Below, in pieces: positions 1-64,000 of a stretch of DNA of 64,000 bases. How positions within the stretch are numbered: the first letter of the stretch is position 1; every line of letters begins with the position of its first letter. Under the pieces are notes generated by a model. That model worked only from the letters and a program-made list of their open reading frames with translations, did not search any database and was not told where the DNA came from. Position numbers and translations under genes: made by a program. The stretch is from Macrostomum lignano (Eukaryota), in contig NIVC01000467.1 in assembly GCA_002269645.1 (NCBI GenBank), forward strand, positions 124,001 to 188,000. Direction: 5' to 3'.

Positions 1-1812
1 CCCCGGTGCTAAATCCCCCGGTGCTAAATGAACCGGTGCTAAATGAACCGGTGCTAAATCAACCGGTGCTAAATCCCCCGGTGCTAAATCCCCGGTGCTA
101 AATCCCCCGGTGCTAAATCCCCGGTGCTAAAGCCCCCGGTGCTAAATGAACCGGTGCTAAAGCCCCCGGTGCTAAAGCCCCCGGTGCTAAATCAACCGGT
201 GCTAAAGCCCCCGGTGCTAAATCAACCGGTGCTAAATCAACCGGAGCTAAAGCCCCCGGTATTAAATCAACCGGTGCTAAAACTCCCGGTGCTAAAGCCC
301 CCGGTGCTAAATGAACCGATGCTAAAGCCCCCGGTGCTAAATGAACCGGTGCTAAAGCCCCCAGTGCTAAAGCCCCCGGTGCTAAATGAACCGGTGCTAA
401 AGCCCCCAGTGCTAAAGCCCCCGGTGCTAAAGCCCCCGGTGGTAAACCAACCGGTGCTAAAGCCCCCGGTGCTAAATCAACCGGTGCTAAATCAACCGGA
501 GCTAAAGCCCCCGGTATTAAATCAACCGGTGCTAAAACTCCCGGTGCTAAAGCCCCCAGTGCTAAATGAACCGGTGCTAAAGCCCCCGGTGCTAAAGCCC
601 CCGGTGCTAAATGAACCGGTGCTAAAGCCCCCGGTGCTAAATGAACCGGTGCTAAAGCCCCCGGTGCTAAATGAACCGGTGCTAAATGAACCGGTGCTGA
701 AGCCCCCGGTGCTAAAGCCCCCGGTGGTAAATCAACCGGTGCTAAAGCCCCCGGTGCTAAATCAACCGGTGCTAAATCAACCGGAGCTAAAGCCCCCGGT
801 ATTAAATCAACCGGTGCTAAAACTCCCGGTGCTAAAGCCCCCGGTGCTAAATCAACGGTGCTAAATCCCCCGGTGCTAAATCCCCCGGTGCCAAATCAAC
901 CGGTGCTAAATGAACCGGTGCTAAATGAACCGGTGCTAAATCAACCGGTGCTAAATCCCCCGGTGCTAAATCCCCGGTGCTAAATCCCCCGGTGCTAAAT
1001 CCCCGGTGCTAAATCCCCCGGTGCTAAATGAACCGGTGCTAAAGCCCCCGGTGCTAAATGAACCGGTGCTAAAGCCCCCGGTGCTAAATGAACCGGTGCT
1101 AAAGCCCCCGGTGCTAAAGCCCCCGGTGCTAAATCAACCGGTGCTAAAGCCCCCGGTGCTAAATCAACCGGTGCTAAATCAACCGGAGCTAAAGCCCCCG
1201 GTATTAAATCAACCGGTGCTAAAACTCCCGGTGCTAAAGCCCCCGGTGCTAAATGAACCGATGCTAAAGCCCCCGGTGCTAAATGAACCGGTGCTAAAGC
1301 CCCCAGTGCTAAAGCCCCCGGTGCTAAAGCCCCCGGTGGTAAACCAACCGGTGCTAAAGCCCCCGGTGCTAAATCAACCGGTGCTAAATCAACCGGAGCT
1401 AAAGCCCCCGGTATTAAATCAACCGGTGCTAAAACTCCCGGTGCTAAAGCCCCCGGTGCTAAATGAACCGGTGCTAAAGCCCCCGGTGCTAAATGAACCG
1501 GTGCTAAAGCCCCCGGTGCTAAATGAACCGGTGCTAAATGAACCGGTGCTAAATGAACCGGTGCTGAAGCCCCCGGTGCTAAAGCCCCCGGTGGTAAATC
1601 AACCGGTGCTAAAGCCCCCGGTGCTAAATCAACCGGTGCTAAATCAACCGGAGCTAAAGCCCCCGGTATTAAATCAACCGGTGCTAAAACTCCCGGTGCT
1701 AAAGCCCCCGGTGCTAAATCAACCGGTGCTAAATCCCCCGGTGCTAAATCCCCCGGTGCCAAATCAACCGGTGCTAAAGCACCCGGTGCTAAAGCACCCG
1801 GTGCTAAAAAAG
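1..1812. repeat. 15-bp minisatellite (CCGGTGCTAAA + TCAA/TGAA/GCCC/TCCC) with higher-order structure, truncated by the window edge
   Basis: Unit repeated throughout. A variant cluster (ggagctaaag..gtattaaa..aaactccc) recurs at about 243, 499, 783, 1184, 1395 and 1651. The PVLNE and LAPGA ORFs are translations of the repeat. Confidence 0.95.
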
Positions 1813-2924
1813 ACATAGAAAAATTTTCCAACCAGTTTCCAAGTGACGAGTCTGCGACCCCAGCGGAATATAAGCTGAATCAAGCTCAGAGTTGTCTCAA
1901 TGTCAGAGAGAACTCAGATAGAAGCGCGGCATAGATACACAGCACGAACTATGCTCAAGAGATAAATCCCGATACTCCCGCGCGGTTTCCTGTCAGCAAG
2001 TGCCCTTAATAATGAAGCATCCGCGGCCTCTCTACAGAATCTCTTCTTGTGCTGTGGACCTGCTTTTTTAGCAGCCTGAACTATCAAATTACAGCACCGT
2101 CTACTAGTTTATAGCGTCTGGCCCTACATAGCTAGGATGATGTAAAGCTGCACGCAAAGGGATCATAAATTGGTAACACAACCTTGAGTTCGATCTTCAA
2201 GACAACTCCCTAGAGATAGAAATTGAAAACTTGCTCTCTCATAGTTTCCACTCTCCAGATTGCACGTTTAGCTTCAAGTTCTCTCCTAGGCGGCCCAACT
2301 GGCTGGTGAGTTTCGTGCCTTCACTTCACTCTTCACTCTCGTCCCTCACGGCCTGCTCCGCCCTCTGCTAGGACGAGACAAGCCAAGCAAGACTTCGCTT
2401 GCTTCAAGCTTCATCTGCCCAAAAGCAGACGATGATCAGTCAAGTGCTCCTGGGGGCTTGGATGCTGGGGGGTTTCTTCGGAGCGACAGGCACGGGGTGG
2501 CAGAGGGTAAAGGGAGAATTAAGGTTGAAAAATCCCTCCCAGGCATTCAATCTCATTCTGGTGCATCCCCCGCCCGAACCTCCTCGCACTTGGGGAAGAC
2601 GATGTTTTTTCTCTTTTCAAGTTCGCAGTTATTGCTCCCCAGACTCCCAGACCTTCTTCAAATTCTTCCAAAAGTGAATAGAGGAAATCCAAAATTTCGG
2701 CAATTTTTTATTCGAGCGCAATTATTCTGATGTTCGATTTTTAAGGCAGACCAATTATAAGACTTGATGATCCAGCGTATATTTCTTGATGCGAGACAGG
2801 CAGAAAGGATCCAGGTTTGGGTCTAAAAGTTTGAAACTTTATTAACCAGACATAATTGAAACCGAATATTAACCATTTAAACTTCAAGCGATCTGATGGG
2901 CTCTTCTGTAATCTATTGTGACCT

Positions 2925-3055
2925 CTAGTGACTCATTGGGATGTCCAGTGACTCATTGGGATATCCAGTGACTCATTGGGATATCCAGTGACTCATTGGG
3001 ATATCCAGTGACTCATTGTGACCTCCAGTGACCTATTTGTACCTCCAGTGACCAG
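2925..3055. repeat. Short 20-bp tandem repeat (ccagtgactcattgggatat) with decaying edges
   Basis: About 4 near-perfect units plus degenerate flanking units. Confidence 0.85.
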
Positions 3056-4032
3056 ATGAAACCTGTAAATAAATCATGAAGTCCTTAAAAAAATAAATCA
3101 AATCAATAAAATCCAATCAATGGATGGAGCACACTGTTCTTGCTTGGCCTAGCCTATAATTAATAAGCAATGTTGGACGTACAAGTTATATTATTGTAGT
3201 ACAATATATATATGACAGCAGAAAGCTGTGCCTATAGCATCTCATAAAACAGCATACACATATAATAATGTGTGCCATAGGTTGTATGTCTCATGTCAAG
3301 TCATTCCAGCGTACACTGCAATTCCAGCATTTGCCGAGCAGAACAGAGCAAATTGAGACTGCAAAGGCGACTTGGACGGAGATTAAAGCAGAAAGGGGAT
3401 GCGGGCGGCCGGGTCTTAATCCCTAGGGGGAAATTGAGCCCGATGAATGTGGTCAGGTGGCTGTGCCGTGCTTTCATGAATCACTCATATATGACATCCT
3501 CATACCCCAGCGGTATGTCAGAGCGGTGGTGAATGAGCGGAGGAGCGGGAGTGAGAATGAGGATACACCGACCGCGGGACCATCTGGCTCTGATCCTGCC
3601 TCTACAATCCCAAATCCCTGAGCGATTCGGAATCCGATAGCTTTGACTCTGCCCAGAACCGGTGGGTGTTAGAACAGTTAGTTGTTAAGCTCGAAGAGCC
3701 ACGTGACCCCAACTAATTAAATGAGTGTGGGGCCTGCGTGAGGAAGGGGGTGGATGGAAGAGAATTCCGAATCTCTCCCGGCCATCATAATCCCCCAAGC
3801 CCCTAATTACACCCTGCAGTCTACTCTATACGATTGACTTTGCAATCCCGTGCCCAAAGCTAATGTTTCAATTTCAAATCGATATAAACCGACAGTCTCA
3901 CACTCCTAGGCCGGGGCTTATTTGACTAACTAATCTAGCTAAGAGCTGGTCTAACTTATCTATCCGGTCTGGCTCCATTGAGAGAATGCAGTAAATTCCT
4001 ATCTGATGTGAGCGATTTAGTAGCTAGTAGGT

Positions 4033-4818
4033 TTGTCACTCTCTGACACCAAAATTTGTCGATCTCTGACACTAAAATTTGTCACTCTCTGACATCAAAA
4101 TTTGTCGATCTCTGACACCAAAATTTGTCACTCTCTGACACCAAAATTTGTCGATCTCTGACACCAAAATTTGTCACTCTCTGACACCAAAATTTGTCAC
4201 TCTCTGACACCAGAATTTGTCGATCTCTGACACCAAAATTTGTCACTCTCTGACATCAAAATTTGTCGATCTCTGACACCAAAATTTGTCACTCTCTGAC
4301 ACCAAAATTTGTCGATCTCTGACACCAAAATTTGTCACTCTCTGACACCAAAATTTGTCGATCTCTGACACCAGAATTTGTCGATCTCTGACACCAAAAT
4401 TTGTCACTCTCTGACACCAAAATTTGTCGATCTCTGACACCAAAATTTGTCGATCTCTAACACCAGAATTTGTCACTCTCTGACACCAAAATTTGTCGAT
4501 CTCTGACACTAAAATTTGTCACTCTCTGACACCAGAATTTGTCACTCGACACCAGAATTTGTCACTCGACACCAGAATTTGTCACTCGACACCAGAATTT
4601 GTCACTCGACACCAGAATTTGTCACTCGACACCAGAATTTGTCACTCTATGACACCAGACTTTGTCACTCTATGACACCAGAATTTGTCACTCTTAGACA
4701 CCAGAATTTGTCACTCTATGACACTAAAAGTTGTCACTCTCTGACACCAAAATTTGTCACTCTCTGACACCAAAATTTGTCACTCTCTGACACTAAAATT
4801 TGTCACTCTCTGACATCC
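4033..4818. repeat. 22-bp minisatellite (tttgtcactctctgacaccaaaa) with 19-21 bp variants
   Basis: More than 30 units. Most contain TGTCA-ctctc-TGACA. A 19-bp sub-block lies at about 4540-4635. Confidence 0.95.
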
Positions 4819-4983
4819 AGCCCTGTCAGTCTTTTGTACCTGTAGAGCCAAAATGAGTGCCTGCGGCGTCAAAATGAAGATTAACAGTACCTATTCTCAA
4901 ATAATTTAGGAATTTAGTTATGCAGACTTCTTGGCGTTGTCCTCTCGCCATCAAACCCATGAAGTTATTAAATACCTACACAG

Positions 4984-6921
4984 GCAGGGGCCACGCCAGT
5001 CGATGAACACCCTGTGCATCGCCTGGATCTACATGGACACGTTCCTGTGCAACCTGGTGTTCCTGCACTGCCTCGGCTCCACCATTGACACCTGGCTGAG
5101 GCTCCGGTATCCAATTCGCTACGCTTACTCTACGACTCGCGGCTCGACCTGCCTAAAACTTGGCGCACCTTGGAGCGTCAGCTTCATCCAGACTACGGCC
5201 GAGTTCGCCATCAGCAAACGGCACGAGAATTTGTTTGACAGCTCCGCGGGAGTCTGCCTGCACCGCGATCCGAACTTTGTCATCCTGCGAGCCTGCATGT
5301 CGTACGGGGTGCCCTGTTTAGCCAGCCTGCTGATGCTGTGTCTGGGTTTCTGTCAGCTGGCTTCGGTCAGGGGACAGCAAGATCTCGAGTTGGTCAGCGA
5401 GCTCATCAGGTGAGTACAGTGCATGGAGGTTGCTGAATTCAGTTTGACAGAGTCTGACAGTCTGCAAGAAATGCGCAGAATTTTTGTGTAGAATACTGAG
5501 CTCACACAGAAGGCTGTGTCCAGATGCTACAGAAGACTTCTGAGCTCACACAGAAGGCTGTGTCCAGATGCTACAGAAGACTTTTGAGTTCAGAATACAC
5601 ACGCAAGGTTTTTAGACGCAAAAAATTCTTTAGCTCGTAAACCTCCCAGAAGTAATCCTCCGTCCGGCTTATTGAATTCGACTTCTAGATACTACGAAAG
5701 AACTAACAGAAAACATATTTGAATACCAAAAAGGCCTTCTTCGAAATAAATTTCAGAGATAGAGATATCTGAGAATGACCGAACATCGTAATACGCAAAA
5801 ATTGCAATTGCAGGTCCTATCACAAGCAGCAGTCCGAACTGGAATCGGCGTCATCCATTGGCGGCGGAGGTGGCGGCAGCTGTCGAGTCCTTGATGTCAC
5901 CTGCATTTCAGAAACGGACAGCTACCGTCATCAGCATCAGAGAGCGCAAACTCTCGGTCAGCGCTATCCAGGCTCCTACGCGGCTTCATCATCATCCTCG
6001 TCCTCGGCAACAATTCATAGCACTTCGGTACCGAGAGACTGCACAAGGGAGACGCTGCTGGCCTACGGTGGAGGAAACGGCGGCGGTAGCAGCAGCTCGC
6101 TAAGCCGGGACGCGACCAGCGCCTACGAGCTGTACCGAATGACCCCGATACCCGAGGCGCCGGAGGAGTCTCACGGCGGTGGCCCGGCCTGCAATGTGCC
6201 GTCGAGTCGCAGCTGTCACACTTTCAAGTCTAGCGGAGCCGCGAAGAACAATGGCGGCGAGAGCGGCGCCAGTTTGACACTGAGTCCCAGAGGTTTCCCA
6301 ATCCCAAAGGAGCTCCTCCCAGTTGCTATGACAACCTGTCCAGTGCATAGTCAAGCTCTGCTAAATCAACAACAAGCTCAAACTCCGATGGAGATTCCAG
6401 CATCGGCATTCTCCTACGACGAGGACGACGCAATTCAGATTCAGCATCAGCAGCAGCATCGCCACAGCCAAGCATCTGATCAGAAGCAGAAGCGTCGCAG
6501 ACGTCAACTGGTCAACAATTCCTGGCGTCGGATGCTGCGCAGCGAGAAATCCGCCTGCCAATTAAACCTGTGCGCATTCGCGGTCAGCCTGGTGCTCTGG
6601 TCGCCGCACAGTCTGGGCATTCTGCTCTACTGCCTCTGCGACAGCGTCACCGCCTGCCGGGAGGGACTCGGCCCGTCCGCAAGAAGCGTCGCCGATATGA
6701 AGTGGATAGCCTACGCCACTTGCGCGGCCTATCCACTGTTCTTCCTGCTGGTTGACGCCAGCATCCGTCGGGCGGCAAGTCTGGCTTGTTGTTGTTGCTG
6801 CTGCTGCTGCTGCTACAGCTGCAGACGATCCGCCAGCATCAGCGAATTAGTCTACGGACCGAATTCGGCAAATTCTGAGGAAGGCTGCGATGAGGAGGGA
6901 GAGGACGCCAATCTGGGCTGA
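4984..6921 (+). CDS. Divergent aminergic (5-HT2-like) class A GPCR, TM3-TM7; 5' exons not located
   Basis: Exon from 4926 or 4984 (acceptor uncertain) to 5409, donor CAG|GTGAGT. Terminal exon 5814-6921 (acceptor TTGCAG) is in frame. TM3 LCIAWIYMDTFLCNLVFLHCLGSTIDTW resembles 5-HT2 [24 protein letters not shown]. ECL2/TM5 CLHRDPNFVIL..YGVP, long ICL3, TM6 SEKSACQL..LWSPH, TM7 WIAYATCAAYPLFF, and a Cys-rich tail follow. Confidence 0.8.
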
Positions 6922-7588
6922 CAGTCGAGCTTAGAGCTGCATAGGAAAACTTGATGACTCATCTTTGCCTCTAATTGAGATCAGGTGTTATGCAGTATGA
7001 CAATAAATGCCTGATAAGACCTATTGGGGAGGGCGTGCCAGCATTGTATACTTTGCTGGCACATATATTAGCTACTGATCAAAATGCGATAGCATTGCAA
7101 TCAGAGTCATCAATCAAAACTACATACTTCGAATACATAATTCAAAAAACTTTCACTAGCATGAAGTGAGTGCTATAGCTGATGCCTTTTCAGGGCTTTG
7201 TTCTGTCTAAAAAGTTTGTCAATGAGCTTAATATTTAGTTTCACCTAAAAAGTGGGCTAGCAAAAATAACCAGTAAAAATATTCATGTGTATCATAAAGC
7301 CCCTCTGTTGCACTTCTTGATTGTTTCTTCTATTAGAGTTTGTCATTTCTGATTTTTGAAAATGCTTAACTTCTAAACTTCTACCGAAACTTAACTTACA
7401 TACCGTCTACTTTGAAAGGTCAACCGACACTAAGTAAACTAAACAATCAATATCTATGCTCTGCATATGCATATACCGCAGTTACCATCAATTATTTCTC
7501 GTGTAAACCTACTGTAATTCTTCCTCATTTGGCTGCTAACGATAGCTATATGAATATAGATTGCAAAATGCTTCATTAATAGCTATGG

Positions 7589-8365
7589 GACAGGCGGTGC
7601 ACAACCAAGAGACAGGTAGTGCACAACCAAGAGACAGGTAGTGCACAACCAAGAGACAGGTAGTACACAAACAAGAGACAGGTAGTGCACAACCAAGAGA
7701 CAGGTAGTGCACAACCAAGAGACAGGTAGTGCACAACCAAGAGACAGGTAGTGCACAAACAAGAGACAGGTAGTGCACAACCAAGAGACAGGTAGTGCAC
7801 AACCAAGAGACAGGTAGTGCACAAACAAGAGACAGGCGGTGCACAACCAAGAGACAGGCGGTGCACAACCAAGAGACAGGTAGTGCACAACCAAGAGACA
7901 GGTAGTGCACAACCAAGAGACAGGTAGTGCACAACCAAGAGACAGGCGGTGCACAAACAAGAGACAGGTAGTGCACAACCAAGAGACAGGCGGTGCACAA
8001 CCAAGAGACAGGTGGTGCACAACCAAAAGACAGGTAGTGCACAACCAAGAGACAGGTAGTGCACAACCAAGAGACAGGTAGTGCACAACCAAGAGACAGG
8101 CAGTGCACAACCAAGAGACAGGCGGTGCACAAACAAGAGACAGGTAGTGCACAACCAAGAGACAGGTAGTGCACAACCAAGAGACAGGTAGTGCACAACC
8201 AAGAGACAGGTAGTGCACAACCAAGAGACAGGTAGTGCACAACCAAGAGACAGGTAGTGCACAACCAAGAGACAGGTAGTGCACAACCAAGAGACAGGTA
8301 GTGCACAACCAAGAGACAGGTGGTGCACAACCAAGAGACAGGTAGTGCACAACCAAGAGACAGGT
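7589..8365. repeat. 22-bp minisatellite (gtgcacaaccaagagacaggta), about 35 copies
   Basis: Near-perfect tandem units. These produce the three overlapping MCTTCLLVVHYL ORFs. Confidence 0.97.
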
Positions 8366-9295
8366 AATAAAAATTTTTGCCGAAATATCAGTAGCAGAAG
8401 TCTTCATTTATTCGGGCATTTTCAGATCCTTTCCAGGAAACTTGTTAGGCAATTTACTTAAATAAAGTACGAATCTCATTCATGAAGTATATAAAGTATG
8501 CATTTTTTGCTTTCTTAAGTCGAGTGCCATTTATTAAACGTCACACATCATCGAAGAATTCTGCGTACGTTGATCCTAGCGTGATGCACACACGTTTTCA
8601 ATATAAGTATATTTCATATTTCATATAGTAGTATATTTCAGAATTAAAAATCTGAAATATACTACTTATCAATATTATATGAACTCGTTGCATATAGGAG
8701 AATAGACAAAAACATTGTTTTCAGATCCGAAAGGAAAAAGGTAATAAACCATTGAACTACGCTCCAAAATAAACTTAGAAATTTTAAAACACGATGGTAA
8801 ATGTAAGATGTAGCTGAGACGCTGGTACAAGCTGAAGTCCCAAACCTGAAGCCAAGTACTGAACGGTGATATTGGATCGATGCATGGATTAAGCATATCT
8901 TTTCCGCACATCCCACTGCAGACCATAAAAACCTGTCTCCCATTCCACAGGGCTAAAGGTCTGTTAGAAGAAGAAGGATTAGCTATAGTATAACCGGGGC
9001 CCTAATTAAAATTCCAGGTGCGAGACAGGTGTGCCAATTCTTATGCAGGTTTAATGCTTTATACACACAGCTGCATCGCTAGAAATTGGAGACTGCAGAG
9101 ACAGGCTTAAGCTTTTGACTTGTGTTGGGCTACTAAAGTTAGAGGTCAGTATTTTAGCTGGCTAATATGCTAGCTAAAATGCATTAGCCAGCTGCAGAGT
9201 TGAAAACTTATTTTTTGTTATAATGTCATATATAAAGGCGTATATATGATAGTATGACAGCTTTTCTGACGGCCTACTGTCATATATCAATAACG

Positions 9296-9582
9296 AACAC
9301 GGGAGAGCCGTCCAAGGACCACTAGAAGTTACCGATTAAACAACACGCGAGAGCCGTCCAAGGACCACTAGAAGTTACCGATTAAACAACACGGGAGAGC
9401 CGTCCAAGGACCACTAGAAGTTACCGATTAAACAACACGCGAGAGCCGTCCAAGGACCACTAGAAGTTACCGATTAAACAACACGAGAGCCGTCCAAGGA
9501 CCACTAGAAGTTACCGATTGAGCCGTCCAAGGACCACTAGAAGTTATTGATTAAACAACACGCGAGAGCCGTCCAAGGACAA
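9296..9582. repeat. 46-bp tandem repeat (gagagccgtccaaggaccactagaagttaccgattaaacaacacg[c/g]), about 6 units
   Basis: Period 46 (starts at 9303 and 9349). acacggg/acacgcg variants alternate. The same array recurs at 24566-24930. Confidence 0.93.
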
Positions 9583-10001
9583 CTAAAGCTACTGTTGAAT
9601 CAGGATGTAACACGTTAGAAGGCTCGCTTGTTGCATTGCAGTAAAACTTTAAATGCTCAAAACTCCGCATGAGCAGCGCTTATAATGATAATTTTTGACC
9701 AGGCTGATATAAATTTAGTTCTCTTCACGATGACGCAAAGTTTGACCCGATATCTACATGTGAGAACCCCACTGAACTCAATTCAATTTATTCTATTAAT
9801 CGCCTTGTGCTACTACGAGGAATATTAGAATAGAATACAAGAGTACCTTTTTACCTCTTATTTTGACACTCTGCTTCGAGAGATCACTCTCAGTTCTTTC
9901 TATGTGTTTGAGTTTCTTATTAAGAGAAACACAGAGATTGCTTGAAGAGAAGCTGGTGAAGAGCTCGCAGATTTTATTGGTTTTGCGCATTGAAATACGA
10001 G

Positions 10002-13000
10002 CTACAAATAGATTTGCAGGCACAGAGCTACTGAGCTACGTAAGAAAAAGAACTCAAGGACATGTACATAAGCTCGTACTTGTTAGCTTGAAATTTGGGT
10101 TCAACTGAAAAGAGCGATTGGCTGAGCTACAATATATAAAATTTGAAAAAAATGCTTGGAAACAATTCCCTATAGCTACAGGCAAAAAATGAAATGTTAG
10201 CTGGCTTACAAAATGCATCATGCTTAAAAACACGTGCCTACAGTATGAAAATGAATCCTACAGTAATCACACTGAGCTAAATTCCATTGAAAATGTTTGC
10301 TAGAAAATCAAAGAGCCGAGACGCTGTCAGTTCGCTATGGGTCACCTGCCGGATTCTGTGCAGCACCGGACCGCTCCACTGGCCTCGGAGCAGCCGTGTC
10401 AGTCGTCTGAAATTTGTCATGAAGGGTAACTGGATGTTCACAGTCAGTTGAGGAATAGGTTTAGACATCAAGGGAATGCGGAGTGCATATCTGCACACAG
10501 GTTGGGGAATCGTAGACAACTGGAGAATTGTAGACAGCTGGGGAATTGTAGACAGCTGGAGAATTGTAGACAGCTGGGGAATTGTGGACAGCTGGGGAAT
10601 TGTAGACTGCCGGGGAATTGTAGACAGCTGGGGAATTGTGGACAGCTAATTGTAGACTAATTGTAGACAGCTGGGGAATTGTAGACAGCTTTGTTCAAAA
10701 GACTTTAACTCGTAGATAAACTGATATTTTACAAATCGATGTGTTGATTTTTTATTCACTTAAGCTTACAGTTTCTTTAAAATGTTGAAAAAGATTCAAT
10801 GTTCATTGGACTCTGACAAATCTCGCTTTAGTTTTTCCTGCATGTCAGCAGACAAAGAAAAACTTGCATAGAATCTGTAGATTTGTTCAGAATTCAGCAA
10901 TACTCGGCAGTACAAGCCTTTCCAAATTGACCGTTGTTTTTCTGTATTGAACTTACTGTGACTGTGTATTGAACTTTTCAGACTGTTGGGTGAATGTCAG
11001 TACCTGACCTGAGTGATATTGTGAGCTGAGAGCTTGGGTGAATCGATGGCTGAGGGCTTTGTAGATGCCTGGGAGAATTTTAGGCAGATAAATCATGAGC
11101 ATGCAGTAAATTGGGGCTGATGGATTGAGAATTGGCAAACGGTGTTTAACGGAAAAAAATCAAATTTGGTTTGCATTTAAGTCAGCACCAGGTCATGTAC
11201 AGGCGGGGATGTGACCGAACACTTACCTGGTTCCGGAGGAGTATTTGTGGTTTCTAGTTTAAAATACACAATTCCTTCGCTGCTACCGCATATTTGCTTG
11301 GAATTTCCCGGACATCGATATGAACAAGTTTCGTTGAGTTGTAGTTTATACTCCGCCGGAGGTAGTTCCGATTCGCAAAAGCAGCGATCACCTTCGGCGA
11401 TGGCGAAATATTTGAATCTGCTGTAAAGATCACGCTTCACACACTCGGTAGCGCAAACAAGGTGCGACATGTTATCAGATTTTTTTTTTGGTGCTGAATA
11501 TCCACCTATATGTTCACCGTAATAGTAGCATGCAAATCGGGAATCTAAAACAGTTAAAATCAAAAGCATGGCAGGTAAAAACAAGTGCACAAGCAAGTGT
11601 TTGTGGTTGATAAAAACATGCAGAAATATTAAACTGCAGAACGTGAATCAGAATAGACTGAAATAGTAAACTCACTAGGAATAGCTGGATAGACCTTCGC
11701 TCCCTGCTTCTTTTCATCTGAAGAGGTGACATTATGGGTGAACTCAGTTGAGAACATTTTACAACAGCTCGATCAGATTTTCAGGTCAATTGGAAATGAA
11801 ACCAGGGAGAAAAGCTGGATGCTCTTAGCAGTTCCGACTAAGACCAAACATCCTCATTGCATAGTAACTGTAGACAGCTGGGGCAATTTTATACTGCTGG
11901 GTGAATATCAGATAGCTGGGCGAATATCTTAGGAGAGCTGGGTGAATCGATGGCTGAGGGCATTGTAGATGCTTGGGAGAATTTTAGGCAGGTAAATCAT
12001 GAGCATGTGGCGAATCGGGGCTGATCGATTGAGAATTGGCAAACGGCTATTAACGGAAAAGAATCAAATTGGTTTGCATTCAAGTCAGCACCAGATCATG
12101 CACTGGCGGTGACGTGACCGAACACTTGCCTGTTTCCGGAGGAGTATTCGTGATTTCCAGTTTTAAATACGCAATTTCCATGGAGCCACCGCATGACTGC
12201 TTGTCATTTCGCGGACATCGATATGAACAAGTTTCGTTGAGTTGTAGTTTATACTCCGCCGGAGGTAGTTCCGATTCGCAAAAGCAGCGATCACCTTCGG
12301 CGATGGCGAAATATTTGAATCTGCCGTAGAGATCACGCTTCACACACTCGGTAGCGCAAATGAGGTGTGACATCTCATTCGATGTGAGGCTTACTGTTCC
12401 CGTACCATAATATTGGTAGCATTGAATTGGAGAATCTAAAACAGTTGAAATCAAAAGCATGGCAGGTAAAAACAAGTGCACAAGCAAGTGTTTGTGGTTG
12501 ATAAAAACATGCAGAAATATTAAACTGCAGAACGTGAATCAGAATAGACTGAAATAGTAAACTCACTAGGAATAGCTGGATAGACCTTCGCTCCCTGCTT
12601 CTTTTCATCTGAAAAGGTGACGTCATGGGTAAACTCAGTAGAGAACATTTTTAGAACAGCTCAAACAGATTTTCAAGTCAGGTAGAAATGAAACCAGGGA
12701 GAAAAGCTGGATGCTCTTAGCAGTTCTGACTAAGACTAAACATCCTCATTGCATAGTAACTGTAGACAGCTGGGGCAATTTTATACTGCTGGGTGAATAT
12801 CAGATAGCTGGGCGAATATCTTAGGAGAGCTGGGTGAGTCGATGGCTGAGGGCATTGTAGATGCTTGGGAGAATTGTAGGCAGGTAAATCATGAGCATGT
12901 GGCGAATCGGGGCTGATCGATTGAGAATAGGCAAACGGCTAAACGGAAAAGAATCAAATTGGTTTGCATTCAAGTCAGCACCAGATCATGCACTGGCGGT

Positions 13001-16000
13001 GACGTGACCGAACACTTGCCTGATTCCGGAGGAGTATTCGTGATTTCCAGTTTTAAATACACAATTTCCATGGAGCCACCGCATGACTGCTTGTCATTTC
13101 GCGGACATCGATATGAACAAGTTTCGTTGAGTTGTAGTTTATACTCCGCCGGAGGTAGTTCCGATTCGCAAAAGCAGCGATCACCTTCGGCGATGGCGAA
13201 ATATTTGAATCTGCTGTAAAGATCACGCTTTACACACTCGGTAGCGCAAATGAGATGTGACATCTCATTCGATGTGAGGCTTACTGTTCCTGTACCATAA
13301 TATTGGTAGCATTGAATTGGAGAATCTAAAACAGTTGAATTTAAAAGCATGGCAGTTAAAAACAAGTGCACAAGCAAGTGTTTGTGGTTGATAAAAACAT
13401 GCAGAAATATTAAACTGCAGAACGTGAATCAGAATAGACTGAAATAGTAAACTCACTAGGAATAGCTGGATAGACCTTCGCTCCCTGCTTCTTTTCATCT
13501 GAAAAGGTGACGTCATTGGTGAACTCAGGAGAGAACATTATACAACAGCTCGATCTGATTTTCAAGTCAGGTGGAAATGAAATCAGGGGAGAAAAGCTGG
13601 AAGCACTAGGCAGTTCTGACCAAGACCAAAATATCCCATAGTAACTGTTCTCATAGACAGCTGGTGGGGGGATTTTAGACAGCTGGTGAATTTAAAATGT
13701 TTTGGATTTGGAAGAGTCGGTATGGTTGAGTCGGAAGAATTCGTTGTATTTAGCCTCATTTTAAGAAGATCAAGAATTGGCAAGTGGACTTTAACAGTCT
13801 CAGTTTCCAATCGAATTTGCTAACAGCTTACCAATGTTCGGCGAGTTGGTTATTGTGCTCAGGCTGAAATACACCGCTCCAGTTTCTCCACCGCACGACT
13901 CCATGTGACCTGCTGGGCAGCGGATCGAACAATCTTTCTCGATGCTCAGCCTGTACGAGTCGTGGGGCAGTTCCGGCGCACACAGGCAGCTGTCACCGAA
14001 GGCGAGGCTGAAGTATTTGAATTTCTTCAAGGCATTTTTCTTGCGACACTCGAAAGCGCAAACGCGGTGCGACATTTTTTCATTTTCTATTAGTTCCAGC
14101 TTTGCCATCGGATAGCCTTGGTATATTGAATAGCATCCTATGGGATCTCCTGCAACCGTTGGGGAAAAGTGGTCAAATGTTGCATGAGAAGCATTACATC
14201 AATATAGGAGCCTTTCTTACATGCTGAGGGAATTGTTCTGATATGCTGAGGGAACTGTTCTGACATGCTGAGGGAACTGTTCTGACATGCTGAGGGAACT
14301 GTTCTGACATGCTGAGGAAACTTCTGACATGCTAAGGGAACTGTTCTGACATGCTAAGGAAACTGTTCTGACATGCTGAGGGAACTGTTCTGACATGCAG
14401 AGGGAACTGTTCTGACATGCTGAGGGAACTGTTCTGACATGCTGAGAGCACTGTTCTGACATGCTGAGGGAACTTTTCTGACATGCTGAGGGAACTGTTC
14501 TGACATGCAGAGGGAACTGTTCTGACATGCTGAGGGAACTGTTCTGACATACTGAGGGAACTGTTCTCGAGAGAAAGATCCAGCCAGTCTAAAGCCAATT
14601 CTGCAGACTAGTTCTCACTTGGATTCTGTGTGATGCTCTGCGCTCTGGGATCCGGGCCTGCGTGGTGCGGACGTTGCAGTGTGGTTATAATTACTTTTAC
14701 TTTGAGCTGAAGAATATTATTCATAATTCAACTCTGAATCTGTTTTCTCACCAAAAAAGCTTTGTTTTTTCTGATCCGGAGTTGGCAGAATCGACTTGGA
14801 CTGGTCTGAGTGGTGCGGAGGTTGAAGTGAGTTTGTAATTAATCGAGAGTGTGGTGTAGACACACGGGAGAAATAGTTGCTGCAGTTAGATGGGCACCGA
14901 ATACTTGCCTGGTTTTTGTCGATTAAGATTGAAAAACGCCATAAAATCTTCATTTCCGCAAATTCGAATTAATCCTTTTCTACGAAAACACTTGCCTTTA
15001 CAGTGACTGTCATGAGACAGAGTGGAGGAATCCGGAAGCTCGGACGCACAAACGCATTCTTTATCGTGGCGAATGAAAAAATATTTGTAATTGTCGTAAA
15101 GATCGACATTGATACACCTTTGAGCGCAATCTTCAAAGGGAATCCCTCTTTGAGTAAACACCACATCTGAATTTGCTATCGACATGTCCCAAGCGCAGGC
15201 TGCCATCGATATGTTTTCTGAAATGGTTAAAACTAATTAATTTAGGTAAGAGCAGCTCAAACAGCGGATACATTCAGATGGAAACTTACCCGGTAAAATT
15301 GGATTGACCTTCGGTCCCTGCTCGTATATATCTGAATGATAGAAAATTTGAGAATATAAATGTTTTGAGAAAATTTGATCAAGCTGGGGTGATTTTAAGT
15401 GAACCGATACGGAGCTTCTGGCCAGTGAAATCAACCTAAGAAATGGACTCAAATATTTCGATGACCTTAACTGTATGAGAGCCATTGGAATGCCAGAGAA
15501 ATTATTTTAGATTTTTATTTGATTCGAAACACGCAGCTAGGGAGTTGTAGACTGCCGGGGAATTGTAGACTGCCGGGGAATTGTAGATAGCTGGGGAATT
15601 GTAGACTGCCGGGAAATTGTAGATAGCTGGGGAATTGTAGACTGCCGGGGAATTGTAGATAGCTGGGGAATTGTAGACTGCCGGGGAATTGTAGATAGCT
15701 GGGGAATTGTAGACTGCCGGGCAATTGTAGACAGCTGGGGAATTGTAGACTGCCGGGGAATTATAGACTGTCGGGGAATTGTAGACAGCTGGGGAATTGT
15801 AGACAGCTGGGGAATTGTAGACTGCCGAAGAATTGTAGACTGCCGGGGAATTTTAGACAGCTGGGGAATTGTAGACAGCTGGGGAATTGTAGACAGCTGG
15901 GGAATTGTAGACAGCTAGGGAATTGTAGACAGCTGGGGAATTGAAGACAGCTGGGGAATTGTAGACAGCTGGGGAATTGTAGACTGCCGGGGAATTGTAG

Positions 16001-19000
16001 ACTGCCGGGGAATTGTAGACAGCTGGGGAATTGTAGACAGCTGGGGAATTGTAGACAGCTGGGGAATTGTAGACAGCTAGGGAATTGTAGACAGCTGGAA
16101 AATTGTAGACAGCTGGGGAATTGTAGACAGCTGGGGAATTGTAGACTACCGGGGAATTGTAGACAGCTGGGGAATTGTAGACAGCTGGGGAATTGTAGAC
16201 AGCTGGGGAATTGTAGACAGCTAGGGAATTGTAGACAGCTGGGGAATTGTAGACAGCTGGGGAATTGTAGACAGCTGGGGAATTGTAGACTGCCGGGGAA
16301 TTGTAGACAGCTGGGGAATTGTAGACAGCTGGGGAATTGTAGACAGCTGGGGAATTGTGGACAGCTGGGGAATTGTAGACTGCCGGGGAATTGTAGACAG
16401 CTGGGGAATTTTAGACAACTGAGGAATTGTAGACAGCTGGAAAATTGTAGACAGCTGCGGAATTGTAGACAGCTGGAAAATTGTAGACAGCTGGGGAATT
16501 GTAGACAGCTGGGGAATTGTAGACAGCTGGGGAATTGTAGACAGCTGGGGAATTGTAGACAGCTGGGGAATTGTAGACAGCTGGGGAATCGAGACAGTTG
16601 GGGAACTGTAGACAGCTGGGGAATTGTAGACATTTGGGGAATAGTAGACAGCTGGATATGAAGAGCGTCTTTGGAACTTTTGGTAGTTTGTGAAAAGCAG
16701 TTTCCATTCGAAACAGAAGCAGCTCATGCACAGGCAGTAATATGACAAAATTCTTGCCTTTTTTTGGAGGAACAGTTGTTGAGCTCAGGTTGAAATACGC
16801 TATCTTTTGGTCTGCCCCGCATGACTGATTGTGATTTCCTGAGCACCGATACGAACAAAAGGAATTTTTTGTTTTCTCCGTTGAAGTGGGTAATGTCGAT
16901 GCACAGAAGCAAGTGTCGGAATCGGTGATGGCGAAATATTTGAATTTTTTCCCGTAGAGATCACGCCTAACACACTCGGAGGCGCAAACAAGGTGCGACA
17001 TCTCACTGCTTTGCAACACCTTTGTCAATTTACGTCGAGTTTCGTAGCATTTCAGAGAATCTGAAGCTGATAATGAAAATGAATAACAAATGAGCACAAG
17101 TGCATGGGTATGAATAACATTCAGATGTGTGAAGATTATAATATTCATTGTTAATGAGACAGATTATGCGACTGACAAAGCTTCAAGTTTAACTCACCTG
17201 GAATAACCGGATAGACCTTCGCTCCCTGCTCGAATTTATCTGGAATGGTAAAGTTGTGATTGGACTTTACTTGAGAACATCACTAATATAAGCAGCCTTA
17301 GCTCCTGTGTCAATTAATCTAATTACCTTTTCTCATAGAAGACAGTGTTGTGCTGACGCTGAAATATGCTGCTGCATTCTCGCCACCGCACGACTGCAGG
17401 TGATTTCCAGGGCAGCGATACGAACAATGTACTTCAGGGTTATCGACTATACTTGAGTTCCTAGGCAGTTCCGATGTACACAGGCAGTTTTCACCATTGG
17501 CGAGCCGGAAGTATTTGTATCTTTTTAAGGGACTTTTCCTGGCACACTCAAGAGCGCAAACGCGGTGCGACATTTTAATATTTTGCTTTAGTTCCAGTTT
17601 CACTTCATTATTCACTTTATTCGTTATGAGATAGCAGCCAATACCATTGAAAGATTGGACTGAAATAGTTGGGGACAATTAAACCAAAACTGAGCAGAGT
17701 TTGATGATAGCGATTTGCATCAGTTGCAGGGTGCATGCGAACAATAACGTCTAAGATCTGCTAATATGGAAACTGTTATGACTTGAGCATATTGTTCTGA
17801 CATGCTGAATTGAACTGTTCTGACATGCAGAGGAAACTGTTCTGACATGCTGCGGGAACTGTTCTGACATGCTGAGGGAACTGTTCTGACATGCACAGGG
17901 AACTGTTCTGACATTCTGAGGGAGTCTTTTAATCTGGCGTCCTACCGGGATTTTCGGAAGTGCTCTCGTCTTTCGGTGGATCCTTCTCAATAACCGGAGC
18001 TGCAGCCGACTGAGCTGAAAAGTGGCAGGTATATCCTGAATGCAGCTGACATGCAGAGGGAACTGTTCTGACATGCTGAGGGAACTGTTCTGACATGCTG
18101 AGGGAACTGTTCTGACATGCTGAATTGAACTGTTCTGACATGCAGAGGAAACTGTTCTGACATGCTGAATTGAACTGTTCTGACATGCAGAGGAAACTGT
18201 TCTGACATGCAGAGGGAACTGTTCTGACATGCAGAGGGAGCTGTTCTGACATGCTGAATTGAACTGTTCTGACATGCAGAGGGAACTGTTCTGACATGCA
18301 GAGGAAACTGTTCTGACATGCAGAGGGAACTGTTCTGACATGCTGAGGGAACTGTTCTGACATGCAGAGGAAACTGTTCTGACATGCAGAGGGAACTGTT
18401 CTGACATGCAGAGGGAGCTGTTCTGACATGCTGAATTGAACTGTTCTGACATGCAGAGGGAACTGTTCTGACATGCAGAGGAAACTGTTCTGACATGCAG
18501 AGGGAACTGTTCTGACATGCTGAGGGAACTGTTCTGACATGCAGAGGAAACTGTTCTGACATGCAGAGGGAATTGTTCTGACATGCTGAGGGAACTGTTC
18601 TGACATGCAGAGGGAACTGTTCTGACATGCTGAATTGAACTGTTCTGACATGCAGAGGGAACTCTTCTGACATGCTGAAGGAACTGTTCTGACATGCTGA
18701 GGGAACTGTTCTGACATGCTGAGGGAGTCCTCAAGTCTGGCGTCTTACCAGGATTTTTCGAAACGTCTTTGTCTTTCAGAGGATCTTCCTTGGTTGACAG
18801 CGCTTCATCAGGCTCAGCTGAAAAGTGGAAACATTTTCCTGAAGGCAGCAGACATGCAGAGGGAACTGTTCTGACATGCAGAGGGAACTGTTCTGACATG
18901 CAGAGGGAACTGTTCTGACATGCAGAGGGAACTTTTCTGACATGCTGATGGAACTGTTCTGACATGCACAGGGAACTGTTCTGACATGCACAGGGAACTG

Positions 19001-19389
19001 TTCTGACATGCACAGGGAACTGTTCTGACATGCAGAGGAAACTGTTCTGACATACTGAGGGAACTGTTCTGACATGCTGAGGGAACTCTTCTGACATGCT
19101 GAAGGAACTGTTCTGACATGCTGAGGGAGTCCTCAAATCTGGCGTCTTACCAGGCTTTTTCGAAACGTCTTTGTCTTTCAGAGGATCTTCCTTGGTTGAC
19201 AGCGGTTCATCAGCCTCAGCTGAAAAGTGGCAGGATTATCCTGAATGCAGCTGAGCATGAGCACAAGCAAGCTAAAGCACAAATCAAAGGCAACAAAAGC
19301 TACTCACATTTCTTCTTTGAGGAAGAGCAGCCCAGAGCACCGTAGATGGCTGCGCTAATGCAGAACAGAAGCAGAACCGTTCGGAACAT
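10002..19389 (-). CDS. Signal-peptide-bearing 7x WSC-domain protein, copy 1 (about 930 aa to the end of WSC7, short hydrophobic tail tentative)
   Basis: Signal exon 19389-19308 (MFRTVLLLFCISAAIYGALGCSSSKKK). 69-nt exons 19219-19151, 18817-18749, 18014-17946. WSC exons 17659-17327, 17066-16758, 15217-14909, 14149-13832, 13325-13020, 12435-12130, 11544-11227 show the GCY..CxxxC..CxC..CxxxC..CG pattern. Linker exons 17239-17198, 15331-15290, 14805-14752, 14657-14619, 13498-13457, 12608-12567, 11717-11676. All are phase 1-1. 3' exons 10406-10346, 10104-10080 and 10035-10002, followed by AATAAA near 9975, are tentative, and the link from WSC7 to them is unresolved. Confidence 0.85.
10500..10690. 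repeat. Intronic 18-bp minisatellite (gacagctggggaattgta)
   Basis: About 10 units. The paralogous array is at 25850-26070. Confidence 0.9.
14215..14566. repeat. Intronic 22-bp minisatellite (ctgacatgctgagggaactgtt)
   Basis: About 16 units between the 39-nt linker exon and WSC4. Confidence 0.93.
15535..16650. repeat. Intronic 18-bp minisatellite, large array
   Basis: About 60 units with gactgccgg and gatagctgg variants. Confidence 0.96.
17790..19135. repeat. 22-bp minisatellite array interleaved with 69-nt exons
   Basis: ctgacatgc(a/t)gaggg/aaactgtt units, interrupted by exon cassettes at 17946-18014 and 18749-18817. Confidence 0.93.
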
Positions 19390-21939
19390 GCTCAGGTCGA
19401 AGCGAGTTAGATCAGCTGATCTGCGCAGATTTTTGTTGAACTTTGAAAGGAAGGTTTTTTGTTTCTCCTAGTTGCTGTCTGGTAGAGTCTTGTGAAAAGT
19501 GCAAATTCAGCTTATCGAAAGCAGAAATTCTGAAAGCATTTGGGCTCGGGATCAGCAGTAGAAAAGGGTCTGAGCCGCTCGGTTCAGCCACAGACGCAAC
19601 TGTACATCTCAGTCAGCGGGCTCTGGCCATAGACAGTTTGCATTTGCTGGATTTTAGTTGTGTATTAAAGAATATCTAACAGTGCACAAATTCTTTTTAG
19701 AATGGTCATGATAGTTAATTTTGTAAATCTGTACTGAAAAGTACATGTTACTCGGATTGAAAACGAAATTTGTTTTGTGGCATGGCAAGGATCTTATATT
19801 CCCTTGATGGGCCTCTCTCAGTCTCAATGCATTCAATAAGAAAAGACTGACAATAGGAAAAGCCTATTGGTCCATTCTCTGGCGCTCTGATGTGTCAGCG
19901 GCCCAGGCTCGATTCCAAGTGCAGTCGCATTAATTTGAGGCTAAATTGGAATCTCGGCTTGGCTCTGCTCGTGCAATTAACGCCCAGCTTGAGGGCCAAC
20001 CTCCAAGGCACAGTGAAGTGCACATGCAGTGCACTTTTACAGTTTTTTGCATTTTTTTCTATACTGCTAATAGTTAAGCATACATACTATGCACCAATCG
20101 ATGCGCAATTCAAGGATACACAAATGTGGAAGTTTTCAATTCTTAAACATTTGGAATCAGGAAGTTATCGACGAAAGACTAAAAATCATGATCTCAAACT
20201 GCTTTGAGGAAAAGTGCTCATTATAATTTTTGGAATATGGAAGAAACAATTCAACGCCGTCATTTAATTCCAAACTAACTGTACTTTAAGGTACTGCGAT
20301 GATTTTTTATTGAAAGAGCGAAACCTGTTTAAATATTTGAAAAAAATGGAAAAAAGTACCTTTTTTCATAGAAATACACTCTTTTGACTGCTTAATCCGA
20401 TTGCCAACAACAAAATAGTTGCTTTCCTGCTGGTGCAAACCGTTATTAGGGTGAATTTTCAAAATTGCATACTGTGCCAAAAGTAAATTGAAGCTTAATA
20501 TTTATAAACATTAGAAACTGGACCACTAATGGGTATTTTACTTTGGTTACTTACTATGGAGTAAACTGGCACTGGCAGAGACAGATTTGAGAGAAACTAA
20601 TTGCTCCATTGTATTTAGGCTCCAGCGTTACAAATTACAATAGCTATTTCGGGGTCTAACCGGCTAAGTTATCAAAAAAGCTAGATAACAATCACCATGT
20701 TTCATCATCAGCTATACCTACCTACCACGATTTTATAGTCACATGCAGCAGTAATAGTGTGTAATACCCTTCTTTAAAAGTTTTCAATATCTAAAATGAT
20801 GTGTTAAATTTTATAAAATTTCATAAACAGTGGTTTGAAAGAAGCTACTTTTGTGCGAAAATACACTCTCATTAATACCGTACCTATTATTGTATTTATT
20901 GTATATGACCTATGAAAGTTGAAGCGTAAATTGTACTTTTCTAATTTTATTTTGTCATTCGTTTGCGCACTCGGGCCGGCCTGCCTGTCTTGTGGGGTGT
21001 GGTGGCCTTGGCCACTTTCTCCCCCTTCTGTTAGGATCCAAAACACTTGAAAGCTTGCCTCAAGTGTACATTTAATATTATCGATCGATTATTTAAAACA
21101 AGCCTCTAGTGGTTGGTGTTAAGAGTGAGTGGCCTTGAGTGTACCCGAAAGCGAGAGGAAGCCCATGGGGGGACTATATGAACCTTCCTTTTGTGGAAAG
21201 TTGGGCCTTGTGCATTGCATAGTGTACGCTACACAAGGCAGAAGGTAAAGAGAAAGAGAACGACAGGCTAGCCAATAGCGATAGCATGTGCTTCTCTCCA
21301 GTACACTATGGTAGGGGGGGGAGGGGGTGTCAGACGGCCCAACTCTAACCCCCATACCCAAAACAGCGTACATGTAGAATAAGAAGGGATTGGGTCCAGA
21401 TAAGTCTTCTCAATGTACATGTATGTACAAAGACAAACACTGACGAGAAAAATGGCTCTAAACCATTGTTATTGTTACACTGTGTGTGTGTGTCTATTTT
21501 TATTAACTTGACTTTGACTGGTCTTTACTCTTTAGCATGGTCAAGGATAATTACTGTTACTTTGTAGTGACCTTGTACTAAACCTTTGCAAAACTTTCAG
21601 CCATTCATGCAGTAAACATTTCATTCTAGAAATTTCCTCGCTATACCGTATATGATTCTAAATATAGTAACTTGAATTCCCGCGCGAACTCTTTCTAGAA
21701 AACTCCCTCTTCCAGAATGTTCCATGAGAAAGATATAAATATAAAGCACCCGCAATCAAACGGTTGCAGTTTCTTCGACCTATCTTACGAACCTATCTTA
21801 TTAGCAATAATATTAAGAACCACCGCCTTTACGCCTTATTCATTTAAATTCCTACAACTTCCTACCAAATGTACCAATTAATTGCATAAGATTAAGAAGG
21901 AATAATACAATCGAAGTCGAACCCATGATCACTTGACCC

Positions 21940-22860
21940 TAGGGATTCCAATCCCGGGATCCCGGGATCCCGGGATTGGGGCCAAAAATCCGGGATTTGA
22001 ATCCCGGGATTTTTTTGGGAATCGAATCCCGGGATTTTTAATCCCGGGATTGCAAAAGTCCGGGATCGGGATCCCGGGATTTCAAGGCCTTAATCCCGGG
22101 ATTGGTCCGGGATTAGAACAACCTTTCAATGCCTAAATTAGATAATTTAAAGTCTAAACGTTTATTTGAATAATAAAACATTTATTTGTTTTTGCTGTTT
22201 CTCAATGAAACGCTAAACATTTGCAAAGCTCCTGTCCTAATTGATCTAAAAATTGTTAATGTGAACTGTAAATGATAGATAATTTTAACTTTTTTCGTTT
22301 TCCACCACGAGACGAGACTGAGGGCCTTTTCATAGTGCTTGTTCTGGTTCCAGAAGCAGAACCAATTTGTGAAGTATAACTTTTTGTCTCCATAACTATA
22401 GGGAGTTACGTGCTATAAAGTTTTTATTATTGAATGACAGTCGCCAAAAAGAAAGTGAAAAATCGTGCAAAGTGAGGCTGTTAAGGCAGTCAAATATTAA
22501 CAGAGTTTAATAGTTATACTGCTGTTTTTCTTGGAATTCCGAACCGATTCTGGTTCTGGAATTGGTAACATGAAAAGGCCCTGAGACTCTGAGAGTCGCG
22601 AGACCATGACTACTGCACGCGGCACGCCGCACAGTCCGTCTTAGGATTCCAATCCGGGATCCCGGGATCCCGGGATTGGGGCCAAAAATCCGGGATTTGA
22701 ATCCCGGGATTTTTTTTGGAATCGAATCCCGGGATTTTTAATCCCGGGATTGCAAAAGCACCGGGATTCCGGGATTTTGAATCCCGGGATTTCAACAGCA
22801 TCGGGATTTCGGGACTATTCAATCCCGGGATTGTAAAATGTCGGGATTTTGGAATCCCTA
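21940..22860. mobile_element. Non-autonomous hAT-type element (MITE) 1
   Basis: TIRs TAGGGATTCCAA...TTGGAATCCCTA. 8-bp TSD CTTGACCC at 21932-21939 and 22861-22868. Many subterminal ATCCCGGGAT palindromes. No ORF. Confidence 0.9.
22322..22581. mobile_element. PIF/Harbinger-type MITE nested in hAT MITE 1
   Basis: TIRs GGGCCTTTTCA...TGAAAAGGCCC with 3-bp TSD TGA. The empty site (gagactgagactc) is visible in the sister element near 23326-23338. Confidence 0.85.
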
Positions 22861-22999
22861 CTTGACCCACCCACCCATCACTTCTGATTCTGACCTACAT
22901 GTATCTATCTGCTATATCCTGCCAGTTTCTCCAGTTTTATGGGTCTTGGTGATTCGAGCAATTCCATTACATTTTATCGGTACTTTGCACAACTGCAGT

Positions 23000-23759
23000 T
23001 AGGGATTCCAATCCCGAGATTTTTTTGGGGATCGAATCCCGGGATTTTTTAATCCCGGGATTGCAAAAGTCCGGGATCGGGATCCCGGGATTTCAAGCCT
23101 TAATCCCGGGATTGGTCCGGGATTAGAACAACCTTTCAATGCCTAAATTATATAATTTAAAGTCTAAACGTTTATTTGAATAATAAAACATTTATTTGTT
23201 TTTGCTGTTTCTCAATGAAATGTTAAACATTTGCAAAGCTCCTGTCCTAATTGAGCTAAAAATTGTTAATGTGAACTGTAAATGATAAATAATTTAAATT
23301 TTTTTTCGTTTTCCACCACGAGACGAGACTGAGACTCTGAGAGTCGCGAGACCATGACTACTGCACGCGGCACGCCGCACAGTCCGTCATGTATTATAAT
23401 TTAAATTTTAATATTTTGACAATTACCCACAAAGATTTTACTCTTGTTAGTTGTTACTTAGTCTTGTACTCGGGCATCTTGAAGTTTAGGTATTTAAAAT
23501 ATTCCAAATTGTGCAAAAATCATGAGATTGCACAGAGACATATTTCTAAGATACAGTAACAAAAGTCAACAATAAAAACTTACAAAATTTAGCTATATAC
23601 CTAATCTTCTAGAGACCTAGGGATTCCAATCCCGGGATCCCGGGATCCCGGGATTGGGGCCAAAAATCCGGGATTTTGAATCCCGGGATTTCAACAGCAT
23701 CGGGATTTCGGGACTATTCAATCCCGAGATTGTAAAATGTCGGGATTTTGGAATCCCTA
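23000..23759. mobile_element. Non-autonomous hAT-type element (MITE) 2, same family
   Basis: Same 12-bp TIRs. 8-bp TSD ACTGCAGT at 22992-22999 and 23760-23767. Internal sequence is homologous to MITE 1. Confidence 0.9.
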
Positions 23760-24565
23760 ACTGCAGTGCGTCTATTAATGCTTAGCTACTTGTATTTGTG
23801 TTGCAGAACTTATGCCCATAGTTTCCCTTCTAGGGATGTCGACCCCGGGAGTGCTCCCCGGGGGAGCTTGTCCGGGAATTACTCCCCAGGGAATTGGACC
23901 GGGGACCCTAGGGAGAAAAAATATTTAAAAATGCATTTGAAACTTAATTTTTGCCATTAAAATAAGAAAATGATTCACAGAAAGCTGATTGAAACTCTGT
24001 CTATGCTCTTTTACCGCATAACTGCTTATTTCAATGTATTGCATGTATTTCAAACACAACACACGTTTGATTGTTTTTTCACTATTAGTCATTCAATCAA
24101 GCAAATTGCACGTAGAAAAGAAACACGTCAGGAAAAAGAAGCCTTACTGACTACTGTGTTGGTCTGCGTTGACGGCTTGACGCATTTAACGCAGGCGCAG
24201 CGCTGCGTCCTGCGTCAGGCACTGACGCATAAGGGGGGGTGTCATACATATACTCCCTATTAGACAAGGACAAAATGGTGATTTACATATATCTGCAAGA
24301 AATAAAAATTCAGATTATAAAAACAGTCTCATTCATTAATTATCCTCTCCCGAGCGTAGCTGTTGAGCATGCATTCCGACAAAGGTGCGCGCACGATTTC
24401 GTGATGCCACGTTGTCAAATACAGTTTAAAAAAAACATTGTGTAAAGCTTTTACCCTTGCGCCTTGAACATGTAGTACAAAGCTTAAATCAAAGTTTAAA
24501 AAATTCCACTTACACTCTAAGTTATCCGCCGTTTTGACTTATTTTTACTTTTCACCGGGGTCCCC

Positions 24566-24930
24566 GAAGTTACCGATTAAACAACACGGGAGAGCCGTCC
24601 AAGGACCACTAGAAGTTACCGATTAAACAACACGCGAGAGCCGTCCAAGGACCACTAGAAGTTACCGATTAAACAACACGGGAGAGCCGTCCAAGGACCA
24701 CTAGAAGTTACCGATTAAACAACACGCGAGAGCCGTCCAAGGACCACTAGAAGTTACCGATTAAACAACACGGGAGAGCCGTCCAAGGACCACTAGAAGT
24801 TACCGATTAAACAACACGCGAGAGCCGTCCAAGGACCACTAGAAGTTACCGATTGAACAACACGGGAGAGCCGTCCAAGGACCACTAGAAGTTATTGATT
24901 AAACAACACGCGAGAGCCGTCCAAGGACAA
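24566..24930. repeat. 46-bp tandem repeat, about 8 units, at the left edge of duplication copy B
   Basis: Same unit as 9296-9582 with more copies. Confidence 0.93.
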
Positions 24931-25349
24931 CTAAAGCTACTGTTGAATCAGGATGTAACACGTTAGAAGGCTCGCTTGTTGCATTGCAGTAAAACTTTAA
25001 ATGCTCAAAACTCCGCATGAGCAGCGCTTATAATGATAATTTTTGACCAGGCTGATATAAATTTAGTTCTCTTCACGATGACGCAAAGTTTGACCCGATA
25101 TCTACATGTGAGAACCCCACTGAACTCAATTCAATTTATTCTATTAATCGCCTTGTGCTACTACGAGGAATATTAGAATAGAATACAAGAGTACCTTTTT
25201 ACCTCTTATTTTGACACTCTGCTTCGAGAGATCACTCTCAGTTCTTTCTATGTGTTTGAGTTTCTTATTAAGAGAAACACAGAGATTGCTTGAAGAGAAG
25301 CTGGTGAAGAGCTCGCAGATTTTATTGGTTTTGCGCATTGAAATACGAG

Positions 25350-28300
25350 CTACAAATAGATTTGCAGGCACAGAGCTACTGAGCTACGTAAGAAAAAGAA
25401 CTCAAGGACATGTACATAAGCTCGTACTTGTTAGCTTGAAATTTGGGTTCAACTGAAAAGAGCGATTGGCTGAGCTACAATATATAAAATTTGAAAAAAA
25501 TGCTTGGAAACAATTCCCTATAGCTACAGGCAAAAAATGAAATGTTAGCTGGCTTACAAAATGCATCATGCTTAAAAACACGTGCCTACAGTATGAAAAT
25601 GAATCCTACAGTAATCACACTGAGCTAAATTCCATTGAAAATGTTTGCTAGAAAATCAAAGAGCCGAGACGCTGTCAGTTCGCTATGGGTCACCTGCCGG
25701 ATTCTGTGCAGCACCGGACCGCTCCACTGGCCTCGGAGCAGCCGTGTCAGTCGTCTGAAATTTGTCATGAAGGGTAACTGGATGTTCACAGTCAGTTGAG
25801 GAATAGGTGTAGACATCAAGGGAATGCGGAGTGCATATCTGCACACAGGTTGGGGAATCGTAGACAACTGGAGAATTGTAGACAGCTGGGGAATTGTAGA
25901 CAGCTGGAGAATTGTAGACAGCTGGGGAATTGTGGACAGCTGGGGAATTGTAGACTGCCGGGGAATTGTAGATAGCTGGGGAATTGTAGACAGCTGGGGA
26001 ATTGTGGACAGCTGGGGAATTGTAGACTGCCGGGGAATTGTAGACAGCTGGGGAATCGAAGACTAGGGGATTGCTTTTTCAAAAGACTTTAACTCGTAGA
26101 TAAACAGATATTTTACAAATCGATGTGTTGATTTTTTATTCACTTAAGCTTACAGTTTCTTTAAAATGTTGAAAAAGATTCAATGTTCATTGGACTCTGA
26201 CAAATCTCGCTTTAGTTTTTCCTGCATGTCAGCAGACAAAGAAAAACTTGCATAGAATCTGTAGATTTGTTCAGAATTCAGCAATACTCGGCAGTACAAG
26301 CCTTTCCAAATTGACCGTTGTTTTTCTGTATTGAACTTACTGTGACTGTGTATTGAACTTTTCAGACTGTTGGGTGAATGTCAGTACCTGACCTGAGTGA
26401 TATTGTGAGCTGAGAGCTTGGGTGAATCGATGGCTGAGGGCTTTGTAGATGCCTGGGAGAATTTTAGGCAGATAAATCATGAGCATGCAGTAAATTGGGG
26501 CTGATGGATTGAGAATTGGCAAACGGTGTTTAACGGAAAAAAATCAAATTTGGTTTGCATTTAAGTCAGCACCAGGTCATGTACAGGCGGGGATGTGACC
26601 GAACACTTACCTGGTTCCGGAGGAGTATTTGTGGTTTCTAGTTTAAAATACACAATTCCTTCGCTGCTACCGCATATTTGCTTGGAATTTCCCGGACATC
26701 GATATGAACAAGTTTCGTTGAGTTGTAGTTTATACTCCGCCGGAGGTAGTTCCGATTCGCAAAAGCAGCGATCACCTTCGGCGATGGCGAAATATTTGAA
26801 TCTGCTGTAAAGATCACGCTTCACACACTCGGTAGCGCAAACAAGGTGCGACATGTTATCAGATTTTTTTTTTGGTGCTGAATATCCACCTATATGTTCA
26901 CCGTAATAGTAGCATGCAAATCGGGAATCTAAAACAGTTAAAATCAAAAGCATGGCAGGTAAAAACAAGTGCACAAGCAAGTGTTTGTGGTTGATAAAAA
27001 CATGCAGAAATATTAAACTGCAGAACGTGAATCAGAATAGACTGAAATAGTAAACTCACTAGGAATAGCTGGATAGACCTTCGCTCCCTGCTTCTTTTCA
27101 TCTGAAGAGGTGACATTATGGGTGAACTCAGTTGAGAACATTTTACAACAGCTCGATCAGATTTTCAGGTCAATTGGAAATGAAACCAGGGAGAAAAGCT
27201 GGATGCTCTTAGCAGTTCCGACTAAGACCAAACATCCTCATTGCATAGTAACTGTAGACAGCTGGGGCAATTTTATACTGCTGGGTGAATATCAGATAGC
27301 TGGGCGAATATCTTAGGAGAGCTGGGTGAATCGATGGCTGAGGGCATTGTAGATGCTTGGGAGAATTTTAGGCAGGTAAATCATGAGCATGTGGCGAATC
27401 GGGGCTGATCGATTGAGAATTGGCAAACGGCTATTAACGGAAAAGAATCAAATTGGTTTGCATTCAAGTCAGCACCAGATCATGCACTGGCGGTGACGTG
27501 ACCGAACACTTGCCTGTTTCCGGAGGAGTATTCGTGATTTCCAGTTTTAAATACGCAATTTCCATGGAGCCACCGCATGACTGCTTGTCATTTCGCGGAC
27601 ATCGATATGAACAAGTTTCGTTGAGTTGTAGTTTATACTCCGCCGGAGGTAGTTCCGATTCGCAAAAGCAGCGATCACCTTCGGCGATGGCGAAATATTT
27701 GAATCTGCCGTAGAGATCACGCTTCACACACTCGGTAGCGCAAATGAGGTGTGACATCTCATTCGATGTGAGGCTTACTGTTCCCGTACCATAATATTGG
27801 TAGCATTGAATTGGAGAATCTAAAACAGTTGAAATCAAAAGCATGGCAGGTAAAAACAAGTGCACAAGCAAGTGTTTGTGGTTGATAAAAACATGCAGAA
27901 ATATTAAACTGCAGAACGTGAATCAGAATAGACTGAAATAGTAAACTCACTAGGAATAGCTGGATAGACCTTCGCTCCCTGCTTCTTTTCATCTGAAAAG
28001 GTGACGTCATGGGTAAACTCAGTAGAGAACATTTTTAGAACAGCTCAAACAGATTTTCAAGTCAGGTAGAAATGAAACCAGGGAGAAAAGCTGGATGCTC
28101 TTAGCAGTTCTGACTAAGACTAAACATCCTCATTGCATAGTAACTGTAGACAGCTGGGGCAATTTTATACTGCTGGGTGAATATCAGATAGCTGGGCGAA
28201 TATCTTAGGAGAGCTGGGTGAGTCGATGGCTGAGGGCATTGTAGATGCTTGGGAGAATTGTAGGCAGGTAAATCATGAGCATGTGGCGAATCGGGGCTGA

Positions 28301-31300
28301 TCGATTGAGAATAGGCAAACGGCTAAACGGAAAAGAATCAAATTGGTTTGCATTCAAGTCAGCACCAGATCATGCACTGGCGGTGACGTGACCGAACACT
28401 TGCCTGATTCCGGAGGAGTATTCGTGATTTCCAGTTTTAAATACACAATTTCCATGGAGCCACCGCATGACTGCTTGTCATTTCGCGGACATCGATATGA
28501 ACAAGTTTCGTTGAGTTGTAGTTTATACTCCGCCGGAGGTAGTTCCGATTCGCAAAAGCAGCGATCACCTTCGGCGATGGCGAAATATTTGAATCTGCTG
28601 TAAAGATCACGCTTTACACACTCGGTAGCGCAAATGAGATGTGACATCTCATTCGATGTGAGGCTTACTGTTCCTGTACCATAATATTGGTAGCATTGAA
28701 TTGGAGAATCTAAAACAGTTGAATTTAAAAGCATGGCAGTTAAAAACAAGTGCACAAGCAAGTGTTTGTGGTTGATAAAAACATGCAGAAATATTAAACT
28801 GCAGAACGTGAATCAGAATAGACTGAAATAGTAAACTCACTAGGAATAGCTGGATAGACCTTCGCTCCCTGCTTCTTTTCATCTGAAAAGGTGACGTCAT
28901 TGGTGAACTCAGGAGAGAACATTATACAACAGCTCGATCTGATTTTCAAGTCAGGTGGAAATGAAATCAGGGGAGAAAAGCTGGAAGCACTAGGCAGTTC
29001 TGACCAAGACCAAAATATCCCATAGTAACTGTTCTCATAGACAGCTGGTGGGGGGATTTTAGACAGCTGGTGAATTTAAAATGTTTTGGATTTGGAAGAG
29101 TCGGTATGGTTGAGTCGGAAGAATTCGTTGTATTTAGCCTCATTTTAAGAAGATCAAGAATTGGCAAGTGGACTTTAACAGTCTCAGTTTCCAATCGAAT
29201 TTGCTAACAGCTTACCAATGTTCGGCGAGTTGGTTATTGTGCTCAGGCTGAAATACACCGCTCCAGTTTCTCCACCGCACGACTCCATGTGACCTGCTGG
29301 GCAGCGGATCGAACAATCTTTCTCGATGCTCAGCCTGTACGAGTCGTGGGGCAGTTCCGGCGCACACAGGCAGCTGTCACCGAAGGCGAGGCTGAAGTAT
29401 TTGAATTTCTTCAAGGCATTTTTCTTGCGACACTCGAAAGCGCAAACGCGGTGCGACATTTTTTCATTTTCTATTAGTTCCAGCTTTGCCATCGGATAGC
29501 CTTGGTATATTGAATAGCATCCTATGGGATCTCCTGCAACCGTTGGGGAAAAGTGGTCAAATGTTGCATGAGAAGCATTACATCAATATAGGAGCCTTTC
29601 TTACATGCTGAGGGAATTGTTCTGATATGCTGAGGGAACTGTTCTGACATGCTGAGGGAACTGTTCTGACATGCTGAGGGAACTGTTCTGACATGCTGAG
29701 GGAACTGTTCTGACATGCTGAGGAAACTTCTGACATGCTAAGGGAACTGTTCTGACATGCTAAGGAAACTGTTCTGACATGCTGAGGGAACTGTTCTGAC
29801 ATGCAGAGGGAACTGTTCTGACATGCTGAGGGAACTGTTCTGACATGCTGAGAGCACTGTTCTGACATGCTGAGGGAACTTTTCTGACATGCTGAGGGAA
29901 CTGTTCTGACATGCAGAGGGAACTGTTCTGACATGCTGAGGGAACTGTTCTGACATACTGAGGGAACTGTTCTCGAGAGAAAGATCCAGCCAGTCTAAAG
30001 CCAATTCTGCAGACTAGTTCTCACTTGGATTCTGTGTGATGCTCTGCGCTCTGGGATCCGGGCCTGCGTGGTGCGGACGTTGCAGTGTGGTTATAATTAC
30101 TTTTACTTTGAGCTGAAGAATATTATTCATAATTCAACTCTGAATCTGTTTTCTCACCAAAAAAGCTTTGTTTTTTCTGATCCGGAGTTGGCAGAATCGA
30201 CTTGGACTGGTCTGAGTGGTGCGGAGGTTGAAGTGAGTTTGTAATTAATCGAGAGTGTGGTGTAGACACACGGGAGAAATAGTTGCTGCAGTTAGATGGG
30301 CACCGAATACTTGCCTGGTTTTTGTCGATTAAGATTGAAAAACGCCATAAAATCTTCATTTCCGCAAATTCGAATTAATCCTTTTCTACGAAAACACTTG
30401 CCTTTACAGTGACTGTCATGAGACAGAGTGGAGGAATCCGGAAGCTCGGACGCACAAACGCATTCTTTATCGTGGCGAATGAAAAAATATTTGTAATTGT
30501 CGTAAAGATCGACATTGATACACCTTTGAGCGCAATCTTCAAAGGGAATCCCTCTTTGAGTAAACACCAGATCTGAATTTGCTATCGACATGTCCCAAGC
30601 GCAGGCTGCCATCGATATGTTTTCTGAAATGGTTAAAACTAATTAATTTAGGTAAGAGCAGCTCAAACAGCGGATACATTCAGATGGAAACTTACCCGGT
30701 AAAATTGGATTGACCTTCGGTCCCTGCTCGTATATATCTGAATGATAGAAAATTTGAGAATATAAATGTTTTGAGAAAATTTGATCAAGCTGGGGTGATT
30801 TTAAGTGAACCGATACGGAGCTTCTGGCCAGTGAAATCAACCTAAGAAATGGACTCAAATATTTCGATGACCTTAACTGTATGAGAGCCATTGGAATGCC
30901 AGAGAAATTATTTTAGATTTTTATTTGATTCGAAACACGCAGCTAGGGAGTTGTAGACTGCCGGGGAATTGTAGACTGCCGGGGAATTGTAGATAGCTGG
31001 GGAATTGTAGACTGCCGGGAAATTGTAGATAGCTGGGGAATTGTAGACTGCCGGGGAATTGTAGATAGCTGGGGAATTGTAGACTGCCGGGGAATTGTAG
31101 ATAGCTGGGGAATTGTAGACTGCCGGGCAATTGTAGACAGCTGGGGAATTGTAGACTGCCGGGGAATTATAGACTGCCGGGGAATTGTAGACAGCTGGGG
31201 AATTGTAGACAGCTGGGGAATTGTAGACTGCCGAAGAATTGTAGACTGCCGGGGAATTTTAGACAGCTGGGGAATTGTAGACAGCTGGGGAATTGTAGAC

Positions 31301-34300
31301 AGCTGGGGAATTGTAGACAGCTAGGGAATTGTAGACAGCTGGGGAATTGAAGACAGCTGGGGAATTGTAGACAGCTGGGGAATTGTAGACTGCCGGGGAA
31401 TTGTAGACTGCCGGGGAATTGTAGACAGCTGGGGAATTGTAGACAGCTGGGGAATTGTAGACAGCTGGGGAATTGTAGACAGCTAGGGAATTGTAGACAG
31501 CTGGAAAATTGTAGACAGCTGGGGAATTGTAGACAGCTGGGGAATTGTAGACTACCGGGGAATTGTAGACAGCTGGGGAATTGTAGACAGCTGGGGAATT
31601 GTAGACAGCTGGGGAATTGTAGACAGCTAGGGAATTGTAGACAGCTGGGGAATTGTAGACAGCTGGGGAATTGTAGACAGCTGGGGAATTGTAGACTGCC
31701 GGGGAATTGTAGACAGCTGGGGAATTGTAGACAGCTGGGGAATTGTAGACAGCTGGGGAATTGTGGACAGCTGGGGAATTGTAGACTGCCGGGGAATTGT
31801 AGACAGCTGGGGAATTTTAGACAACTGAGGAATTGTAGACAGCTGGAAAATTGTAGACAGCTGCGGAATTGTAGACAGCTGGAAAATTGTAGACAGCTGG
31901 GGAATTGTAGACAGCTGGGGAATTGTAGACAGCTGGGGAATTGTAGACAGCTGGGGAATTGTAGACAGCTGGGGAATTGTAGACAGCTGGGGAATCGAGA
32001 CAGTTGGGGAACTGTAGACAGCTGGGGAATTGTAGACATTTGGGGAATAGTAGACAGCTGGATATGAAGAGCGTCTTTGGAACTTTTGGTAGTTTGTGAA
32101 AAGCAGTTTCCATTCGAAACAGAAGCAGCTCATGCACAGGCAGTAATATGACAAAATTCTTGCCTTTTTTTGGAGGAACAGTTGTTGAGCTCAGGTTGAA
32201 ATACGCTATCTTTTGGTCTGCCCCGCATGACTGATTGTGATTTCCTGAGCACCGATACGAACAAAAGGAATTTTTTGTTTTCTCCGTTGAAGTGGGTAAT
32301 GTCGATGCACAGAAGCAAGTGTCGGAATCGGTGATGGCGAAATATTTGAATTTTTTCCCGTAGAGATCACGCCTAACACACTCGGAGGCGCAAACAAGGT
32401 GCGACATCTCACTGCTTTGCAACACCTTTGTCAATTTACGTCGAGTTTCGTAGCATTTCAGAGAATCTGAAGCTGATAATGAAAATGAATAACAAATGAG
32501 CACAAGTGCATGGGTATGAATAACATTCAGATGTGTGAAGATTATAATATTCATTGTTAATGAGACAGATTATGCGACTGACAAAGCTTCAAGTTTAACT
32601 CACCTGGAATAACCGGATAGACCTTCGCTCCCTGCTCGAATTTATCTGGAATGGTAAAGTTGTGATTGGACTTTACTTGAGAACATCACTAATATAAGCA
32701 GCCTTAGCTCCTGTGTCAATTAATCTAATTACCTTTTCTCATAGAAGACAGTGTTGTGCTGACGCTGAAATATGCTGCTGCATTCTCGCCACCGCACGAC
32801 TGCAGGTGATTTCCAGGGCAGCGATACGAACAATGTACTTCAGGGTTATCGACTATACTTGAGTTCCTAGGCAGTTCCGATGTACACAGGCAGTTTTCAC
32901 CATTGGCGAGCCGGAAGTATTTGTATCTTTTTAAGGGACTTTTCCTGGCACACTCAAGAGCGCAAACGCGGTGCGACATTTTAATATTTTGCTTTAGTTC
33001 CAGTTTCACTTCATTATTCACTTTATTCGTTATGAGATAGCAGCCAATACCATTGAAAGATTGGACTGAAATAGTTGGGGACAATTAAACCAAAACTGAG
33101 CAGAGTTTGATGATAGCGATTTGCATCAGTTGCAGGGTGCATGCGAACAATAACGTCTAAGATCTGCTAATATGGAAACTGTTATGACTTGAGCATATTG
33201 TTCTGACATGCTGAATTGAACTGTTCTGACATGCAGAGGAAACTGTTCTGACATGCTGCGGGAACTGTTCTGACATGCTGAGGGAACTGTTCTGACATGC
33301 ACAGGGAACTGTTCTGACATTCTGAGGGAGTCTTTTAATCTGGCGTCCTACCGGGATTTTCGGAAGTGCTCTCGTCTTTCGGTGGATCCTTCTCAATAAC
33401 CGGAGCTGCAGCCGACTGAGCTGAAAAGTGGCAGGTATATCCTGAATGCAGCTGACATGCAGAGGGAACTGTTCTGACATGCTGAGGGAACTCTTCTGAC
33501 ATGCTGAGGGAACTGTTCTGACATGCTGAGGGAACTGTTCTGACATGCTGAGGGAGTCCTCAAGTCTGGCGTCTTACCAGGATTTTTCGAAACGTCTTTG
33601 TCTTTCAGAGGATCTTCCTTGGTTGACAGCGGTTCATCAGGCTCAGCTGAAAAGTGGAAACATTTTCCTGAAGGCAGCAGACATGCAGAGGGAACTGTTC
33701 TGACATGCAGAGGAAACTGTTCTGACATGCTGAGGGAACTGTTCTGACATGCTGAATTGAACTGTTCTGACATGCAGAGGGAACTCTTCTGACATGCTGA
33801 AGGAACTGTTCTGACATGCTGAGGGAACTGTTCTGACATGCTGAGGGAGTCCTCAAGTCTGGCGTCTTACCAGGATTTTTCGAAACGTCTTTGTCTTTCA
33901 GAGGATCTTCCTTGGTTGACAGCGGTTCATCAGGCTCAGCTGAAAAGTGGAAACATTTTCCTGAAGGCAGCAGACATGCAGAGGGAACTGTTCTGACATG
34001 CAGAGGGAACTGTTCTGACATGCAGAGGGAACTGTTCTGACATGCTGAGGGAACTGTTCTGACATGCAGAGGGAACTGTTCTGACATGCTGAAGGAACTG
34101 TTCTGACATGCTGAGGGAACTGTTCTGACATGCTGAGGGAACTGTTCTGACATACTGAGGGAACTGTTCTGACATGCAGAGGGAACTGTTCTGACATGCA
34201 GAGGGAACTGTTCTGACATGCAGAGGGAACTGTTCTGACATGCAGAGGGAACTGTTCTGACATGCTGAGGGAACTGTTCTGACATGCTGAAGGAACTGTT

Positions 34301-34962
34301 CTGACATGCTGAGGGAACTGTTCTGACATGCTGAGGAAACTGTTCTGACATGCTGAGGAAAATGCATCTGTTTTAAACTGGGATAAATTTTGACATGAAG
34401 ACAATTGAAATGGTTTGATAGAGACAGTTTATATACCAGCCTCATGACTCTACCGAAGCAATAAATTTGCAATTGAACACTAAATCTGGCGTCCTACCGG
34501 GATTTTCGGAAGTGCTCTCGTCTTTCGGTGGATCCTTCTCAATAACCGGAGCTGCAGCCGACTGAGCTGAAAAGTGGCAGGTATATCCTGAATGCAGCTG
34601 ATATGCAGAGGGAACTGTTCTGACATACTGAGGGAACTGTTCTGACATGCTGAGGGAACTTTTCTGACATGCTGAAGGAACTGTTCTGACATGCTGAGGG
34701 AGTCCTCAAATCTGGCGTCTTACCAGGCTTTTTCGAAACGTCTTTGTCTTTCAGAGGATCTTCCTTGGTTGACAGCGGTTCATCAGCCTCAGCTGAAAAG
34801 TGGCAGGATTATCCTGAATGCAGCTGAGCATGAGCACAAGCAAGCTAAAGTACAAATCAAAGGCAACAAAAGCTACTCACATTTCTTCTTTGAGGAAGAG
34901 CAGCCCAGAGCACCGTAGATGGCTGCGCTAATGCAGAACAGAAGCAGAACCGTTCGGAACAT
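25350..34962 (-). CDS. Signal-peptide-bearing 7x WSC-domain protein, copy 2 (five 69-nt linker exons)
   Basis: Signal exon 34962-34881. 69-nt exons 34792-34724, 34566-34498, 33939-33871, 33646-33578, 33420-33352. WSC exons match copy 1 at offsets +15384 and +15406 (e.g. WSC7 26928-26611). One visible amino-acid change in WSC3 (DVV to DLV). Confidence 0.85.
30941..32056. repeat. Intronic 18-bp minisatellite (copy of 15535-16650)
   Basis: Same unit and variant order. Confidence 0.95.
33195..34700. repeat. 22-bp minisatellite array interleaved with 69-nt exons (copy 2)
   Basis: The arrangement differs from 17790-19135. Confidence 0.93.
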
Positions 34963-37900
34963 GCTCAGGTCGAAGCGAGTTAGATCAGCTGATCTGCGCA
35001 GATTTTTGTTGAACTTTGAAAGGAAGGTTTTTTGTTTCTCCTAGTTGCTGTCTGGTAGAGTCTTGTGAAAAGTGCAAATTCAGCTTATCGAAAGCAGAAA
35101 TTCTGAAAGCATTTGGGCTCGGGATCAGCAGTAGAAAAGGGTCTGAGCCGCTCGGTTCAGCCACAGACGCAACTGTACATCTCAGTCAGCGGGCTCTGGC
35201 CATAGACAGTTTGCATTTGCTGGATTTTAGTTGTGTATTAAAGAATATCTAACAGTGCACAAATTCTTTTTAGAATGGTCATGATAGTTAATTTTGTAAA
35301 TCTGTACTGAAAAGTACATGTTACTCGGATTGAAAACGAAATTTGTTTTGTGGCATGGCAAGGATCTTATATTCCCTTGATGGGCCTCTCTCAGTCTCAA
35401 TGCATTCAATAAGAAAAGACTGACAATAGGAAAAGCCTATTGGTCCATTCTCTGGCGCTCTGATGTGTCAGCGGCCCAGGCTCGATTCCAAGTGCAGTCG
35501 CATTAATTTGAGGCTAAATTGGAATCTCGGCTTGGCTCTGCTCGTGCAATTAACGCCCAGCTTGAGGGCCAACCTCCAAGGCACAGTGAAGTGCACATGC
35601 CTAACGATAAATAAAGTGTGTGCCTGTCTATTTGACTCGTTCGAATTCAGAATCCCAGAAGCTGCAACTTCCCATTTCGGCAGTGTATTTCGGCAGACAA
35701 CAGATAAATATAGAATAACGCATCACAGAGTGGGAGAAAGAAAGGAAATACTGGAGAGAATGGAGCGGAGAGGAGACAAGAAAGAAGAGAAGAAGTCTAG
35801 AGGAGGAGAGGAGAGAAGAGAGGGAGAAGCGACACAAACCTTGAGCAGGCCGGATTGCTATTGTGAACTTTCAAAGGACTCGAGGGCCGGAGTTCCCCAG
35901 TGAGCTCCGCGAAACCCACAAACCCGTGAAGCGCGTGTCCTTGGGGTTGTGGGGTGAGCGGAGCGAACGCGCGAGGCACGAAGTGCCGAGCATGAGGAAC
36001 AAACAGCCAGCCAATGCGCGAAGCGCATTGGGTGGTCTGGCTTGTGACGAATATAATAATATGAGACGTGTGCATCGAAAAATTGACAAAAAAAATCTCA
36101 CAAAAATTATTGGGTTGTTTTTTTCAATTGTAACATAAAGTGGCGCTTTGGTTGCAAAAAATGCAGAAATTAAGAATGTACTTTTACAGTTTTTTGCATT
36201 TTTTTCTATACTGCTAATAGTTAAGCATACATACTATGCACCAATCGATGCGCAATTCAAGGATACACAAATGTGGAAGTTTTCAATTCTTAAACATTTG
36301 AAATCAGGAAGTTATCGACGAAGGACTAAAAATCATGATCTCAAACTGCTTTGAAGAAAAGTGCTCATTATAATTTTTGGAATATGGAAGAAACAATTCA
36401 ACGCCGTCATTTAATTCCAAACTAATTGTACTTTAAGGTACTGCGATGATTTTTTTATTGAAAGAGCGAAACCTGTTTAAATATTTGAAAAAATGGAAAA
36501 AAGTACCTTTTTTCATAGAAATACACTCTTTTGACTGCTTAATCCGATTTCCAACAACAAAATAGTTGCTTTCCTGCTGGTGCAAACCGTTATTAGGGTG
36601 AATTTTCAAAATTGCATACTGTGCCAAAAGTAAATTGAAGCTTAATATTTATAAACATTAGAAACTGGACCACTAATGGGTATTTTACTTTGGTTACTTA
36701 CTATGGAGTAAACTGGCACTGGCAGAGACAGATTTGAGAGAAACTAATTGCTCCATTGTATTTAGGCTCCAGCGTTACAAATTACAATAGCTATTTCGGG
36801 GTCTAACCGGCTAAGTTATCAAAAAAGCTAGATACCAATCACCATGTTTCATCATCAGCTATACCTACCTACCACGATTTTATAGTCACATGCAGCAGTA
36901 ATAGTGTGTAATACCCTTCTTTAAAAGTTTTCAATATCTAAAATGATGTGTTAAATTTTATAAAATTTCATAAACAGTGAAATTTTAGCTGTTTACATGC
37001 TGGTGGTTTGAAAGAAGCTACTTTTGTGCGAAAATACACTGTCATTAATACCGTACCTATTATTGTATTTATTGTATATGACCTATACGTGGCGTCGCAG
37101 TGAATGACGCGAACAACGATTGTATTCCTGCTTATCGTGTCAGTATTATTTGGCTGCTTTGAGTTCAGCATCTCTGCTTTGCGATGCTCAAAGATACGCT
37201 CGTGTACTTGTGAGTTCTTTTGATACTTCTGAGAGCGTTTTTGCTCTGAAGAATATAGGATTCAATACTTGGTTTTGAGTAGTATTGTAACAGCGATTCA
37301 ATTCTGGAGTCTCGACCATAGACTATGCATAGTCTAAAATCATTCATATGATCGATTACAAAAGATTTCCCAACGAGATGGTTAGCGGCCTGTCCTCTGT
37401 CGAGTTGGATAAAACACTCGAACAACATGCTCGCGATCGGATGCGGGAGGAGCTTGATAATGGACCGCTGGACACCAACTATGCTTCGCCCGAATATATC
37501 AATGACGCCATGCTGGAGGAGCTGATGAGCACCGAGCCTGATTCAGGATGGAAGCTGCGATTTCCGAGTTGGAACGCTCAGCAGAGAAGGCCAGTAGCAG
37601 ACAGCAAACCGAATGTTATGTAAAAAGCTAAACACGTTCATGGATGAACATCCCGAGGTTAGTTGCTTTGAAGTCAGATTTCCTGTGGTTTCAGCTAATC
37701 TTCGTATTATACATGCTTTGAATTCAGATTTTCTAGGTCTTTTCGTCAATGCTTGTATTGCTTTTGAACGTCGTAACTTTTTAGGCATCGGCTTCACAAG
37801 TGACAGTCAATTTGCATGGACCATTTAATGGTTGCACGTTCAATACTGGAAAGTAAGTAGACGTTTGACTTTTAGACGATGAAAGTGTTTGAGCATTCGT

Positions 37901-38099
37901 TTGAGCATAATTAACAGGTTGTTTTGTTGTTTCATCAATTCGAAGTATATTCCGTTTCTGCGATGTATTGCTTTTGTCATGCTATGTGGAACTGGGGAAA
38001 TCGAAAACGGAACGGCCCATAGGGTTCTATGGCCCAGCACTTGAATCAACTCGAGACAGCAAGCCTTAGACAACTTAATTTGTCATACAATATGGTGCG

Positions 38100-38648
38100 G
38101 TGAGCCAAAATAGAAGGAACGATTTGAGCTTTTCACAGAGACAAGACGCTTTTATTTTCTAACGATTCGTCGAGCTAAGTTACGTTTGTATAAATGGCAC
38201 CGCAAATTTCACGTCTGACAGCAAGTCCGAAGAAAGACGAGAAGAGAGACGAAGACTTGTAAGGGTTCTCACGCCGAAAAACTCCCTCATGGAAAAAAAG
38301 TTTCCATGACTCCCTCTCTCTGATTGGCTGCCGGAGAAATGACGTCAGAATAAGTCATGATGAGAAATATGAGAACGCCATGGCAACATGAGAAATGGGA
38401 AAATTGCGCATTCCGGCGAAAAACAGGCCAAAAAGAGACAAAAAGATGGGAAGCAGGAGAAGCGGGTGAGGGGCAAAAGAAAAGGGGGCTCCAGAAAGGC
38501 ACCTGTGGCGGAGTGGGAGACGGAGACGAGACAGTAGGAGGATGCAACAGAGCGGGAGTCAGCTGGCCTGGTCCAATGACCACTAGGAACACTTCGAAAC
38601 TTTTGAAAAATTTCCCTCACCAGATCCCGCGACCAGAGTGTGGTTACA
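38100..38648 (-). mobile_element. LTR-like fragment related to the element at 39533
   Basis: Reverse complement begins tgtaaccacactctggtcgcggg, matching 39536 tgtaaccacgctctggtcgcggg. Shares the TGACGTCA / CCAAT / gagagagggagtcatggaaac block with 40340-40545. Left boundary is uncertain. Confidence 0.65.
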
Positions 38649-38649
38649 T

Positions 38650-39390
38650 AAAAATAAACTAAGCTGTAATTATAGATATTTATCCACTATTTTACTCGTA
38701 ATTGGTCGTTTAGTTTGATTATATAAAAACTCCGGCCTGCAGGGATAACACACAGATTGTTTTAAAAAAGTACTATATGGTATACAGCATTTTGCCAGCT
38801 AATCAAGTCTAAGAGCAAAGCAGTTTCACCATCAAATCTAAGCAGTTACCATTGATAACAGCGCACTCGGTGACATCGCCCAGCAACCATACAGCCAACC
38901 AACCAGTTGAGGCAATTCTACTCATTCCACCGAATCCTGAGCACATACACAGGGCGTACAGCGGCCCTTACTACTTTCTACTCTTCAGGTTTGTACACTC
39001 TCTGTGCCTTTGGGGAGTTGGCCCTCCCGATGAAAACGGTACCCAGGCCAAGAAGCGTCCCAGAGTCACTTGCGTCGCACCAGAGTCTAAACGACTCTAA
39101 AACGACGAGATGTCACGGTACAAACTGCCAAAAAATTGTCAAAGAGTCGCTCAAGAATCACTTTTGAAGCGTTTAATATCCTGCGACTCTGAAAACGACT
39201 CTGGGCACCTTAGGGCTCTTGTCACAATCTACAAGTCGCCAAAAAGTCTAGTGTACTTGTGTTAGGAGACATTTAAGCGCTAGTAGAACGACTCTTGGAC
39301 CACTTTTAGCGACTTTTCTATTTTAGGCAATGAATCTTTAGCGATTCCTGTTACGGTAACGTTTTCAACAGGTTTACCAGTAGGCTGCTC
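38650..39390 (+). repeat. Dispersed repeat, direct copy of 61140-62035
   Basis: Long colinear match starting aaataaactaagctgtaattatagatattt. This copy lacks the segment at about 61710-61900. Confidence 0.85.
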
Positions 39391-40390
39391 TGCCCCACTC
39401 TGCCCCAATTCAATGATCATTCTATTTCAAGCAGATTACAAATAGAATACAAGTGTACCCTTTTACCTAGTATTTTGAAACTCTGCTTAATTCAAATAAC
39501 TCTTCAGTATTATCAGTCTCAGTTCTTGCTATTGATGTAACCACGCTCTGGTCGCGGGATAGGGCATGGGAACTTTTTCGAAAGTGCCTCCTATCCCGTG
39601 CACCCCCTGCACAGAGCTGTCGGGACTCGGCCAGGTCTCCGACCAGGCCTGGAGACTCCTGCTCTGCTGCACCCCCCCCTGCTGTCTTGGTTCCGTTTCC
39701 CCTGCCGCCACACCTGCCTTTCCGAAGCTCCCTATCCCTCTCTGTACCTCCCCCTCTCCCCTATCTCTTCTGTTTTCCGCCCTAGTCTTCTTGTACTTTC
39801 CCTATCCCCCCTCTTTTTGTCTCTCTCTGCACTCTTTTCCTGCGCTGTCCCCTCTTTTTCTGTGTCTACTTACAGTATTTTGTGTGCTCACCGTCTCCCC
39901 ATCCCCTCTCAAACTCCCAAACGGTGACGCAAGTCGTGTGACCCCTTCTCCCCCTCGGTGACTCATCGATGACTCACCCCCCTCTCTTGCGCAACCTTTT
40001 CTCATGCTATTGTTCTCCTCCGCAAATTTCTCATGCGACACCCACCCCACCTCCGCTTCTATTGTTCTCGTTTTTTATTCTTTTGTTCTCTTTACCCCCA
40101 CCAATTATCACATTTTCTCCGATTTTCTCTTTCTTTTGTTCTCTTTTTCGCACCTAATCATCACCTTTTCTCCAATGTTTACTTTTCTATTGTTCTCGAT
40201 TCTCCCCAATTATCCCGATTTCCAATTCCTTTGTTCTCGACCCCAGCCCCATTGTTCTAAATGTTTGCTTGCGCAACACTTTCGCGACATCCCGCTGCGC
40301 CAATTATCCCCCACCCCACCTCCGGATTGCGCAATTCTCCCATTTCTCATGTTGCTATGCCGGTCTCATGCTTCTCATCATGACTCATTC

Positions 40391-40471
40391 TGACGTCATT
40401 CTGCCGGCAGCCAATCAGAGAGAGGGAGTCATGGAAACGACCTTGGAGCGGCGGCTGGGAAGGCTATAAAA
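40391..40471 (+). promoter_or_regulatory. LTR-type Pol II promoter motifs: CRE, CCAAT and TATA
   Basis: TGACGTCA 40391-40398, CCAAT 40411-40415, TATAAAA 40465-40471. CRE and CCAAT are conserved in the inverted relative (38340-38347, 38323-38327). Confidence 0.55.
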
Positions 40472-41514
40472 GGAAGCGATTTCGGCATGAGAATCCTCAG
40501 ACTGTTCGTCTCCTCGTCCTTCTTTGGACTTGCGGTCAGACATTGGTCTGACTTTCCCGTCTATAAGACGAACCCCTGCCGGTCCGCGGTCTGTTACCGC
40601 CAAGTTATCTTCAGCTCTCCAAGTGAGCTCGCCTATCGGCCAGCGGTCTGATACCGCCCAGCACCATCAGCATCGCCTGATCTACATCAGCGCCTCGTCG
40701 CTTCAGCGCATCGCCGCTTCACTGTCTGCCTGACTGCAGCCTACAGCCGCCCTCGGTCACTCCGCCTCTCTCTCTCTCTGTGCAGCTGCCGGTAAGTTCC
40801 TATTACTAATTTGTGCTCTGATCGCCTTTGCTTATCCGGGGTTTGCCTATTTTCCATTGCTTGATTAGAGAGCTGAGCCAATTGTGATACTGTAACTTTT
40901 TGCTGTATTTTACTCAATAGTGAAGCCGCCTAATTGCCTGAGTATTTGCCTAAGGGCCTAATTATTAACTATTAACTAACCTCATCATTATCCACTCTTT
41001 CACCATCTTTTCACTCATGGCTTGCTAAGCCTTTCTCCCGGGGTGGCAAAGCATAAGGAAGTTTGGGTAAGCTAATGGCCTCTCCCCGTGCAAAGCCCGC
41101 CTGTGAGTGCGTGCTGCGGGGCCGTGTGTGCGTGCAGTAGAGGGATTAGCGAGTCTTGGCACAGAATGGCAGCAGGGAGGTTGCAACCCCATGCTGACGC
41201 GTCCCTTCGCCCTGAGCAATCTAAACCATAGACAGTACATGTTCGCCTCATACTACTCTTAGTAATCAAAGTCGCAAGTTAGCCTCGCTCACAGCCACAA
41301 AGGATCCCCTGCTGAGAAATCCTCCAGATTGAGCCCAGAGTTCCCGATCATGCCCCAAGCAGAGTCCCTGTACTCGGCTGCATGTGTCTCCCCTGTTAGC
41401 CTAAATCTCCTGGTAACCATCCCAGGCGGGGCTCTAGCCTCGAGAGGTCTGGTAGAAAGATCCAGGTGCGCCAGGTCACATAGAGTGGTGGCAGCCACTC
41501 GGTCATACTATGAC

Positions 41515-44149
41515 TTACTTGACTTAGCTGCAGGGCTGTCCCGAAGGGGACACAGCGGGAAGGCGCGGGCGCCCATTCCGCTAGTCCCTGAACGGCCGAC
41601 GCGTCGCTATGGACGGAGGGTTGGCGCCGCCCAGGGAGGTCCCCCAGTGTCGCCAGCAGCTATGGTGCTCTCTGGAAAGGAGAGTTCAGCCCTGCGGGTG
41701 GCCCGAAGGTAGCGCATGAGCTGATTAAAGTTTTCGGGTTTGCACGCTTCAGTAATAGATGTGTGTGGCCCGAGGTAAGTGAGTCTGGCCCGCGTGAAGG
41801 CGGGACAGATGCTGACGAAATGCTCAGCGGTTTCGTCACCTGAGTTGCAGAAGCTACAGGTGGCGTTGGTGGCGTTGCCCTGCAGTTACTGGTGCCTGGA
41901 GAAGCAGCCGTGACCAGAGAGGGTCATGGTGGCAGCCCGGATGTCTCTGCGCGAGAGGCGCAAGAGGAGCTTCCGGAGCTGGTGAGAGGGCTGAGGGACA
42001 GCGCCTCTGGATTGCCTGCAGTTCGTGCGGTTCGCCCAAGTCGAGCGGTGCTGAGTCCTGATCCACGCTTTGATGCGCGAGTCGATGACACAGCCAGGAA
42101 TCGGGACAAGAGGTTCGGGGCCGAGAGAGGAGCCGGAGGCACCAACTTTTGCAAGGGTGTCAGCCAACTCATTTCCTCGGATCCCCACATGCCCCGGAAC
42201 CCACTTAAGGGTAATTTTGTTGGCGGAACCCAACATGTTGAGGAGTTTGATACAGTCGAGGACTGTAGCAGAGTTGGTGCTGCAGCCACTGATGGCGTGC
42301 AAGGCAGCTTGGCTGTCCGAATGGAAAATGATGTTCTTACCAGTAACGCCAGTGGCGAGAAGCTCTGCAGTGCAGGAGCTGATGGCCAGAACTTCATTTT
42401 GGAAAACACTGGAGTTGACCCCAGTGTATTGAGCGTGGGTAGCGATGACCCTCCCGTTCAGTTTCCAACACCAAAGCCGGTGTTGGCTGACTGCTTAGAA
42501 CCGTCGGTGTAGCAATGAAGCTCACCAGGGTTCCATTGGTCATTGATGTTATCGCGCGAGTCGATAGCTACGGAGTAGCGCTGTCTCAGGTTGAGCGTTG
42601 AGGCAATGCCATCGGTGAAGACGCGATTGGCCTGACACTCGTTGAGAAAGTTGAGGCACAGATCGCTATGCGGGACAAGGTTCCGCTTAGCAGGTGCTCT
42701 CATGTAAATGAATTTGACGCCGGCATCAATTAGACGCCGCGTCGTTCTAGCCGCCTCACCCCTGATGAAGAGGTCAAGAGGCGGAAGATTAAGGAAGGCC
42801 CCCATGCCAGCAAAGGGCGTGGACCTGGTGGCGTTGCAGATGAGCCTACACGCTCTGCCTTGGATCGTGTTGAGCAGGTCTGCATGGCTTTTGACCTGGG
42901 TAGCGCTAACCCAGACAACAGAGGCGTACGTAATGACAGGTCTAACTACGGAAGTATAGATCCACCAAAGCCGCTTTGGGGATAGACCCCAAGAAGTGCC
43001 AAGTGCTCGTCGGAGCTGGGCCAGGATGGCTGAGGCACGCTTGGCTTTTGCTTTCACGTGGGAGGACCAGTTGAGCCGGTGGTCAAGTATGACCCCGAGA
43101 CATCTGGTCTGGTGCGCGAAGGCAATATCTCTGCCGTAGAGCTGCAGAGGACGTATGTTCCAGCGTAGTCTGCTGGTAAACATAATGGCAACGGTTTTGG
43201 GCTCAGAGAGTTCCAGACCATTGTCATTGGCCCAGGATTCTGCTTTGCGGATAAAGCTCTGCATCAGATCCCTGAGCGTGCTGGGAGACGGTCCTGCCAC
43301 AATGGCCGTGACGTCATCAGCATACCCGACTTTGAAGACGGGGTCGGGTCGGGAGTCACTCAAAAGAGCGTCCATGACCAGGTTCCAGAGCGTCGGGGTG
43401 AGGACTCCGCCTTGGGGTCCACCCTTACAGACTCTGGTGGAGGCAGTTTGCCCAAGAAGTTGGGCAGTGACCGTACGGTTGGAGATCATGTACATGATCC
43501 ACCGTATGAGGGTAGCATGAGCTTTGCGATTTTGAAGGGCCCTCTGAAACGCTTCAAAGATAACGTTGTCGAAGGCGCCAACAATGTCAAGAAAGAGAGC
43601 CAGAGCGTAACCGTCACCCAGTACCGCCCTTTCAATCTTCTCGACAATCGCATGCAAGGCGCTGTCAGTCGACCTCCCGGTACGGAAGGCGTGCTGATTA
43701 TTGCTGAGGGGCATCGCTGTCAGCTCGCAGGACAGCAGCCGCCAGAGAATAAGCCTCTCAGTGAGCTTAAGCATTGCTGACGTTAAGCTAATAGGCCGGA
43801 AGGCCTTGACGCTTTGGTAGTCAAGGTTTGGGAATAAAGACTACCCGAGCTTCAGTCCAGCATTTGGGAACGTATCCCAGCTGGATAGAGGCCCGCATAA
43901 GATTGCGGGTGAGTCTCAGGAACGAGGGTATCTTGGCTGCTTCACGAAGGAGAACAGGGTAGATACCATCAGGTCCAGGAGATTTGAAGGGTTTGAAGGT
44001 TCTGACCGCACGAGCGATTAGGTCTTCAGTGACAATGCCCGCCGCTAGGGTGGCTCCATCCATCGAATGGTTGGGCTCCGGTCTAGCAGTAGGTACCCTC
44101 GGGAAGAATGTGCTAAGCATATGCTGAAGCACTTCTTCAGGGTCTTTAG
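41515..44149 (-). mobile_element. 5'-truncated non-LTR retrotransposon with RT, RNase H and CCHC (LOA/I-group-like), inactivated
   Basis: KSPGPDGI, FRPISLTS, FLDIVGAFD, GPQGGVLTP and YADD motifs. RNase H YTDGS..FQNEVLAI..SDSQAA..WVPGHVGIRGNELAD. CSFC-x8-H-x4-C knuckle, stop at 41607-41609. Frameshifts near 43822 and 42460, nonsense codon at 41886-41888. 14-bp TSD GGTCATACTATGAC at 41501-41514 and 44150-44163. Confidence 0.92.
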
Positions 44150-47100
44150 GGTCATACTATGACCGAGTGACCAACTATTGCACCTTGGCTACAGGTGGGG
44201 TCCATGTGGGTCCTTGGCCCTCTGGTCACAAAGCGCTACCAAAGCTATCAATCATGTGGGCGGGACAGTCTGGTGCTGGAGGTCCGTCAGGCCATTGCCC
44301 GGTCATAGGCAGCCTACGGTCATTGCCCCTCTAGTCATGCGTTCGTCTCCCTACGGAGCGGACAGGCGACAAGGGCGGTTACATCACTATTAATTTATTA
44401 AAATTTCCACTGACTGTTACATGTCGTTTGAGTTTCTTATTAAGAGAAACACAGAGATTACTTAGGGAGAAGCTGGTGAATGAGCTCGCAGATTTTATTG
44501 GTTTTGACTATGCGCATTGAAATACAAATAAAGTACCATTTGCAGACACAGAGCTATTGAGCTACGTTAGGAAAAGAGCTCAATTACTTGTACATACTTG
44601 CTAGCTTGAAATTTGAGTTCAACTGAAAAGAGCAATAGGTTGAGCTACAATATATCAAATTTGATAAAAATACGAGTACTCGTAATGCCACTGCTTGGAA
44701 AGAATTCCTAAGCTACAGGTAAGAAACTGAAAAATTAGCTGGCTTACAAAATGCATCATGCTTAAAACACGTGCCTACAGTATGAAAATGAATCCTACAG
44801 TAATCACACTGAGCTAAATTCCATTGAAAATGTTTGCTAGAAAATCAAAGAGCCGAGACGCTGTCAGTTCGCTATGGGTCACCTGCCGGATTCTGTGCAG
44901 CACCGGACCGCTCCATCGAACCTCGGAGCAGCTGTGTCAGTCGTCTGAAATTTGTCACGAAGGGTAACTAGATGTTCAGTTAGTCGAGGAATAGGTGTAG
45001 AAGTCAAGGGAATGCGGAGTGCATATCTGCACACAGGTTGGGGAACTGTAGACAGCTGGGGAATTGTAGACAGCTGGGAAATCGTTGACAGCTGAGGAAT
45101 TGAAGAAATCTGGGGAATTTTAGACAGCTGGGGAATTGTAGACAGCTGGGGGAATTGTAGACAGCTGGGGGAATTGTAGACAGCTGAGGGAATTGTAGAC
45201 AGCTGAGGAATCGTAGACAGCTGGGGAATTGTAGAAATCTGGGGAATTTTAGACAGCTGGGGGAATTATAGAAATCTGGGAATTCTGTAGAAAATTGTAG
45301 AATTCTGTATTGAACTTACTGTCAGGTTATTTCAGACTGTTGGGTGAATGTCAGTACCTGACCTGAGTGATATTGTCAGCTGAGAGCTTGGGGGAATGGA
45401 AAATGGCAGAGGACATTATAGAGATAGCTCGTACTTAGGGAATTTTCATAGGCAGGTAAATCATGAGCATGCGGTGAATTAGGGCTGATCGATTGAGAAT
45501 TGGCAAACGGCTTTTAACGGAAAAGAATCAAATTGGTTTGCATTCGAGTCAGCACCAGATCATGCACGGGCGGTGACGTGATCGAACACTTGCCTGATTC
45601 CGGAGGAGTATTCGTGATTTCCAGTTTAAAATACACAATTTCCGAGGAGCCACCGCATGACTGCTTGTCATTTCGCGGACATCGATATGAACAAGTTTTG
45701 TTGAGTTCTCTTTTATACATCGCCGGAGGTAGTTCCGATTCGCAAAAGCAGCGGTCACCGTTAGCGATGGCGAAATATTTGAATCTGCCGTAGAGATCAC
45801 GCTTCACACACTCGGTAGCGCAAATGAGATGTGACATCTCATTCGATGTGAGGCTTACTATTCCCGTACCATCATATTGGTAGCATTGAATTGGAAAATC
45901 TGAAACAGTTAAAATCAAAAGCATGGCAGGTAAAAACAAGTGCACAAGCAAGTGTTTGTGGTTGATAAAAACATGCAGAAATATTAAACTGCAGAACGTG
46001 AATCAGAATAGACTCAAATAGTAAACTCACTAGGAATAGCTGGATAGACCTTCGCTCCCTGCTTTTTTTCATCTGAAGAGGTGACGTTGTGGGTGAACTC
46101 AGTAGAGAACATTTTACAACAGCTCGATCAGATTTTCAGGTCAAATGGAAATGAAACCAGGGAGAAAAGCTGGATGCTCTTAGCAGTTCTGACTAAGACC
46201 AAACATCCTCATTGCATAGATAACTGTAGACAGCTGGGGCAATTTTATACTGCTGGGTGAATATCAGATAGCTGGGCGAATATCTTAGGAGAGCTGGGTG
46301 AGTCGATGGCTGAGGGCATTGTAGATGCTTGGGAGAATTTTAGGCAGGTAAATGACAGTGTTGGGCACAATTCCGATACTCCGATACTATGATACTTTCG
46401 GCGATACCTTTTGGGTATCGGAGTATCGGAAGTCGATACTTTTTTGACGGTATCGGACTTCGGTAACTTCCGATACAATTTTTTAATTTTCCCGATAGTC
46501 CGATAGTCCGATATTTTAAAATTTTGAGTATGCAAACAATAAAATTTTTGTTAAAATGAATGAAATTGTTGCGTAATTTTACAGAAAGTAATGATAAATA
46601 CTTCACTTTTTAGGTCAATGAAGCTGAAATAATTTATACTTTCGATCCTAAAGCAAGTTATTAGAACTTTTAACATAGCCTGCGCTCATACATACTTTTT
46701 TAATTAGCTTATAGTAATTAGTAATTATCATTAAAATGATATTATTTAGTCAATTATCATGCTGCAAGTTTGCCGATCGATTCTACAATTTCTACAATAG
46801 CAAATACACTAGTGCTACGCTAGTAACTCAAGCAATCTAGTGAACGATGCGTACATATACAAACATACGTGCATGCGTACATGCACACAGCAATAAATAA
46901 ATAAATCCACTATTTTGGAAGCATTTATTGGAAGGACAAGTTGAGTAAAGGGAAGAGAAGTGACGCGATTTACTTAGGTTTACATGTATAGAGAGCGGAG
47001 GGGCGATGTGTTGTCCAATCAGAGGTAAGGCTTTATAGTCTCTACCTCGGCTTAAAGCATTCGGTCTGGCTGAGTACATGTGTACATGTAAGTGCGCTCA

Positions 47101-47742
47101 ACCCAAAAAACAAGGCTGAGGTTAAGCCTACTTCAAGGCTAAGCTTGCTTCATGTGCCTGAACAATCTAGGAGAAGGTCTGAGAGGCTTAAATTATCATC
47201 ATCATCATCATCACAATCATTATCACATCATCATTCACATTCACAATCACATCACAATCACAATATACTTATACTAAATCTCTAAGGTCTGTCTGACCGG
47301 TATTCCAGTCTACAGCCTGAATTCTTGAACCGATTTTTTCAAACTTTCTTTATTCGATTGCCAATGGGAAGTTGGTTAAATATTCGAAAAACGAGTTTTT
47401 TTAATGCTTTCAATGGAAAGCTAGAAAAGGTCAAAATCTCACTAACTGAATTTCAATTCCAATTAAGATTGCGCCACAACTTTTCTCTGTTCACTGTGTA
47501 CGCCTCAATACTGGCTGCAATAAGGGCCGGAGAGGAAAATAATGCTCAGTGGCTTGCGTGTTTACATTCTGACCCTGGCTGACTGGCGGACTGCATAGAC
47601 AATTGCTATTTATAGATTTCACTCAACTGTGTATTGGCTCTGCCTGCATACAACATGTGCACACTGAGCAGCCTATCAGTGCTATGTATTTGACTGCAGT
47701 GCCAAAGCATATATGGCTGATTTTTGCGCCCTCCGATCAGTA

Positions 47743-47823
47743 GGCGGAATAGCCGCAGTGTAGGCACTAGGACTAGGTATAGGCTAGGCGTAAGGTCCAA
47801 GGTTCGAGTCTGCCTCTTCGGCA
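47743..47823 (+). other. tRNA-derived (SINE-head-like) degenerate sequence
   Basis: A-box-like TAGCCGCAGTG and B-box GGTTCGAGTC (47801-47810), with an imperfect acceptor-stem-like pairing. Does not look like an intact tRNA. Confidence 0.4.
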
Positions 47824-48779
47824 AATGATTAAAATTAAATTAATTTATTCATTTAAACCTTGTGCCTCAACTAATTGGAATATTTTTGTTTAATTCCCAA
47901 GGCACACTTAATGAATAATTTTTGCCATACAAAATTATTTAAGTTCACTAAGAGAAAATTTGATTTGTAAAAAACTGCTTCGAGTATTACTCATCGCATT
48001 AATGGGTATTGCCTAGCTCCATGAAAGTATGAAAATGCTAAGCTGCTAAATTTATTGTTAAAATGAAGGCTGAATTGTGAAATTGTGTATCGAAAATTGA
48101 TTAGTGAACCGTAATAAATGCTGAGAAAAAATCAGATTCTTGAAAGAATCCTTTATTTCAGCTGAGGATACTGAGGAGCCGGCTGAGAGGAGAACTGCAG
48201 ACTGCTGAGGGGAACTGCAGATTGGCGAAAAGATCATTCATGCAGACTGCAAAGGGGATAAACTGCTGAAGTAATTCCTCTAGCCTTATAAGCGTATAGC
48301 TGAAAACTGCTGAGAGGGACTACAGTTTAAGTGATTAAGTGCAGGTTGTTTAGGGGATTACTGTGGACTGCTGAGTGAATTATTGTGGTTTGCTGAGGGG
48401 ACAGTTCTAGGCTGCAGAGGGGATAAATGCTTAATGTGGTAAAAGTTATAAATTCTGCAAATGGGATAACTCCAGGCTGCTAAGATAATGACTGCAGTCT
48501 GTTTTGTGGGATTAGAAGGGATAATTTCAGGTTGTTTTGGGGGATATCTCAGGAATTGCTGAGATGTCATGGCTTTTTGGGGCAATTTGGGGCAGGATAT
48601 GATCTTTGCCCCAGACTTATGAACGTATGGCTGCAAACTGCTGAAGTGGTAACTGTGGACTACTGTGGACTGCGAAGTAAATTTTTGTTTGCTGTGGGGT
48701 CAATTCTATGCCGCTAGAGTATGACTGCAGTATGTTTTTTGGGATTTGAAGGGATAATTTCAGGTTGTTGTGGAGACAT

Positions 48780-49140
48780 CTCAGGAATTGCTGAGATGCC
48801 AAAGCTTTTTGGTTGAATTGCTGAGATGTCATGGCTTATTGAGAGAATTGCTGAGATGTCAAGGCTTATTGGGAGAATTGCTGAGATGTGATAGCTTTTT
48901 GAGGTAATTTCTGAGATTTCAAGGCTCACGGGAAATTGCTCAGATGTCAAGGCTTACTGAGGGAATTCTTGAGATGTCAAGGCTTACTGAGGGAATTACT
49001 GACATTTTAAGGCTTACTGGGGAATTGCTGAGATGTCAAGGCTTACTGGCCTGGGAGAATTGCGTAAATGTCAAGGTTCGAGTTTAATTGCTGCGATGTC
49101 GATGCTTACTGAGGGAATTGCTGAGATATCAAGGCTCATG
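48780..49140. repeat. Degenerate about 22-bp tandem repeat (gaattgctgagatgtcaaggctt) inside the hAT element
   Basis: About 12 imperfect units. Confidence 0.8.
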
Positions 49141-52100
49141 GGGATGGCTGAATTGTTGGGGGAGGGGGTTAGGTTGTTGAGCGATTGTAAGATGGTCAAG
49201 TACTTGTAGCTCATTTAATTCAGATAATAATGAAATAGTACACACAAGTGATGCTGAATTCTGCTGATAGGAAATACCAGCGTATTTATTAAGGTTTGAT
49301 TCTTTGAGTTAGGCTAATAAAGAGGGGGTTCAACTAGCCTGCGGACCAGAATTGGCCAGGCCAATGACGATATGCACTAAGAGTTCGTGCTTGAAAGGAT
49401 AAGCACTATTTACTGATTGAAGGGTGTTGGGCTGATAAAGGAAACTTTTTTGCTGGGGAAAGTTTTGATTCATGGCAATTTATTTTTGTTAAAAATAAGA
49501 AAAATTAAATTTCTGATTAATGGAAATGGAAAGTAATGGTTACTCTTGGGCCAAAATGGCAAAGCGGGGGGCTGAATGGCTAGTATGCATCTAAATTCGG
49601 TAAGCATTGTTTTTGCAAACACTGGGTATCGGAATAGAGTATCGGAATTAGGGTATCGCCGATGCTCAAATTTGGGTATCAGACTTTCAGGTATCGGCGA
49701 TATTTTTTTCAGAAAGGGTATCAGAGTATCGGTTTTCACAGATACTTTTTTTGAGTATCGTGCCCAACACTGGTAAATCATGAGCATGCGGTGAATTGGG
49801 GCTGATCGATTAAGAATTGGCAAACGCATTCGAGTCAGCACCAGCTCATGCACAGGCCGTGAGGTGACCGAACACTTGCCTGATTCCGGAGGAGTATTCG
49901 TGATTTCCAGTTTAAAATACACAATTCCCCAGGGACTACCGCATGACTGCTTGTCATTTTGCTGACATAGATATGAACAAGTTTCGTTGAGTTGTGCCTT
50001 ATCGGTCGCCGGAGGTAGTTCCGATTTACAAAACTCCGTTAGTTTCCGTTAGGTCACCGTTAGCGATGGCGAAATATTTGAATCTGCCGTAGAGATCACG
50101 CTTCACACACTCGGTAGCGCAAATGAGGTGTGACATCTCATTCGATGTGAGGCTTACTATTCCCGTACCATCATATTTGTAGCATTGAATTGGAGAATCT
50201 AAAACAGTTAAAATGAAATGCATTGAGGGTAAGAACAAGTGCACAAGCAAGTGTTTGTGGTTGATAAAAACATTCAGAAATATTAAACTGCACAAGATGA
50301 ATCAGAATAGACTCAAATAGTAAACTCACTAGGAATAGCTGGATAGACCTTCGCTCCCTGCTTCTTTTTATCTGAAGAGGTGACATTGTGGATGAACTCA
50401 ATAGAGAACACTTTAAATCAGCTCGAACAGATTTTCAAGTCAGGTGGAAATGAAACCAGGGAAAAAAGCTGGATGCTCTTAGCAGTTCTGACTAAGACCA
50501 AACATCCTCATTGCATAGATAACTGTAGACAGCTGGGGCAGTTTTATACTGCTGGGTGAATATCAGATAGCTGGGCGAATATCTTAGGAGAGCTGGGTGA
50601 ATCGATGGCTGAGGGCATTGTAGATGCTTGGGAGAATTGTAGGCAGGTAAATCATGAGCATGCGGTGAATTGGGGCTGATCGATTGAGAATTGGCAAACG
50701 GCTTTTAACGGAAAGAATCAAATTGGTTTGCATTCGAGTCAGCACTAGCTCATGCACAGGCCGTGAGGTGACCGAACACTTGCCTGATTCCGGAGGAGTA
50801 TTCGTGATTTCCAGTTTAAAATACACAATTCCCCAGGGACTACCGCATGACTGCTTGTCATTTTGCTGACATCGATATGAACAAGTTTCGCTGAGTTGTG
50901 CCTTATCGGTTGCCGGAGGTAGTTCCGATTTACAAAAGCAGCGGTCACCGTTAGCGATGGCGAAATATTTGAATCTGGCATAGACATTCTTCACACACTC
51001 GGTTGCGCAAATGAGGTGTGACATCTTTTTAGATGTCAGTTGAAGATTCATTACATTAGAAATTTTGAAATTGTAGCATGCAAATGGCAAGTCTAAAACA
51101 GTTGAAATCAGATGCATTGCAGGTGAGAACAAGTGTACAAGCAAGCGGTTGTGTTACAAAAAAGCAGAAATATTAAACTGCACAAGATGAATCAGAATGA
51201 ACTCAAATAGTTAACTCACCTGGAATAGCTGGATAGACCTTCGCTCCCTGCTCGTATTTATCTGAAAAGACAAAGTTGTGGGTGAACTCAGAAGAGAACA
51301 TTTTACATCAGCTCAAATATATTTTAAGGTCAGGTGGAAATGAAATTAGGGAGAAAAGCTGGAAGCTCTTGGCAGTTCTGACAAAGACCAAAACGTCTCC
51401 ATAGTAACTGTAGCAGTCGGTATAATTTTATACTGTTGAGTGAACGTCAAATAGCTGGGCGAATATCGTATAAGAGCGGGGTGAATGGAAGATGGCTGAG
51501 GCACACTTGCTGTTTCCGGAGGAGTATTTGATGTGGTCAGATTTGAATACACGAATCCTATTGGGCTACCGCATGATTGCTTGTCATTTTGTTGACATCG
51601 ATACCAGCAAACATGTTCGCCATCATATTTATAAATCGCCGGAGGTAGTTCCGATCTACAGTAGCACCGGCTACCGTTAGTGATGGCGAAATATTTGTAC
51701 ATGTCGTTGACAGTACGCCTCACACACTCGGTAGCGCAAATAAGGTGTGACATCTTATTAGATTTTAGTACTGGATGATCATTCCGGTAATCGTTCTTAT
51801 TAAAGAAGTAGCATGCAACTGAAGAATCTAAAACAGTTAAAATTAAACACACAGCAGGTGAGAACAAGTGCACAAGCCAGCGTTTTTGGTTTATAGTAAC
51901 TCACCCACTTAAACTCAAACTCACCCGAAATAGCTAGATAGACCTTCGCTCCCTGCTTCTTTTTATCTAAAATGCAAAATCGTTATTCAATTGTTATAGA
52001 AAGCAGGGCAATTAAAAGACAAGTGGGGAATTGCAGACAGCAGGGGAATTGTAGATAGCTGGGGAATTGTAGACAGCTGAGGAATCGTAGACAGCAGCGC

Positions 52101-52499
52101 AATTAAAGACAGCAGGGCAATTAAAGACAGCCTTGGAATTGTAGACGGCTGGGGAAATTTAGACAGCAAGGCATTGTAGACGCAGGAGATGATACGTATC
52201 TCGCTAAAACTACCGGATCACTTATGACACAAAGGCAAGATAAGTGATTTCATAATGACAGATCACAGACCAGGGTGAAGTTGCTCTACTGAAGTAAGAA
52301 ATTTGTAATTCAACTCAAAATCTGACTGGTGTCTCACCTGGATCTTCCGAAGTGCTTTTGCCTTTCGAAGTCTCCTGGCTAGTCGGAGCTGCATTAGTCC
52401 CAGCTGAAAAGTGGCAGTTATATCTTGACTGCAGCTTAGCATGAGCACAAGTTAAAGTGCAAAGTCTTTTGGAGTGAATGTTTGTACACAATTTGGGAA

Positions 52500-54180
52500 A
52501 CGGTAGAAAGTTGGAGGGATTGTAGAGAGTTGGGGAATTGTAAACAGCTGTTGAATTTTAAACAGGTGGGGAATTGTAGACAGGTGGGGAATTGTAGACA
52601 GGTGGGGAATTGTAGACAGGTGGGGAACTGTAGACAGCTGGGCAATTAAATACAGCTGGGGAATTGTAGACAGCTGAGGAATCGTAGACAGCAGCGCAAT
52701 TAAAGACAGCCGGGGAATTGTAGACAGCTGGGGAATTGTAGACAGCTGAGGAATCGTAGACAGCAGCGCAATTAAAGACAGGTGGGGAATTGTACACAGC
52801 TGGGGAATTGTAGACAGCAGCGCAATTAAAGACAGCCGGGGAATTGTAGACAGTTGGGGAATTGTAGACAGCTGAGGAATCGTAGACAGCAGCGCAAATA
52901 AAGACAGCCGGGGAATTGTAGACAGTTGGGGAATTGTAGACAGCTGGGGAACTTTAGACAGCTGGGCAATTAAAGACAGGTGGGGAATTGTACACAGCTG
53001 GGGAATTGTAGACAGCAGGGCAATTAAAGACAGTTGGGGAATTGTAGACAGCTGGGGAATTGTAGACAGCTGGGAAATTGTAGAGAGCAGGGCAATTAAA
53101 GACAGGTGGAGAATTGTAGACAGTTGGGGAATTGAAGACAGCAGGGCAATTAAAGACAGCTGGGGAATTGTAGACAGCTGGGAAATTGAAGACAGCAGGG
53201 CAATTAAAGACAGGTGGGGAATTGTAGACAGCAGGGCAATAAAAGACAGCCGGGGAATTGTAGACAGTTGGGAAATTGAAGACAGCAGGGCAATTAAAGA
53301 CAGCTGGGGAATTGTAGACAGTTGGGGAATTGAAGACAGCAGGGCAATTAAAGACAGCTGGGGAATTGTAGACAGTTGGGGAATTGAAGACAGCAGGGCA
53401 ATTAAAGACGGTGGGGAATTGTAGACAGCGGGGCAATAAAAGACAGCCGGGGAATTGTAGACAGTTGGGAAATTGAAGACAACAGGGTAATCAAAAACAG
53501 CTGGGAAATTTTAGACAGCAGGGTAATTAAAGACAGGTGGTGAATTGTAGACAGCTGTAAGGATTGTAGACAACTGGGGAAATTGTAGACAGCTGGGAAA
53601 TTGTAGACAGGTGGGGAATTGTAGACTGCTGGGCAGTTAAAGACAGCTGAAAAATTGTAGACAGCAGAGCAATTATAGACAGCTGAGGAATTGTAGACAG
53701 CAGGGCAATTAATGACAGCTGGGGAATTGTAGACAGCTGGGGAATTGTAGACAGCTGGGGGAATTGTAGACAGTTGGGGAATCGTAGACAGCAGGGCAAT
53801 TAAAGACAGGTGGGGAATTATAGACAGCAGGGCAAATAAAGACAGCCGGGGAATTGTAGACAGTTGGGGAATTGTAGACAGCTGAGGAAGTGCAAACAAC
53901 TGGGAAATTGTAAACAGCTGGGGAATTGTAAACAGCTGGGGAATTTTAAACAGCTGGGGAAGTGAAAACGTTTTTGGGAATGGTAGATATCTGGGGAATT
54001 GTAGACAGTAGGGAAATTTTAGCTAGCTATGGAATTGTAGACAGCTGGGGAATTGTAGACAGTTGGGGAATTGTAGACAGCTGGGGAAGTGTAAACAGTT
54101 GGGGAATTTTAGACATCTAGGGAAGTGTAAACAGCTGGGGAATTGTAAACTGTTTGGGAATTGTAGACAGCTGGGGGAAT
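52500..54180. repeat. Intronic 18-bp minisatellite, diverged variant array
   Basis: gacagctggggaattgta units mixed with gacagcagggcaattaaa variants. Confidence 0.93.
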
Positions 54181-57100
54181 TAGCTCGTTTATTTTCTACA
54201 TGGATACTGGCAAACGGAGTAAATTATTTAGTACAAGTATTAGACTTAGTACTGTGCTGCAGCAAAATGCTTATCAAAAGGCAGCGCTATCACCGAATAC
54301 TTGCATGGCTTTCGTCGAGTGAATTCGAAATACGCGTGCCACTTGTAGCCTACGCAAAGTTTGCCTTGAAAAGACTGTTTGCAATCAGTGTCATTTATTT
54401 TATGCTGCTCTGCAGGTATTCCCGATGAACAGTAGCACTTTCTAGCATTCTCAATGGCGATGTATTTATATTTGTCGTAGAGATCGTCATCGATACACGC
54501 TTGAGCGCAAACCTTGTAGGACATAGGTTTACTAGGGTACATATAAGTGACATCTACATGTGATTCATCATAAAAGCATCCTGTCAATCGAAAGTTGTCT
54601 AAAACGGTTAAAACAAATCAATTTAAATAAGAGCAGGTCAAACAGCCGAATTATCTCAGACGGAAACTCACCTGGAGTGACCGTCGCTCCCCGCTCGTAT
54701 TTATCTGAATAATGGAATTATTTTAGGTTGTATTCAACAGGCAATCAGTTCTTGAGCAATTAATAATAGATGCAGCTCAAGAGGCAGTGACTAAAGAGTC
54801 ACCACAGAGAAGGTAAGAGACGGCAAAAGAGTTGAGATAAATAAAATAGAGCTGAAGTGACGGCAAGATTATGGAAATTATATTCATATTTCCATTAGAA
54901 TCAAAACTGGCACTTGCAAGGAAGTAGGATGACAAAGTACTTGCCTGGCTTGGGAGAAGAGAGTGTTGTGCGCAGGTTGAAATACGATATTGCACCATTG
55001 TAACCACACGATTGCCTGTGATTTCCAGGGCATCGACTTGAGCATTTCTCGATTTTAGTAGCCATATCTCGATCAGGTAATTCCGATGCACAATAGCATT
55101 TGTTACCGCTGTCAATGCCGAAGTATTTGAACTTTTCGTAGAAATTACGCCTCACACACTCGGTTGCGCAAACAAGGTGTGACATCCCTCTTCCTTTTGC
55201 CAGTACAATTGGTACATGAGCCGGTATATTGTTTTTCAATTGGCATCGGATCGGGCGAGACTCTGAAACAAGTGACCACAAGTAGATAAGCTGCTATCGA
55301 TGGTTTCGTAATGACATACGAAACAGTGGGAGGAAAAACGTTAAAACCGCCCCAAGACCGACAACCACCCGAAGACCGACGAAAAACACAACTCACGTGA
55401 CTACAAAAGACTGACTGAGATGCACGAGGGACAGAGCGAGAGAGACGGTCGCTTAATGGATAATTCACGGGCGATTGAGTCAGATTTGTTAGGGATGTCC
55501 AGCGGCTGTTTGGATGTGGGAAGAATGTAGATCGTCCTCAAACCGCCATTATCTCATACACCGAGACCATATGAGAGACAACCAACGCAGGCAGATACAA
55601 CCACTTGCAGTGAAACGGATGACACGACTGAAAGAACTTAACTGGAAACTCACCTGGAATAACTGGATAGACCTTCGCTCCCTGCTCGAATTTATCTAAA
55701 AAGGTAAAGTTTTGGTAGAACTCAGTTAAGAACAGATTACATTATTTTGAGCTGATTTTGAGCAATGTAGAAAATACTTAATAGTTAAAAATCATATATC
55801 ATCGAAAATTAAAAGAAATAGCACAAGTGAAGTAGGCTTCTTTTGGGCTTATTTGGCCACTGGATTTTACATTCGGAACTGTATTTTTATACATGTGCTA
55901 ACCTTTGCCATTAGTAACCTTTGCTCTGTGTTAATCTAATTGGTAAAAATTTGACCGTTTGTTTACCTTTCTTTGTAGAAGACAGTACTGCGCTCAGGTT
56001 GAAATACGCTACTGCCATATCCCCACCGCAGGATTGCCGGTGATTTCCTGGGCAACGATGCGAGCAATGTACTTCAGGGTCAAGTTCTGTTGGCAACATC
56101 CGAGATTCAAGTTCCGATTCACACAGGCAGGTGTCACCATAGGCGAGCCCGAAGGATTGGGATTTCTTTGGACTTTTCCCAGCACACTCGAGAGCGCAAA
56201 TGCGCGGCGACATTTTCTTCAGCTCAGCTCTAGGACCGATTCCGTAAACTCGATAGCATCCACCCGAATCAGTTGGAAACAGATAGCAAAGTCGTCAGTT
56301 GCAGTGTGGATGAGAAGCATTTATACTGCTAATACGAATTTGAACTGTTCTGAAATGCTGTTCTGACATGCTGAGAGAACCGTTCTGGCATGCTGATTGG
56401 TACTGTTCTGACATGCTGAGAGAACCGTTCTGGCATGCTGATTGGTACTGTTCTGACATGCTGAGGGACTTCTTCTGACATGCTGAATAGAATGGAGTGC
56501 TAATCTGAGCCAGTTATTTTTGTCTTTACTTTTAGCATCCTTTTTAGCATACCTTTAGCATCTTTTAGCATTTTAGCATTTAGTCGTTTTCTCGTCTCGT
56601 TTTCGTTTTCGCCCCCTCTGAAAGGTGTGTCCCAGCAAAGTACGAGCTCACATCAAAATATGCTTTTTCAGAGTTTTAGTTTTTGTGTAGCTTAACTTAG
56701 CTGACATGCCCTTCGCTGCTAGAATTGCAGGCATTTCTTTTTCATGGTCAGTGAGGCCACTCCAGAGCAAATTTTCTCCCAGAGGAAATTGGAGGAAATG
56801 GAGGAAACCTAGAGGCTTGGAGGAAATTCTGGAAGGACAAAACTTCCTCCAAATATTTTTACAAGATTTAAATTCAGGTGAACTTAAACATAATGTACAG
56901 AGGGACACCGATTGAATTTTTATGCAAAGCCTTGCATGCTGTTCCCACTGTATAGTCCTACATAGTCCACTATTTTACTTTCAGAGGTGGACGAAAAGGA
57001 ACACAAGACGAAAACGACTTTGTCTATGGCAACCCTGAAGTTTTTGTGGGTTGCCGGAGCTGCAGTAGTTCCACCTGTTATACCCTGAATGCAGCTGAGC

Positions 57101-58069
57101 ATGAGCACTAGCTAAAGTGCAAATATTTCTGGAGTGAATATGTGCACACATACAGTATTCGGGAATTGTAGACAGCTGGGGGAATTGTAGACAGCTGGGG
57201 AATTGTAGACATGTTAATATGCTGAGGGAACTGTTCTGACATGCTGAGGGTACTTTTTGACATGATGACAGATGAGAAAAATGTATTTATTAAAGTGGAA
57301 TCAATCATGACAGGAAGGCAGGAAGTCATTCGATAGTGACAGTTCACAGACCAGGGTGAAGTTGATTTTCTGAAGGCGAATCGCTCTGGTCTTTCGGCGA
57401 ATCCTCCTTGGTTTCCGGAGCTGCATCAGGCTCAGCTGAAAAGTGGCAGGATTATCCTGAATGCAGCTGAGCATAGGCACAAGCAAGCTAAAGCACAAAT
57501 CAAAGGAAGGAAATGCTACTCACATTTTTTCTTTGAGGACGGGCAGCTCAAAGCACCGTAGATGGCTGCGCTAATGCAGAAAAGAAGCAGAACCGTTCGG
57601 AACATGCTCAGGTCGAAGCGAGTTAGATCAGCTGATCCGCGCAAATTGTTGTTGAACTTTTAAAAGGAAGGTGTCTTGTTTCTCTTAGTTGCTGTCTTGT
57701 GAAAAGTGCAAATTCAGCTTATCGATAGCAGAAATTCTGAGAGCATTTGGGCTCGGGATCAGCACTATAAAATGGTCCGAGTCGCTCGGTTCAGCCACAG
57801 ACGCAACTGTGCATTTTAGTCAGCGGGCTCTGGCCATAGACAGTTTGCATTTGCGGGAATTCAGTTGTGTAATAAAGAAAGGCTAAGAGTGCACAAATTC
57901 TTTTTAGAAGGGTCATGGAAATTGATTTTGTGACTTCTGTACTGAAAAGTACATGTTACTACGGATTGAAAACACGAAATTTGGTTTGTGGTAAAAGTTT
58001 CATTAAGTGTTTGGGCCGAAGCAAAGTAAGTACGATTTTATAATTAGCTTATTGAGCTAAGAGGTTATA

Positions 58070-58700
58070 CACTCAGCAACATTGAAAAGTTTCCACCCTT
58101 GCACCAAGGGTCCATGGGCAACGCGATCGATGGTTTTACCGCTTGGTTTTTGGCCATAGACTAATGAGAAAAATGGGCATGAAGGGAATTAAAGTTCGAT
58201 ATCTGGTGTCACAAGGAGAAGCACCTGTGTGTACGGGAGACGACAACAATTTGGTCCGCCGAATGACTGATCTAGACCGAGCAAGTGCGGTTGGCATGCT
58301 CAACGCGCGGGATCGTCCATTCGTTCAGTTGCTCGCCGATTTGAACGATCGCATACCACGATACGCAAGCTGCATATGAAGTTGAGAGAAACCGGAAGTG
58401 TGGAACACGCGACGCGAGGCATCCAGCTCATCTACATGTACATGCGAAGCACGACTGAAAAGGCAGATCGGCGATTGCTGCGATCTTGGTGAAATACCAA
58501 CACTGCTGGTCACCTTACTTCGTCTGATATGGGGTGAAAGAAACCGCGAAGGTTGCACGCTTGTGGTTGCTATGCCCGGTACTGACTGTGCTTTGAACAT
58601 GTATGAGTACACAGCGTGGACATGGGCATGGACTACTTGTTTTGCTGTTCATTCTTTATTGTCAAATAGATCAAGCCTACTGGCAACGCTTCTGATTGTC
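58070..58700 (+). mobile_element. Decayed Tc1/mariner transposon 5' part
   Basis: TA|CACTCAGCAACATTGAAAAGTTTCCACCC is a TIR-like start. Frameshift-corrected translation MTDLDRASAVGMLNA/GSSIRSVARRFERSHTTIRKLHMKLRETGSV..RSTTEKADRRLLR resembles the Tc1 paired-like HTH. No right TIR found. Confidence 0.65.
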
Positions 58701-58881
58701 ACCATGGATGAATAATATAACTGGATCGCCAGAAGCTCGATTTTTTTGGTCCTAGCCATAGACAAGCACCAGCATCACAAGAAGCTCAGAATGCCGTACT
58801 TTCACCCTGCATATATTGCGAGCATGTGCTTGGACATAAAATAGAATACTTATAAATAAAGGTTTGCAGCTTCTGCAGCGG

Positions 58882-59420
58882 CTATTCGTCTGTGTGAAAG
58901 TACAACATTTCGTACTGGTCGTACTGCTTCCCGTACAATCGAGCTTGTTTGGGATTGAAACGCTTGGCTCGTGTCGGCTCGGCGCTTTGGTTTTTTGTCG
59001 GCAGCATTGGCAACTCGTAATACGGCTTACCATCACTGTCGGTCTTTTCAATAAGACTGTCTCTACGGCGCAGCTGCTTCATACGCTCTTGTCCTCTTTC
59101 ACCCAATACATACATGTACATCAGCGTGAAGAGTACCTCATCCTGTAATCGTTCACCATTGGATCGATCAAAGTACACAAATATTTTCTTGAGGTCAGTT
59201 TCCTCAATCGGTTCGAAGCGCTTCACACTTCCACCTGCAGCATGATATTCTCGAACTTTCATTTGCAGCATACGGTTAGCGCTGCCGAATTCAGGTGCAT
59301 CAGTGATGTTGATCATTTTGTTGATCATCATTGATCATCATGTTGATCATCAGTGATTTGTCGCTTAATGGTGTAGTTAAAAAAGCGCTGGATGCCAGCC
59401 CTTATGCAAACCAGACTTGA
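58882..59420 (-). pseudogene. Crypton/DUF3504-type tyrosine-recombinase-like fragment
   Basis: GEKYSASSLVCIRAGIQRFL..INITDAPEFGSANRML..EPIEETDLKKIF..LQDEVLFTLMY..GERGQE..KTDSDGKPYY..TKN matches, by recall, the DUF3504 family pattern. Interrupted by an atgatcaac micro-duplication. C-terminal catalytic part not seen. Confidence 0.7.
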
Positions 59421-59644
59421 TGCGGAGTACTTTTCGCCACTCGGCTTCGCCGAGAACGCTGAAGAAAGCGTTGTAGCTCTATCTTCACTATGATCTTATC
59501 GACTCAGTTCGGTAACCAGAGCCAATTCGCTTGATGTAACGCCATCGAGGGACTCTACTTGTAAATGCTTCCAGTTGATCATCTTTCTCCAGTGTCAAAT
59601 AAGCTAGCAATGTGTTTGTATTCGCAAAGGCTTCGAACTGCGCT

Positions 59645-59863
59645 TCTGTCCTCCTTCTGCCCAACAAAAGACTCGCTTTTTGTTGCAGCTACTTCTATGG
59701 TTCAAACCAGACCCTTCTGTCCTCTCTCTGCCCAACAAAAGGCTCGCTTTTTGTTGCAGCTACTTATGTCTATGGTTCAAACCAGACCCTTCTGTCCTCT
59801 CTCTGCCCAACAAAAGGCTCGCTTTTTGTTGCAGCTACTTATGTCAATGGTTCAAACCAGACC
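59645..59863. repeat. About 75-bp tandem repeat, 3 copies
   Basis: ctctgcccaacaaaaggctcgctttttgttgcagctact..ggttcaaaccagaccc repeated three times. Confidence 0.88.
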
Positions 59864-60032
59864 CTAGGCGTCTAGTTTTAGAAATGCATTGCCACATATG
59901 TAGCAATGCATGATTGTCACACGCTTCGTGAGTGGCTTGATCAATAGGACAATTAATAATATTATCTATATGATTCCTTCCGTAGACAACTAACCATTGC
60001 TTTTTCGATAGGATGAGAAACTAGTACTAAAA

Positions 60033-60176
60033 ATCTGGGAGGCTGACCCAGCAACTGAGGATCTGGGAGGCTGACCCAGCAACTGAGGATCTGGGAGGCT
60101 GACCCAGCAACTGAGGATCTGGGAGGCTGGCCCAGCAACTGAGGATCTGGGAGGCTGGCCCAGCAACTGAGGATCT
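60033..60176. repeat. 28-bp tandem repeat, 5 copies (atctgggaggctgacccagcaactgagg)
   Basis: Period 28 (starts at 60033, 60061, 60089, 60117, 60145). Confidence 0.92.
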
Positions 60177-61139
60177 ACTGTTATCTATTAATTATATTAA
60201 TAATCTGTTATCGTGCTATATTCTCATTCTCGACTATGTGTGGTTATCCAAAGTGATGCAAGTAAATACTGCAATTCATGATTTTTTCAAACCTTCGGTT
60301 GCAAAAAGCTTCTAGAATGTGCTTGAATGTCAGATGCTCAGTATCCGAAAGTTAATTTAATTAGATAAACAAAAACAGCATGGGAAGATAAACCAATTTT
60401 AAGCTTGTATTATAGAGAAAAGCTTTTTTAATGTATTTTTTTAATTATACGGAATGCGCACAGCATAGGCTTACAAGTAGTTAGATTTAGTACTGGTTGG
60501 TCTTGTAATGGATAAGAAAGTAGAAACATGCAACTGAGTCGCTAATTTTACTTAAAACCACAGATTCTAAAATAACTAGATGGGCCACTCAGGCATATAT
60601 ACGAAAGAAAAACAGTCTTCTACTTTCAGTTCAGCAGCAAAGAACACATAAGCTATTACTATATTAGCAGGCGTAAACAACTTGCTAATTGGTTCAGCAA
60701 TAATGTACGAGCGTACAATAGCCAGTCCAGCTTTAGGCTGGAATTCCGAGAAAGGCAATCAAAATTGGGGTGGGGTGTGGAAAGACGCGGTCTAAGCGGG
60801 GGTAAGAGCCAATAAATGAGCCTTGGCTTTAAAATACATTGAAACGCCTCTGTTTAATTTACTACTGAACTGAAAGTAGCTTACACGCAAATGTGCTAAG
60901 TGGCGTATCTACCTTAGTAGTTATTCTAGTATCTGTGCTTGAAACTAAAAATAGCAATTTATAGCGATAACGGCACAATTAGATTGATGGAATGAATTAA
61001 CAAGGACCAGCCCTGGCAGCCAAGACTACAGACGGTCAAGCATGCACAGGAAAAAAAGGTGATTAATTAATTATGACAGTAATCGTTTTCGGACGGATAA
61101 ATTTTTATTCAGATAAAAAATATGCCGTATAAATTGGAA

Positions 61140-62035
61140 AAATAAACTAAGCTGTAATTATAGATATTTCTCTACTACTTAAATTGGTCGTTTAGTTTGA
61201 TTACATAAAAAACTCCGGCCTGCAGGGATAACACGAAAATTGTTGTTTTTTAAAAGTACTCCAGTATACAGCATTTTGCCAGCTAATCGAGTCTAAGAGC
61301 AATCAATTTCTCAATCAAATCTAAGCAGTTACCATTGATAACAGCGCTTTCGGCGACATTGCCCAGCAACCAGACAGCCTTGAGGCAATTCTACTCATTC
61401 CACCGAATCCTGAGCAGGGTGTATAGCGGCCCTGACTTTCTACTCATCAGATTTGTACACTCTCTGTGCCTTTGGGGAGTTGGCCCTCCCGATGAAAACG
61501 GTACCCAGGCCAAGAAGCGTCCCAGAGTCACTTGCGTCGCACCAGAGTCTAAACGACTCTAAAACGACGAGATGTCACGGTACAAACTGCCAAAAAATTG
61601 TCAAAGAGTCGCTCAAGAATCACTTTTGAAGCGTTTAATATCCTACGACTCTGAAAATGACTCTGAGCACCTCAGACCACTTGGCACAATCTACAAGTCG
61701 CCAAAAAGTTGCCGAAGAGTCTATTTGAGGCGTTTCATTGTCTGCGACTTTCAAACGACTCTGGGGCGACGCAAGTGATTCTGGGGCCGTAGAGTCGTAT
61801 CTGGTGTATGCCAGAGTCGCTGTAGAATCACGGAATTGCATCTAAAGTGCATCTGCGTCACTGTATGAATTTGAATCGCATTTTGCATTTTAAAAAAAAC
61901 TACATCTAGTCTACTAGTGTTAGGAGAGATTTAAGCGCTGGTAGAACGACTCTTGGACGGCTTTTAGCAATGACGCTTTCAAGCGATTCTGGTCACGGTA
62001 ATGTTTTTAACAGGTTTACTGCTGACTGCTCTGCC
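61140..62035 (+). repeat. Dispersed repeat with internal 29-bp inverted arms (MITE-like)
   Basis: Direct copy of 38650-39390. cccagagtcacttgcgtcgcaccagagtc (about 61521) is inverted at about 61757 with 2 mismatches. Confidence 0.8.
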
Positions 62036-62219
62036 CCCTCCCAGAGGAAGACAATATTAATAGTAGATTGCTGTAAGTCGTTGTAACTAATAGTTAAATA
62101 TCTGCGCCTTACTTATTCGATTTTTTAACATTCTTCCATAGTTTTTTACTATATTTTAAACAAAAAACTTGCTTTGCTCGTATCGTTTAGTTCGCAAAAT
62201 GCATTATACTATCAGATAA

Positions 62220-63980
62220 TCATTTATCTTGTTCGTGTTGCTTTTGCTGCTTCTGCAATTGTTGCTTACGTCTAGCCTGTTCCCGCATTCGCTTATTGAA
62301 CTCTTTCGCCTTCTCGATATTCTCTCGCCGTTCCTGGAGCCGCTCGTCTGCTAATCGGCGACGCTGAACCTCTTCGAGATTTTGATAAAGCCGACGGCTG
62401 TGCTCAACGGCGTTTAGTTCTTGAGCCTTGCGCTGCTCAGAGTCTTTAGTCACTACTGTCGTAGTCTTAGTATTAGTAGTAGTAGCAACGGCGCCTCTAT
62501 TAGTAATATTCGCTGTTGAACTATTAGCAACTCTAGCGGCTTTCCAAGATTCTAAAGCAGTTTGAAGACGTTCAATATCGCGTTGTATATCGCTAGTTGA
62601 AGACAAATTTGACTTGTCGGAATGCTTCTTCTCACTAATCTGCTGCTTTTGCTGCTTGTTCTGCTGTTTCGCTTCGGCTCGTTTTCGAACAGCTTCCGTG
62701 GCCGAACGAACAGTTGCCAGGCTCGTAGCTGTACCTAGCAACGGGTCAGCTTGATTGCTAGCAGCTGACAGAGCGGCTGACGACGGCGACCCGGCACTGC
62801 AGGCTGACATCACTTCTAATTCGTGTCGACGAAACGATGCAAGAGAAGCGGATGGCGACCCGGATGAAAGATCCTGCGTAGCACTAGTTGAACCGTTGGC
62901 ACCGCCGTTGCTTTGGCTAATTGGATGCTGACTAATTGACGAACTACCGGCTGCTGTAGTAGAACTTTTACCTGCCAACGGTATAGTGACAGCGCCAGAT
63001 GAATTTTGAGCAACTGTTATTAGAGAGGATGAAGCAGAAACTGACGATAACGGATGCTGAGAAATTCCATCGAGACTGCCACCGACAATTTGATGAGCAG
63101 TTGCGGATGAAGAGTCCGCTAACGGATGCTGGGTAACAGCTCCGATTCCAGAGGATGCAGAGCCAGCAGCAGCAGCAGTCAGTTCGCTGCCACAAGGTTT
63201 AACAGTCGATGCAGCAGTGGTATCGGCCAGAGGTACCTGGGTAATCAGACCCGCAGTGTCTAATTCACCCGTAGATTTCGAAGAACGCGGTGCAATGCCG
63301 AAATCGCCAACTACGGTATTACCATTACCACTATTGTTAGTAAGAGTTGTAAGCGAGCCAGACAGTGGTACCTGGGTAAGAGTGCTGGCAGACTTTGCCG
63401 TGACCGTTGCAGCACCAGCCGGTAAAGTGTCTGAATCTGGCAAAGGCAGCTGGGAAAAAATTGCAACCTCAGAAGCGCCAGTAGCAGCACCAGCTGCAAT
63501 GTAATCAATTGGTCGAATTGTAAAATCTAGCGAAGATGTTGACCAGTCGGGCAGTGGCGCCTGCGAAACAGCGCCTGGAACGCCTAGCGTTGACTCTGCC
63601 ACATTTATTGCAACCGTCTCAGTTGTCTTTGTTTCAACTGACGTAGTCGCAAGAGGTAGCGTATAGGTTGGACTGGCCTCAACATTTGGCGCATGATAAT
63701 CTGCGTCATCATCAGCCACTTCATCCGTTGAGATGGTGCTCTCATCATTGCTGTCATTATCATCAACGCCTAGCGTTGCAGATTCGCTTCGATTCTGTTC
63801 GTCAGTGTCTTCAACCGCAGTTGATAGCGGCCTCTGCGATATGCCCGATGCGTCAACACCGCTGCTACTGCTGCTGCTTCTTCTGCTGGCACAGGCATCA
63901 TCGGCTGACACCGATCGCAGCTCGGCTAATCGATGCGAATTAGCTGAGAAATATTCTCGCAATAGGCGAATCTTCTGCGC
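62220..63980 (-). CDS. Large terminal exon of a probable ALMS-motif (ALMS1/CEP295/Ana1-like) centriolar protein
   Basis: Open frame of about 587 aa that is Ser/Thr/Ala-rich. Candidate acceptor cattcag|gcg at 63981, although the frame is open to the window edge. C-terminal HSRRLYQNLEEVQRRRLADERLQERRENIEKAKEFNKRM resembles, by recall, the ALMS-motif end RLYxQLxEV..AKEFxK. Confidence 0.6.
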   Translation of the reverse strand, partial: AQKIRLLREYFSANSHRLAELRSVSADDACASRRSSSSSSGVDASGISQRPLSTAVEDTDEQNRSESATLGVDDNDSNDESTISTDEVADDDADYHAPNVEASPTYTLPLATTSVETKTTETVAINVAESTLGVPGAVSQAPLPDWSTSSLDFTIRPIDYIAAGAATGASEVAIFSQLPLPDSDTLPAGAATVTAKSASTLTQVPLSGSLTTLTNNSGNGNTVVGDFGIAPRSSKSTGELDTAGLITQVPLADTTAASTVKPCGSELTAAAAGSASSGIGAVTQHPLADSSSATAHQIVGGSLDGISQHPLSSVSASSSLITVAQNSSGAVTIPLAGKSSTTAAGSSSISQHPISQSNGGANGSTSATQDLSSGSPSASLASFRRHELEVMSACSAGSPSSAALSAASNQADPLLGTATSLATVRSATEAVRKRAEAKQQNKQQKQQISEKKHSDKSNLSSTSDIQRDIERLQTALESWKAARVANSSTANITNRGAVATTTNTKTTTVVTKDSEQRKAQELNAVEHSRRLYQNLEEVQRRRLADERLQERRENIEKAKEFNKRMREQARRKQQLQKQQKQHEQDK

Positions 63981-64000
63981 CTGAATGTGCAACTGCGACG

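Follow-up and report, generated by a model that had tools for sequence, protein, structure and literature searches.

Mosaic variation among clustered copies of repeat-flanked modular genes is found in SpTransformer/185-333, FREPs and Dscam-hv, and the locus described here resembles these systems in all of those features, but its genes have no homology to them, and no evidence was found of immune expression, RNA editing, mutually exclusive splicing or somatic diversification. It also resembles the class 1-1 exon-shuffled extracellular mosaic proteins of Patthy, in which each domain has its own exon, introns are in phase 1 throughout and modules are duplicated or deleted in frame; as a rule, such shuffled modules are phase 1-1 symmetric. 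In contrast to those proteins, the present genes amplify a single domain type, WSC, and give every inter-domain linker a micro-exon of its own. Tandem WSC arrays are widespread across eukaryotes, according to an exhaustive profile search (a word-indexed protein database gave two fragments). The oyster protein K1QKY9 ("putative fungistatic metabolite"), Saccostrea LOC134282764 and the fungal and Diplonema arrays are likewise secreted, with 4–23 tandem WSC domains, although their likeness to our genes is limited to the domain level.

Within Macrostomum lignano, three papers describe WSC-rich secreted proteins as prostate or seminal-fluid candidates, and WSC is enriched among prostate-limited transcripts (PMC5977470, accessible part of Table S1; PMC6953679; PMC4490696). 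Four of them, Mlig-pro5 (= RNA815_80.4), Mlig-pro4, Mlig-pro11 and Mlig-pro46, share with our genes the species, secretion, WSC content, multiple copies and fast evolution; they differ in their Mlig identifiers, in their much shorter transcripts and, where readable in the sources, in unrelated signal and domain sequence.

We analyzed a 64,000-nt stretch of M. lignano contig NIVC01000467.1 (the window), in which a first-pass annotation had noted a three-gene WSC cassette locus, an observation that was largely correct and is here partly confirmed. The window probably holds a tandem cluster from an M. lignano-specific family of secreted WSC-repeat proteins that evolves by birth-and-death and is possibly a reproductive gland secretion. 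The best reading is that the gene family is real but a fairly ordinary exon-duplication family, lineage-specific and fast-evolving.

Gene structure and exon cassettes

Three genes lie in tandem on the minus strand (Table 1), each with the signal exon, seven WSC exons and 33–84 nt linker micro-exons described in the first-pass annotation. Linkers measure 33, 39, 42, 54, 66, 69 or 84 nt and have AG acceptors and GT donors. In each gene, seven exon-sized segments score above the gathering threshold of the Pfam WSC model, PF01822 (single exons, E = 3e-7 to 7e-13; 30.8–49.1 bits against a cut-off of 27.8 for the 10 exon-containing ORFs tested), and the proposed run of this model on spliced copy 1 gave seven WSC stretches (E = 9.7e-65). 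Eight Cys columns are invariant in our alignment (A1), and every cassette of copies 1 and 2 has all eight.

Table 1. Features of the window, with positions counted from its first letter (L, linker exon).
Feature	Position	Strand	Remarks
46-nt satellite	9296-9519; 24566-24940		lower boundary of duplication lies within
Duplication unit A (segmental)	9292-20913		99-99.6% identity to partner 24626-37086
Duplication unit B (segmental)	24626-37086		~577-bp extra segment at ~35600-36177, upstream of copy 2 gene
Copy 1	10399-19389	-	start codon 19389; intact; 19 coding exons, 932 aa open ORF on exon concatenation
Copy 1 signal exon	19389-19308	-
Copy 1 N-terminal linkers	19219-19151; 18817-18749; 18014-17946	-	n = 3
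Copy 1 WSC1, L	17659-17327; 17239-17198	-
Copy 1 WSC2, L	17066-16758; 15331-15290	-	WSC2 with GC donor
Copy 1 WSC3, L, L	15217-14909; 14805-14752; 14657-14619	-	WSC3 with GC donor
Copy 1 WSC4, L	14149-13832; 13498-13457	-
Copy 1 WSC5, L	13325-13020; 12608-12567	-	WSC5 with GC donor
Copy 1 WSC6, L	12435-12130; 11717-11676	-	WSC6 with GC donor
Copy 1 WSC7, terminal exon	11544-11227; 10406-10399	-	terminal exon DD-stop
Copy 1 AATAAA	9978-9973	-
Copy 2	25747-34962	-	start codon 34962; intact; 21 coding exons, 978 aa open ORF
Copy 2 N-terminal linkers	starts 34792, 34566, 33939, 33646, 33420	-	n = 5
Copy 2 WSC1 through WSC7	33065-32733 through 26928-26611	-	first and last WSC exon given
Copy 2 terminal exon	25754-25747	-
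Copy 2 higher-order unit	33452-34140		293 nt (satellite + 69-nt exon), 2.4 repeats
Copy 3	44937-57605	-	start codon 57605; divergent; damaged as assembled
Copy 3 signal exon, 84-nt L	57605-57524; 57435-57352	-
Copy 3 WSC1', L	56269-55967; 55695-55654	-	no AG acceptor: CTG where AG expected
Copy 3 WSC2', 33-nt L	55262-54945; 54704-54672	-
Copy 3 WSC3', 66-nt L, L	54598-54305; 52403-52338; 51966-51925	-	WSC3' donor CAT/GC; one conserved Cys lost
Copy 3 WSC4, L	51827-51510; 51261-51220	-	WSC4 donor ACAG/CAAGT, one G gone
Copy 3 WSC5, L	51092-50784; 50371-50330	-
Copy 3 WSC6, L	50198-49880; 46072-46031	-	WSC6 with +13 nt replacement bringing stop codons
Copy 3 WSC7, terminal exon	45899-45594; 44944-44937	-
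18-nt satellite CAGCTGGGGAATTGTAGA	15534-16655		62 copies, WSC2-WSC3 intron of copy 1
18-nt satellite CAGCTGGGGAATTGTAGA, further arrays	30940-32061; 52503-54181; 10503-10690; 25851-26056; 45039-45284
22-nt satellite array	18046-19128		around N-terminal linker exons of copy 1
22-nt satellite, further arrays	14214-14567; 29598-29973; 33680-34358
Retrotransposon remnant	41886-44132	-	frameshifted (RVT_1 and RNase H ORFs); between copies 2 and 3, outside gene family

Every WSC domain and every linker is encoded by a phase 1-1 exon of its own. Copies 1 and 2 each have an 82-nt signal exon that ends in phase 1, a last exon that begins in phase 1, and internal exons that are all phase 1-1 with lengths that are multiples of 3 (17 of 17 in copy 1, 19 of 19 in copy 2), so that the symmetric, modular design attributed to every exon from signal peptide to WSC7 is borne out by the exon models and their open ORFs. 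Such uniformity is far beyond chance; a few ancestral cassettes that were duplicated serially account for it. The GC donors noted earlier (CAG/GCAAGT type) are present on WSC2, 3, 5 and 6 of both copies.

The encoded protein begins with a putative signal peptide (MFRTVLLLFCISAAIYGALGC, recognized by inspection from its basic n-region, its hydrophobic core and the small residues ahead of the likely cleavage site), followed by a short acidic linker region rich in Pro and Lys and by seven disulfide-rich WSC domains, with no other domain; inspection revealed no hydrophobic C-terminal stretch in the spliced proteins. A conserved linker of 14 residues, D-x-x-x-QGAKVYP-x-IP, connects one domain to the next. 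Cleavage of a polyprotein at dibasic linker sites was considered and rejected as unsupported, several linkers (DKFEQG, DIYEQG) having no dibasic pair. The AlphaFold model (pLDDT 80.6) predicts a WSC / PAN-apple-like fold, with the Kremen1 WSC domain (TM 0.64–0.66) and the yeast Wsc1 sensor domain (TM 0.62–0.73) as best structural matches. The premise that WSC domains bind carbohydrates is valid for some of them, but not for all: of the nearest solved structures, that of Kremen1 is a protein-binding domain and that of Wsc1 a mechanosensor domain.

Over 8.86 kb, copies 1 and 2 differ by 19 substitutions; satellites account for 15 and coding exons for one or two. Outside satellites there are 4 differences in ~6,700 aligned bases, so these two are hardly independent paralogs; of the "three paralogs" first proposed, the three genes stand, but two are near-identical and copy 3 is damaged as assembled, with three clear lesions of splicing or reading frame, and its WSC3' is degenerate. 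Copies 1 and 2 may stem from a very recent duplication or have been duplicated in assembly, and copy 3 may be decaying or carry assembly errors. M. lignano proteins P0013 and P0005 agree with copy 3 at nearly every residue, intron read-through included, and for this reason another Macrostomum species was rejected as the source of the window.

Relatives and cassette turnover

All significant protein matches were M. lignano WSC proteins, unnamed beyond "WSC domain-containing", the closest being the hypothetical proteins BOX15_Mlig015297g1, Mlig009330g1, Mlig000913g1/g3, Mlig000975g2, Mlig013029g1 and Mlig010030g1. They share with the window genes the putative signal peptide (M-F/L/I-R-T/A-VLLLFC...), the 14-residue linker, WSC cassette types, phase-1 exon design, GC donors and satellite-filled introns, at 38–73% protein identity to a window-built query in best local alignments. 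All lie at other loci, with no more than ~95% DNA identity to the window; they differ in cassette order and number, and the window has three genes in tandem. The phase 1-1 design also holds at the relatives' loci L001–L004, and four RNA-seq-derived gene models (P0001, P0002, P0003, P0006; annotation method in PMC5730564) repeat the phase-1 cassettes, micro-exons and GC donors. The family, first flagged as possibly undescribed, is already annotated in M. lignano, where WSC-rich secretions are also known, but is otherwise uncharacterized.

Exon copy number changes as originally claimed: copy 2 has five N-terminal linker exons against three in copy 1, and relatives have 3, 5, 6, 7, 8 or 10 WSC domains per gene. 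Even pairs more than 90% identical differ (P0001 has 8 and P0007 10; P0003 has 5 and P0011 7). Exons are embedded in the 18- and 22-nt satellites, and some higher-order repeats carry exons; cassette number changes via these intronic satellites and exon-bearing repeats, and the arrays around exons can drive unequal exchange. Conversion mosaics are visible, adjacent cassettes share conversion tracts, and the chimeric WSC7 exon reported earlier was seen. We infer that unequal crossing-over and gene conversion in the germline make the family expand, contract and homogenize, as birth-and-death with concerted evolution, and that a programmed diversification mechanism is probably not behind the change in cassettes.

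On a conserved cysteine and core scaffold, three surface loops have a nearly neutral rate of change. Scaffold dN/dS is 0.22 (p ∼ 1e-5, purifying selection) and pooled loop dN/dS is 1.11, a contrast inflated by setting the scaffold/loop partition on the same alignment. Some single pairs reach 1.4–2.7 in the loops. Gene conversion breaks the assumptions of pairwise dN/dS. The suggested selection test showed that selection is not purely purifying, but not that the loops exceed 1 (p = 0.73). Overall family values are high, from 0.5 to 1.25.

Alternative readings of the locus

On our preferred reading, a secreted birth-and-death family, the product would be a multivalent extracellular binder, its ligands glycans or proteins, and would come from a secretory gland. 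The most plausible guess at its source, by analogy with the WSC-domain prostate-limited seminal-fluid candidates, would be a reproductive or other gland secretion. That the family consists specifically of rapidly evolving WSC-domain seminal-fluid or prostate secretions transferred at mating is a narrower proposal, which we regard as somewhat unlikely. In its favor, Mlig-pro46 is among the candidates that resemble WSCD2 (PMC6953679), two WSC domains occur in the prostate gene RNA815_80.4 (PMC4490696), prostate candidate genes likewise map to multi-copy clusters, and the window genes combine a putative signal peptide, no evident anchor and the high overall dN/dS given above. However, Mlig mappings are published for 18 of the 76 Mlig-pro transcripts and none of these 18 belongs to this family, and the prostate candidates in the accessible part of PMC5977470 are ~0.26–1.4 kb, against coding sequences of 2.8–2.9 kb here and up to 4.2 kb in relatives. 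RNA815_80.4 resembles the window genes in domain type only, with unrelated signal peptide and domain sequence, and the signal and WSC-exon strings of the window genes are absent from the candidate-transcript sequences of PMC4490696. Full-text literature searches gave no match to the family's Mlig identifiers, the supplements of PMC7336406 and PMC5730564 yielded either nothing or different genes that share the cluster numbers, no expression table searched listed these identifiers, and nothing relevant was found on WSC domains in the flatworm, planarian or mucus literature.

Assembly error offers a different account, in which copies 1 and 2 are one gene whose two haplotypes or homeologs were laid in tandem and the lesions of copy 3 are long-read indel errors; we consider this, too, rather improbable. 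It draws on the near-identity of copies 1 and 2 outside satellites, the concentration of their differences in repeat lengths, and the known redundancy of M. lignano assemblies (PMC5730564). At the WSC4 donor, copy 3 has lost 1 nt of a GG dinucleotide, its WSC6 replacement lies within a short local repeat, and the WSC6 exon is intact in the WormBase-derived protein P0005. Nevertheless, the window has no Ns, a unique 3.7-kb spacer (20913–24626) parts units A and B, copy 2 differs from copy 1 by entire repeat units that carry exons, and tandem neighbors apparently exist elsewhere (Mlig008847g1 and Mlig031420g1 on one contig). The WSC1' acceptor change and the lost Cys of WSC3' are substitutions, not indels.

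GC donors have been linked with alternative splicing in other animals. The interpretation placed on the locus at first, that interchangeable phase-1 cassettes are combined by alternative splicing and/or rapid germline or somatic rearrangement into a variable glycan-binding repertoire for immunity, mucus or adhesion, appears to us very unlikely. Modular cassettes, number change and satellite arrays are supported; programmed diversification, combinatorial splicing and immunity are not. All exons are symmetric, the GC donors on WSC exons are weak, cassette number varies among duplicates, and the loops are variable, with the elevated pairs noted above. Moreover, L001 has 11 intact 66-nt linker exons in the genome versus 4 in the annotated mRNA; short-read models cannot count identical repeated exons, so variable inclusion may still occur. 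Against this, RNA-seq-derived paralog models include every WSC cassette at their loci and use the GC donors, with one full-length form per locus and no isoform on record, and pooled loop dN/dS does not exceed 1. Symmetric phase 1-1 exons are common to extracellular modules in general and do not point to programmed diversification. The window shows no immune context, our search found no immune link for the family, and the genes are unrelated in sequence to FREPs or SpTransformer. The 30-kb intron of L004, where hidden cassettes would have meant skipping, contains none. The M. lignano genome is repeat-rich (15% tandem repeats) with much near-identical sequence (180 Mb in blocks at least 95% identical; PMC5730564), so satellites and near-identical duplicates are background features. 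In a further variant, exon-bearing satellites would often create new cassette-number alleles in the germline, weak GC donors and symmetric exons would permit variable cassette inclusion, and individuals would secrete polymorphic, combinatorial, multivalent WSC binders for microbes or mates; this seems highly improbable, though compatible with the linker counts at L001.

Understood as a secreted birth-and-death family, the locus illustrates how symmetric exons and intronic satellites let a secreted repeat protein change its domain number, and it is a clean example of conversion homogenizing cassettes and of a rare GC donor spreading by cassette duplication. The family that it brings to notice is secreted, fast-evolving and uncharacterized, in a flatworm on which sexual selection and regeneration are studied. 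Should this family turn out to be a component of seminal fluid or of recognition, its cassette polymorphism would offer a ready marker for work on sexual conflict or host–microbe interaction.

Exon Architecture and Predicted Product

An ORF listing and Pfam scan of the window placed one WSC domain in each exon-sized open frame, in three minus-strand groups, and a motif scan recovered three signal-peptide exons as well as a recurrent peptide, D-x-x-x-QGAKVYP-x-IP, between the WSC exons. Copy 1 comprises 19 coding exons: a signal exon (82 nt), three N-terminal linker exons (69 nt each), seven WSC exons (306–333 nt), seven inter-domain linker exons (39–54 nt) and a terminal coding exon of 8 nt (DD-stop). 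Its internal exon lengths are all divisible by three, its introns are all phase 1, and the joined exons yield an open frame of 932 aa in which the Pfam WSC model matched seven stretches (E 9.7e-65). Copy 2 is built alike but has five N-terminal linker exons, for a total of 21 exons and 978 aa. The phase 1-1 exons that the first-pass annotation described in these two copies were thus borne out, as were its GC donors (of the form CAG/GCAAGT, on WSC2, 3, 5 and 6) and its micro-exon size range of 33–84 nt, with intermediate sizes of 39, 42, 54, 66 and 69 nt also located. Phase 1-1 symmetry is a standard mark of duplicated extracellular modules.

Coordinates of features in the window and at two paralogous M. 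lignano loci (L001, L003)
Feature	Position	Strand	Details
WSC-exon groups	~11.2–17.7 kb; 26.6–33.1 kb; 45.5–56.2 kb	minus	
Signal-peptide exons	19389; 34962; 57605	minus	MFRTVLLLFCISAAIYGAL(G/S)C
Micro-exon, 33 nt	54704–54672	minus	
Micro-exon, 84 nt	57435–57352	minus	
WSC2 tandem acceptors	17066/17060; 32472/32466	minus	tatcag/CTTCAG/ATTC; six bases apart, both in frame; upstream site used in paralog model
Segmental duplication	9292–20913 (copy 1); 24626–37086 (copy 2)		
46-nt satellite	9296–9519; 24566–24940		4.9 and 8.2 copies
Insert, ~577 bp	35600–36177		Upstream of copy 2; missing from the corresponding site before copy 1
Retrotransposon remnant	41886–44132	minus	Between copies 2 and 3; frameshifted; reverse transcriptase (RVT_1, E 3e-23) and RNase H ORFs; GC content up to about 0.54
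15-nt tandem repeat	1–1808		CCCCGGTGCTAAATC, ~121 copies; several frames open (PVLKPPVLNE-type peptides); probably a satellite, not a gene
23-nt satellite	4032–4815		35 copies
22-nt satellite	7589–8366		35 copies; long spurious minus-strand ORFs
ORFs	4931–6921	plus	Weak rhodopsin-family GPCR match (7tm_1, E 5.6e-6, under gathering score); Cys-rich C-terminal tail; probably a neighbouring receptor gene
590-aa ORF	62220–63992	minus	Ser/Thr/Ala-rich, Gln/Lys/Glu-rich end, probably coiled-coil; weak ALMS-motif match (E 0.0016, below cut-off); unrelated neighbour gene
66-nt linker exon	L001:10500–30300		GTNAAPTSQDTSKVKTTLEDP, 11 copies at ~2-kb spacing within 18-nt satellite; splice sites intact
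Early end of P0006 model	L003:14836–15039		Within third WSC exon, after frame change (…CLCAKKNTYVWAWRF); more cassettes downstream in the DNA

The protein begins with a probable signal peptide, judged by inspection, and an acidic, Pro/Lys-rich N-terminal region followed by the seven WSC domains; no membrane anchor or other domain was found in it beside these. On this composition, the product is predicted to be secreted and to bind multivalently. When one cassette was modelled with AlphaFold (pLDDT 80.6), its best structural matches were the human Kremen1 and yeast Wsc1 WSC domains, with a more distant likeness to PAN/apple modules; among WSC relatives of solved structure, both protein-binding and mechanosensing examples are found. 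An exhaustive profile search returned 2,987 WSC-matching protein clusters, many with 4–23 tandem domains; such arrays are present in fungi, in Diplonema and in oysters, where one is named “putative fungistatic metabolite”.

Duplication, Conversion and Lesions

Over 8.86 kb, copies 1 and 2 differ by 19 substitutions (15 in satellite, three in other non-coding sequence and one, V to L in WSC3, in an exon), and their coding sequences by two bases plus the two extra linker exons; either they arose by duplication very recently or they are haplotypes placed in tandem. The 46-nt satellite sits exactly at the lower boundary of the duplication, a position suggestive of exchange through repeats or of a join made in assembly. 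No other non-satellite difference between the units is as large as the ~577-bp insert. Copy 3 is older, divergent and not intact as assembled: WSC1' has CTG in place of the acceptor AG, WSC3' lacks one conserved cysteine and has a weak CAT/GC donor, the WSC4 donor has lost one G, and WSC6 carries a +13 nt replacement introducing stop codons. Since the WSC6 exon is intact in P0005, a related protein from another assembly, some of these lesions may be haplotype-specific or errors. The earlier description of three paralogs stands for the anatomy, though copies 1 and 2 are almost identical and copy 3 is damaged.

Introns are rich in 18-nt and 22-nt satellites, and the N-terminal linker exons are embedded within the 22-nt array. 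Copy 2's surplus of two linkers is explained in part by a 293-nt higher-order unit of satellite plus exon that is repeated 2.4 times there. At L001, the annotated RNA-seq-derived mRNA has four of the 66-nt linker exons vs. 11 in the genome, a difference reflecting either variable inclusion or short-read collapse, identical exons not being countable from short reads. The proposed change in exon copy number is evident both in these N-terminal linkers (three vs. five) and in relatives, which carry 3, 5, 6, 7, 8 or 10 WSC domains. Because 15% of the M. lignano genome is tandem repeats and 180 Mb lies in blocks of at least 95% identity (PMC5730564), the intron satellites and near-identical duplicates are background features.

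Conversion tracts and a chimeric exon, both proposed earlier, were also found. Three 890-bp units of copy 1 (linker exon, intron, WSC exon, intron) form a mosaic, with no differences across ~120 nt around the linker exon, 0–3 per 40 nt in the exon centre, and ~50% in the first 80 nt of WSC7. At the protein level WSC7 is three-part: its N-terminal loop resembles WSC6 of L001, its centre is identical to the neighbouring WSC5, and its C-terminus resembles WSC8 of L001. The start of P0005 is a WSC4/WSC5 hybrid, a further sign of unequal exchange among cassettes.

Related Genes and Selection

With the concatenated WSC exons as query, a protein search matched solely M. lignano proteins, “WSC domain-containing” or hypothetical. 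P0005 and P0013, WormBase-derived fragments, correspond almost exactly to copy 3, intron read-through included, which identifies the window as M. lignano DNA. Four paralogous loci of GCA_002269645.1 share at most about 95% DNA identity with the window, and none is the window's locus. On their own loci, P0001, P0002, P0003 and P0006 show the same phase-1 exons, linker micro-exons and WSC-exon GC donors; as GenBank models of this assembly were built from RNA-seq data by genome-guided assembly (PMC5730564), the window models gain independent support. Proteins of different domain number clustered at ≥90% identity (P0001 with eight and P0007 with ten; P0003 with five and P0011 with seven). The early end of P0006 suggests that this duplicate is frameshifted, or that the assembly has an indel error there.

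Published studies give WSC domains prominence among prostate-limited seminal-fluid candidates of M. lignano (PMC5977470, PMC6953679, PMC4490696), which, like the window family, map to multi-copy clusters. The family is absent among the 18 mapped Mlig-pro prostate candidates, and RNA815_80.4, the one prostate WSC sequence compared (PMC4490696), is unrelated to it beyond domain type. The M. lignano literature searched yielded no published expression data on the window's WSC genes.

Pairwise dN/dS among cassettes was high, mostly 0.5–1.25. Conserved scaffold columns are under purifying selection (0.22, p about 1e-5), whereas variable loop columns (first cysteine to MSH helix, Cys4–Cys5 loop, and the stretch after CGG) gave 1.11, in a split defined on the same data as tested and with conversion perturbing pairwise values; selection on the cassettes is thus not purifying only. 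Single pairs reached 1.4–2.7 in the loops, but positive selection was not detected there, the pooled value not differing from 1 (p = 0.73). The immune-type “diversifying system” of the first-pass annotation is very improbable. The anatomy on which it drew is confirmed, apart from the near-identity of copies 1 and 2 and the damage to copy 3. Best supported is that this lineage-specific, putatively secreted WSC-repeat family would change by germline birth-and-death, with unequal crossing-over and conversion among cassettes.
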